This document shows, one piece after another, positions 1 to 64,000 of a DNA stretch of 64,000 nt (positions are counted from its first letter, which is position 1; the number at the start of each line of letters is the position of its first letter). Under the pieces are notes generated by a model. That model searched no databases, was not told where the DNA came from, and saw only the letters and a list, made by a program, of their open reading frames with translations. The DNA is taken from positions 55,430,001-55,494,000 of the forward strand of contig CM059432.1 in assembly GCA_030390025.1 (NCBI GenBank). The letters are read 5' to 3'. The DNA comes from Squalus acanthias (lineage: Eukaryota). Both the position numbers and the translations under genes were made by a program.

Positions 1-1230
1 GCCACAATCTTCCAATCCTCCTTGGATATGAGAGAAAACTGGAGAATTGCAAATGTTACACCCTTGTTCAAAAAAGGGAGAGGGATAAACCCGGCAACTA
101 CAAGCCAGTCAGCCCAACGGTGGTGATGGGAGAACTTTTAAGAGACAATAATCCGAAACAAGCTTAATTGTCACTTGGAAAAATATGGGTTAATAGCCAG
201 TACGGATATGTTCAAGGCAAATCGTATTTGACTTACTTGATTGAGTTCTTTGATGAAGTAATGGAGAGGGTTAATGAAGGTAGTGCGGTTGATGTTGCAT
301 ATATGGACTTTAAAAAGGTGTTTGATAAAGTACCACATAATAGACTTGTTAGCAAAATTGAAGTCCATGGGATTAAAGGGCCAGTGGTAGCATAGATACG
401 ACATTGGCTAAAGGACAGAAAGCAGAATAGTGGTGAGTGGCTGTTTTTCAGACTGGAGGGAAGTATACAGTGGTGTGTGTGTCCCGTCCAGTTTCTCCCT
501 CCCACCTTGGGGGATTAGGACCACTGCTCTTTTTGATATACATTAATGGCCTGGACTTGGGTATACGGGGCATCATTTCAAAGTTTGCAGATAACTCAAA
601 TGTAGTAAACAGCGAGGAGGATAGTGCCAGACTTCAGGAGAACATAGACAAACTAGTGAAATGGGCAGACACCTGGCAGATGAAATTTAATGCTGTGAAG
701 TGATGCATTTTGGTAGGAAGAAAGAGACCATATAAACTAAATTATACAATTTTAAAGGGGGTGCAGGTACAGAGAGACCTGGGGGGTGTACGTGTACAAA
801 CCTTTGAAGGCTGTTTTTAAAAAAAACATGGAATCCTTGGCTTTATACACAGAGGCATAGAGTACAAAAGCAAGGAAGTTGTGCTAAACATTTGTAAATC
901 ACAGGTTAGGTCCCAGCTGGAGTATTGTGCCCAAGTCTGGGCACCACACTTTAGGAAGGAATCAAGGCCTTCGAGAGGGTGCAGAGGAGATTTACTAGAA
1001 TGGTATCAGGGATGGCAGTTATTATCTGGAATGCACTGCCTGAAACCCAGGGTGGTGGAAGCAGATTCAATAATAACTTTGAAAAGGAAATTGGATACTT
1101 GAGGGGGCAAAATTTGTAGGGCTATGGGGAAAAGGCAGAGGAGTGGGACTAATTGGATAGCTCTTTCAAAGATCTGGCACAGGGATGTTGGGCTGAATGG
1201 TCTCCTGTGCTGTAGCATTCTATGATTCTA
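1..1230 (+). mobile_element. CR1 LINE, degraded ORF2 RT region plus 3' end
   Basis: Frameshifted peptides YMDFKKVFDKVPH, LGPLLFLIYIN, SKFAD, LEYCAQVWAPH; ends in ATTCTATGATTCTA tail. Confidence 0.9.
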
Positions 1231-1499
1231 ATTAAATTTTGAAATTGAAGATTTTTCAGGCTGTTCTTTACTCAGTGATCCTATTTCTAATGATGAGAGA
1301 GTTCAGCTTTAACATCCTATGTTGAATATCTGATTAAGGAGTTTGTGATAGGTTCATAGTGAAATAGAAGATTTTAATTGTGTTTTTAGTTTGTTACAGG
1401 TGAATAGCATCAATGAAAATTGTATTTTAAGGAATTGTATTTTGGTAAGTTTTTGTACATATAGTATTACTATGAGCATATGATTTTGTTACTCAGGTG

Positions 1500-1797
1500 T
1501 GTTATGGGACTGCTCTGAACAGGCGCAGCAGTGAAGGTACTGCTGGACTGGGTGGTAGAAAAAAGGGTTCTTTATGCAGTAATCCTTGCTGGTGACTTTG
1601 CGTCTATGGACATCAGGTGAAGACTGGATTGAAGTGCACTCTGATCCATTTAACTGGTAAATTGTCTTCCATTACACACTGAGTCCACGCAATAAGAATG
1701 GCCACTTGGCTAAGGTACTAGAGGATATCTGCCACCATGAATCCATATCTTTCAAGGCCTTCAGGAGCAATAGAATGAAGAGAGAAAATTGGGAAGG
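1500..1797 (+). mobile_element. Ancient SINE remnant (AmnSINE2-like 3' part)
   Basis: aagaatggccacttggctaaggtac...gccttcaggag...gagaaaattgg resembles the recalled AmnSINE2-type tail and the copy at 61660-63722. Confidence 0.3.
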
Positions 1798-2321
1798 ATC
1801 AAAATAAGTTTGTTAGTTAAAAGCAGACTAAACTGAATCGTGTGTTTGGTACAGGAGAAGGCTATTCAACCCATCATGCTTGTGCTAGCCCTCTCTAGAG
1901 CTATTGATTCCTATTTCCCTGCTCTCTTCCTGTGCTGTTTAATATTTATTTGTGACTATTTCCCTCTTAAATGTTGTGATTGACAACTTCAGTAGTCAGT
2001 TGTGGTAATACATTCAATATCCCAAACCATGCATCAAAAATGAGAGAAATGAATTGTGGAATTTTGCAGCATACCAAATTACTTACTGTTGCAATAGTGT
2101 GTGAGGAACATAGTGATGTTGGGGCTAATAATGTGACTGTTACAGCCTAAATATTGATTCTGCTTGATGATGCAAATGGTGTATTCTTTATGGACCCTCT
2201 CTTAGTTGAGATTTTGATGAAATGCAATTTGCACCTATGGACCAAATGATCTGTGCGCCAAAGTACTGTGACAAAGGAACCAAATTTTAGACAAACTGCT
2301 TAATTTCTGTAAACCGATCTA

Positions 2322-2838
2322 ATTTCTCAAAGGATATACTTGCCTTAGAGGGGGTGCAACAAAGGTTCACTAGATTGATTCCTGGGCTGAGAGGGTTGTC
2401 CTATGAGGAGAGACTGTGTAGAATGAGTCTATATTCTCTAGCGTTTAGAAGAATGAGAGGTGATCTCATTGAAACGTATAAAATTCTTAGAGGGCTTGAC
2501 AGGGTAGATGCCGAGAGGCTGTTTCCCCTGGCTGGAGTCTAGAACTGGGGGCATAGTCTCAGGATAAGGGGTCGGCCATTTAAGACTGAGATGAGGAGAA
2601 ATTTCTTCAGAGGATTGTGAATCTTTGGAATTCCATACCCCAGAGGGCTGTGGATGCTCAATCAATGAGTACATTCAAGACTGAGATCAATAGACTTTTG
2701 GGCACTAAGGGAGTCGAGGGATATGGGGATAGGGTGGGAAGCTGGAGTTGATGTAGAAGATCAGCCATGATCTTATTGAATGGCGGAGCAGGCTCGAGGG
2801 GCTGTATGGCCTACTCCTGCTCCTAGTTCTTATGTTCA
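2322..2838 (+). mobile_element. CR1 3' fragment
   Basis: QRFTRLIPGLRGLSYEERL...RGDLIETYKIL; TTCTTATGTTC tail. Confidence 0.9.
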
Positions 2839-3270
2839 AGCTTATCATCTTTATTTCTACATTTAACCCATACCCCTGGAACCTGGCTTCAAATCCACTT
2901 TAGAGTGATAGGATAAAAATGAAACCTCTCTGCTAGTTGTATGGATCCTACCTGAGTTTAGGCCATCTTAACACAGTTCACTGTGAGTTAATGCCCACAG
3001 TACAACCATCTTCCAATTTGGTACTAATTGAGGTTAAATTGGCTGTACTGTATTTGACCCGGGAATGACCATCCGAACCAATGTCTGGTGCAGCATGAAG
3101 ATCTTCCATTCCCTGACATGGACAGCCCTCATCTAAACAAACATCAAAATTAACATTGTTGGAAAAAGATACTATTCATCTGTATTTTATTCACAGTTAG
3201 GTAAAAGCATATTTGTTGTATTTTTCCAGAAATAGCCACTAACTAATACAAGCAATAAAGAGCAATTCTT

Positions 3271-3720
3271 GTCAGCCATGGCTCAGTGGGTAGCACTCTC
3301 GCCTCCGAGTCAGAAGGTTGTGGGTTCAAGTCCCACTCCAGAGACTTGAGCACAAAAATCTAGACTGACACTCCCAGTGCAGTACTGAGGGAGTGCTGTA
3401 CTGTCGGAGGTGCCGTCTTTCAGATGAAACTTTTAAACCGGGGCCTCGTCTGCCTCCTCAGGTGGACGTAAATGATCCCATGGCACTATTAAGAAGAGCG
3501 GGGTAGCCTGGCTAATATTTATCCCTCAATCAACATCACTCAAACAGATTATCTGGTCATTATCACATTGCTGTTTGTGAGAGTTTGCTGTGTGCAAATT
3601 GGCTGCTGCGTTTCCTACATTACAACAGTGAATACATTTCAAAAGTACCTCATTGGCTGTAAAGCGCTTTGGGACATCTGGTGGTCATGAAAGGTGCTAT
3701 ATAAATGCAAGTCTTTCTTT
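3271..3720 (+). mobile_element. DeuSINE (SacSINE1-like): tRNA-derived head, Deu domain, L2-type tail
   Basis: A box TGGCTCAGTGG, B box GGTTCAAGTCC, Deu-like ggaggtgccgtctttc...gatcccatggcact, tail aaaggtgctatataaatgcaagt(ctt)n. Confidence 0.85.
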
Positions 3721-4132
3721 CACCTTTTGCAGCTGGTTATTACAATATTTGCTATTTATAAATATTCAATTTGGTATTGACAATTAATTTGACTAAATTT
3801 TCTTTAAATTAACATTTATATTGGAGAAATCGCATTTATTTTGATTAAACTGCACACACCCCAAAGTAAAGTTCTGTTCCACAAATAGCATAAACTACAA
3901 AACATGGCAAAGGTAAAACAAAATGCTAATTTAATGGGTCCTTTATTAATAGGCATATATACCTTCTACAATCTGGAATTCAGGCTGTGGTAATGTTTAT
4001 ACTGAACAGTTATTTCTCTCGTATTAAAAAAAAACTAAATGAACTAAATGTAGAGTTTTGTCTCATTTATGGATTCCTTAATGAACATGTATCCTAGGAA
4101 CTGCTTCTGGAGATTATATTTATGCCTCTGCA

Positions 4133-4978
4133 CAACAACAACTTGCATGTATATACTGCCTTTACCATAGTAAAATGTCCCAGGAGCATTATCAAACAAA
4201 ATTTGATACCAAACCACATGAGGAGATATTAGGACAGATAACCAAAACCTTGGCCAAAGAGAGAGATTTTAAGGAGCGTCTTAAAGGAGCGAGAGGTAGA
4301 GGCGGAGAGGTTTCGGGAGGGAATTCCAGAGTTCAGGGCCTTTGCAGATGATGGCACGGCCGTCAATGGAGCGATTAAAATAGGGGATGCGTAAGAGGCA
4401 AGAATTGGAGGAGTGCAGAGATCTTGGAGGGTTGTAGGGCTGGAAGAGGTTGTGGAGGGATTTCAAAACAAGGATGCGAATTTTACAATGAAGGCATTGC
4501 TGGAATGGGAGCCAATGTAGGTCAGTGAGCACAGGGGTGATGGGTGAACGGGACTTGCTGCGAGTTAGGATATGGGCAGCAGAGTTTTGGATGAGCTAAA
4601 GTTTATGGAAGGTGGAAGATGGGAAGCCGGCCATGAGAGCATTGGAAATAGTCAAGTCTGGCATGGATGAGGGTTTCAGCAACAGGTGAACTGAGGCAGG
4701 GGCGGAGTCAGGCGATGTTACGGAGGTGGAAAGAAGTAGGTGGTCTTGGTGATGAAGTGGAAATGTGGTTGGAAGCTCATCTCGGGGTCAAATACAACAC
4801 CAAGGTTGCGAACAGTCTGGTTCAGCCTCAGACAGTTGCCAGGGAGAGGGATGGAGTTGGTGACTTGGGAACAGAGTTTGTGGCGAGGACCAAAGACAAT
4901 GGCTTTGGTCTTCCCAATATTTAGTTGGGGGAAATTTCTGCTCATCCAATACTGGATGTCGGACAAGCAGTCTGATGG
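4133..4978 (-). mobile_element. L2 LINE 3' fragment
   Basis: Peptides LQLNIGKTKAIVFGP, VRNLGVVFDPEMSF, LHWLP, LWNSLP; (GTT)n tail at 4133. Confidence 0.9.
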
Positions 4979-6471
4979 TGGTAACCATTGATGCTACTGC
5001 CAACCAAATTTGGTACTATTAATTGTTCGTCAACCTTTATGCCCTGTTACAAAATTTGCAACATTGCTAGTTATTCTCTTGGGTTAGTGTCACTAGTCAC
5101 TCTCACAAGTGCACCCATATCCTTCAGAATCAGGAGTTTACTTTGCCTCTCCAGTAACTGGACATATGATATCATGACCCTGCCCTGGTGCTGTGCTGAA
5201 TACTTTTCTTTCTAGCCAGCCTTTCCCCTGGTGGAGTCGCCTGTCAACTAACTTCCCTGCTGTGTATATATGAATTAAGTCCCTCCCAACATCTTGTGTT
5301 TCTATTGGCAATGTCTGAAACGTGATAGCAAATTATGTTGCTACAAGTTTAGGGTCTTCGATAGTCCTCCAGGCACAGCCATAAGTGTGTCTGACATTTA
5401 GGGATGTGCCTGCACCGAACATATCTAACTATATGATGGTGATGCCCAATAGTATCCCTTTGAAATCTTAACTAGATATCTGTCTTTCACATGTGCTCCT
5501 CCACAATCTTTTTGAAAGCTGACACAGCGAAAGCACTTTGTAGGACAAGGTCAGATTCTGAACACATAACAGCCGTTCTCATCGGAGTCACTTAGTTCAA
5601 TCATTACAACTTATCTGTATTATAATACAAAATAATGAAGGTGCATGCTTACCCACATTAGTGTGTCGTCTTGCTTGACTTAAACAAAATAACTGTTCTC
5701 TTGAATTCTAATCTCCTGAGTCTGGCAAATGCTTGCCTTTGCAGCTTTAAAAACCCTGACAGGCCGCATCTGTTTTTTGTATCTTCGTGTTTTCACAACT
5801 CAAAGGTCAGGCCTATCCTAGTCAACTGTTGCCGAGCAATCAAGTTCTGGAACCTCCCAACACAATAGGTATTTATTGATTACCAACATAGGTTAACAGA
5901 TTGCTTATTGTTTACGGTCTGCCCAGAGCGGACTTGAACAGAGTGCTTTTTTGTGGAATTTGGAAAGAGTGGAAATTTCTGGTATGTATTGGTTAAGTAG
6001 AAGCTGTAAAAAGTGAAATTTAGTTTAAGATTTTGATTTTAACCTAGAACTTTAAAAATTGTAGTTAACAGAAGCTGACTGCCAGGGGCAGTTAAATGTC
6101 AGTCAGCTGTAAGTGTTTGTCTTGAATAGGCGCTAATCACCAGGAGCAGGGGAGCTGAGTCATCACTTGTAAATTGGTGAGGCTCCTAGTGTATAAAAGT
6201 AAACATTTCTGCAGAGCACAGAGCGGGATTATGGAGTGGACTTGAACAGTGTTTAATTTGGGAATTTTGAAAAAGTGGGAATTCGGAGAAGAGGGGGAAG
6301 GAGTTGCTGCTTTTTGCCTACACTACTTGTAGTGCTTTGTGTTATAGAGTCATAACGGCACAGAAGGGGGCCATTTGGCCCATCGAGTCCATGCCAGTTC
6401 TCTGTAGAGTAATCCAGTCCCATTCCCCCGCTCTATCCCCGTAGCTCTGCAAGTTTATTTCCCTCAAGTGC

Positions 6472-9293
6472 CTATCCAGTCTCCCCTTGAAATACATTGA
6501 GTGTGTCCGCTTCCACCACTTCCGTTGGCAGTGAGTTCCAGGTCCTCACCACTCGCTGTGTAAAACATTTTTTCCTCGCATCCCCACTGTATCTCTTGCC
6601 GAAAACCTTCAATCTGTGTCCCCTAGTCCTTGTACCATCAACTAGTGGGAACAGCCTTTCCCCGTCTAGCCTATCCAAACCCGTCATAATCTTGTGTACC
6701 TCTATCAAATCACCCCTCAACCTCCTTTGCTCTAATGAAAACAAATCCAGCTTCTCCAACCTGTCCTTGTAGCTAAGATCCCCCCATCCCCAGAACCATT
6801 CTGGTAAATCTGCTCTGCACCCTCTCAAGGGCCTTCACATCCTTCCTAAAGTGTGGTGACCAGAACGGGACGCAATACGCCAGTTGTGGCCTAACCAGCG
6901 CTTTATAAAGGTTCAGCATAACTTCTCTACTTTTGTACTCAATACCTCTATTTATGAAACCCAAGATCCCATATGCTTTGCTAACCATTCTCTCAATATG
7001 TCCTGCCACCTTCAGGGACCTATGCACATTAACTCCCAGGTCCCTCTGTCCCTGCACACTCTTTAAAACTGTGCCATTAAGTTTATATTGCCTCTCCCTT
7101 TTCCTTCTGCCAAAATGCATCACCTCACACTTCTCTCTATTAAATTTCATCTGCCACTTGTCTGCCCATTCTGCTAGCCTTTCTATGTCCTGTTGCAGTC
7201 GATTGGTATCATCACTGTTTGCCACACCCCCAAGTTTGGTGTCATCGGCAAATTTAGAAATTCGACTTTGTATTCCAATATCTAGGTCATTTATATATAT
7301 CAAAAAAAGCAGTGGCCCTAGCACTGACCCTTGGGAAACACCACTGTCTACCATCCTCCAGTCTGAAAAACAGCCATTTACCACAACTCGCTGTTTTCTA
7401 TCCTTAAACCAATTCCTTATCCAAGCTGCCACTGACCCACCTATTCCATGAGCCTCAATATTGTTAACCAGCCTTCTATGTGGTACTTTGTCAATCGCCT
7501 TCCTAAAATCCATGTAGACAACATCCATTGCATTCCTTTCATTGATCCTCCCTGTTACTTCATCAAAAAATTGCATTAGATTAGTCAAACATGTTCTGCC
7601 TTTTACAAATCCATGTTAGCTCTCCTTAATTAGCTTAAACCTCTCCAAGTGCCCATTAATTTTTTCCTTGATTATTGTTTCTAAAACTTTACCCACCACT
7701 GATGTTAAACTGACCGGCCTGTAGTTACTAGGATTGTCCTTACACCCTTTCTTGAACAATTGTGTCACATTTGCCACTTTCCAATCCTCAGGCACCTCCC
7801 CCGCATCTAGGGAAGATTGGAAAATTATGGCAAGCGCTTCCGCTATCTCCTCCCCCAATTCCCTTAGCAATCTGGAATGCAAGCCATCTGGACCAGGCGA
7901 CTAATCCACTCTAAGCATACCCAGCCTTTCTAGTACATCCTGTCTATTAATTTTCCCCCCTTCCATTGCTTCTAACTTTTCCACTGCTACCGATATTTTG
8001 TCAGCATCCACCTCCTTAGTAAACACCGATACAAAGTACTCATTGAGTATTCTAGCCTTACCCTGCGCCTCTAAGCATATAACACCTTCTTTGTCGCTAA
8101 TAGGCCCCACCCCGCCTCTTACTACCTGCTTACATGCCGGTAGAAGTTTTTTGGGTTCCCTTTTATGTTAACCACCATTCTGCTCTCATATTCTCTCTTT
8201 GCCAATTTTATTTTCATCTTTACTTCCCCTCTCAACTTATTGTATTTGGTCTGGTTCTCCCTTGAAGAATTCACCTGACATGCATCATACACCCTCTTTT
8301 TTTGTTTCATCATCTTCTCTATCTCCCTCGTCATCCAAAGAGCCCTTGCTTTGGTTCCCTTACCCTTCCCTCTTGTTGGAACGTACCTAGCCTGTACTTG
8401 CAACATCTCCTCCTTAAAGATCACCCATTGTTCCATTACAGTTTTTCCTGTCAGTCTGTGGTTCCATTTTACCCTGGCTAGATCCTTTCACATTCCATTG
8501 AAGTTAGCACTATTCCAGTTTAGAAGTTCCACTCTAGATTGTTCCTTGGTCCTCTCCATTGCTAATCTAAATCTTATGATACGATGATCACTCATACCCA
8601 AGTGTTCTCCCATAGACACTTGGTCGACCTGGCCCACCTCATTCCCCAGCACCAGATCCAGCAATGCCTCCTTCCTAGTTGGGCCAAGAACATATTGGTC
8701 AAGGAAATTCTCCTGAACACATTTCAGAAATTCCTCCCCCTCCTTTCCCTTTACCCTAGCATTATCCCAATCTATATTTGGGTAATTAAAGTCCCCCAAT
8801 ACCACCACTCTATAGCTCTTGCATATCTCTGCGATTTCCCTGCAGATTTGCTCCTCTACCTCCCTCTCACTATTTGGAGGCCTATAGAATACCCCCAATA
8901 GCGTGATCATACTGTTTTTGCACCTCAACTCTAACCAAATGGATTCTGTCCTTGTCCCCTCAAGAACATCCTCCCTTTCCAACACTACAATGTCTTCCTT
9001 AATCAGCACTGCCACCCCACCTCCCTTTTCTCCTTCCCTATCTTTTCTGAACACCTTGTACCCTTGAATATTAAGTGCCCAATCCTCACCATTTTTAAGC
9101 CACATTTCCGTTATTGCCACACAGCTAATTGTGCTTGTAGCTCACCAACCTTATTCACCACACTTTGTGCGTTTACATACAAGCATTCTAAACCCATTTT
9201 TGAATTTTTCGTAGTCTTTCTTAGTCTGCTCCTATCTAATATAGTACTACTACCGCCTCTAGTACTACTTTCTTCTCTAGTACTCCAACACAC
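6472..9293 (-). pseudogene. CR1 ORF2 (APE endonuclease plus reverse transcriptase), several frameshifts and stops
   Basis: CLYVNAQS, AITEMW, YRPP, GDFN, SDH, NYRPVSLTS, QGSVLGP, FADDTK. Confidence 0.9.
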
Positions 9294-9359
9294 TCACTCT
9301 TTTATGCACCTTGTTCCTCTTTTCTACTCCTGTATGCTGGTGCCCATCCCCCTGCCAAG

Positions 9360-10271
9360 CTAGTTTAAACACAGCACTAGCAAACCTCCCCATGAGAATA
9401 TTGGTCCCTGGCTGTATTGAGGTGTAACCTGTCTGGCTTGTACAAGTCCCACCTTCCCCAGAAACGGTCCCAATGCCTCAGGAATCTAAAGCCCTCCCTC
9501 CTGCACCATCTCTCCTGCCATGCATTCATCTGTTCTATCCTCCTATTCCTGTACTCACTTGCACGTGGCACCGGGAATAATCCGGAGATTACTACCTTTT
9601 GAGGTCCTGCTTTTTAATCTCTCTCCTTGCTCCCTAAACTCTGCCTGCAGGATCTCATCCTTCTTTCTGCCTATGTCGTTGGTACCGATATGGACAATGA
9701 CCTCTGGCTGTTCACCCTCCCCCCTCAGAGAGTCCTGCAACCGCTCAGTGACATTCTTGACCCTGGCACCAGGGAGGCAACATACCATCCTGGAGTCACG
9801 TCCGCGGCCGCAGAAAAGCCTGTCTGTCCCCCTAACTATCGAATCCCCTACCACTATTGCTCTTCCACCCATGGTGCCATGGACTTGTCTCTGGCTGCAC
9901 TCCCCAGAGGAACCATCGCCCCCACCAGAACTCCGAACAGAATACTGGTTGGAGAGCGAGATGCACTCTGGGGACTCCTGCACTACCTGCCTGGTCCTCC
10001 TCTTCTGTCTGGCGGTCACCCATTCCCTCTCTGCCTGCACACTCTTAAGCTGCGGGGTGACCACTTCCAGAAATGTGCTATCCACATAACTCTCAGCCTC
10101 GTGGATGCACCGCAGTGACTCCAGATGCTGCTCAAGCTCTGAAACGTGGATGTCGAGCTGCCGTAGCTGGTGACACTTCCTGCACATGTGGTTGTCCAGG
10201 CTACGCGAAGCGTCCAGGACTTTCCACATGGCACAGGATGTGCACTCCACGGGACTGAGCTGCCCTGCCAT
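9360..10271 (-). pseudogene. CR1 ORF1 (CxxC zinc finger, coiled coil, SGNH/GDSL esterase-like), frameshifted
   Basis: MAGQLSPVECTSC...CRKC; VVGDSIVRG; VHIGTNDIG; DRLHLN. Confidence 0.85.
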
Positions 10272-10504
10272 GCCTCTATTTAATAGACTAAAAACTAACG
10301 AAGCAGAAATAAACTTAAAACTTAAAAAAAACTCACCAGCTACTCACCAATCAGCTTGTGCCGACGTCATTTTTTCTACTCTGACGTCACTCTTTCGGAT
10401 TCTGCCTCTGTGGACAAAGGCAAAGGCTGAGGCACTGTTATAGGTAGATATTTAATTTCGGTACCCTTAACTTAAACTAGATCATGTAAGTAGTCAAGAA
10501 AGAT

Positions 10505-11636
10505 AAGAGCGCACAGTGTTAGGGGTAATATATTGACATGGATAGGGGATTGGCTCACTAACAGAAAACAGAGAGTCGGGATGAATGGGTCATTTTCCGG
10601 TTGGCAATCAGTAACTAGTGGGGTGCCACAGGGATCAGTGCTGGGGCCTCAACTATTTACAATCTATGTTAATGACTTGGATGAAGGGACTGAGTGTACT
10701 GTAGCCAAATTTGTTGATGATACAAAGATAGGTGGGTTAGCAAGTTGTGAGGAGGACACAAAGCGTCTGCAAAGGGATATTGATAGGGTAAGTGAGTGGG
10801 CAAAAATTTGGCAGATGGAGTATAATGTGGGAAAATGTGAGGTTATCCACTTTGGAAGGAAGAATGAAAAAGCAAATTATTATTTAAATGGAGTGATACT
10901 ACAAAATGCTGCGGTACAAATGGATCTCGGGGTCCTAGTACATGAAACACAAAAAGTTAGCATGCAGGTACAACAAGTAATTAGGAAGGCTAATGGAATG
11001 TTGGCCTTTATTGCAAGGGGTATGGAGTATAAAAGTAGGGAAGTTTTGATGCAACTTTACAGAGCACTGGTGAGACCGCACCTGGAGTACGGCGTACAGT
11101 TTTGGTCTCCATATTTAAGGAAGGATATACTTGCATTGGAGGCAGTTCAGAGAAGGTTCACTAGGTTGATTCCTGGGATGAAGGGGTTGACTTATGACAA
11201 AATGTTGAGCAGGTTGGACCTATACTCATTGGAGTTTAGAAGAATGAGAGGTGATCTTATTGAAACATATAAGATTCTGTGGGGGATTGACAGGGTGGAT
11301 GCTGAGAGGATGATTCCCCTTGTGGGGGTATCTAGAACTAGGGAGCATAGTTTCAGAATAAGGGGTCACCCATTTAAGACAGAGATGAGGAGGAATTTCT
11401 TCTCTCTGAGGATCGTTAATCTTTGGAATTCTCTACCCCAGAGAACTGTGGAGGCGGAGTCATTGAATATATTCAAGGCGGAGATAGACAGACATTTGAA
11501 CTACAAGGGAGTCAAGGGGTATGGGGAGAGAGCGGGAAAGTGGTGTTGAGGTCAAGATTGGATCAGCCATGATCTTATTGAATACGGAGCAGGCTCTAGG
11601 GGCTGATTGGCCTACTCCTGCTTCTTATGTTCTTAT
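10505..11636 (+). mobile_element. 5'-truncated CR1 with open RT C-half (ORF 10533-11549)
   Basis: [50 protein letters not shown] tail. Confidence 0.92.
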
Positions 11637-11639
11637 GAA

Positions 11640-13991
11640 ACTACACTGTAAACTAAGTTACCTAATTACAAATTTAATTAAATACAACAAGGTCATATAG
11701 GAATGGCAGTGCAGGTGCAACTGCAGCATATGGGAGTTTGTGGAGAGCATTGTGATCCCGGGCAACCACATTTGCAGTAAGTGCCTGCAACTTGAGGAAC
11801 TTCAGCTCAGAGTTTTTGAGCTGGAGTCTGAGGTGCAGACATTGCGGGGCATCAGGGATGGGGAAAGTTCCCTGGACACTTTGATCCAGGAGGCAGTCAC
11901 ACCCCTTGGTTTAAGTAGTGGTACAGGTCTGGTTAGTGATCAGGCACAGGAGGGTGTGACTGCAACTCAGGCAGGTAAATGGACCCCAGGAGCAGTGCTG
12001 GAGGAGCCTCAGCCTTTGCCCTTGTCCAACAGGTATGAGGTGCTTGCTGCCTGTATGGATGAGGGAAAAGCCTGCAGGATGAATGAGCAAGCTGACCATG
12101 GCACCATGGCGCAGGAGGCCATTCAAGTGGGGGAAGTGAAAGGGAATGTAGTTGTAGTAGGGGACAGCATAGTCAGGGGGATAGATACTGTTCTCTGCAA
12201 CCGCGACTAAGAGTTCCGAAGGTTGTGTTGCCTGCCCAGTGCCAGGGTTAAAGACATCTCCTCGCGACTGGAGAAGAACTTGGAGTGGGAGGGGGAGGAT
12301 CCAGTTATCGTGGTCCATGTAGGAACCAACGACATAGGTAGAACTAGAAGTGAGGTTCTACTGAGGGAGTTTGAGGAGCTAGGATCCAAATTAAAAAGCA
12401 GAACCTCAAAGGTAATAATCTCTGGATTGTTACCTGAGGTTTAAATGCGTGGCTCAAAGAGTGATGTGGGAGGAAGGGGTTTCAGTTCATGGGGCATTAG
12501 CACCAGTATGGGGAAAGAGGGAGCTGTTCCGTTGGTACGGGCTCCACTTAAACTGGGCTGTGACCAGTGTACTGGCGAACCAAATAACTAGGGCAGTAGA
12601 TAGGGCTTTAAACTAATGAAGGGGGTGGGGTGGGGGGATTCAGGAAAGAGTAAATTTAAAAGCAGCGAGAGAAATGTCAAGGCTCTAGAGCAGAGTAGAG
12701 TTTTGGGTAAAAATAAGCAGAGTGGGACAGAGAGTAACAAAGGTAATAAGGCATCAGTGACTAAGGTGACATCAAGGAAAAATAGAAATAAGTCAAAGCT
12801 AAAGGCACTATATCTGAATGCACGAAGCATTCACAACAAAATAGATGAATTAATAGCGCAGATAGAAATTAACAGGTTTGATCGAATAGCCATGAGGGAG
12901 AAGTGGTTGCAAAGTGGCCAAGGTTGGGAACTAAATATTCCAGGATACTTAACTTTTAGAAGAGATAGGCAAAATGGAAAAGGAGGAGGGGTAGCCCTGA
13001 TAATAAAGGATGGGATAAAGACAATAGAGTGAAAGGATCTCAGCTCCGAAAATCAAAAAGTAGAATCAGTTTGGGTGGAGCTAAGAAACAGCAAGGGGCA
13101 GAAAACATTGGTGGGAGTTGTTTATAGGCCCCCAAACAGTAGTTATAATGTAGGGCAGAGTATAAATCAGGAAATTAGAGGCACATGTCACAAGGGTAAT
13201 ACAGTAATCATGGGGGACTTTAATCTACATATAGACTGGGCAAACCAAATTTGCAGTAATAGTGTGGAGGACAAATTCATGGACTGTATCCAAGATAGTT
13301 TTCTAGATCAGTATGTTAAGGAACCAACTAGGGAACAGGCTATTTTAGATCTAGTATTGTGCAATGAGAAAGGGTTAATTAATAATTTTGTAGTAAAGGG
13401 GCCTTTAGGGAAGAGTGACTATAATATGATAGAATTTTATATTGAGTTTGAAAGTGATTTAGTCAAATCCAAAACTAGGGTCTTAAATCTAAACAAAGCA
13501 AACTACATAGGTATGAGGGGCGAGTTGGCTAAGGTAGATTGGCAAACTACATTAAAAGGTATGACGGTAGACAAGCAATGGCTAGCATTTAAAGAATTAA
13601 TACATAATTTACAACAAATATACATTCCTTTAAAGCACAAAAACCCCACAGGAAAAGTGGTCCAACCGCACAAGTGGTCCAACCGTGGCTAGCAAGAGAA
13701 GTTAAAGATAGTATTAGATCAAAGGAAGAGGCTTATAATGTTGCCAAAAATAGTAAGCCTGAGGATTGGGAGGATTTTAGAATTCAGCAAAGGAGGACCA
13801 GGAAATTGTTAAAGAAAGGGAAAATAGAATATGAGAGTAAACTAGCGAGAGACATAAAAACAGACTGTAAAAGCTTTTATAGGTATGTAAAAAGGAAAAG
13901 ATTAGCGAAAGTAAATGTGGGTCCCTTACAGGCTGAGACAGGAGAAATTATAATGAGGAATAAAGAAAAGACAAAGAAATTAAACAAATAC
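11640..13991 (+). mobile_element. CR1 5' half: ORF1 (esterase) and ORF2 APE domain, lacking its RT/3' end
   Basis: CSKC coiled coil, VVGDSIVRG, VHVGTNDIG, YLNARS, YRPP, GDFN; stops abruptly at a TIR element. Confidence 0.88.
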
Positions 13992-13994
13992 ATT

Positions 13995-14790
13995 GGCCGG
14001 AATTTTGCTGGCGCTCGGGGCAGGTTTGGAGGCGGGACATCCGGCAAAATCGCAAAGATTGACAGTGGGCAGGAAACCCGCTGTCAACTCACCTCCAATC
14101 AATCTTCCCAAGTGTCGGGTCCCCGATTTGCGCATGGACCCAACACCTAGCGGCGGGAAGAGGATTATAACAACCTTTAACAGGCAGTTAAGTGGTTAAC
14201 AGGCAGTTAACAGGCTCTTTTGCAATTTTGACACTTCTACTTCTGGTTCCCTGACGTCCGGACACCAGGCCAGGTAAGTGTGGCATGTTGTGAGTCTGCT
14301 GTAATGTTTCTGCATTGATGACAGCTGCAGAAATGGTGTGAAGGATCCAATGGTGCACTGGTGAGTTTCAGAGGTAAGAGGTAAGAAAATGTTGGGAAAT
14401 TCATTTTTAATGCATTTAGACTTTTCTATAGGTAACAAGTTTTGAATTGTAGTCCCACCTCATTGGGAGAACCTCTCTCACCAGTGACAGATCGCTTCTG
14501 TAACCTCACCTGCAGCTGCCATCTGTTCTAGCCTAAGGAGGGAGTCACTGGAGAGCCTGGGTGCAAGAACTCACCTGTGAACAGTCATTGTAAGTGTTTG
14601 CAGCACCTCAATGCTGTCAAACACTGAGAAATGAGCTGTCAAAGAAAAATTGTGCATGGTCCCTTTAAGAAAAACAGCAGATGACGCATCACCTCCCCCC
14701 CCCCCCACCACACACAGTCCAGTGAAGGTCTTTCAGAACCCTGATGGAAATCTGAATCATCTGCATATTCCTGTGGCCATAACCTATTAA
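13995..14790. mobile_element. Non-autonomous Harbinger-type element, right end unclear
   Basis: Begins GGCCGGAATTTTG; shares aacaggcagttaa motifs with 56940-57782 and terminal similarity with 22620-23375. Confidence 0.5.
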
Positions 14791-16115
14791 TATAATGTAA
14801 AAAATTCCATAAAATATTCTACAAAATAAGGAAATCCTAGTTTGAATACTGAATTATATGAGGCGGTACAAAAAGATTTAGAAACCATTTTTATCCAAGG
14901 TAGTATATATGTGGCTGACCATGGGAATTTGATGGCGTCGCACAAAAATGAATCTGTAGCCATTTTGAAACAGTTGATTTTTCTGATTTCATAATGACAA
15001 ATTACGCTGAATAGGACATACAACATTCTTCATTGGTAGGTAATTTGTGATCTAAGCATATTTTTGATTTGTTCAGTTTATTTTAAAAATATTAAGGTCT
15101 CAGGTTAATATTTTAATTAACCATCAAAATAACATGCATAGAGATGGAAGTTTATAAACTATGTAAAATAATATATTGCATTGGGCTTTGAAACGTCAAT
15201 TAAATAAATCTAAATTTAAATGTTACTCAAGAGTCCTCATAGAATATTCCAGCATACTTAATGAACCTTCATAAGATCTGGAAATCAAAATATTACCAAA
15301 AAATGCAAACCCACAATTACAAGGTGTTAGATGTTGTAGACTCCAACAAAACATTAGCTCTTCCCCCCCATTTCATGTTTTCATTCAATGGATGTCGAAC
15401 CAGTTTTACAGAACTAAAATGAAAAATAAAGATAATTAAAATCTTATACCTGAATCAGTGGTACATACTATAGAGTTTGGATTATGACAATCCGGCACAG
15501 ACACCTGGCCAAATGGCCTCCTTCTGTGCAGTAAATTTCTATGTTTCTATGACTACGAAAAGATTAGCATTACTGAAAGTTGGTAAGTCACCTGCTCCAG
15601 ATGGAATGCATCCTAGGTTGCTGAAAGAAGCAAAGGTAGAAATAGCAGAGGCATTGGTCACAATCTTTCAATCCTCATTGGATACAGGAGTAGTGCCGGA
15701 GGACTGGAGGCTTGCTAATGTTATACCACTGTTCAAGAATGGGGAGAGGGATAGTCCAGTCAGCCTAACATTGTTGGTGGGGAAGTTATTGGAAACCATC
15801 ATCAGGGCCAAATTAAACATTCATTTGGAAAGGCATGGGCTAATCAAGAAGAGCCAGCATGGATTTGTTAAAGGCAAAATTGTATCTGACTAACTCTTTG
15901 ATGAGGTTTGAGAGAAGGTTGATCAAGGTAGTGCAGTAGATGTTCCATTTTGGTAGGAAGAACAAGGAGAGGCAATATAAACTAAAGGGCACAATCCTAA
16001 GGGAGTGCATGAACAGAGAGACTTGGGGGTATATGTGCACAAATCATTGAAGGTGGCAGGGCAGGTTGAGAAAGCGGTTAAAAAAGTATACAGGATACTG
16101 GGCTTCATAAATAGA

Positions 16116-16347
16116 ATTGAGAGGTCGCACAACACCAGGTTATAGTCCAACAGTTTTATTTGAAATCACAAGCTTTCGGAGCTATCGATTGCCCCTTCCT
16201 CAGGTGAAGTAAACAGATACAGAATCGCCAAAGAAGGGGCAATCGATAGCTCCGAAAGCTTGTGATTTCAAATAAAACTGTTGGACTATAACCTGGTGTT
16301 GTGCGACCTCTCAATTTTGTCCACCCCAGTCCAACACCGGCATCTCC
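16116..16347. mobile_element. Penelope-like element terminus: 84-bp inverted arms plus tail, 14-bp TSD
   Basis: Arms 16115-16198 and 16233-16316. TSD gcttcataaataga at 16102-16115 and 16348-16361. Same family as the GIY-YIG-bearing copy at 48673-49480. Confidence 0.85.
16166..16207 (-). ncRNA. Minimal type I hammerhead ribozyme motif
   Basis: Minus strand reads tcac-CUGAGGA-a-GGGGC(aatcgata)GCUCC-GAAA-GCU-U-gtga: perfect stem I, stem II and palindromic stem III. Confidence 0.7.
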
Positions 16348-16972
16348 GCTTCATAAATAGAGGCATGGAGTACAAAAGCAAAGAAGTTATGATGGACCTT
16401 TATAAAACACTGGTTTGGCCTCAACGGGAGTATTGTGTCCAATTCTGGGCGCCGCACTTTAGGAAGAATGTCAAGGCCTTAGTGAGGGTGCAGAAAAGAT
16501 TTACGAGAATGATTCCAGGGATGAGGGACTTCAGTTATGTGGATAGACTAGAGAAGCTGGGGTTGTTCTCCTTAGAGCAGAGAAGGTTGAGAAGAGGTTT
16601 GATAGAGGTGTTCAAAATCATGAGGGGTCTGGACAGAGTAGATGGAGAGAAATTGTTCCCATTGGCGGAAGGGTCGAGAACCAGAGGACACAGATTTAAG
16701 GGGATTGGCAAAAGAACCAAAGGCGACATGAGGAAAAACTTTTTTACGCAGAAAGTGGTTAGGATCTGGAATGCACTGCCTGAAAGGGTGGTGGAGGCAG
16801 ACTCAATCGTAGGTTTCAAAAGGGAATTGGATAAGTACCTGAAGGAAAAAAATTTGCAGGGCTACAGGGAAATGGTGGGGGAGTGGGACTAGATGAAGTG
16901 CTCTTGCAGAGAGCTGCCACAGGTTCGACGGGCCGAATGGCCTCCATTTGTGCTGTAACCATTCTATGATTC

Positions 16973-18851
16973 TATATATGGACTTTTGGAAGGCATTTGA
17001 CAAAGTGCCACACAGGAGGCTGATTAAGAAGATGGAAGCCCATGGAAATAAGGGGCAAGTGGCAGTATGGATACAAAATTGGCTCAGTGACAGGAAGCAA
17101 AGGGTAGTGGTGGATGGGTGTTTTCAGACTGGGAGGTAGTTTGCAGTGGTGTTCCCCAAGGGTCAGTTTTGGGTCCATTACTATTTTCAATTTTTATAAA
17201 TAACCTAGACTCGGGTGTAGGGAGCAGCATTATAAAGTTTGCAGATGATACATAACTTAGCAAAGTAATAGTGATGAGGATCGTTATAGGCTTCAGGATG
17301 ACAAACAGGATGGTGAAATGGGCAGAAGCATGGCAGATGGAGTTCAATGTGGAGAAGTGTAAAGTGATGCACTTTGGGAGGACTAATATGGAAAGACAGT
17401 ATACTATAAATGGCACATTTTTGAAAAGTGTAGATGAGCAGAGAGGCCTTGGTGTCCATATACATAAATCCTGAAACGTGGCAGGGCAAGTTGATAAAGT
17501 GGGTAAAAAAGCATATGGGCTACTTGTCATAACTAAGACCACCTATTTCCACCTCTGTAACATCGCCCTACTCCGCCCCTGCCTCAGCTCATCTGCTGCT
17601 GAAACCCTCATCCATGCCTTTGTTATCTCTAGACTTGACTATTCCAACATACACCTGGCTGGCCTCCCACATTCTATCCTACGTAAACTGAGGTCATCCA
17701 AAACTCTGCTGCCCGTGTCCTAACTCACACAAAGTCCCGTTCACCCATCACCCCTGTGCTCGCTGACCTACATTGGCTCCCGGTTAAGCAACGCCTCGAT
17801 TTCAAAATTCTCATCCTTGTTTTCAAATCCCTCTATGGCCTCGCCCCTCCCTATCTCTGCAATCTCCTCCAACCCAGGACCCTCTGAGATATCTGCGCTC
17901 CTCTAATTCTGGCCACTTGAGAATCCCTGATTTTAATCGCTCAACCATTGGCGGCCGTGCCTTCAGCTGCCAAGGCCCTAAGCTCAGGAATTCCTTCCCT
18001 AAACCTCTCTGCCTCTCTTTCCTCCTTTAAGACGGTCCTTAAAACCTACCTCTTTGACTAAGCTTTTGGTCACCTGCCCTAATATTTCTTTAAATAAAAA
18101 TTTCCAACATTCACAGTATTTTGCTCTAATATTTCCTTATGTGGCTCGGTGTCAACTTTTGTTTTATAACACTCCTGTGAAGCCTCTTGAGACGTTTTAC
18201 TATGTTAAAGGTGCTATATAAATACAAGTTGTTGTTGTTGGGTTTATATATAGAGGAATTGAATATAAAAGCAGAGAGATCATGTTAGAACTTTATAAAT
18301 CACTGGTTAGGCCTCAGCTGGAGTATTGTGGACAATTCTGGGCACCACACTTCAGGAAAGATGTGAAGGCCTTAGAAAGGGTACAGAGGAGGTTTACCAG
18401 GAGGTTACCGGGGATGAGGGACTTCAGTTATGAGGAGAGATTGGAAAAGTTAGGACTGTTCTCCTTGGAACAGAGAAGCTTAAGAGGTGACCTAATAGAG
18501 GTTTTCAAGATGATAAGTTTTGATAGGGTAGACAGAGAAAAACTATTCCCTCTGGCGAGTGGGTCAATAACTAGAGGTCATAGATTTAAAATCATTGGCA
18601 AAAGGTCTAGAGGGGAGCTGCAAAGACATTTTTTACTCAGAGTTGTTGGGATCTGGAACGCTCTACCTGAAAAGGTGGTGGAAGCTGATTCCATAAATAA
18701 TTTTTAAAGGGAGTTGGACAGGTACTTGAGGATGAGGAACTTACAGGGTTACGGACAAAAGGCAGGGATGTGGGACTAAGCATGACTGCCTTTTCAAAGA
18801 GCCGGCACAGGCACAATGGGCTTCTGTGCTGTAAGTTTCTATGATTCTATG
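16973..18851 (+). mobile_element. CR1 RT/3' fragment interrupted by an L2
   Basis: MDFWKAFDKVPH...KAYGLL[L2]GFIYRG...LEYCGQFWAPH; TTCTATGATTCTATG tail. Confidence 0.88.
17527..18240 (+). mobile_element. L2 3' fragment nested in CR1
   Basis: ETLIHAFVISRLDYSN, HITPVLADLHWL; tail aaaggtgctatataaatacaa(gtt)n. Confidence 0.9.
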
Positions 18852-19144
18852 AAAATATACAACAATGAATGGACTTAAATAGTTCTTCAATCTTTGCTTT
18901 ACTGTAGCAGTACTGCTCATCTTTATGAAAATTTAATAGCCTCTCTTTTTCCTTTTTTTGAACAGTCATACAACCTGTCAAATAACTGAGGGAAGTTTCA
19001 TTGGTTGATGAACCAGTGTTCACTAAAATCCAGTGCAATTATTTGAAGGTTGTTTTCCTAGCACATTCTAAAAGCCAAAAGAGAATTTTTGTGCACTCAT
19101 ATTTCTGACATGTGTATTCAGGATATTTTTCATCAAATTTAGGA

Positions 19145-19948
19145 CTGCTTCAAACTCTGCCATCCACATCTTATCCCATACTAAGTTCAGGGGGTGCATT
19201 TCCTCAGAGATCTCTTGCTCTGCTGCCATAACTTCGGCAGAAACCCGTTTACTCGCATAAACGGGGTTTCTGTCAAACTTTTAACTGTTACAGCAATGGA
19301 GCGATAGAAACTTCAAGGAAATTCACCCCCCAGTTCACCTATTACCCCTGTCCTTATTGACCTCCATTTCCCCAACACATTTCAAAATGCTTGTCATGGC
19401 CGAACTCCAAATTATCTCAGCATTTGCCCCACCTTGCATCCTCCTCTCTTCCCGTTCCTACTAAACTCTACCATTAGTGGGTAAGCCTTCAGCCATCATG
19501 ATCCTGGATTCCACTCTCCTCCTGAAACCCTCCACCTTGCTACATCTATCTCCATCTTCAAAACCCATGTCTCGAACCACCCCTTACTCTTCTCTTAACA
19601 CTTGCTCAGTGTCCATTTCCCCTTATGTGAAGTGCCCTTGGGACATTTCAGTCCATTAAAGCACTATATACATTATATATTATATTAGAGTAACGTCTTT
19701 ACCCAGAGAGTGGCGAGAATGTGGAACTCGCTACCACAGGGAGTGGTTGAAGTGAATGGTATAGATACATTTAAAGGGAGGCTAGATAAGCATATGAGGG
19801 AGAAGGGAATAGAGGGTTATGCTAGATTAAGAAAGACGGGAGGAGATTCGAGGGGAGCATAAATGCTAGCATGGACTGGTTGGGCCGAATGGCCTGTTTC
19901 TGTGCTGTATATCCTATTCTCTCTGTAATGTAAATACAAGAAGTTGTT
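19145..19948 (+). mobile_element. Old L2 3' remnant, interrupted by a MITE (19191-19330) and a CR1 3' end (about 19695-19930)
   Basis: L2-like aaactctgc...cacctattacccctgtcc; tail gcactatata resumes as aatacaag after the CR1 piece (tggaactcgctacc...gggccgaatggcctg). Confidence 0.6.
19191..19330. mobile_element. ~140-bp palindromic MITE with 3-bp TSD (CAG)
   Basis: TIR ggggtgcatttcct / aggaaattcacccc; central hairpin cagaaacccgttta...taaacggggtttctg. Confidence 0.7.
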
Positions 19949-22619
19949 TCGATTGTCTTTTGATCACCTGTCTAATTGTCTGATATACGATTAGTATTTT
20001 TTCATAAACTGTATAATGTTGGACTTACATGAAATTAACATTTTTCATAAACATTGGGAGATTAGTTACATTAAAAATAAAAACATTTTGTCTGTAAAGA
20101 AATCATTTCAAACAATATTTCAGTTTAAATGTCAATTTAATACATTCAAAGTAAACTAACACATTCAAAACAAACTGGAACCACGATTGCAGTAAGACAA
20201 TTTGACACAAACATTGTACAAATGTTGAAACTTGAGGTAGGTCTGGTTGGCAAAACAAAATTCACCATATTTTGGGATCCAAAACGTAATTAAATTCAGA
20301 ATTAACATAATGATAAAGCAGCAATTAGATAAAACATCCTATAGAGTTACAAAAAGCCATTGCATAATTTAAGCTTCACAGTTAAGTTGTTCATATTCTA
20401 CAGCTAACCTAATACTAGATTTTGTATTTGAATCAACTACTGTTCACATGCAACAAAAAAAAGATTACTCACCTTCAGGTGTAGTACTCATTTTTTTGAA
20501 TGAAGGTATCCTACACAGACCATTGAGTAAACTATCCAAATCAACTGGGAAAATCAATGAGAACTTTCAGGCTGGAGTGGGGCATTTCCTTCCCACACAA
20601 CTTAAGGGAGTCTTTCAAGTGGGCATCTTCAGGTTTAACTTTTTTTGTAATTGTGTTACTTCACACACCTCTCCCATTTCAACTGTTACATATGAAAGCA
20701 ACAGTTCTAGATCCGGAGAAAAGATGTGCTTTTGCATTTAAAGCCTACTTCAAAACTCCGGCATGGTAGAATCTACAATGCGCATGTTTCTCAAGACATA
20801 ACCTGGAAGAAGGGCATTGTGGGCTGTATAGGAGACAAAGCCAATGGCTCGGTCACATTTTAAGATATGGTGTCAAGGTGCAATGGTGTTTGAGCACTGG
20901 AAAGGTGGTTAAAAAGAGAGGGGAAGCAGAACCTGGAAACACATGCCTTGTCAGGATATTGTCAACTGTGATGTTTCTGCCAAAGCCAAATCTATTAGTA
21001 TAATTCAGAGCACTTGGGAAAGTACCATACCATTAAGTATAGCTAAGGAGGTTGGGTAAGGAGCCTCAAAACCAGGATAATGAAGATGAGTGTGAAGGCT
21101 ATAAGATTAGCAAGTATCAAACCTATGGCTCTCTCACCCTTGTGGTGTCCCTTGGGAGTGCAACATACTCTACCTCTAACCAAGGACTGCTTTGAGGTGG
21201 ACTTTGTAGCATAATCAATACATCAGAACTTTGGGTAAGAACTTAACATGGGATATATTATTAGCTTCAGTGACCCTCATTCAGTTACTGGTGATATCTA
21301 GTGAATCTGCAGGGGTCCAAAAGCATGGGTGCTGGCAATTGACATAAAGGTAATGTGTACAAGGGGCCCTGGAGATGGCAAGTATGAGGATCATTGCAAT
21401 CAGTACTAGATACTTAAAACCTGTTAAAGACACTTTTACAGCTCCTCTGATGGCCAAAGGGTAAGGTGTTGCCCGATGTCGCACAAGACCTGCTGACACT
21501 TCCAGCTTTATTTATCACCAGCATTAATTAATTTAAAATAAATGGATTAACAACAGTGCTAAAATGCTGTCAAAACTCACAGATACCAATGTTTCAAAAA
21601 AACCTGTTTCTGAACCCTTCCCCCCACCCCATGTCTCGGAGGCCGGAGTGCTGCTTGGACATTATCTGTCCCTTAACTTTCAATTTGGTGAAGATATTCT
21701 CCTGAAATGCCAAATTCACTATTCAGGTTTTGAGTCATTCGGCACCCACAAAATGTGGGGACAGGCAAGCTGTAAGAAATGGATTGGTGGTTTGGCAGTG
21801 CTTTGTCAATACTTAAAAATGGAGTCTGCTGACTTATAGTCAGAGTTTTGTGAAAGGTATTGTTGTGCATGCATGGACAACATCCCGTAGTTCCTTTACT
21901 TGCTGCTAAGCCAAGGCAGTCTGATAAATTTGATCAGTAGTGAAACATGCCTATCTCAAGGGCATGATACAAAGTCTAATGCTAACAGAAACTCGATGTC
22001 TAGACTCTTTCCTGGGTTGGGGATGAAGTACATGAACCATACCGGAGAGAATTTGCTGAGAGGGGAGCTAATTTCATTGATCAATTTAGGATTGGTTATC
22101 TGTACAGTTTATCTACTAAACTATATTTCAAACTACTTTGAATATTCAAAACTCTACAAAACCTTACCACACCAAGGCATGCAGTGGTAAATCAATGTAT
22201 TTTTCAGCCTAAAACCTGGTATGCTTATATTTGAGAACAATTCCACTTGGGTAATAACAGCACTAAAAGATAACTGCCCCTGTATCGGGAACCAAAGTTA
22301 GAAGTTATAGGATCTGATTCCTCTTCCTCTAATATCAGGAACGCAGAGAAATACACCCTTAGCTACCAAAAATTCAATAGCACCTGGAGAAGACTACCTG
22401 TCACAAAGCAGAGATGAGGAGACTGGTGCTAGTTCCTCTTGCAGCTTTTACTATATGATCATGTGTAGCTTATAAAAATATTTGAAAAGAGACTAGAGTT
22501 ATAGGGAATTCTTTCCTAAAAAGGTCTGCTTTTCCTTTATTCCCATCTTGTGCTATATATTGGATTTAGAGCTTAGGAACAGGGGACGTTAAGGGGCTGC
22601 TTAGAATTTCAAACACAAT

Positions 22620-23375
22620 GGGCTGGATTTTGTCTTGGGGTGGGTCGTGTAATCCGCATTTCGTGTTTCCCCCCCCTGACTCCAGATTAATGTGGATGCC
22701 TGATGCAATTTTCACTTAATTGGGCAATTGAGTTGCAGCATGTGGGAACCCATGAACTAATTAGTGTTTTCAGTCTGAAAGTCGCCTCTGATGATGTCAT
22801 CATTGCTGACTAGTCTCAGAGACTGTTGGCGAGAGAGGACTTGCCTGGCTTTTGATGTGAGTGGACCTGGATGCAAAAATGGGGGGGGGGAGGAGAGGGA
22901 GAGGCAGAGGGAGAGAGATTGAAAGAGAGAGATTGAGAGATTTTGCCAAGCAAGTCCTCCCAGGCAGTCTCTGAAGACATTCAATATAGCAGCATCAGAG
23001 GCGACGTTCAGACCTAATACTACTACTACCTTCATCACATCTCCGTTGTAATAGTGGACCTGCAGCTGACTATCAGCTATCCACTTGTGCTTCCGCCAGG
23101 TTTCACTGCCGTGTTTCACACCAGGCGTGCTTCACGTCAGAAGAGGGTTAAACTAGCTACAGCGTTTCAAAATGGCATTACAGAGCCAATTTAGAGCTTG
23201 TTAAGGGCTTTAATGGCCTCTCCCGCCTCTTGAAGGCGGGACGGAGTCAGGAACCCTGTGACTGATTCTGTCAAAATTGCGTGGAGGCGGGATGGGGTCG
23301 GAAACCCCGACCACGCAAATTTAACCCCCCACACGCCTCCAAACCCGACTCCATGGGTCATTCAAAATCTAGCCC
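22620..23375. mobile_element. Harbinger-type non-autonomous element, TSD AAT
   Basis: TIR gggctggattttg / caaaatctagccc; aat at 22617-22619 and 23376-23378. Confidence 0.8.
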
Positions 23376-25299
23376 AATGTGCCAAGACCAAATGCATTGG
23401 CTGTTGACATGCCAAGATACAGAACATGAAAGGTCACACCTAAAATGTGAACTTACTTTTTTCAGATATTGACCCGATCGGCTGTACTTTTCCAGCATTT
23501 TCTGTTTTAATTTCAGGATACAGTACACTAAATTGTGTCTGTTCACCCACGTGTCAATGCAGGGCACTGTCTTAGGGTAGTTCAAAATTTACAAGTGTGC
23601 TAAAATTGTATACATTTGGGCAACCATGTGGAAGTAGTTTTTAGATACAGTAGATTTCAAACCCACACCATGTCTTCATTTTATTTTTCAGGGGGGATTT
23701 TGTGAAGGATGAATTATAAAAGGGCCAAAGCTATGATCTGACTAACTCTGCTTTTCCTTGTCTGGATGTTTCTTCTTCAACTGAATATTGCCCTGGCAGG
23801 CTCTATAATTGAAAAGAGATACTGCAACCTCTGGTGCTTCACTCTTTGCTGGAATTTCGAATAAAAGTTATGTGAGACACCAGAGACAGTAGCTGCAGTT
23901 TATGGCACAGAATGGCTTTATGGAGCTAATGCGTTGTTTGAAAGCTGGTATGCACTCAAGTTCAACATAAAAGAGTTACTGAAATAGAAAAAATGCACTA
24001 CTGAACTTAAGTCTTCCGATATAGATCAGTGGCACGAAAGCAATTCATTCCAATAGTTGGAGAAGATTTGCTGTGTGCTATGTGTAGCAAAATCATAAAT
24101 GTGTTTTATAAAGAATAAGTTTCACATTCACTACACATAGTACACAAGGATATTATCCGCCAGCAGTTCAGCAATCTGTGTGAGAACAACCTTACAGAGG
24201 AACTCGAACAGAAAGTTATCACTCCAGCCTGAAACTTGAGTTTCCACTTATTTTTCCAATTGGCCTGTCTAACCTGTTCATTGTATGTAGAGTACAACAA
24301 ATGCAGAAGAATTTGTATTATGCACTACAAATTTAAAAATGGATTTACAATGGTGTTCTAACTAACACAGCATACATTCAGTCATAAAATGCACACAGTT
24401 CAGTGACAGGACTGGGTGCTATGCTACAGCAGAATGCCAATCACAGCAAAATATATTGATTTCACAATAACTGATGGTTACATTAAGAAGGACAGGACAT
24501 GATTCAAACAGTACCTGTTGCAAGTGTACATACAAACCAAATACTTAGATGGAGAGGTCTATCATTTATTTAGCTACTTCTAGACTAGGCCATAGTAAGC
24601 AAAATGTAGCACTATGTCCTGTCAGTGGAATTTGAACTTCAGCAATACATTCATGTAATACAAAGCTACCTGAGATCTGTGACAATAAGACTTACCCTTT
24701 ATGTTGCCATAATCCATTTCCCAACGCCAATATCATGGGATACCTTTAAAACCCATAAACCTCTTTTGTATAAAGCTCACATAACAGTGGATGAATATAA
24801 AAGTTCAAAAAGTTCTGTAATTATTGTCTTGAAAATTCAGCCAAGAAATTGTGTACAGTGTGTGGGGGGGAGAGAACTACACTGTAAGATAAAAGATAAA
24901 CCTTGTTCATTATAATTGCCACTATTTACGGTAATAGTTTGCTTCAAAGGTCATCTCACTAATAACAAAATCAAAGTGGGTTTTTTTCAGTTGCAATTCC
25001 CGTGCTCACCATTGCTATTAGAGCACATGCATATTGCTGCTGGCAGGCCTGTGTCTGTGTAGCCTGAAGTTAACACTGTACTGACACTTTCCAATTGTAA
25101 TTTAAAAATGTGTTGATTTTTTCTCTTTCCATATGTCAATTTGGAATGTTTTTATTCCAATATTTTTGTTTGTAGGATCAAATATTCAGACTTTGGTCAA
25201 AAGTCAAACTACTAGTAAAATAGTTGCAGACCAAATAATCACATCACATGACATTTATCCTTTCAGAAAGATCACAATACCAACCTATATTATAATTTT

Positions 25300-26824
25300 A
25301 TGATCCTCAGCACAGGCGTAGTTTATTAAATTTGGGGGGGGGGGCACTAATTTAAAATTTTCATACAATTGTTATCCTTCTCTTTTGTCTTTGAGTTGCT
25401 GTTGAGATTATCACTGCATTTCATATATGAATCATATAAAAAGGTCTCCTGCAGACTTAGACTGCTGTAGGTGTATAAAAATTAGTCAACGTGGTATGGT
25501 GTAGCACAGTGATAATTAGGATGAATTACAACTAAATCAATGTTAAATTCATTTATATCCCCACAGACCATCTCTTAAAAACAAAAAAAATTAAAAATGA
25601 CACGTTACAGGCAACACAGCAGGGAACCATAAGATATGTGATACTAGTGCACATTTACTCTCTTCATATATGTATCGTACAAAACTGAGAACCACATTGC
25701 CTCCATCCTCTAAACAGCAGTTAGCTTTTACCATTTTAACATTTAAAATAGAAAAGGTGTAGATGTTCTGAGTGTCAAGACTGCACATTCAGCCTACCAA
25801 AAGCTATGATTCAATGCATTATGGATAATTACTTGCATGAAATTAGGAGCTAATGAAAACAATGGCAGTAAGTGTAAATAAAGCATACAACTACCTGTGC
25901 AATACATAGAAAAGTAGTCTTGGGGAGGATACATAAGAGAGAACACAGACAATTCTATTAAATGAAATTACAAATTAACAAAGGCCTGCATTGTGTATAG
26001 TCAGAAAATGTTTCTAGACCAGATGCCATTAAAATTTACAGCAATACCCCCACTGAAAGCATCATGTAATGAAATCTTACAAATACCCTAGTAATGCGTT
26101 TAGATTAAAATGTCCAGGAGATATGTGAGCTTTTAAAAAAAAACTTTGACGGGTTAAGTACTACACCAAATAAGTATAAAACCATACACTACAAAAACAA
26201 CAAAAAAAATATTAAGAGAATAGTTAGCATGATTACGGACAACCCCTCTCCATTGTCACCTATTTGTAAACCCCTGAGCTTAACTGTAATTACGTACAGT
26301 CAGAATAGTGACGGCGGAGAATCTTCAACATACAATCATCAATTGCTCTCACTCCACTGCTTTGGTTCCATTCCTTCCAGTGAAGTGTCTCTGTTGACAG
26401 TAGTTCACTCTTCTTTGATCCAGGTCTACTTTTGACATGTTTTAAAATAAGCAGTACTGGTCAAACCCATGATAGAAAAACAAACACATTCTGCAGCTCA
26501 GACTGCCTTTTCCTGCCATGTTGAATAGGTTGATGTACCATGTCGTATGTAAAGCCTCACAAATCGCACAATTAACTCTCTTCTGGAGTTACTGAAGAAA
26601 CTGGCCTCAGAATGTAGCCCTCTCTTATCCCCGAGGACTTTGTCTCTGTTCTGATATAATTGTTTGTTAAAGTGACCGTGGTCAGACTATCAACAAATTC
26701 CGATTTTGTTTTCTACAACTGTGCCACTTTACCCTTCTCCTGGAATTATAAATTGTGCTCTATCACACTGTTATTAGTGCCACCCATCACCCTTGCTTGT
26801 CGTTTCTTGCCATCTGAAGTGAGT
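25300..26824 (-). other. GREB1L: Probable GREB1L 3' UTR; candidate AATAAA at 25327-25322 (alternatives at 25156-25151 and 24570-24565)
   Basis: Repeat-free, U-rich (minus strand) sequence after the stop codon. The true polyA site cannot be fixed without transcript data. Confidence 0.45.
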
Positions 26825-27025
<201 letters not shown>

Positions 27026-27902
27026 TCACCAAAATACAATTATTTCAAAGCTCATCTTCTAAATTATGTAATCTCACCCTAAAGTTAAAGTGTTGTTTCC
27101 CATGTCATAACAAGAGCTAGAGGCCTACTGCTGCCAGTAATTGCAATCTATCTGCCATTTGAAGCACTTTCCAGCATTAGTATAGTCGGGCTTTAGGGGA
27201 GAGGAATAAACAACAGTTACAATTCTGTTGGCTGACTGTGCAGTTGTGCCAGCAGCTGAAGTGAAATGATATACTGCTCTCTAGCAGCAAGAAGTCAAAA
27301 GAGAGAAGCTAACTTGTTGCAGCTTGGAGAGGTAGGCCATGGAGCAAAAATCAAATGATACGCCTCAGGTAGGCAGAGTGCAACACCTAGCAAGCACAGC
27401 CAGAAACCTGCAGCAGGCTTTCTACCTTTATATAAATGCAGTGTAAAAATGTGAAACTACAAAATGTGAAACTACAAAAGTAAATTGGCAGCAGGCACAG
27501 CAATTACTATATCTTTTCTGCAAAATGTTCTGTTCAGTAAGTAACCACTACATCATATATTAGTATTTGGATGTAATTTCCTATCCACCATCATATTTTC
27601 TTTCCTCATCAAAAAAATTGTTACTTTGTCCTCCAGCCGAATAGACGGGTTAGATTTATCCATGAACAATGTCAATTTCACTGCAGCATTGTCTGGTCGG
27701 GGATGACCTAAGATTCATTGCCTATTTCCAAGATGGAGCACTTTGTTTCCACACAGCGCTGCCTCTGAACATCCTAGCTGAGAAATAAGGAAACTCATCG
27801 AATCAAGGCAGCAAAGTTAAATATCAAACAGTCGAGCTCCCTGGCCATCCCGTATAAGCTAACTCAGCAACAATGTACAGACGAGAACTGATGCTCCATT
27901 AC

Positions 27903-28041
27903 CTTTAAGAAACATGAATTTCTTGAGAAAGTCAGCAACAACGAATGAGTCACAGAGGTAGAGGAGAAGTCCACTGAACAACACCTCCTCGGATTTTATG
28001 TTAACTGAGTGAGGTCGCGAACTTACGTAACACACAGAAAT
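27903..28041 (-). CDS. GREB1L: GREB1L coding exon ([14 protein letters not shown]...[13 protein letters not shown]...FLK)
   Basis: Translated by hand. Acceptor ccattctcAG, donor GTAATG. 139 nt, phase 0 to 1. Confidence 0.95.
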
Positions 28042-28835
28042 CTGAGAATGGAAAAGAGCAACAAAGTTTGTGTAAGGAATATCTGGTTCTTGCTTATAAG
28101 CCAGAACTATTTACTTGAGCTACCTTTCCGCCATATTTTTCAGTTTAAGTTGTTCATAAGTAATAATAACCCTGCTGTCAAACTGAGAACTGATGCAGAA
28201 GTTTGTAGCAACACTGCAATAGTGCTGAGGAATGGAAGGTCAGTCTTGAAGTTATGTGCAACTGGAATATAGCTACACTGAGCAGTGCGCCCAACCTACA
28301 CTGCTGGCCTGAAAAATGTATATTAATAAAAGAGAAATGATGTGAGCCGGATGTTAAATGAAGGATTCCAAGAAAAGGCAGAAGAAACTTGACAGCAACC
28401 CATTACAGATTGGTTAAATTAATTAATGTTAGTGCTAATTTAATAAATTGATGTTATTATTAAATAATTAAATCTGCAATCTCCAGGAGTTACTTTCTTA
28501 ACGCAATTCTGAAGGATTTATGAATATGATGACCTGATAGACCAATGGGTACTTATCAAGTCTCTCCTGTCTTTTTTGGCAAAGGCTGCATCTCCAAATA
28601 CATAAATTAAGAAAAACACATTTTATTTTATTGTTATCTCATCCAGAACACACTTTTATCATAATGTATCTGCTCAACATTCCTTCTGTTAAAGTATCAT
28701 TTGAACCAGGTACAGCAGCAAGAACCATACTAAATGTTACTAGTACAGAGTGGTAAAATGTGCTTCTCACATTCAGGATGAGTGTATGGTTGACATTCTA
28801 GTTCATTGCAGTAATCTATTTAAGCAAAGGCTCAC

Positions 28836-29036
28836 CTCAGGACCCAGGTTCATGTAGCAATCAATGGCTAAAACTGGGTTCTTACTGTTGCGTACAGCTT
28901 TAGGAAAGAGTTTGTAACTAGCATGTTGCAGGAACTTCTCCAGGAGAAACTGGGCAGGAGCAGCCAGCATTGTGCTTTCACTGTCTGGAGCACAGACGTA
29001 CTGAGAGGCTGAAATCATATTGAGGCTTTCGCTCAC
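28836..29036 (-). CDS. GREB1L: GREB1L coding exon (VSESLN...[15 protein letters not shown]...NLGPE)
   Basis: Acceptor gtacAG, donor GTGAGC. 201 nt, phase 0 to 0. Confidence 0.95.
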
Positions 29037-29251
29037 CTGTACGCAAAGAAACAAGGCTGTCAATGAACAGGTCAGGAAGAAAAATGAGTTGCTGTAAGGT
29101 TATCATTGATCAGTCCAAAGCTCTAAGACAATGACCAGAATTTTCCAGGGTGGTAGCGGGCGCGATCGGTGGCGGGTTGGGTGGGAAAGTTGTTACTTTT
29201 GACAGCGGCTCGGGAACCCGCTGTCATCCCACCCCCACTCGCCTTTCCCCC

Positions 29252-29325
29252 TTCATTGGCTGTAAAACGCTTTGGGATGTCCGGTGGTTGTGAAAGGCGC
29301 TATATAAATGCAAGTCTTTCTTTTT
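29252..29325 (+). mobile_element. DeuSINE 3' tail fragment next to a MITE end (about 29133-29240)
   Basis: ttcattggctgtaaaacgctttggga...gcgctatataaatgcaagtctttc matches the end of 3271-3720. Confidence 0.75.
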
Positions 29326-29994
29326 TTTGGAAACTAAGCACCTAATCCTCACATACAAATAAATCAGTAAAATATACAGGGATTTTAGCTGCAGCAGACG
29401 AATATCTGTAATGCCAAACAGGAATGACATGTGAACAGTTCATTAACTGCAAGTGTAGAGGTATCTGCAAGTTAGCTCGGATTTAAACATTTTACCAACC
29501 AATTAGGATCAGCCACATTTACAATACCAAGTATTTCCAGTATCATTGACACATTATTTGACTCAAGTGTAAATTTTACTCCATAGCTAATTGGAACTCA
29601 GAATAGGTGCAATAGACTTGAATTTAAATTTTTTAGTTATTGTTGAAGGAAAGTGCGGAAGACTTAAATAATTTTAATATGCCCCTCCGCAGCCTGAGCC
29701 TTGCACAGGAAGTGTTCTACAGGGAGGCCTGTGGAATCGAGAGCAGACTACTTAAAGGGCCACTGCTCAGAATTAAAGGTAGTGGTAACTTAAAGGTAAA
29801 TAGCCGCATGCGGGGTGGGGGGGGGGGGGGCACAAAAATTCCCCCAGCCTTTAGAAAAGCTGAAATTCGTTTTTAAAATATTTGTCAGCATTTTCAAGTT
29901 TTATGGGAGAAAAGAACTGTCAGGCAAAAAGGAAGATGAAAGTGAAATAAATGTCAATGCGTGAAAATGAGTCAATGGAAATTGGCAGCTCCCA

Positions 29995-30198
29995 GTGCCC
30001 AGTTTGATGGCTGGTGAAGTGAACATGCATGAGGTGGGTGCGAGGAGGCTTGCCCTGATTTGCACTTCAAGGAACTCTCCCAGGAGGAGAGCAATGTACC
30101 ATGCCTGGCACGAGGTGGCATCCAGACTGAATATTCTCTACAGTACCTGGAAACAGAGGTGGGAGAAGATGGCATACTTTAGGGATATGGCACGGTAA
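29995..30198 (+). pseudogene. Decayed Myb/SANT-like ORF exon of a Harbinger transposon
   Basis: AWHEVASRLN...TWKQRWEK followed by a GTAAG donor; same architecture as 53452-53690. Confidence 0.4.
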
Positions 30199-30974
30199 GA
30201 TTATGTAACACATGGATGGTGCATGTTATAAAGCATGTCAATCTGTTCCACATTTACTGCTTGCCCATGTTATGCTTCTGACCTTACAGCTCTTTCATTG
30301 CATTTCATGCCTACCCTCAGCAGTCAAGATTCAACGTACAATAAAAGTTTTGCCATGCTTTTAGACTTCCCAGCACTCAGGGATTGTATTCATGGCAGCA
30401 GTGACGCTTTGCATTTGGGAAATGTGCCAATATGGTGACATTGAACAAACATGTCACAGTGTTCAGTGGAAAAGGAAATAAAATGTATCGGTCACCTGTT
30501 TGATGCGTATTTGTGCAGTGCAGTAACTGATATTGCAGTGCTAACTGAAAATGAGTCATAGGCATAACACATAAGGGCAGTGGCGATCTTGCCACTCATT
30601 GGTAGTGCTGTCCCTATGCTGCATGATTGCAGCAGGTGTTCTTGTTGATCTTTAGCAAGTTGAGGCAACTTTCCTGGATGATTGGCAAGTCGGAGTGGCA
30701 ACGTCTGCAGAATGGTTGAGGATCTGCTGATCTCCCTGGTAACCGTTGGGTACCACCGCTAAAATGTGAGGTGCTTTACAAACAAAATTACCTTAAAGAT
30801 TGAGGAAAAATGGTCACCAAAATCTTTTTTAGAAAACGAGTATTTTAATTTAAAAAATTCAGCCATATGGAAAAACACTAAATAGGTACAGTAAACTATT
30901 TCTGCAACCATGGAGCTTCCCCTTGTTTCCATTCCAAACAAAGAAAAAATAGAGTAATTCCAACACAAATATCA

Positions 30975-31110
30975 GGGATGATGAAAGGGCATCGACCTGA
31001 AACGTTAACTCTGTTTCTCTCTCCACAGATACTGCCTGACCTGCTGAATATTTCCAGCATTTTTTGTTTATATTTCAGATTTCCAGCATCTGCAGTATTT
31101 TGCTTTTGTT
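30975..31110 (+). mobile_element. Short Penelope-like terminal repeat (second family), hammerhead core mutated
   Basis: atgatgaaagggcatcgacctgaaacgttaact...tttccagcat...ctgcagtattttgcttttg. Related copies at 23425-23516, 36374-36436, 42067-42202 and 52340-52480. Confidence 0.65.
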
Positions 31111-31366
31111 CTAATTTAAAACAGGCTGTATTTCCATAATTTTCTTTTTTTATTACAACTATTGGGCAGTTGTTTTAAATTAATTTAAATATTAAAAATG
31201 TAAAATTTAAAATCTAATTTTTTTTAAACTTTTCTTTTAACTTTACATGGCACATAGAGGTTATTCACTGTAACCTCTTGCGAGAGGTTCAATATCAGGT
31301 GAAATATATTCTTGTTTAGGATCAAGTGTGTATTCATAAAACTTAATATCACAGAATATTCCTTAC

Positions 31367-31508
31367 CATGATCTTGGGTTTTATGACAAAATCTTTATGT
31401 CCTCCAACCTGGATGTATTTCTTCATGAGACTAAAGTGATTGAATCGACAAAGGAGTAAACCACTGCTATTTGTCCGTAGGTTGAAGTCAATGTCTTCAC
31501 AGGTATAC
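31367..31508 (-). CDS. GREB1L: GREB1L coding exon ([30 protein letters not shown]...KPKIM)
   Basis: Translated by hand. Acceptor tttctaatAG, donor GTAAGG. 142 nt, phase 2 to 0. Confidence 0.95.
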
Positions 31509-31980
31509 CTATTAGAAACAAGAATGTTTTAATTCCTTATTTTTTCTCTCTACACAAGTGCCACTCACTGTAAAAGTCTGTGTACAAGGATACAAACTGA
31601 GCTACAGAGTTCTGCATAATCATGCCTCTTTCTAATGGGCTAAAGGGCTTCAGTTGCAAACTTACTCCATCGTTTTTTTCATTTCATTATTCCTGTCTAT
31701 GGCTTTTTGTCAGCCAGCTCCAGAATTCAAAGACAAAATAATCTGGTTGTGAGGCAGTTGCTCTACCATACATGATCAGGCTTCCCCCAAAATATCAGTC
31801 CTTATAAAAAAGAAAGCTAACAAAGGAAAATCTGTCTCGTCCCCTCCCCTCCCACCCCCCCAATCTAGAAAGAATGTTTATGGACACGAGAAGGAAGGCT
31901 AAAGTTAGTGGAGGAGGTTGGATTTCAGGGATCAGGATTATTGTCTGTGGCTGGCATATACTGGCACAGTGATGTCACCA

Positions 31981-32396
31981 CAGCGGCAGCAGCGGGAGCG
32001 ACGGACCTATGAGGGAGCAGCGGCTGTGGGAGAAAATAAAGGTCGGTGATTTTCAGGCCTAGTCGAGCAGCAGGAGCGGCGGACCTGCGAGGGAGCAGCG
32101 GCTGTGGGAGAAAATAAAGGTCGGTGATTTTCAGGCCTAGTCGAGCAGCAGGAGCGGCGGACCTGCGAGGGAGCAGCGGCTGTGGGAGAAAATAAAGGTC
32201 GGTGATTTTCAGGCCTAGTCGAGCAGCGGCAGCAGTAGGAGCGGCGGACCTGCGAGGGAGCAGCGGCTGTGGGAGAAAATAAAGGTTGGTGATTTTCAGG
32301 CCTAGTCGAGCAGCGGCAGCAGCAGGAGCGGCGGACCTGCGAGGGAGCAGCGGCTGTGGGAGAAAATAAAGGTTGGTGATTTTCAGGCCCAGTCGA
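31981..32396 (+). repeat. Five tandem CpG-rich units of 78-87 bp in the CR1 5' UTR
   Basis: Units start at 31981, 32067, 32145, 32223 and 32310; core ggagcggcggacctgcgagggagcagcggctgtgggagaaaataaaggtcggtgattttcaggcctagtcga. Confidence 0.95.
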
Positions 32397-32413
32397 GCTG
32401 CGGCAGAATTCGA

Positions 32414-32483
32414 GAGTGACGTCACAGTACAGAAAGTGACGCCGGCGCAGGGGAAGAAGCTGATTGGTGAGTAGTGGGTGAGT
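32414..32483 (+). promoter_or_regulatory. Putative CR1 internal promoter: CRE (TGACGTCA), CRE half-site, inverted CCAAT, two GGTGAGT motifs
   Basis: Same motif order conserved in the minus-strand CR1 at 10331-10393. Confidence 0.5.
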
Positions 32484-35169
32484 GCTTTTTTTTTCTTCAA
32501 TTTTAAGTTTATTTCTTTTAAGGTAGTTCATAGTTAAGGTAGTTCGGGAGAGCAAGAATCCAAGAGTTTAAATTTGAGGTAAGAGTTTTTTAATTAAAAG
32601 TATGGCACGGGACCTCAGTCCCATGCGTTGCACGGCCTGCAGCGTGTGGGAATTCCTAGACGCTTTTTGCAGTCAGGATGACCACATGTGCAGTAAGCGC
32701 CAACGGTTTGGCCAATTTGAGATCCGGTTTTCGGAGCTCGAGTGTCAGCTGGAGGCTGAGAGTTACATGGATAGCACGTTTTTAGACGTGGTCACCCCGC
32801 AGCTTAAGAAAGTGCAGTCAGAGAGGGAATGGGTGACCACTAGTCAGAAGTAGGGGGCAGGCAGGTAGTCAGGAAAGCCCCAGAGTGCATCTCACTCAAC
32901 AACCGTTTTTCTGTGTTGGAAAACGGTGAAAGTGACGGTTCCTCTGGGGAGTGCAGCCAGAGCCAAGTTCACGGCACTGTGGGTGGCTCAGCTGCACAAG
33001 GGAGGTGGAGTAAGAGTAGAAGGGCAATCGTGGTAGGAGACTCAGTAGTGAGGGGTGCAGACGTGACTCCAGGATGGTATGTTGCCTCCCTGGTGCCAGG
33101 GTCAAGGATGTCACTGAACGGCTGCAGGGCATTCTGAAGGGGAAGGGCGAACAGTCAGAGGTCGTGGTTCACATTGGTACCAACGACATAGGTAGAAAGA
33201 GGGATGAGGTCCTGCAACAAGAATTTAGGGAGCTAGGTAGCAGAGTAAAAAGCAGGACCTCAAAGGTTGTAATCTCTGGATTACTCCTGGTGCCACGTGC
33301 TAGTGAGTATAGGAACAGGAGGATAGAGCAGATGAATGCGTGGCTAAAGAGTTGGTGCAGGAGGGAGGGCTTTAGTTTCCTGGATCACTGGGTCTGTTTC
33401 TGGGGAAGGTGGAACCTGTACAAGTCGAACGGGTTGCACTTGAACCGGAACGGGACCTACATCCTTGCAGGGAGGTTTGCTAGTGCTATTGGGGGGGGGT
33501 TTAAACTAACTTGGCAGGGGGATGGGATACGGAGTGGAGCTATAGTAGGGGGTGATGCACAGCCAAATATAGAGGAAAAAATAAGTCAGTCTGGAAGGCA
33601 AGGCAAATATGTAACAGCACAAGGGAGTATGGCAAGGCTGGATGGCATTTATTTTAATGCAAGGAGTCTTGCGAGTAAGGCAGATGAATTGAAGGTGTTG
33701 ATGAACACATGGGAGTGTGATATTGTTGCTATCACAGAGACATGGTTGAGGGAGGGACAGGACTGGCAGCTCATTATTCCAGAGTATAGAATCTTCAGGC
33801 GAGACAGAGGGGGTGTAAAAGAGGAGGGAGTGTTGCAATATTAATCAAGGAGTCAATTACTGCAGTAAGGAGGGATGATATCTTAGCAGGTTCCTCTAAT
33901 GAGGCCATATGGGTAGAACTTAAAAACAAAAATGGGGCAAGCACTTTGCTGGGAGTGTACTATAGGCCCCCAAATAGTCAGGGGGAGATAGAGGAACAGA
34001 TATGTAGGCAAATCTCAGAGAAGTGTAGAAATAATAGGGTAATAATAGTAGGGGATTTCAACTTCCCCAATATTAACTGGGATAGTCAGAGTGTGAAAGG
34101 CTTAGAGGGTGCAGAATTCTTAAAGTGCATCCAGCTTTTTGAGCCAGCATGTAGAAAGTCCTACAAGAGAGGGACCTAATTCTAGGGAATGTAGCCGGGC
34201 AAGTGGTAGAAGTGTCAGTAGGAGAGCATTTTGGTGACAGTGACCATAATTCGCTGAGATTTAAGGTAGTCATGGAAAAGGACAAAGATGGACCGGAAAT
34301 AAAGGTTCTAAATTGGGGGAAGGCCGATTTTAATATGATAAGGCAGGATCTGGCCAAAGTGGACTGGGATCAGCTACTTGTAGGAAAATCCACATCAGAG
34401 CAGTGGGAGTCATTCAGAAAGAAAATAGAGAGAGTAAAGCGCCAACATGTTCCCATAAAGGTCAAGGGTGGGACCAACAAGTCCAGGGAACCCTGAATGT
34501 CAAGGGATATTCAAGAATGGATTAGGAAAAAAAGGGAGGCTTTTGGCAGATACAAAGGACTAAAAACAGTGGAAGCCCTAGAGGAGTATAGAAAGTGCAG
34601 GGGGGTACTTAAAAAAGAAATTAGGAGAGTGAAGAGGGGGCATGAAAAAACACTGGCGGGCAAAATAAAGGAAAATCCCAAGGTGTTTTATAAGTATATT
34701 AAGGGCAAGAGGATAACCAGGGAAAGTTGCTCAGACAGTTAAGATTTTAAGAGCAGAAATACGCTTTGCTAATATAACGATGTATTTCAAATGAGAAACA
34801 GTATTACTATTAGAAGTAAGACTTCAGAAGTATTGCGGTGACACCATAGAACAAAATGGTAATCTTTCATTATAGGGAGTGTCCAATCTAGGAGTGATAG
34901 GTTTAAACGTTACATCTGGTGCAAACCTATAGAACAGCTTGAGCTGTTGAGTTAATACTGAAAATTAATTTAAATTGAAAAGTTGCTTTGCCATTTGGAA
35001 CTCCACCAGAGCAATCAACAACACTTTTCTTACATCGTACAATGAGACAAAAGCATAATGGGAGATATCAATATTCACACAGACTGGAAGAAGCAGAACA
35101 GCTCAAGTATTAAAGGCAATTAATTTCTAGAATGTACTTTGGATCTGAGAATGACAAATCTGAATATTT

Positions 35170-36285
35170 TCTTAATGGTGGGTGAATAGGAGCTGTGAGG
35201 AGCAAAGGGATTTAGGTGTCCATGTACACAAATCACTAAAAGCTAGTGCACAGGTACAAAAAAGTAATCAATACTGCTAATGGAATGTAGATCCTTATCT
35301 CAAGGGGATTGGAATTCAAAAGTGAGGAAATAATGCACTGATCCTCAGCAAAGATATATTGGCATTTACAGTGCAGATTCGCCAGAATATTACCAAGGTT
35401 TAAAGGACTAAATTATGAGGACAAGTTGCATAAACTTGGGTTGTATTCCCTTGAGTTTAGAAGGTTGAAGGTGATCTAATTGAGGCATTTAAAATGATTA
35501 AGTGATTCAATAGGACAATACAAGGAAATGATTTCCTCTTGTGTGGAATTTAGAGCAAAAAGAAAGAAGGACTTGCATTTATATAGCGCCTTTCACAACC
35601 ACCGGACGTCTCAAAGTGCTTTACAACCAATGAAGTAGAGTCACTGTTGTAATGTGGGAAACGCGGCAGCTAATTTGCGCACAGCAAGGTCCCACAAACA
35701 GCAATGTGATAATGATCAGATAATCTGTTTTTGTTATGTTGGTTGAGGGATAAATATTGGCCAGGACACTGGGGATAACTCCCCTACTCGTCTTCGAAAT
35801 AGTGCCATGGGATCCTTTTACGTCCACCTGAGAGAGCAGACGGGGCCTCGGTTTAACGTCTCATCTGAAAGACGGCACCTCCGGAGTGTCAGACGAGCTT
35901 TATGTGCTCAAGTCCCTGGAGTGGGACCTGAACCCACAACCTTCTGACTCAGAGGCAAGTGTGCTACCAACTGAGCCACAGCTGATACTGTGGAGCAAGA
36001 GGGCATAAACTTAAAATTGGATTTTAGGAGTGAAATCAGGAAGCACTTTTTCACAAAAAGTGTCGTGACAATCTGGAACTCACTCCCCCAAGAGGCTGTG
36101 AATTTCTGTGGTCAATTGAAATTTTCAAGACTAAGGTCGATAGATCTTTGTCAGGTAAGGGTATCAAGGGATATGGACCAAAGGTGGGTAAATGGAGTTG
36201 AGGTACAGATTAGCCAAGATCTAACTGAATGGCAGAACAGGCTCGAGGGGCCGCATGGCCTACCCCTTTTCCTATTTTTACTTCA
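35170..36285 (+). mobile_element. Old CR1 3' fragment hosting a DeuSINE
   Basis: Degenerate RT C-terminus (RKHFFTKSVVTIWNSLPQ) and ggctcgaggggccgcatggcctac 3' end. Confidence 0.75.
35559..35992 (-). mobile_element. DeuSINE, full length, TSD GAGCAA
   Basis: Reverse complement of the 3271-3720 family; gagcaa at 35553-35558 and 35993-35998. Confidence 0.88.
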
Positions 36286-36605
36286 TGTGGTGAAAATCTA
36301 TTGAATTTTTCTTAATTTGTTAAGTAGCCAATGCAAAAGAGATAACAAGAGTCATCTTGAATCAAATTCTACTGTGACAAAAGGTCATCGACTGCTGCCT
36401 GGCCTGCTGAATATTTCCAGCATTTACTGTTTTTATCTACAGTGATATATTGGGAACATTATTATATTTTTTCTAAAAAGTCAAATGCCTGCAGTTTCCT
36501 CTATGGTCCAGTGGGTAAAGACAATACTCAATATAGAACTAAACTGCTTAAATTATAGGGTCCAGGTTTAATTCCCAGTCTGTCCTGAGCTAGCTGATTT
36601 CACCA

Positions 36606-37128
36606 GGGGGTATTTTAACTGCTTTCAGTGTCCGGCAGAGGCCTTCTTTAAATAAAAAAAATCAGGCTCTGATGACGTCATCGGGGCCCAACTGCTATTT
36701 TAACTAGTGGCCTGAGCAGGGAAGCTGTTGTGGCTTTCCCGTCAGGTAAACCTAGCAGAAAGAGGAGTCGGGGCCAGAAGAGAGCCAAACAGTTAGGTTT
36801 TTTTACTTTTCTTGTGGGGCCTGGATTCCTCAAGGTCCATAAGGAAAGTTTAGATCTCCCCTGCCCAGCCTGGGCTCCCCCAAAACACCTTCTCCACAAC
36901 TTACATGAGTGCCAGAGACCGTTCCGTCTTTCTGGCCGGCAATCCGCTCCCACCCGCCAGCAAGCTGCCACTTCCTGAGGTTTCAAGCAGGCAACTGACT
37001 GGAGGCATGCAGATGAGACCCAGAACTTAAAATCGTCCGAGCCTCACAATGACGAGTGCAGGCTGGTTTGCTCTCCACCTCAGCCCCCACCCGCCAGCCC
37101 GATTCCTGCCCGAGTTAAAATTGGGCCT
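36606..37128. mobile_element. GC-rich TIR element (MITE)
   Basis: Ends gggggtattttaact / agttaaaattgggcc; related to 40835-41550. Confidence 0.5.
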
Positions 37129-37279
37129 TACAGTATGCAATCCAAGTGGGAGTTCGAATAAACCCTTCTATTGAATGAGCCAGTAATCCTCCTAGTGTCT
37201 TCATGAGCAGGTTACCAGACACAAATTTTGTTGAATGTTGGACTCAGCATATTACTTCGGCTCATTTTGTGAAACTTAC

Positions 37280-37507
37280 CTGTTCAGATCATACTGTACA
37301 TTCTGTGTCAGGTCAACATTCAGCAATATAAAGTCATGTATGTGACAGCGAGAGAATGGTGTCCTCAGTTTGCTTGCATTCAGCTTGCTGTTCCATTTCT
37401 GAATCCCACAGAGCGCGTAATGAGTAATCTTTGGTGTGGCTTCAATGTGCTGCATTACGGTCTTCAAAGAAACATTCTTTGTGGAAACTGTGGGCTCTTT
37501 TGTTTCA
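37280..37507 (-). CDS. GREB1L: GREB1L coding exon ([18 protein letters not shown]...NVQYDLN)
   Basis: Acceptor ttttaaacAG, donor GTAAGT. 228 nt, phase 2 to 2. Confidence 0.95.
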
Positions 37508-37861
37508 CTGTTTAAAAGAAATGTTAGTCAATTGTTTGTACAGGCCCGTATCATTTCACACATCCACATTCCTAACACCACATCAGTTTTTGCATTGAAA
37601 TAATCTAAGCTTCACCTCATTGTTGTCTGTGAATTCTTGTTATGCACAAAATGGCTGCAGCATTTGCCTCTATATAACAGTGATTGCACTTCAAAGTAAT
37701 TCATTGTATGTAAACTGCTTTTAGATGTTTCAGAGAGAAGCAAGAAGTTGCTTGTATAAAATGCAAATCTTTTAATCTTATTTTTTAATCTATCTGTCAC
37801 ACTGTGTGGGTGTGGTATTTCTGTATAGTATCTTAAAAAGTTTGCATCAAGTATTGGAAGA

Positions 37862-38286
37862 TGGGGTACTGGATTGTGAAGTGGGTTAGACACTGGCCTT
37901 TCACCTCTGGGTCCTGGCATCAAATTCAGCCCAGACTAAAGAAATGAACATCTCCTCTGTTTGTTAGCTGTAAGGGTCCTAAATGAAATAAGTTTGGACA
38001 GTCACAATCCAGCTCCTAGTGGGCATAGGCCTACTGCACAAAGCTGCCTTAATTAGCACTAACTTGACAATATCACTCAGGTTGGTGTTGGAGAAGGAAA
38101 CTGTCACATTGATGCAGTAAAGGATGCTGCTTTGAAGTTGGGACTGAGGCACATTGTTGAGGCAGTTTTATTCAGGATTTAGTTCTACTATACTTGACCT
38201 AGGAATGCTTGACGCTGGATACCTGAAATGGAAAGTGTTGAATCCCCAGCAGCATTCCTCACCTTCATTAGTACATTTAAAAAAAG
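37862..38286 (+). mobile_element. LF-SINE-like element, near full length
   Basis: Colinear blocks matching the recalled LF-SINE consensus: gcctttcacctctgg...caaattcagcccag; tgaaataagtttgg...tccagctcctagtggg; aattagcactaacttg; tgaggcacattg; A-tail. Confidence 0.6.
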
Positions 38287-38856
38287 TTAAATTGAGGATA
38301 TTGAGTCAAAAGCTGTCAAATTCTATATGATGTGAATAAATGCAGATATACATTTCAGTCTTGTATTGTAGAAACAGACAGTTCGAAAGTGCAATGCTAG
38401 GATATTTAGCTTCAGTTACTCTACAGATTTGGCAGACACATTTTCTATTGTAACAAAACAATTCCTGTCAGTGTTTAGACAGCTTCAAACTAACACTGTG
38501 TCACAGGCCAAAAACAGATCCTGGTTCAACTAAGGGTATTTTTCCAAAACGTCTTTTCTCTTTATAGATGTTGACTGACCTGTCGTGTATTTTCAAAATT
38601 TGCCATTATTCCTTTTTATTTTGCTGGTTCAACTGTTTTATTCCCAATTCAAGCTGTGTCAAGCAGAGAGGAGATAAACATCTCCCAGCAAGGGAAAGAG
38701 AAGATCAGAGTGGGAAGTCACTCCCGGGTATTCTATGGTACCATATCATTGCCGACTAGAGGGACATTGGCAGCAGCCTGGGAGCAAACATGCACATGGC
38801 CTGTCATAAAAAAGGGTACTCAGCCATGAAGACATTGCTGTATTCGCCTTTCTTAC

Positions 38857-39022
38857 CTGCTCGGTTCCTGCATATTATGAACATTCCAAAGGACACAAGA
38901 GTCATCCATGACAAGTATAAATGGCCACACACACTGTCGTTTGACCCCTGTCTCTTCTTGGCGGTTTCGTTCCAACTCCAAGTTGTGGTATGAAAGTTCT
39001 TTGATTAAAAAGTGGGCAGCAC
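38857..39022 (-). CDS. GREB1L: GREB1L coding exon ([20 protein letters not shown]...MDDSCVLWN)
   Basis: Acceptor ctcttcAG, donor GTAAGA. 166 nt, phase 1 to 2. Confidence 0.95.
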
Positions 39023-40412
39023 CTGAAGAGGTCAAACAGTTACACAAGGCATTACTCAATTCGTAAATCCATTTTTCTGGACAACTGCAGAAAAAAGGAT
39101 ACATTCACTTTCCTATTGGTTAAAAGTGTGATATTAAGTGAAAAATAAATGATAATTAGCCATTATTTGAAGAAATGTAGCTGTAGACTCCTCTCAATCC
39201 AAATTCATAGAGTATGATTGCTATCAGTTATCTTTGGTAAAGTCTTCATCCTTTGATTGAAGTTTATCCTTCACATAAACACAGATAGGTCCTTTGTCAA
39301 ATTGGTTTGGGGGGGGTGGGGGTGAAGAATTGGACAGTGTCCCATTAGCAGAAAACTTAGGGAGGCTGCTTTGGTGGTTCAGTGCCTCCCAAAGAAGACC
39401 ACTTTAAGCTGGAGCTGCAATAAGACACTCTTGGAAGAGTGAGATTAAGCCTCCCTCAACTGGTGCTCCAATATTGGTGTGGTCCTGAAACTTTTTACAA
39501 TGTCCTCTTGGCCTACCAGACAAACCACTCTGAAGTGTTTGTGCTGCTTTTCAGATTTGGCTGGGGAACCTGAAGGCTTACTCTCAGTATTTCCTGTCAG
39601 CATATCTTTGGGGAATTTCTGTTTTCCATTACTTTATTTTCATCATGCTTTTCTGGAAAGGTCAAGATAAACTGTATAATCTCGTGAGATTTTGCAGTTA
39701 GGAAGATAACAAAGATACAGATGATCAACGGGGAAAGGCCCAACGTGACAACCAAAGATGATGCTGCTCGCAAAATTGACAACCAATTATGAAAAAGGAA
39801 AGAAAGAACTTAAGAAACCTCTTTAAGTGGGGAGCAGCACTGAGACCTTTCTACTGTCAGTAAAGAATTATGAAGTTTTCGCAAGCAAAAAGCTCTCTAA
39901 GGGGCATTGCCCCATCACCCTTATTTGACAATGGACCATCCTAAAGTATATAGAGGATAAACAAATGAGGAACTATTTGATTTACAAGCTGAATACAAAA
40001 ACATCATAAATATTTTCATGTTTAGATATCTTGTATCACGTGTTAACAATAGTGTACTGTAAAATCCTTTGTTTTCATGGCAAATGTTCATGTTGTTGAT
40101 CATGAGTGAACAAAAATCTCTAATAAACATACACTCACCAAGTATTAGTCTAATGTGATTACTAAACGTCCAACAAAAGTAGATAGAAATATAAAAGAAC
40201 AACAATGAAATTCCATGGAAACAAATATTTGCAAAACGACTCCCATAAACCACTGCTTGGATCACTTACCAATTTCAATATAGTGTTGCAAACACTAGAT
40301 GAAAAAGACTTGCGTGGACTGCTTTACTGAAAATTAATCTACCTCACAACCTTATATAACACCTACTGCTCACTACAACATAACCAGAAAACATAAAGCA
40401 GTGTTTACTTAC

Positions 40413-40617
40413 CCACCCCTGCACCATTGAACATGCCTGGTAATACCAACATAATGTGGTTGGGCCAGTATTTTCGATAGAGAGGCATTTCAAACTCTTT
40501 AACCACAAGGATGTGAAGGTGGTTTGCACCCTCTATGGCATGGTAGAGGTTCAGAAGGCCATGCTCGTGCCGCCCTGTAGTAGGTGTAAAGATAGGACTC
40601 TTCACTAATTTTGGATT
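40413..40617 (-). CDS. GREB1L: GREB1L coding exon ([27 protein letters not shown]...[10 protein letters not shown])
   Basis: Acceptor gttttggcAG, donor GTAAGT. 205 nt, phase 0 to 1. Confidence 0.95.
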
Positions 40618-40834
40618 CTGCCAAAACAAATTAAGGAAAACATTGCTAAATAAAAGTAATTGCATCAAATTTGAGGCCATTCTTTTATACAATGAGTACA
40701 ACAGAGGAGCCTATGCATTACATAAATTTCCCAACATTATGCATCTGAAATTAGCAAGCAGTAGTGCTCATATTTATTAAGGGAATTTTAGACAAAATAG
40801 CTGCTATTCCGGCACACCAACACTCCAGATACTT

Positions 40835-41550
40835 TGGCACCGATATTTGGGGAGGGGTGCTCTTTTGCTTTCGGGAAACCCGGAAGAATGGGTTTCCCAC
40901 AGGTTTTTACGGCAGGACCTGATTAACATTTTGCGTCTTCAATTCCCGGCTGCAGCCAGCCAGATTGAGGGGCTGGCTGTCGGGTGGGTAGGCCTGCAAC
41001 AGCAGGCTGCAGCCGAGGAGGGAAGAGGGGATCAGAAATGCAGGAGGGGAGAGATCAGAGGCCGAAGTGGTGGGGAGACCGGAAGGGTCGGAGGGAGATA
41101 GGAATGGGCGGAGGGAGATCGGAGGCCACAGCCAGGGAGCGCAGAGGATGGAGGGAGGAGATCGCAAAGGCCGGGTTGGGGGCACATTGTAGCTCGGGGG
41201 GGGGTGGAGATTGGATGGTGAGGGGGCGGGGTCCAATCACAGGGGGAGGGGGGGGGGGTCCAATCGCGGGGTGGTCAGATCGAAGGGGAGGCTCATGGTC
41301 GATCGCAGGGTGGGGTGGGGGTAGAAGCAGGTTAGCTTTGTGGGCCAGGGGAGAGCCTAGTCCTGCTCCTCCTGGTCCACAAGCAGTGCTGGATCCAGCA
41401 GTCCTCGCCTCCCTTTAGCTGCTGGGTAACCCGAGACCCAGGAAACCCGATTGGCCAGGGTTAACCTAAAATGGAGGAAAATACTGAGGCACATTGCCTC
41501 ATTATACTATTTAAATAATGCCCATCCCACCACCGGAAGTGGCCCCAATT
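40835..41550. mobile_element. GC-rich non-autonomous DNA element with gatcg/G-run interior
   Basis: Internal gggaaacccg motifs and G-rich low-complexity core; family shared with 36606-37128. Confidence 0.45.
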
Positions 41551-42066
41551 CTTCAACAAGCACTTCCTGCAAGTCGTTTATGATTCTGATCCATCACAAA
41601 GGCATTGACTGTATTGCATCTTCGCAGTGGTACAATCTAGGAAATGAACTTTTCCCTAGGTGTTAATGGCAATAGAAATATTAACTGAGTAAATTAGAAT
41701 TAAAAACGGGTGATAGTAAATCAGCAGCCCATTTTACATCTCCCGATTTTTATTTCCATTGATTTCACCCGTTTTACACTATCGCACAAAGTCAAGGTCG
41801 ACCTCAAGTGGTAGACTTTTCCCATTGTTCCTGCCCGTCTCAGATATGATTACAACCTAAAATGGTTGCAAAGGGAATAGTAATTTTTTTTTAATGTACT
41901 TGTTAAAAGGCTTTTTTAGAAGTGTAAAGCCCTTGATAGAGGCTCATCGTGAGAACATTTTGCACAGAGGACTAAAAATGAAAACTGAGTTCTGAACTCC
42001 CATTCAGAACAGGGGTTAATCAGAAAAAAGCTGAAGATTTGGAGAATCAGGACAACTAGTACTTAT

Positions 42067-42202
42067 ACAAAAGCAAAATAGTGCAGATGCTGGAAATCTG
42101 AAATAAAAACAGAAAATGCTGGAAATACTCAGCAGGTCAGACAGCATCTGTGGAGAGAGAAACAAAGTTAACGTTTCAGGTCGATGACCTTTCATCAGAT
42201 CT
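42067..42202 (-). mobile_element. Short Penelope-like terminal repeat with intact hammerhead core (42166-42202)
   Basis: Minus strand reads agat-CUGAUGA-a-AGGUC(auc)GACCU-GAAA-CGU-U-aact. Confidence 0.7.
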
Positions 42203-43105
42203 ATGACCTCATCTCCATGTGTTTCGGCAATTAATCAGGCTTTCTGAACGTTTATACTGCCATTGGTAAACGCTTCAGTTTTGCACAATCTCACCATTTT
42301 ACAAGTGGATTCACTCTATTTCTGATAGTTATACGAAATAAGCCGCTTTTAACTGCTTGAAAAATGTGAAAGTTTTTTGTAATTTCTGTTAAAATCAGAT
42401 GTCACAAAATTGACCGAAGAAAAATGATGACCAGCCACCATTTTAAGTGGCACATATTAAAATCTACAATCTATTGCTTTATTATCAACATGGTAAGATA
42501 TCCCCCTAGGTTTAAATACTTTGAGTACAGAGCATTATAAGCCATTATTTATTTGTCTTCAGCATTTAGTGTGTTCAATAGAACAACAGTATAAGCTTTA
42601 AGGCAGTCATAATGAATAGCTTCACCCTTAAGGACCACTCACTAAAAGTATTCAGTCAATGTGCAGTAGTTAACAAAAAGACTGATAAAGCTCGATGACA
42701 CATCCTAGTAATGTGATTACAAGTCAAACTCTACAGTGTAAGTTTACTCCTGTATAAGGCTAATTGGTAAGGCTAGATTTAGAATACTGTACTACTTTCA
42801 GGCTCCTTAATTTCAAAAGGACATTGATGCATCAGAAAGAATTCAAAGTAGAGTGACAGAAATGGTTCTGCAACTTAAGCACGAGCTTCTAAAAAGGGAT
42901 TCACATATCTGAGCTCGTCTTCATGTAAGAAAACATGGTAAGGGTATATGATCTAGTTATTTAAAATAATGAGAAACCTGACTAATATAAAAAGGAAAGG
43001 GGAGATGACACCTTAATCTTACTTTAGGGTGAGAGGTGTTCATTTGTCCTGAATCTTGGCCAAACTCCCACAAAGCACAAATGGTTATTTCTTTTAACTT
43101 TAGGT

Positions 43106-43520
43106 GTCAGCCTTGGCTCAGTGGTAGCATTCTCGCCTTTGAGTCAGGAGGTTGTGGTTTCAAGCCCCACTCCAGAGACTAGAGTACATAATCCAGGCCA
43201 ACACTTTGGTGCAGTACAGAGCCAGTGCTGCACTGTCGGAGGTGCCGTCTTTTGCATGAGATGTTAAACCGAGGTATGGTCTTCCCTCTCAGGTGGACTT
43301 AAAAGCTCCCATGGCACTATTCGAAGAGGAGCAGCAGACTTCTGGCCAACATTTATCCCTCAATCAACATCATTAAAAATAATTATCTGGTCATTATTGC
43401 ATTGCTGTTTGTGGGACCTTACTGTGCGCAAATTGACTGCTGCGCTTCGCTACATTGCAACAGTGACTACATTTCAAAAATACTTCATTGGCTTAAAAGC
43501 ACTCGGGGACGTCCCAAGTC
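43106..43520 (+). mobile_element. DeuSINE, tail truncated
   Basis: Same head and Deu domain as 3271-3720. Confidence 0.85.
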
Positions 43521-43608
43521 CTTTCCTTCACAACAGAAATGTTTAAATCTCTATCAAAATAACATTAGCTCAGAATAATGTTTTTAAGGAGTTCATACAG
43601 TTGCTGAC

Positions 43609-43770
43609 CTTATCTGTGACAAGAGGTAGACGCATGCTTTCCAGATGTTTACCCTGCTGGCTGAAGACAAAATGCTGCTCCTTTGACTTGGGGATAATAA
43701 AATGAAGCTGCACTTCCTCTCCCAACATGGAGGAAGAAAACGTAAATGCATGTAGTGTGGAATCAAACAC
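43609..43770 (-). CDS. GREB1L: GREB1L coding exon ([22 protein letters not shown]...LPLVTDK)
   Basis: Acceptor tgtgtttcAG, donor GTCAGC. 162 nt, phase 0 to 0. Confidence 0.95.
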
Positions 43771-44096
43771 CTGAAACACAATTAGATCATGGATTCAATC
43801 TCTCCAATGAAGCTTTATACTTAAATTTCTGCAACAGGTAATCCTGGATATCATTAGTGAAATCTTATACAAACGCACTGTATGCCATCTGCACTGAATA
43901 ATATGAAGTGTGCTGGACTTAATTTTAGAAAATGATGATAAAGGAGCATCAGAATTAAAACTAATTTTAAAAAATGCAGAAGTAGTGCAGGTAGAGTAAA
44001 TGAAAGAGAAGACTGTAGGTATATAGGAAGAAAAGCGAGTAATGTATTCAATGATTAACTAAAGAGGATGTACATCAATAGCTCCCTGGACATATT

Positions 44097-44852
44097 GGCC
44101 CGTATTTTCCGATCGCAGGCCTCCCGCGTGCAGAGGCCTGTGATCTGGAAAAATCTACGCCCTTACCTGAGGGCTCCCAGGACGCACACACTTCCGATCC
44201 TGGGCCTCTCCAAACTCCAAGTGTGCAGGGCCCACATATCCCAGAGGCGCAGGCAGTTCGCAGCGTCCCTGGGATCACGTGGGCCATGGGGAGCCAATCA
44301 AAGAAGGGAATCTCCCTTCATACACTTAACAGGAAGACCTGTCAAATATATGAATGGAGATCACCCCAAAAACATAGTAAAACTTTAAATAAATTTTTTT
44401 TTTAAATCACATTTTTTAAATGACTTGAAATTACAATAAATTAAATATTTTAAACAAAAATTTAATTTTTTGAAAAAAATAATTGAAGTTTTTTACGGGG
44501 CTAAAAATAAACTTACCTTTTTAAAAGTATTTTTAAATGATAAATCAGTGAAATTTTTTAAAAAAACTTTTTTCAACTCTTATCCTGGTAAAAGCAGGCC
44601 TTACACCTGCTTTTACCAGGCGTAAGAATTGTAAGGGTTTTCTGCGGGCGGAGGGTCTCCAAAAAGCAGAACTATCCGCCCGCAGAGGCCCTTCTCCAGG
44701 GCAGGCGGAGGATCTGTCGAGAGAATTCTTGACAGATCGGAAATGCTGGTTTTCAGCGAATGCGTTGTGCGTGCCTGAAACCGGCATTTCCGATGTCCCT
44801 ACGGGTGGGTACACGGCGTGTACACACCCGTAGTGATCGGACTATCTGGGCC
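44097..44852. mobile_element. Harbinger-type MITE, TSD ATT, AT-rich centre
   Basis: TIR ggcccgtattttccgatc / gatcggactatctgggcc; att on both flanks; related to 62340-63082. Confidence 0.75.
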
Positions 44853-45753
44853 ATTAAATTAATACTGTAGCATAAACTTACAATGGTCTGTATCAGCAAG
44901 TTCAACAGGAATAAACATGAATCAAGCACAGGGCAAGATTGGTCATCTGTAACCTTAAGGACCTTGGACATGACCTTATATAGGATCTTCTTAGCTGGTG
45001 AGAAAAGTAAAGACAGAACGTTCCGGTTGTCCATAAAGCACTTTACATGCAATGGTACAATCAGGTTAGCAACCTTCTTGCTATAAAGTCCAGATTCTCA
45101 GAAGGATCCAACTGGAACTAGGTTCACCAGGGTGGCCTAGACATCAAAATAGTTGTCACATTGCTAGTGACTATAGCCTGATATGGGTTTCACTCGCCAA
45201 AAGATAGTGGGTGGCGGGCGAGCAGCTGTCATTTTCCTATTTGTCCGGCAGCCTGTGGCGGCTGTCTAATGGAGAAGATGGAAGTGTATACAACATTGTG
45301 GTGGTGTTGTATCTGCCTGAAAGTCAAATTTATGGCAGTTCTTATCCAGGATCCATGGCACACTTTATAACTGCTTTATAATCTTATATTTATCTATGCT
45401 AAGGAAGTGCTATTTTAAATCACACAAATTATAGGCCAAGTTTATGATACGGGAGATACTGAATGGTGGCTAAGGACTTCACCCATAAAGAGGGATGATT
45501 ACTCTTGCACACTCCCTAAAGGCTAGTTACACAGTGGCATTGGTAAAGCCTTGTGAACAGCTGGTCACACCTAACAATGGAAACTAAGGACTGCTCAGTG
45601 TGTTCAGTGACTTAAAAGAGGGAAGACAATATATATATTTTCCTTATATTAAATAAAATGAGAAAATGCCACTGGATATAAAAATTTTGATTAAAATGCA
45701 AAAAACTGGCCTACTAGGTTTAAAGACAGTAAATACCCATATCTGGTTCTGAC

Positions 45754-45896
45754 CTGTGTGGTAGGGTTGAAGTCTACGTAATGATGGCAGTGCTCACAAT
45801 GATGGAATGTGTTGTATGCAGCATACTTGGTTAGCATAATAGACACAGTCTCTCGTTTTGCTGATCCTTCACTCGGGCTGCGTTCTTTACCGCTTT
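45754..45896 (-). CDS. GREB1L: GREB1L coding exon (KRETVSIMLTKYAAYNTFHHCEHC)
   Basis: Translated by hand. Acceptor tgtattttccAG, donor GTCAGA. 143 nt, phase 1 to 0. Confidence 0.95.
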
Positions 45897-46397
45897 CTGG
45901 AAAATACAGAACATCTCATTATCAGCTACAATATACAAAAACTGCAAATAATTCACAAATATGTTGAAATATGACAGCAAGTGACTTGCAGCTTTTTAAA
46001 TACCTTGATGGACAAATATAGCATCACCATTTTTACAGATGAACCATTGGACACAATTGACATAAAATTCCTCTGTGCACCATTTTAACGAAGCTGTTAA
46101 TCTATTTATTTTACATGACTAAATGACTTTGTTAAAATAGCAAACAGATTTGACTATTTGTTTCAAATAGTCCACAGAGGCATTTCACCATTTATATATA
46201 ATTATCCTTAGTTGAGCTTCTGTTTTTAAAAGAATCTGTTCTTTGAAGGATCTCTATGCCACAACAGAAATCACAAAAACTTTTATAAATTGATATCTAT
46301 TAGTTTTTTAATGGAAAGGAATTGAACTTGCTGGCCCTTAAATTCATTAGTGCCTGAAACTGGGTGCGATTCCAGCGGCGCGCAGCAACAGTATGCT

Positions 46398-46910
46398 GAG
46401 GTTTGGGGAGGGAATTCCAAAGCTTAGGGCCTAGGGTCCTGAAGGCACGTTTGCCAATGATGGGGCAAAGGAAGTGGGGGATGCACAAGAGGTTGGAGGA
46501 ACCCAGGTTGTATGGCTGGAGGAGCTTACAGATATATGGAGGGAGGCCATGGATGGATTTGAACACTAAGAATTTGAAATTTGAGGCACTGGTGGACCGG
46601 GAGTCAATGTAGGTCAGCGAGCACAGGGGTGATGGGTAAACGAGACTTGGTGCGAGTTAGGATAAGGGCAGCAGTATTTTGGATGAGTTCAACTTTATAG
46701 AGGGTGGAAGATGGCAGACCAGCCAGGAGAGCATTGTCTAGCTCAGCTGAAGTCACATGGCAGTCAACTTGGCAATGGAGGTTATGTCAAGAAATGTCAC
46801 TGGTCGCATCATTACAGACTGTTAAAATCAAGTCTGGAGGTAACATAATTATGGATGAAGGTATCAGCAGCAGATGGGCCGAGGCGGTGCAGAGACGGGC
46901 GATGTTATGA
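46398..46910 (-). mobile_element. L2 fragment containing an 86-bp foreign insert
   Basis: FKSIHGL...GPKLWNSLPK; colinear with 4300-4720. Confidence 0.8.
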
Positions 46911-47276
46911 AAGAGTGACTTGAATGGCCATGCAGATTAGGTGCCGCTCCCCAAAAAAACGATCCTCTGTGTGAGTAATTGTCCTTGCCCCCAATATCTC
47001 AGCAATTGCTCTGGCTGCTCAATGAATAGATGAATTAACTTAGATAAATCATCATTGAGTACTTTTGAATGTGTTCCTTATATTATGTATGTATTACAAA
47101 TATATGTAAAGACTTATTGGAAGACTTTGACATTGAACCACATGTTGAAAGGTTGGAGGACAGACAGGTATTATAGACCATCAGCTCAACTGAAGTCACA
47201 TGGCAGTCATCTTGGCAATGGAGATTATGTCAAGAAATGTCACTGGTGGCATCATTACAGACTGTTACAAATATTG

Positions 47277-48258
47277 GGTCTGAATTTCCATTAGGGCCAC
47301 TCTGCCAGCAAGAGTGGTGGAGCAGATCTTAAGTCCACACAAGCCCAGGCTTTGCCCCAAATTATGGGGACGGGCTCATTTGCATCCATGGGGTGGAGAC
47401 ATTGCGCCAGTAAAGATACATCGTGGCATCCAGCCTGATGGGCCACCATGAAAATCAGAGGAGCATTGCACTGTTCTAAAGATGGAGGAGAGACCTGAGA
47501 AGGGTCCAACGATACACAGTGTGAATGACTCTTCAGCTCTGATAGGTGCCAGCAGGAACATAAGAACATAAGAAATAGGAGCAGGAGTAGGCCATTTGGC
47601 CCTTCGAGCCTGCTCTGCCATTCAATAAGATCATGGCTGATCTTCTACCTCAACTCCACTTTCCTGCACTATCCCCATATCCCTTGATTCTCTTAATATT
47701 CAAAAATCTATCGATCTCTGTCTTGAATATACTCAATGACTGAACCTCCACAGCACTCTGGGATAGAGAATTCCAAAGATTCACCACCCTCTGAGTGAAG
47801 AAATTTCTCCTCATCTCAGTCCTAAATGACCAACCCCTTATTCTGAGACTGTGACCCCTGGTTCTAGACTCCCCAGCCAGGGGAAACATCCTCCCTGCAT
47901 CTACCCTCTGAGGTCCTGTAAGAGCATTGTTGCGGTTAATCAATCCTCTCCAGGATCAATAACTTCTTGCTACAGAGCATTTGGGCCTTTCGTGAGGCCT
48001 CAGTGGGACTAAAGCCAACTCTTGGTTGGTCTTAATTTCACTGAGATCTAATCAGGATACACTGTGCAGAATTCCTGAGGTAGCCCAGGAACTCCTCCAA
48101 AACACACACACCCTTTGATGTAGTGGGGATGAGTGAAAAATTTACTGATGCTGCTCCCCCACCGGAAAATGGCTGACTGAAAAATAAAGAACAGAATCCT
48201 GGCGAAACTAGGCAGTTACACTGGAGAAGTGCCCAAGGCCCAAAAAGAATTTCGGGCC
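47277..48258. mobile_element. TIR element hosting a minus-strand CR1 3' fragment (47557-47910)
   Basis: Ends gggtctgaatttc / gaatttcgggcc; the CR1 piece has a cataagaacataagaa tail and RRNFFTQRVVNLWNSL. Confidence 0.55.
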
Positions 48259-48672
48259 TCTGGTCTTTACTAGGTAAAACAATGTATATGTGCTAGCCTG
48301 GCGGTATTATAGATGAAATCAAAAAGTAAATAGCAACAGTTAATGTATGGCAATTTTGAAATTTGCAGATGACACAAAACTTGGAAGTGTAGTAAACAGT
48401 GAGGAAGATAGTAATAGGCTTCAAGAGGACATAGACAGGCTGGTGGAATGGGCAGACACATGGCTGATGAAATACAATGCAGAAAAGTGTGAGGTGATAC
48501 ATTTTGGTCGGAAGAATGAGGAGAGACCATACACATGAAATGGCACAATTTTAAAGGGGGTGTAAAACAGAGAGACCTGGGGGTGTTTGTGCACAAATCT
48601 TTGAAGGAGGCAGGGCAGGTTAACAAAGCAGTGAATAAAGCATATGGGATCCTGGGCTTTATAAATAGAGGC

Positions 48673-49480
48673 CATGATGCGGAGATGCCGGTGTTGGACT
48701 GGGGTGGACAAAAATGAGAAGTCGCACAACACCAGGTTATAGTCCAACAGTTTTATTTGAAATCACGAGCTTTCGGAGCGCTGCTCCTTCGTCAGGTAAA
48801 GTGAGGGAATACAAATCAGCAAAGCATATATAGACAGAGAACAATGTGTTTCTGACTGCCCTCCATCACACCTCGGCAGAGATACAATCAGTCAGGAAGC
48901 ATTACATCAAAGACACAGCAAAATACAGCTAAGACAATGAGGTGGGGTCACAGGGGGTCCAACGTGTCAAATGACATTCAGCCTCGGATCTGCGGGTTAG
49001 CGTTCTCCAAGGCGGCCTTCGAGACACACGACAACGCAAAATCATCGAGCAGAAACTGATAGCCAAGTTCCGCACCCATGAGGATGGCCTCAACCGGGAT
49101 CTTGGTTTCATGTCACGCTACATGACGTAGAGTTATCCAGACTCGAGTCGTCGTTGTCTTGTTCACAGATGTGATTTCCAGTTTTAAAAAAAAGTAAAAA
49201 GCTTAACTGCAGACTGCAGCATTTGACACGTTGGACCCCCGTGACCCCACCTCATTGTCTTAGCTGTATTTTGCTGTGTCTTTGATGTAATGCCTTCCTG
49301 ACTGATTGTATCTCTGCCGAGGTGTGATGGAGGGCAGTCAGAAACACATTGTTCTCTGTCTATATATGCTTTGCTGATTTGTATTCCCTCACTTTACCTG
49401 ACGAAGGAGCAGCGCGCCGAAAGCTCGTGATTTCAAATAAAACTGTTGGACTATAACCTGGTGTTGTGTGACTTCTCATT
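48673..49480 (+). mobile_element. Penelope-like element: GIY-YIG C-terminus flanked by 264-bp inverted pseudo-LTRs, 15-bp TSD
   Basis: 48975-49130 reads HSASDLRVSVLQGGLRDTRQRKIIEQKLIAKFRTHEDGLNRDLGFMSRYMT*. Arms 48710-48973 and 49220-49483. TSD tttataaatagaggc at 48658-48672 and 49481-49495. Confidence 0.88.
48763..48799 (-). ncRNA. Minimal hammerhead ribozyme motif (mirror copy on + at 49394-49430)
   Basis: ttac-CUGACGA-a-GGAGC(agc)GCUCC-GAAA-GCU-C-gtga. Confidence 0.7.
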
Positions 49481-49641
49481 TTTATAAATAGAGGCATAGA
49501 GTACAAAAGCCAGGAAGTTATGTTAAACCTTTATAAAACACTAGTTCGGCCCCAGCTGGAGTATTGTGTCCAATTCTGGGCACCACACTTTAGGAAGGAC
49601 GTGAAGGCTTTGGAGAGGGTATAGAAGAGATTTACTAGAAT

Positions 49642-49954
49642 TTTTTTTATTCGTTTATGGGATGTGGGCGTCGCTGGCAAGGCCAGCATTTATTGCCCAT
49701 CCCTAATTGTCCTTGAGAAGGTAGTGGTGAGCCACCTTCTTGAACCGCTGCAGTCCGTGTGGTGAAGGTACTCCCACAGTGCTGTTAGATAGTTCCAGGA
49801 TTTTGACCCAGCGACGATGAAGGATCGGCGATATACATCTAAGTCAGGATGGTGTGTGACTTGGAGGGGAACTTGGAGGTGGTGGTGTTCCCATGCGCCT
49901 GCTGCCCTTGTCCTTCTAGGTGGAAGAGGTCGCGAGTTTGGGAGGTGCTGCCGA
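49642..49954 (-). mobile_element. 3' end of a poly(A)-tailed LINE (clade not determined), TSD AGAAT, nested in CR1
   Basis: agaat at 49637-49641 and 49955-49959; minus strand ends gaataaaaaaaa; CR1 frame resumes after the insert. Confidence 0.75.
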
Positions 49955-50530
49955 AGAATGGTTCCAGGGATGAGGGGTTACAGTTACATGGATAGACTGG
50001 AGAAGCTGGGGCTGTTCTCCTTAAAGCAGAAAAGGCTAATAGGAGATCTGATAGAGGTGTTTAAAATCATGAACGGTTTAGATAGAGTAATAATAAAAAG
50101 TAACTGTTTCCAATGACTGAAGGGTCAATAACAAGAGGGCACCGATTTAAGGTGATTGGCAAAAGAGTCAGAGGTGACATGAGGAAAAACTTTCTTACGC
50201 AACGAATGGTTAGGATTTGGAATGCACTGCCTGATAGGGTGGTGGAATCAGATTCAATAGTAGCCTTCAAAAGGGAACTGATAAATACTTGAAGGAGAAA
50301 AAATTGCAGGGATATGGGGAAAGAGCAGTGGAGTGGGACTAACTGGATTGCTCTTCGAAAGAGCCGATGCAGACTCAATGGACTGAATGGCTTCCTTCTG
50401 TGCTGTACTATTCTATGATTTTTCACTTGTGAAGAAACTTATTTCAAGAGGATAGAAATTAATTTTCCCATTTTGCACACCCACAATAAATACATTATTT
50501 CAAGCATTATGTAAGGAAAGCTCTGCTGAC

Positions 50531-50686
50531 CTAGCTTAACCTTTGGCAGCTTGTCTGAGTACACAGAACTGATATGGCGATACTTTGGATCATGCACCGT
50601 GAGGTCAAAGGTCATTTTGCTGAAGAGTTCAATGTCAGGCCACTGTGCGTTAATTCCCTGCACATGCTCATTTGCCTCTTTCATCT
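50531..50686 (-). CDS. GREB1L: GREB1L coding exon (WPDIELFSKMTFDLTVHDPKY)
   Basis: Acceptor tttgtttcAG, donor GTCAGC. 156 nt, phase 1 to 1. Confidence 0.9.
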
Positions 50687-51286
50687 CTGAAACAAAAAGT
50701 TCACAGTTTAGTTTATGAACGCTCTTGTGTCACCAAGTTATGCATTTAATAAAGGGTATGGAGTGAACAAATACAGCTGATCGTAAGCTTTACATCAATT
50801 TCAGGGAGCACCAAAGGAGTTCACCTATCCAAAAGAATAGCTTCTGGTTATCCTGCTTTCTGATCTTTCTGCCCTTCCATCTTACTGAGATGTTTTTAGA
50901 TTTTATACAGGGGGAACAGATGGTGCACAGCAATAAGGTCCGGAGCCCCACTGAAAGAACCTACGCGGAACCTTGGTTCTTATTGTCATTCTGATTAATT
51001 TCCTTAATGAAGCAAGTCTCACTCGCTTGAGGGTGAGCAATGTTTTTAAAACTTCTGTACATGACACCTCTAATTGTGCACTAAAGCGTCAACAAAAAAC
51101 AGTTAGCAACACTGTTTCAGATGTTAGGGGATTGGGAGCACTCTTGATAAATAATATACATGATGTAAAGAATACCTACATTACGTATCAGGGTATTTCT
51201 GAGGTAGGGACAATAATCAAACATAGATCGTGCAAGAGCTAAAGAAAATGTAACACTACGTAAACATTATATTTACCAAAATATCA

Positions 51287-51460
<174 letters not shown>

Positions 51461-51865
51461 CTATTACGATTTCTAATACTGCTAACACATACTAAGAAAC
51501 TTCCTAAAGCTAGCAAAACAAAGGCAGTGACAGGCATCTTTAAAAATGTGAACTTTCAATTTAAATTGTATATTTCTAGTTACTTTTGTAGCCAAATTTG
51601 TAAATATTGAGGAAGGGGAGTTACTGCTGAAGAGGATTGAAGTGGATATGTTACAGACTGAAAACAGTCTTTGTTAATAAAATAAACAGGACAAGTATGA
51701 GGCTAAATAAGTGTAACATAATAATTATATTTCTCCTTGGAAATAGCACAGCACAATGAATCAGTAAGCAATGTATACACCTCCCTCAATGATTCATTCA
51801 AACACTTGGATCCATTTTTCCACAGATCTTAAATAATTGGTCACCGCAACAAATACAAAGTCACT

Positions 51866-54083
51866 GGCGTAGAAATTGGCCCACTTACCGCCACGAGTTT
51901 TCGCCTGAGATCTAGTCTAAAAATGGCGATGGCCACTATAGCGCCATCTCTGGCGCATGACTCAGCAGCCGCCATTTTGGTGAGGGTCTTAGCGCTGCCG
52001 ATAGCAGCGCTGGCCCTGGAAATGTAAATTATTAGAGGGTAACGTCAACTTAACATCGCGCTGTGCGAACCTCGACCGTAGCACTGTGTTCAGCGCTGGA
52101 TCCTAAGCTCGCCATGAAAACCCAACGTTCAGCAGACTCACAGAGGCACTGTCAGCACCTCTTAAAGGGACACACACATCTTTCAAGTAAGTTTGCAATT
52201 AAGCTTTTGGACTGGATTTTTTTGAGTTTATTGAAGTAGTGGCTTGCTGCAATACATGTTAAAAGTTTTTTTAAGTGTGCAGGGAGTACTGCTGGATGCT
52301 TGCAAGGCCTCGGATGGTAAAGGAAGGCCTCTGAGAAGACATAAAGTGCTAGAAATACTCAGCAGGTCAGGCAACATTTGTGGAGAGAGGAACAGAGTTC
52401 AAGTCTCAGGTCGAGATGCTGCCTGACCTCTTGAGTATTTCCAGCATTTTATGCTTTTATTTCAGATTTACAGCTTCTGCTCACAGAGGGAAGAGGAAGA
52501 TGCAGAAGAGGTAGAAGAAGAGGAAGAAACAGAAGAGGAAGAAGCAGAAGGGGAGGAAGCAGAAGAGAAGGAAGCAGAAGGAAGGATGCAACCCAGACAG
52601 CCCCTTCTGGCCAGGATATCAGGGATGGAGTCATCTGCCTGCGGTACCAGTGACTACAACCCCAATTTCCCTTTCAACATTTGTCCCACACCTGACCTGC
52701 TCTCTGTTACTGACCATCACAGCATCCTCTTGGCCACAATGCTGAAATAAAAGCCACCACAAAAGCAAACTTTCTAATCCAACTTTATACATCTATCCAT
52801 CCAATATGATATCAAGAAATCAACTCATCATCCTTATGCATTCTCTTAGTGACTGTCTTGTGTGTGCCTTTGCCTATCCTACTGATGTCACACAGTGCTA
52901 CCTCAGTCTGCAGCATGGCTGGTGGAAGGCTGCTGACGTTCAGTGGGGGACACTGCAAATGGCTTTGCTGGTCGACCTTGAGGAGCTGGTGGCTGGGAGT
53001 GTGAAATCGAGTGACGGTGTTTCTTCTTCTTCTTCTTCTTCTTCACTCTTCTCTCCCTCTGCTTGGTCAACCACTGATTGGGCAGACTGCATTTCTTGGG
53101 TGTGTGAAATGAGGAAGGCACAAGGGTGGAGTTGTGGTGAGGGGAGGATGGGAAAGCAAGAGGTGCATGCCAGAAGGAGGATAACGTATGAGGATACCAG
53201 CATCTTGTATCCTTTCAGCCCCGCTGCTGGCCAATGGCTCAGCCATGCCCCTCCCAAAAATGGCCTGCACCGTCTCCTCCAAGGGGGTGAGGTGAGGCTA
53301 GGAATGGGAGGTGCGCCTCATGATTGTTACAGATTGTTGGCAGGTGAGTGATTGGGGAGGGGCAGGGGGGAGGTGGAGTCGTGCATTGAGCAGTGTGTGA
53401 GGCTAGTGGTGCAGTTGGTAGGAGACGGCTTTTGAAGATGCATTCCTGACCTTGACCAGTGGCCTGAGGTCATGAAGCTTCTTTGGGCACTGGAGCCAGG
53501 TCGTGGGGGCGACACTGCTGGCAGTGACGGCCTCGGTATTCTGGTCCCACATCGTTCTTTCTGGAGGGCCTCCTGGCCCCTGTGGGTAGAGGACCTCTCT
53601 TGCAGTGTTGACCCCCTGCACAAAGCTGGAGTGCTGCGTGCGAGACCCTGGGTGCCCCTTCCCTGGCTTGCTGAACCATTTGTGTTGGTGCTGAAGCACA
53701 TTTCCCATTTTTTGAGAGGCGGAAGGGAATTCAGCTTCAAGAGCTGAAGACTCCCATTTGGGACTTCTTTTTAATGTTTTTTTAAAAAAGGCATGAAGGC
53801 TGAAAACTGCATTTTCTTACTTCCTTTTAATGCATTGCCATTTTAATGTCCCACAATGCCTAGCGAATTCATTGCCGTGCTTCCCGAGGCTGTTGGAAGC
53901 TGGAACCCCGCTTCTGGACGCCAACTTCACCTTTGATGCCTGCACTAGCGCCACCAGCTGGGCGTTACACGGTGAGTTAGCACTGGGCTAAAAATCTTTA
54001 GTCCCCAGCGTGAATTTTTCACTTACTGCCGTGACCATTTTCAGCCGCTGTTAACTCTCGTGGCGGCCACGGATTGCTAGGCC
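51866..54083. mobile_element. Internally deleted autonomous-type PIF/Harbinger transposon
   Basis: TIR ggcgtagaaatt / gattgctaggcc with subterminal ccgccacgag at both ends; flanks act/aca; minus-strand Myb/SANT remnant and plus-strand acidic transposase-like C-terminus. Confidence 0.7.
53452..53690 (-). pseudogene. Harbinger Myb/SANT-like DNA-binding protein exon, frameshifted
   Basis: APR...REVLYPQG...W...EAVTASSVAPTTWLQCPKKLHDLRPLVK followed by a GT donor. Confidence 0.65.
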
Positions 54084-54234
54084 ACAGTTTCCTTGTATAA
54101 TGTTCTTCAGTAACTGTAGGTATAATTGTGCTGACTCTATAAACTCAGTTGGAAGGGTAATGATTCCTGTGAGCTTGCCAGCTCTATTTGCTCACCCTGG
54201 AGCTGCAGCTCCTTCCTCCTGCTGCTGCTTCTTA

Positions 54235-55068
54235 TCCTTCTATGATATTCTATGTGACTGTGACAAAGGTAAACTATCCCTCCTCATCCTTCTCGACCTA
54301 TCTGCAGCCTTCGACACAGTTGACTACACAATTCTGCTCCAATGTCTCTCCACTGTCGTCCAGCTGGGTGGGACTGCGCTCGCCTGGTTCCATTCTTATC
54401 TATCCATTCGTAGCCAGAGAATCACCTGCAATGGCTTCTCTTCCCGCTCCCATGCCATTACCTCTGGAGCAATGTTCCCGCTAATTTTTTGGGGGGAGTG
54501 CGGCCCCTTTAAGGGGCTGCGTGGCCCATTCAAATTATCGCGCATGCGCTGTTTTTTCTTTTATAATGCCATCGCCTGCGCGGGACCTGTTTAACGGGAA
54601 CATTGCTCTGGAGTCCCCCAAGGATCTATCCTTGACCTCCTCCTATTTCTGATCTGCATGCTGCCCCTCGGCAATATCATCCAAAAACACGTCAGGTTCC
54701 ATATGTACCCTGACGCTATCTCTGTAACCTCCTCCAGTCCTACAAGTATTCAAGATCTCTGTGCTCCTCCAATTCTGGGATCTTGCGCATCCCTGATATT
54801 AATCGCTCCACCATTGGCGGCTGTGCTTTCAGCTGCCGAGGCCCTAAGTTCTGGAATTCCCTCCCTAAACCTCTCTGCCTCTCTACCTCTTTCTCCTCCT
54901 TTAAGATGCTCCTTAAAACCTACCTCTTTGACTAATCTTTTGGTCATCTGCCCTGATATCTCCTTCTGTGGCTTGGTGTCAACATTTTTATTGATAATGC
55001 TCTTGTTATGCGCCTTGGGATGGTTTGCTACGTTAAAGGTGCTATATAAATACAAGTTGTTATTGTTG
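54235..55068 (+). mobile_element. L2 RT/3' fragment with internal deletion
   Basis: LLILLDLSAAFDTVD, ALAWFHSYLS, GVPQGS split by a MITE; aaaggtgctatataaatacaagttgtt tail. Confidence 0.88.
54470..54605. mobile_element. 136-bp hAT-type MITE, 8-bp TSD CTCTGGAG
   Basis: 15-bp TIR caatgttcccgctaa / ttaacgggaacattg; TSD at 54462-54469 and 54606-54613. Confidence 0.9.
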
Positions 55069-55983
55069 GTCTGCTCGAGTGGAATTGCCAGAAGGGCCCT
55101 GTGAAAAAAAGACTGCGTTGCCAGAAACCCCTTAAGGAGATCAAAAAATTCCACAGCCTCTACAATCACTTTGAAATGATCTAAATAGCAAAAAACCACA
55201 ATGCAATACAAGCAAAATCTCTCTCAAAGCTTTGTAACGTTTTACCTGACAGCAACTGATCTTTGGATATGGCTGCATCTTGACCTGTACCTCCCCTAGT
55301 TTGTGACGATCAGGAACTAGTGGTAGCAATGTAGGCAGAGATGAAAATAGCGCCGGGATCTTGACAATGTCATCTGACCATGATTTGCATATAATCATTA
55401 GTTGCCTGCCAGTTTCCAGTGCGAGCTCTAGCCACCTAAACTGAGATCCACCCGAAAATTGGAAGAGGCCGATTACCAGCATTAAGTCAGCGGTTCTGTG
55501 GCCCACATGATTGTGATCCCTTTACAGCCCTGCTTTTAGGAACGAAAGACATGAATTTCCCAACCCCTCTTGGACTTTTGGATACCAACTCGACCTCTAA
55601 TATGCCACTGTCTTCTAACAAAATCCAGATTCTCTGTTATCGTGTATAACAATTGTATGGAAAATTACCTGTGAAAATAATCACATTTCCTGCTGCATGG
55701 TATGACATTGACAAACTGCTGTCACAAACTGGCTTTTTTGGCTACATTAATTACTACTATTTTTCAGTTGAAAACCTATAATTGAAATTGGAGCAATCAT
55801 GGCCAGGATATAATAATTTAATAACATATCTCATCAGTAGAGGCATTTATCTGGTTGACCTTACTTGTGGAGTTATCATTTGTCACCACATACTCTGCAC
55901 ATAATATTATCCCAATAATTCATTTTAACTTTGCCAAATATTTGTGTTCCAGCATGATCAGCCGAAATGCTAAGTATAATTAC

Positions 55984-56540
55984 CTGTGGTGGTCCCGTCA
56001 ATAACAACCGGCGCCGATGGAAGTTTCCAGAACTTCCTTCACTTTTATTGCTAAAGTCTGCATGATGTTGCCTGGGAATTGTCCAGTGTCTATAGTAAAG
56101 TGACTGTTCTTCACTGCTCCAGTCCTTGTGAAAGAGTGATCTCAGCGAGCTTGTCCAAGTCGTATCAGCATGGGGCAACAAAAAGGCAGAGCACAAATGT
56201 TCATTTTTTGCTGAGCCAAGGAGATGATACGCTGGCTTTGATAAAATTACAGTTCTCGGAAAAATGAGGTGTGGGGTCCTGAAGTCTTTGTTGGCCAGGA
56301 TAGATTGGCGAGAATTTCCAGAGGATGAGGATGATTTTGAGACTGTGCTGCTTGCAGTTTCCTTCCCTTCCAAGTCAGATTCCTGTTTGCAGCCCTCGCT
56401 GCCTACACTGGTTGAGGTGTGTGCTGAAGTGCCTTCATCACTTGAACTGTTGACAATATTCTGAAAGCTAAGGGATGAAGCAGGCCTCTGTGATGAGTCC
56501 AGAGCACTGGAAGAGTTCACTCCATTCTCTGCTATGGAAC
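55984..56540 (-). CDS. GREB1L: GREB1L coding exon (GSIAENG...EEQSLYYRHW...RRLLLTGPPQ)
   Basis: Acceptor ttcaaacAG, donor GTAATT. 557 nt, phase 1 to 0, in frame with both neighbours. Confidence 0.95.
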
Positions 56541-56559
56541 CTGTTTGAAGGCAAACCAA

Positions 56560-58660
56560 ATTTAATGTTCTTTGAGGATGTAACGAGCAGGGTGGATAAA
56601 GGGGAACCAGTAGATGTAGTGTATTTGGATTTCCAGAAGGCATTCGATAAGGTGCCACATAAAAGGTTACTGCACAAGATAAGAGCTCACGGGTTGGGGG
56701 TAATATAGTAGCATGGATAGAGGATTGGCTAACTAACAGAAAACAAAAATGTCGGGATAAATGGAACATTTTCAGGTTGGCAAACTGTAACTAGTGGGGT
56801 GCGACAGGGATCAGTGCTGGGGCCTCAACTATTTACAATCTATATTAATGACTGGGATGAAGGTAATGTGTATAATGTAGCCTAAATTTGCTGATGATGC
56901 AAAGATAGGTGGGAAAGCAAGTTGTGAGGAGGACACAGAGGGCTGAATTTTGAAGTCTGGGGTCGGGTTGGGGTCGGGAATCACACATTCTGGCTTGGGA
57001 ACCCGCCTCCATCGAGATGTGGCCAACCCACTGTATTTTCCCTTGATTGACCTTGTTGAGCCCGCCCAGTGGGCTCAGCAGGCCAATTAAGGGCCACCCG
57101 GCAACAGGTGACGTCACAGACTGACATTTCATCTGTTAAGAGCTTTTGACAGATGAAATATCAGCGTTTGACAGCTCTGTGAAGCTGTCAAACACTCACA
57201 ATATGATTTCTAACTTCAGTCCTTCCTTTCAGGCTGAGTTAGAAATCATTCCAGCACAGAAAACAGAAGGCTGCAGGTTTTGATAGAACCACGGCTTTCC
57301 TGCTTTCTGTGCCGGTGAGATTTCTAACTCCCGAGAACTGAAGGGCTGACACCTGCAGGAGGAAGTTAAGGTAAGTAAAACTTTTTCCAACACTTAGCAC
57401 TTACCTTACACACTTACCTCTGCACACATGCACCCATCACTCACCTGCCCACCGGACATATCGACCCCTCCAACCCCTGTAGACCCACGGCCCGCCCCGA
57501 TAACTTGGGAGTGGTTGCCACCTGTCGGGAAGCCCACACTTTTCTTTTGAAAATAGGGATTATGCAAAAAACTGCCTGTTAACTACCTGTTAACAGGCAG
57601 TTAATTGTCACTAATCCCTTCCCGCCTCGGGGAGTCGGGTCTCAGAACAGGTCGGGTACCCGCCGCCAGAGAAACTGGCATGGAGGCGGGTTGGAATGGG
57701 TCTGGACCCCCGAATCTGCAACTTTAACCCCCCCCCCGCCCCGCCTCCAAACCCGACTCCACGGGTCACTGAAAATCCAGCCGTCTGCAAAGGGATATAG
57801 ATAGGATAAGTGAGTGGGCAAAAATTTGGCAGATGGAGTATAATGTGGGAAAATGTGAGGTTATCCAATTTGGTAGGAAAAATAAAAAAGCAAATTATTA
57901 TTTAAATGGAGAGAGGCTACAAAATGCTGCAGTACAGAGGGATCTGGAGGTCCTCGTACATGAAACACAAAAAGTTAGCATGCAGGTACAGCAAGTAATT
58001 AGGAAGGCAAATGGAATGTTGGCCTTTATTGCAAAGGGAATGGAGTGTAAAAGTAGGGAAATCTTGCTACAACTGTACAGGGCGCTGGTGAGACCACACC
58101 TGGAGTACTGCGTGCAGTTTTGGTCTCCTTATTTAAGGAGGGATATACATGCATTGGAGACAGTTCAGAGAAGGTTCACTAGGTTAATTCCTGAGATGAA
58201 GGGGTTTTCTTATGAAGAAAGATTGAGCAGGTTGAGCCTATACTCATTGGAGTTTAGAAGAATGAGAGGTGATCTCATTGAAACATATAAGATTCTGAAG
58301 GGGCTTGACAGGGTAGATGCAGGGAGGATGTTTCCCCTCATGGGGGAATCTAGAACTAGGGGCATAGTTTCAGGATAAGGGGTCGCCATTTAAAACAGAG
58401 ATGAGGAGGAATTTCTTCTCTCAGAGGGTCGTGAATCTTTGGAATTCTCTACCCCAGAGAGCTGTGAAGGCGGAGTCATTGAATATATTCAAGGCTGAGA
58501 TAGACAGATATTTGAGCAACAGGGGAGTCAAGGGTTATGGGGAGCGGGCAGGAAAGTGCCGTTGAGGCCAAGATCGGATCAGCAATGATCTTATTGAATG
58601 GCGGGCAGGCTCGAGGGGCTGAATGGCCTACTCCGGCTCCTATTTCTTATGTTCTTATGT
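56560..58660 (+). mobile_element. CR1 RT/3' fragment abutting a GREB1L splice acceptor; hosts a MITE
   Basis: FFEDVTSRVDKGEPVDVVYLDFQKAFDKVPH...; TTCTTATGTTCTTATG tail. Confidence 0.92.
56940..57782. mobile_element. Harbinger-type non-autonomous element nested in CR1
   Basis: TIR gggctgaatttt / aaaatccagcc; right end aaacccgactccacgggtca nearly identical to 23341-23375. Confidence 0.8.
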
Positions 58661-58844
58661 AAAGATTGATATCACTAAGTGAAACTATTGCATACAAGTT
58701 TCGTATGAATATGACCAGAATATTGAGTGTTCTCCGGGAGGTGGGGGATGTTTTACAAGCATACACTGTATTTCTCCATATCTGCCTGGTTTTCTCAGTC
58801 ACATTTCCCAATTACCTCTGCATCTTCATTTCATGTTATAAAAA

Positions 58845-60590
58845 CTTGTGTTTATATAATTTAGTGTCTAATCAAAAAAATGGACACTGGGACAAAGAAG
58901 ATTTCAGGAGGGGTGACCAAAAGCTTGGCCAGAGGTGTTTTAAGGAGGATCTTCAAGGAGGAGTGGGAGGTGGAGAGATTTAAGGAGGGAATCCAGAACA
59001 TATGGCCAAGGTGTCTGAAGGCAGGGCAACAATCAAAGGAACGGAGAGTTTGGGTGAGGGCAATGTAAGGCTGGAGAAGGTTACATAGATGGGGGTGGAC
59101 GAGGTCATGAAGGAATTTGAACATAAGGATGAGAATTTTAAATTTGAGACTTTAGGGGACCGGGAGCCAAAGTAATTCAGCAAGAGCAGGGGTGATGAGT
59201 GAAACAGACTTGATGTGAGATAGGATATGGACAACAGAGTTTTGGATGAGCTGACGTTTACAGAGGGTGAAGGATGGGAGGCCGGCCAGGAGAATGTCGG
59301 AATAGTTGAGTCTGGAGGTCACAAAGGCATGGATGAGGCTTTCAGTGGCAGATGCGCAAAGGTAGAGATGGAGGTAGGCGATGTTACAGAGGCAGAAGTA
59401 GGTGGTCTTTGTGATGGAGAACATATAGGGTCAGTAGCTCAAGTCACGATCAAATTGGATGGTGAGGTTGCGAACAATCTGGTTCAGCTGGAGTCAGTGG
59501 CTAGGAAGGAGATGAAATCAGTGGCAAGTGTGCAGAGTTTGTGGTGGGGGCCAAAGACAATGGATTTGGTTCTCCCAATGTTTAACTGGAGGAATTTGGA
59601 GCTCAACCAAGACTGCATGTTGGACAATCTGTCTGACAACATAGAAGCAGAAGAGGAACTGAGACAGATGGTGGAGAGGTAGAACTGGGTGTTATCAGCA
59701 TACATGTGGAAGCTAACCCCATGTCTGCGGATGATGTCGCCAAGCAGCAGCAGAGGAAGAGGAGGGGGCCAGAGGTAACGGCATACAGGAAGGAAAATAA
59801 GCCACTGCTGGAGATGTTCTAGCTACAATTGGATAGGTAAGAGTGGAACTAAGTGAGGGCAGTCCCACTGAGCTGCACAATGGAGGAGAGTTGTTGGAGA
59901 AGGATGGAGGACGTTCATCATGTCAAAGGCTGCAGAGAGGTTAAGAAGGAGAAGAAAGGATAATGCACCATGGTCAGTCATTTGTGACTATAGTTAGGGC
60001 TATTTTGGTGCTGTGGCAGGGGGACATATTCAAACAGGGAATTGTGGGAAAGATGGGCATGGATTTGGAAGGCATCAACATCTTCAAGGACTTTGGAGAG
60101 GAAAGGAAGGTTAGTGATAGGGTGGTAGTTTGCAAGGACAGAGGGTCTAGGGTGGATTGTTTCACCAGGAGCGGGTGATATGAAAGGGAGGGGGACAATC
60201 TCCAAGAAAAGGGAACCAGTTAGAATGCTAGCCAGCATGGGGGCTAAGAAGAGAAGTTGGGTGATCAGTAGTTTAGTGGGAATGGAGTCAAAGGAGCAGG
60301 ATGTGGGCCTCTGCCTCATAGACAAGATGAGCTCGGAGAGGGTATGAGATGTGGGAGAGAAGTTAGATAGAGAGACAGATGTGTAGGTTCAGGCCTAGAG
60401 CAGGGGGAGCCTGGGGGATGTTTGGCCTGGTGTCAAGGTGGGGAGGGAAACCAGCAGAGACAGCTGAATGGATAGTCTAATCTTAGTAACAAAGATATCC
60501 AAGAGCTCATCGCACATTGGAGGTGAGGACGGATGGGACAGGGGAGAGGAGTTTAAGGAGGCGGTTGGAGTGGAAAAAGAAGCCTTCCTT
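58845..60590 (-). mobile_element. L2 LINE, about 1.7 kb, degraded
   Basis: DSIPTKLL, NYHPITNLPFLSKVLE, MYADNTQFY, LQLNIGRTK, LIHAFVTSRLNYS. Confidence 0.88.
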
Positions 60591-61271
60591 CAATCCTAGC
60601 TCTCCTGTTTTCCTTTTCATCTCCCTATGATGTTAGAAAGTTCTACTTACCAATTCATCAGGAAACAAATGTCTATTCAGCTTGACAAACTTAGAAATAA
60701 AACAGCTTACATTTTGAGTAATCTCAGGTTCCTTCTCCTTTAGCTTCCATCTTCCTTTGTTACCCTCAACATGCTTATCCTTTATGGTGTCTTACTGTTT
60801 TCCTTCTTTTCCTCAATACTGTAAGTTATGTATGTGATCTCTTTTACTTTATTGCTACTGTATCTTTCATCTTCCTTTTTCTGTGTTTCCCCTGCCCGCA
60901 GTCTTTTCTTCCCTGGTCACATCATTATCATCCTAGATTTCAGTCTCTTTCCTATCTTTTTCACCATTGCCACTGGATCACTCCCTGCTCTCCCTTTTTC
61001 TCCATCTCTCTGACCATCTCTTAGCTACCACTACAATAGCTTCAGTCTCTCCTGAGTCCCATGTTTCCTTCCCAGACATTTCTAATTTGGGTTTTCTATG
61101 TAAAGAAAGATATACAGAAAACAGGGTGACTGATAAAAGCATTAAGCCGAGAGAAATAAGTGTTAAGAAAATACACAAACAATAAATGTTGATAAAATGC
61201 GACTCCGAATATCCATCTACTTGGCCAAACCTGAAGAATCTGCAGGCACACTGATCATTGAGCATACTAAC

Positions 61272-61516
61272 CTGAGGTTCCAGTGACTGCACTGCTGTTG
61301 CTTTGTGGCCTCTCTAGATCAATCTGTAATTCATCAGATTCATTCTCACTGATAAGAACTTTTTCCTGCTCCTTCTCCGTTTGCTGCAGAACTGCCATAG
61401 TTTCTCTGACAGCACTTTTAGAAACATAGCCACAAGCAAGGCCTATCTCTTGCTCAAGGGTTGTGCGTGTAAGGTAGCTGGAGTCGATTAACCTAAGGTC
61501 ACAGTACTTCATGGAC
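61272..61516 (-). CDS. GREB1L: GREB1-like protein, first coding exon in window ([18 protein letters not shown]...AVTGTS)
   Basis: Translation matches vertebrate GREB1L ([33 protein letters not shown]). AG acceptor at 61518-61517, GTTAGT donor at 61271. 245 nt, phase 2 in, phase 1 out. Confidence 0.95.
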
Positions 61517-61659
61517 CTTAATAAAAAGATTGAAATAAGTCACAAATTGTCAAACAAAACAAAAAATAAATCCTTTATGTCCTACATCGTTAAAGTGCAT
61601 ATTTTTTTGAGATTCTACATCATCAAAGCGTGTGCTCTTGAGGGCCTACAATACATGAT

Positions 61660-61903
61660 ATCTATGCCCCTGAACTAGGAAGGAGAAGAAATCAGCTTGG
61701 TTTAATGCTCCTCACCTAGTGATCCTATGCTGGAAAGTATGCAAATATGTGTGTGTGTGTGTGTGTGTTAGGACAGACGCTGGGTGAAAGTAGGCTTTGG
61801 CTTAGCTATAATGCCCTCCATGGTAAAATAGTCTGCCAACAGTCACTGCCAAGACTGGTCAACTGTGCGAGGTACCTGAATGCTATAAGCATCAGAGGAA
61901 CGT
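61660..61903 (+). mobile_element. Ancient SINE remnant (AmnSINE2-like) with (TG)n, split by a Harbinger element; resumes at about 63670-63722
   Basis: atgccctcca...aatagtctgccaacagtcactg...gcgaggtacc, then the purine-rich tail after the insertion. Confidence 0.35.
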
Positions 61904-61906
61904 TTA

Positions 61907-63666
61907 GGCTTAGACGTTAGAACCTTCAGCGCCAGCCATTAAAGCCGGTTTTAAAGAAAAAATGGCGGCCGCCTCGCTTCCGCCCACTTCCAGCGTGGAA
62001 GGCGGAGGCCGCCATATTGGGCAGGTTGGCAGCGCTGCCATTGCCTGCGTTCACCTCAAATATTTTAATGATCAAGAGCGTGATGTTAATCGGCATTCAA
62101 CGATGAATTGATGCACGCTGAGTGATTTTGGATGTCGCCGCTCCTTTTACCAGCCTCTCCAAAGCGTGCCCGTGTATGCAGCCGTTGCCAGTACTTAGGC
62201 CCGGGAGAAAGCGGCGGAGATCTGTAGATCCCTGAGAAGCCTTCAATAACTATGCAGTGTATGTGCAGCCCCAACGAACCCAAGTTCTGTGACAGGTTTG
62301 CATTCCTCACTGATCACTGTTTCAAATAATTTTGACAGTGGGCCGAAAATTGATCCCGGGACGCGAGAGTACGCACTGCGTACTCTCGCGTATTTCCACT
62401 CCAATTGCCGGTTTTCTGCATGCCCTGCGCATGCGCTGAAAACCGGCAATTGCTCTTCTGAAAAGGGGGCGGGGCCTGGGTGCATCGCGTGCGCGCTACA
62501 GGCTGCGCGCACGCTGTGCACTTCATGCTTTGGACGCGCAGGTAAGTAGGGAAGATTTTGGAAATGTAAAAAGGAGGAGTAAGACCCGCTTTTAAGAAGG
62601 TAAGTAGTGAATTAAGTATTTTTTTGAATTTTTTTTTACAGGTATATCTTTTTTATAGACTTTAAAGACAGGTAAGTTTATTTTTATAACTTTTTAAAAG
62701 ATTTTAAATTTTTTCAAAAATTTAATTTTTTATTTAAAATGGTTAATTTAATTAACTATACTTATTTTATTAATGTGATGGTTTTTTTTTTTATTTAATT
62801 GAGGTTTAGCTGTTATTTTGGGGGGGTGTAAGATTCATAGATTTCACAGCCATGCTGTGAGACTTATGAATGGAAGATGGTGTGCTGCCATTGGCTCTAA
62901 CTGAGTCACGTGATCCCACAGCTCGCACGAATTCACTACGCCGCTGGGATACGCAAGCCCAGCACAGCTGATGTCTGGAACATCAAGTTCGTGCGAGCTG
63001 GATCTGAAAAAGCATAAGCGAGGTGAGACATCGCGGGGAAGGCTTACCCCCGCGGGAACAGAGCGAGATCAATTTCTGGGCCATTGTTTGCACTAGATGG
63101 TGTAATCAGAAATTTTCTGACACATGTAGCATGACTTTTTGTAAATTCAAGTATTTGGAACCTAAAACTGCTAGAATGATTCCACCCAAATTGCAGTCAT
63201 TTAATCAACTCATGATGACTCTTTTTGATTAATAATTGTAGTTGACAAATTAGCTGGCTAAATATTTGAGAGCGTCAGCAGTTGAATTAAACATAGAATT
63301 CAGCTAAACTGCAAGTTGTATTCTTTAAAATCTGACAGATTCGTGTATTTTTGGCTTTCATTTATCTTGCTTACCCTCTCTGTCAACCTACAAAACAAGA
63401 GAAACATTACCGGAAACACTGCACTTCATTTTCATAAATCGCGAGTTCCTGATAACGCCACACATATACTTTACACCCGACCCTCGGCCTCCTGCCGATC
63501 TTACTGGCTGAAAGAGCGCATTGCATGGGAGGTTCTGTGCTGCGCTCATTTAAATCAGCAGGCAGCACCAAAATAACGGTGCTGCCTGCGCTCTTTTTAC
63601 AGGCGGCCTTTAACCTTGGACTGCTGTGGCACCACCCGTTTTCAGGCTTTATCGAACTTCTAGACC
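61907..63666. mobile_element. Harbinger-type element, TSD TTA, containing a nested MITE (62340-63082)
   Basis: TIR ggcttagacgtt / aacttctagacc with tta on both flanks; inner TIR gggccgaaaattgatc / gatcaatttctgggcc. Confidence 0.75.
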
Positions 63667-64000
63667 TTAGTGCTTTCAAAAGAGGAGGAGAAAGTAAGGG
63701 AAGAGAAATTGGAGAAGAGAAAAGTTAGTTGCCGTTTCTCCAGTGTTTCTGTCAATCTTCCATCAAAGAGACCGAGAAGGCCTGTGGAAATTCTAACCCA
63801 ATATCGTTTAGTGAATTGATGACGGTAATCTATATTCAGAGTTCAGATTACAAAGAAAAATTATGAGACTGGAATATTCTGAATCCCTCAACTGGATTAC
63901 TGTTTTACAACTTAGTGAAAGGTATCCAGTATCTCCTATTTAACTATACCAGAATTCAAATAGAACATCTAGTAAAATATTTGATTACAATACAGTTATT

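Follow-up and report, generated by a model that had tools for sequence, protein, structure and literature searches.

Insertions of a Penelope-like element (PLE) in the shark Squalus acanthias form a genuine hot spot at the GFINRG codons of CR1 ORF2. The element appears to prefer a mirror-symmetric motif of about 26 bases, which is matched best by an old CR1 family and hence yields a strong hot spot there. The reading that we consider probable is an extended, sequence-tolerant DNA preference of a Neptune-type PLE with dimeric double nicking, for which the GFINRG codons are the best abundant match and CR1 is a bystander.

Two insertions in one window

The window, that is, the whole stretch of 64,000 nucleotides analyzed here, contains two inserts in CR1 copies. 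Both had been recognized in an earlier sequence-only reading, and both were recovered together with their target duplications:

15555-16103, plus strand, host CR1 copy 1, ORF2 remnant 5' of the insertion (stops, internal deletion)
16104-16115, plus strand, left 12-bp target duplication of insert 1 (FINR codons)
16116-16233, minus strand, inverted tail-less pLTR copy of insert 1, hammerhead core CTGAGGA at 16203 (99% to L023)
16233-16349, plus strand, sense pLTR and tail of insert 1 (100% to L023)
16350-16361, plus strand, right 12-bp target duplication of insert 1
16362-16886, plus strand, host CR1 copy 1, ORF2 C-terminal part, frame kept across the site
48353-48657, plus strand, host CR1 copy 2 upstream of the insertion, with stops and a frame change
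48658-48669, plus strand, left 12-bp target duplication of insert 2
48670-48971, minus strand, pLTR copy of insert 2 with tail, hammerhead core CTGACGA at 48795
48970-49480, plus strand, tail-less copy of insert 2: endonuclease coding end, 3' region, and a pLTR whose hammerhead core is at 49398
49481-49492, plus strand, right 12-bp target duplication of insert 2
49493-49636, plus strand, host CR1 copy 2, downstream part

As had been proposed, the inserts are independent events and not duplicates, because they lie in opposite orientations, measure 232 and 808 bp, share 94.6% identity across a 112-nt stretch of pLTR plus tail, and reside in host copies that are 81-84% alike. The hammerhead stem-II loops indeed differ (AATCGATA and AGC), and the tail-less copy of insert 2, 75% identical to L023 overall, represents another subfamily. 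The duplication core is identical at both loci. The duplications had been given as 14 and 15 bp; these lengths include letters common to the element ends and were rejected as microhomology, the core being 12 bp in both cases. No further copies of this PLE family were found in the window. About 18 windows of 64 kb with two GFINRG inserts are expected at the measured rate, against ~6e-7 under uniform insertion. A second hammerhead-bearing family is represented by two short copies (30979-31109 and 42067-42197), both outside CR1, and none of its 14 copies occupies the GFINRG site.

The suggestion that the element uses CR1 as a safe haven and disrupts its reverse transcriptase (RT) is not supported, as stops and frame changes occur in both hosts and the insertion point is ~50 aa beyond the Pfam RT core of ORF2. 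A defense against CR1 is likewise unsupported, because the host copies had already decayed.

Identity of the element and its host

The ORF of the L023 copy encodes, in this order, the RT (Pfam RVT_1, E=2e-9), a CX4CXXC linker (CHGKLCKTC at aa 753), and, at its C-terminus, a GIY-YIG nuclease with two inner cysteines, recognized by the motif VVY..C..C..YIGET at aa 790. Pfam returned no GIY-YIG match for this ORF, which shifts frame late in the nuclease, and a PDB sequence search with it gave no match. An inverted arm and a duplication were seen at 76 of 102 sample-A junctions, with a pLTR, its inverted copy, and a 30-40-nt tail as in the L023 layout. The pLTR holds a putative hammerhead, with a CUGANGA...GAAA core around a hairpin; Rfam gave no match for it at the gathering score. 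A CX2-5CxxC linker before the nuclease defines the Neptune clade in the available part of PMC8557442 and is lacking in Penelope/Poseidon; among vertebrates, only Neptune and Poseidon were found according to the available part of a bioRxiv survey. By its linker the element would be of the Neptune type, although Nematis shares this feature.

The host copies align to a LINE reference (L082; RVT_1, E=6e-29), probably a CR1, as it was called in the sequence-only reading. Alignment of 4 of 23 sequencing runs to the element end revealed related elements in three other organisms, their loose ends falling at an identical tail stop; one of the 4 runs gave no aligned reads. The flanks in these organisms yield a mixed consensus, with an agreement of 0.4-0.76 where the tail stops.

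Genome-wide hot spot at the GFINRG codons

Genome-wide counts were obtained with exact sequence patterns and complemented by 196 sampled junctions (sample A, n=100; sample B, n=96), among which the duplicate flank pairs L043/L044 and L163/L164 were kept. Rows with tails continuing into the ORF (6 in A and 5 in B) were dropped, as was L113, where no tail was found.

Tail junctions at the GFINRG codons number 1,469 against 27,418 site matches, ~5,600-fold over uniform insertion, with an orientation bias of 1,032 to 437. An AT-rich control 50 bp downstream in the same CR1 family has 36 junctions, in several registers, against 12,400 sites. Thus the comparison with AT-rich sequence proposed in the sequence-only reading reveals a sharp peak of independent events, the per-site occupancy being 5.1% versus at most 0.29%. 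The control counts contradict a generic AT preference acting on a high CR1 copy number; though duplication cores are AT-rich and an AT preference is reported for the Poseidon element PAc in the available part of PMC11167929, we give this explanation practically no credence.

Amplification of a composite CR1-plus-PLE unit, by CR1 retrotransposition or segmental duplication, would also place many copies at one site, and the samples do contain the two identical flank pairs named above, none of them at the GFINRG site. It is contradicted by 11 filled loci, which show both orientations, inserts of 158-808 bp, different junctions, several PLE subfamilies, and hosts 60-93% alike; moreover, insert 1 matches L023 at 99-100% identity although it sits in a decayed host. 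We regard this origin as extremely improbable.

Targeting of CR1 as such, which had originally been suggested as a candidate, is not supported. The genome contains 35,429 element tails, ~4% (4.1%) of them at the GFINRG codons and ~96% elsewhere, a share that is approximate because the numerator was counted by a 12-nt anchor and the denominator by a 22-nt tail. In the samples, 13/196 junctions fall at this site and 124/196 outside CR1 ORF2, so most copies do not share one target, as they do in site-specific retroelements of the R2 and Tx1 type. The same codons of the AFIARG-type CR1, which is commoner than the GFINRG type, hold 4 junctions against 42,743 sites, and a matrix derived from outside CR1 predicts the peak.

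The target motif

A 12-bp duplication fits 64/78 and 42/50 two-ended insertions in the two samples. The matrix was trained on 47 non-CR1 targets, leaving out two-ended insertions with other duplications (14/78 and 8/50) and those of ambiguous register (22/105). The resulting motif is a pseudo-palindrome of ~26 bp, CNCTGNC/TWNWTW WAWNWA/GNCAGNG, and was seen again in sample B, which is independent, at the 23 sites outside CR1. Its strongest positions, C at -1, G at +13, and TG at -4/-3, are symmetric and all lie outside the duplication. The recognized sequence extends beyond the proposed TTYATAAATAGA, the strongest positions including the C and G that flank the duplication.

The matrix ranks GFINRG (aa 510) first in ORF2, with 4.85% of insertions predicted and 4.1% observed genome-wide (13/196 sampled), and the observed peaks at aa 664, 360, and 584 are also in its top five. 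Predicted and observed ORF2 insertions correlate with a Spearman coefficient of 0.38 (p=4e-6), compared with 0.16 (p=0.06) for coverage alone. The matrix misses at aa 243 (rank 2, 2.8% predicted) and aa 545 (rank 6, 1.2%), where 0 insertions were observed, and it gives negative scores to several sites from the training set and from CR1. Enrichment amounts to 12.5 bits for GFINRG and 3.3 bits for AFIARG, and the mean matrix scores come close to these values, at 11.4 (7 empty sites) and 3.7 (n=24).

Two empty sites had been reported in the window; the one at 6947-6958 is a true match, while the other, at 842-853, is two letters off the strict site. Four further empty homologous sites start at 11007, 18243, 35294, and 58025. 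The scored sites are:

842-853, plus strand, empty homologous site, two letters off (matrix score 9.0)
6947-6958, minus strand, empty GFINRG site (matrix score 10.4)
11007-11018, plus strand, empty AFIARG-type homologous site (matrix score 5.6)
18243-18254, plus strand, empty homologous site (matrix score 8.7)
58025-58036, plus strand, empty AFIAKG-type homologous site (matrix score 5.9)

The peak could alternatively reflect evolved targeting, with a nuclease tuned by selection to a GFINRG safe haven and the motif elsewhere representing relaxed recognition. The 5,600-fold peak is in line with this, as is the matrix, blind to GFINRG, under which none of 312 random CR1-like 3.3-kb sequences reached 12.3 bits (maximum 12.1); therefore chance is a somewhat unlikely source of such a match within an abundant LINE. 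Further, CR1 ORF2 holds 46/100 junctions of sample A against a 24.5% background (p=3e-6), and Tx1L is said to offer a TE-in-TE precedent. However, in sample B the fraction is 26/96 against 18.5-24.5% (p=0.04 and 0.55), most tails lie away from GFINRG, and the site itself, with 12.4 of a possible 18.2 bits, is off consensus at -5 in both halves and at -4 in one. The hosts with insertions are old, with a median pairwise identity of 0.83 over 55 pairs, whereas AFIARG-type copies that retain open frames escape insertion at the corresponding site. On balance we find evolved targeting unlikely and prefer a tolerant motif with CR1 as a bystander.

Priming and the proposed mechanism

The inserts are joined head to head and start at two internal RNA zones. 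At positions 1-5, 217 primer-RNA matches were observed at 87 junctions versus 114 expected. Beyond the first mismatch, the match frequency is 0.42 versus 0.26 expected at the tail (n=51); for the arm (n=45) it is 0.38 versus 0.28, with p=0.0002 in both cases. Among the matches listed, 93/100 minus-orientation GFINRG junctions, counted by eye, start at +11, compared with 1/87 other junctions; at this start the RNA sequence is ACUAU and that of the target TCTAT.

These observations suggest the following scheme, whose nicks, overhang polarity, and dimeric state are predictions from genomic junctions. A dimeric RT/GIY-YIG protein would nick both strands immediately 5' of a G, with a spacing of 12 nt, giving 3' overhangs. 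[quoted passage not shown] The register would depend on how the last 5-6 primer bases pair, imperfectly, with the RNA, and the two cDNAs would then be joined in head-to-head orientation. Among abundant sites, the best match would be the GFINRG codons of an old CR1 group (~27,000 sites, 11-13 bits), which would therefore collect ~4-6% of insertions, CR1 supplying many copies of a good site.

The match excess at both ends, together with the orientation bias and the fixed +11 start at GFINRG, could also mean that the RNA rather than the protein makes most of the choice, by template pairing with the target DNA. The matches span only ~6 nt and are imperfect, though, and the strongest motif positions, symmetric and outside the duplication, cannot pair as primer; we think this quite improbable and retain protein recognition as the probable basis of the preference. 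PLEs are the sister group of telomerase. A more speculative version, which we rather doubt, combines symmetric double target-primed reverse transcription and a 26-bp palindromic preference resembling that of homing endonucleases with a telomerase-like alignment, in which an internal RNA template would position each 3' overhang and contribute to the choice of orientation and register, the preference having co-evolved with the abundant CR1 site, as in a PLE en route to TE-in-TE specificity.

A tolerant motif in a repeat-rich genome can mimic TE-in-TE targeting. The ~35,000 young junctions point to a defined cut geometry and to primer alignment on RNA, the quantitative motif is calibrated over ~9 bits between two CR1 variants, and GFINRG and AFIARG oligonucleotides are a ready pair of good and bad substrates.

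Comparison with known systems

The retroelement Tx1L of Xenopus reportedly recurs at one site of another transposon, with an APE endonuclease and near-exclusive targeting, whereas the shark element shows a tolerant preference with many targets. Unlike Penelope/Poseidon, it has the CX4CXXC linker. In the openly searchable literature, neither a target motif of a PLE nor a hot spot in CR1 was found; supplementary figure S1 of PMC11167929, on genomic target sites, may bear on the priming claim.

The closest counterpart is PAc, a Poseidon element from Anolis carolinensis (Frangieh et al. 2024), for which the available part of PMC11167929 describes cleavage of both strands, a predicted dimer, and reverse transcription beginning at two internal sites. 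Both elements combine an RT with a C-terminal GIY-YIG domain, the pLTR hammerhead of PAc has a putative counterpart in the shark element, and the two internal starts bounding the tail, the cutting and extension of both strands, and the predicted dimer would be shared as well, as judged here from junctions. For PAc, the same part of this in vitro study reports only an AT-rich/ATT preference and calls the RT start non-homologous to the target, whereas the shark element has a 26-bp pseudo-palindrome, a fixed 12-bp duplication, and significant primer-RNA matching.

The statement that PLEs are described only as AT-preferring was too narrow, as a microsatellite bias and precise 28S rDNA targeting appear in the available part of PMC8557442. 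There, the Neptune linker was proposed to mediate the microsatellite bias, while the shark preference is for a non-repetitive palindrome. PLE-X of Selaginella similarly returns to one precise target within a multicopy sequence, but it lacks an endonuclease and targets 28S rDNA, and the top site of the shark element takes only ~4-6% of copies. The Pen families of Adineta vaga share the inverted pLTR and tail layout, with duplications of 8-10 bp; in the available part of PMC3846280 they have no reported target motif, and their copies are too few. Finally, the homing endonucleases I-TevI and I-BmoI resemble the shark element in sequence-tolerant cleavage, an AT-rich center, and a nick 5' of a G (available part of PMC12774661, for I-TevI), the shark nicks being predicted from junctions. 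In these enzymes a single nuclease domain introduces both nicks, spaced by 2 nt within CNNNG, whereas the putative shark nicks are symmetric and 12 nt apart.

The two insertions and the element family

Two copies of a Penelope-like element (PLE) lie in ORF2 of a LINE that we take to be CR1:

window 16116-16349: insert 1
window 48670-49480: insert 2

As the sequence-only reading had stated, they occupy one ORF2 site, the GFINRG codons (~aa 510); each consists of a head-to-head pair of pLTR copies with a tail on one copy, a layout already known in PLEs (accessible text of PMC3846280). Their target duplications had been described as overlapping but different; the overlap stands, while the difference disappears, an identical 12 bp remaining after removal of letters common to the element ends. 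At this shared duplication the element orientation is opposite. The events were indeed independent rather than duplicates, since similarity between the host CR1 copies is only 81-84% and the two inserts come from different PLE subfamilies.

Across the 3.71-Gb assembly, exact copies of the 22-nt tail number 35,429. A near-complete element at locus L023, with a pLTR 99-100% identical to insert 1, encodes a reverse transcriptase (RT) together with a CX4CXXC linker and a GIY-YIG motif that has two inner cysteines; by the criteria in the accessible part of PMC8557442, the element is probably Neptune-type, not Penelope or Poseidon.

L023 418-6594: fold-back of 6.2 kb with arms of 2.9 kb each (identity 99.3%) and a near-complete ORF, within a CR1 of AFIARG type (the group with other residues at the GFINRG codons)

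Two short copies in the window, both outside CR1, belong to a second family, whose core (CTGATGA...GAAA) is hammerhead-like:

window 30979-31109 (+): short copy
window 42067-42197 (-): short copy

None of its 14 copies within the fetched DNA is at GFINRG. The window also contains a tandem array of ~80-bp units (31981-32406) and an 88-bp direct repeat ~440 bp apart (46740-47270).

Insertion hot spot and target motif

Sample A comprised the first 100 tail places listed, in the first 9 Mb of contig C1 (100 target junctions); sample B drew on a CpG-decay variant of the tail, 99 of whose 100 listed places, spread along contigs C1 and C2, were used (96 junctions). The GFINRG-homologous position holds 10/100 and 3/96 junctions, respectively (L173 read by eye), and smaller peaks in the two samples lie at aa 227, 278, 360, 516, and 664 of the ORF2 reference L082. 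A secondary hot spot adjoins the main site ~15 bp downstream, at the GIEYK codons (L037, L135, L142, L196). L043/L044 and L163/L164 are pairs of identical insertions whose flanks also match, 17 kb and 2 kb apart, respectively; they would be either local duplications or assembly repeats.

Genome-wide, exact patterns join the tail to the strict GFINRG site 437 times in one orientation and 1,032 times in the other, leaving out RT starts before +6 (for instance, insert 1) and mutated targets. The 17-nt site has 27,418 matches, some being junctions that recreate it. With 0.26 expected under uniform insertion, enrichment is ~5,600-fold; the GFINRG share of tails, ~4.1%, is approximate, the junction anchor being shorter than the tail. 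The enrichment also holds over an AT-rich control 50 bp downstream in the same CR1 family (36 junctions per 12,400 sites, in several registers). The same codons in AFIARG-type CR1 gave 4 junctions versus 42,743 sites in the genome-wide patterns; these copies were accessible, because they are hit at other positions (L014, L023).

Nevertheless, CR1 targeting as such is not supported. It had been proposed, with disruption of the CR1 RT, and neither part was sustained: ORF2 receives 46/100 (A) and 26/96 (B) junctions versus a background of 18.5-24.5%, the struck copies were already dead, and the site is ~50 aa beyond the Pfam RT core. Both window hosts contain stops and frame changes, the 11 filled hosts have a median pairwise identity of 0.83, and some AFIARG-type copies retain long open frames; thus dead copies are struck and AFIARG-type copies are spared at the GFINRG-homologous position.

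A base-preference matrix trained on 47 deduplicated non-CR1 targets yielded a motif that is symmetric about an AT-rich core. Counted from the duplication edge, its preferred bases are C at -1 (57%), T at -4 (50%), G at -3 (41%), and C at -5 and -7 (37-40%); it was seen again in the 23 sample-B sites taken alone. On all CR1 copies of the fetched DNA, the matrix ranks GFINRG top (4.85% of insertions predicted), and its mean scores for GFINRG and AFIARG (11.4 and 3.7 bits) agree with the observed enrichments (12.5 and 3.3 bits). Two results count against this reading: the predicted aa 243 and aa 545 received no insertions in samples A and B, and none of 312 random CR1-like sequences reached 12.3 bits, so that there is some room for co-adaptation of motif and CR1 site. 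Outside CR1, the L018, L027, L060, and L062 junctions form a hot spot at one position of a partly tandem repeat beginning CCATCAAACACTCCCAGGGCAGG. A short repeat (TCAATAAGATCA) has been hit twice at one position (L001 and L127), despite its low matrix score. Target biases documented for PLEs involve microsatellites and 28S rDNA (accessible part of PMC8557442); neither an extended palindromic motif nor a CR1 hot spot for a PLE was found in the literature searched, most subscription papers and Repbase being outside its coverage.

Cutting and priming

A 12-bp duplication is compatible with 64/78 two-ended insertions in sample A (the window's two inserts counted) and 42/50 in sample B, and both insertion ends are RT start points. 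Because the duplication is fixed and both ends are primed, the junctions point to a 12-nt stagger between two nicks that leave 3' overhangs, each nick probably lying 5' of a conserved G. Agreement between the duplication ends and the RNA immediately beyond the start exceeds that of permuted pairs, after the first mismatch as well. In the GFINRG minus orientation, 93 of 100 junctions among the matches listed have the +11 start (by eye), where 4/5 RNA bases match the target. This start is not a flank artefact, since six of these junctions have the other subfamily's letter ahead of the junction (by eye).

The last templated letters are repeated in 4/126 junctions. At L004, L017, L046, and L090, the end of the tail shows such repeats (CA, TCA, TCATG), which suggests template slippage at RT initiation. 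Telomerase is likewise characterized by primer alignment and slippage, and the process outlined here would resemble it. The nick predicted 5' of G has a counterpart in I-TevI, one nick of which also precedes G (accessible text of PMC12774661). RT starts at both ends are in line with PAc, the Poseidon PLE of Anolis carolinensis, for which the accessible text of PMC11167929 describes two internal RT starts and cutting of both strands, whereas the matching between primer and RNA seen here differs from the non-homologous priming reported there.
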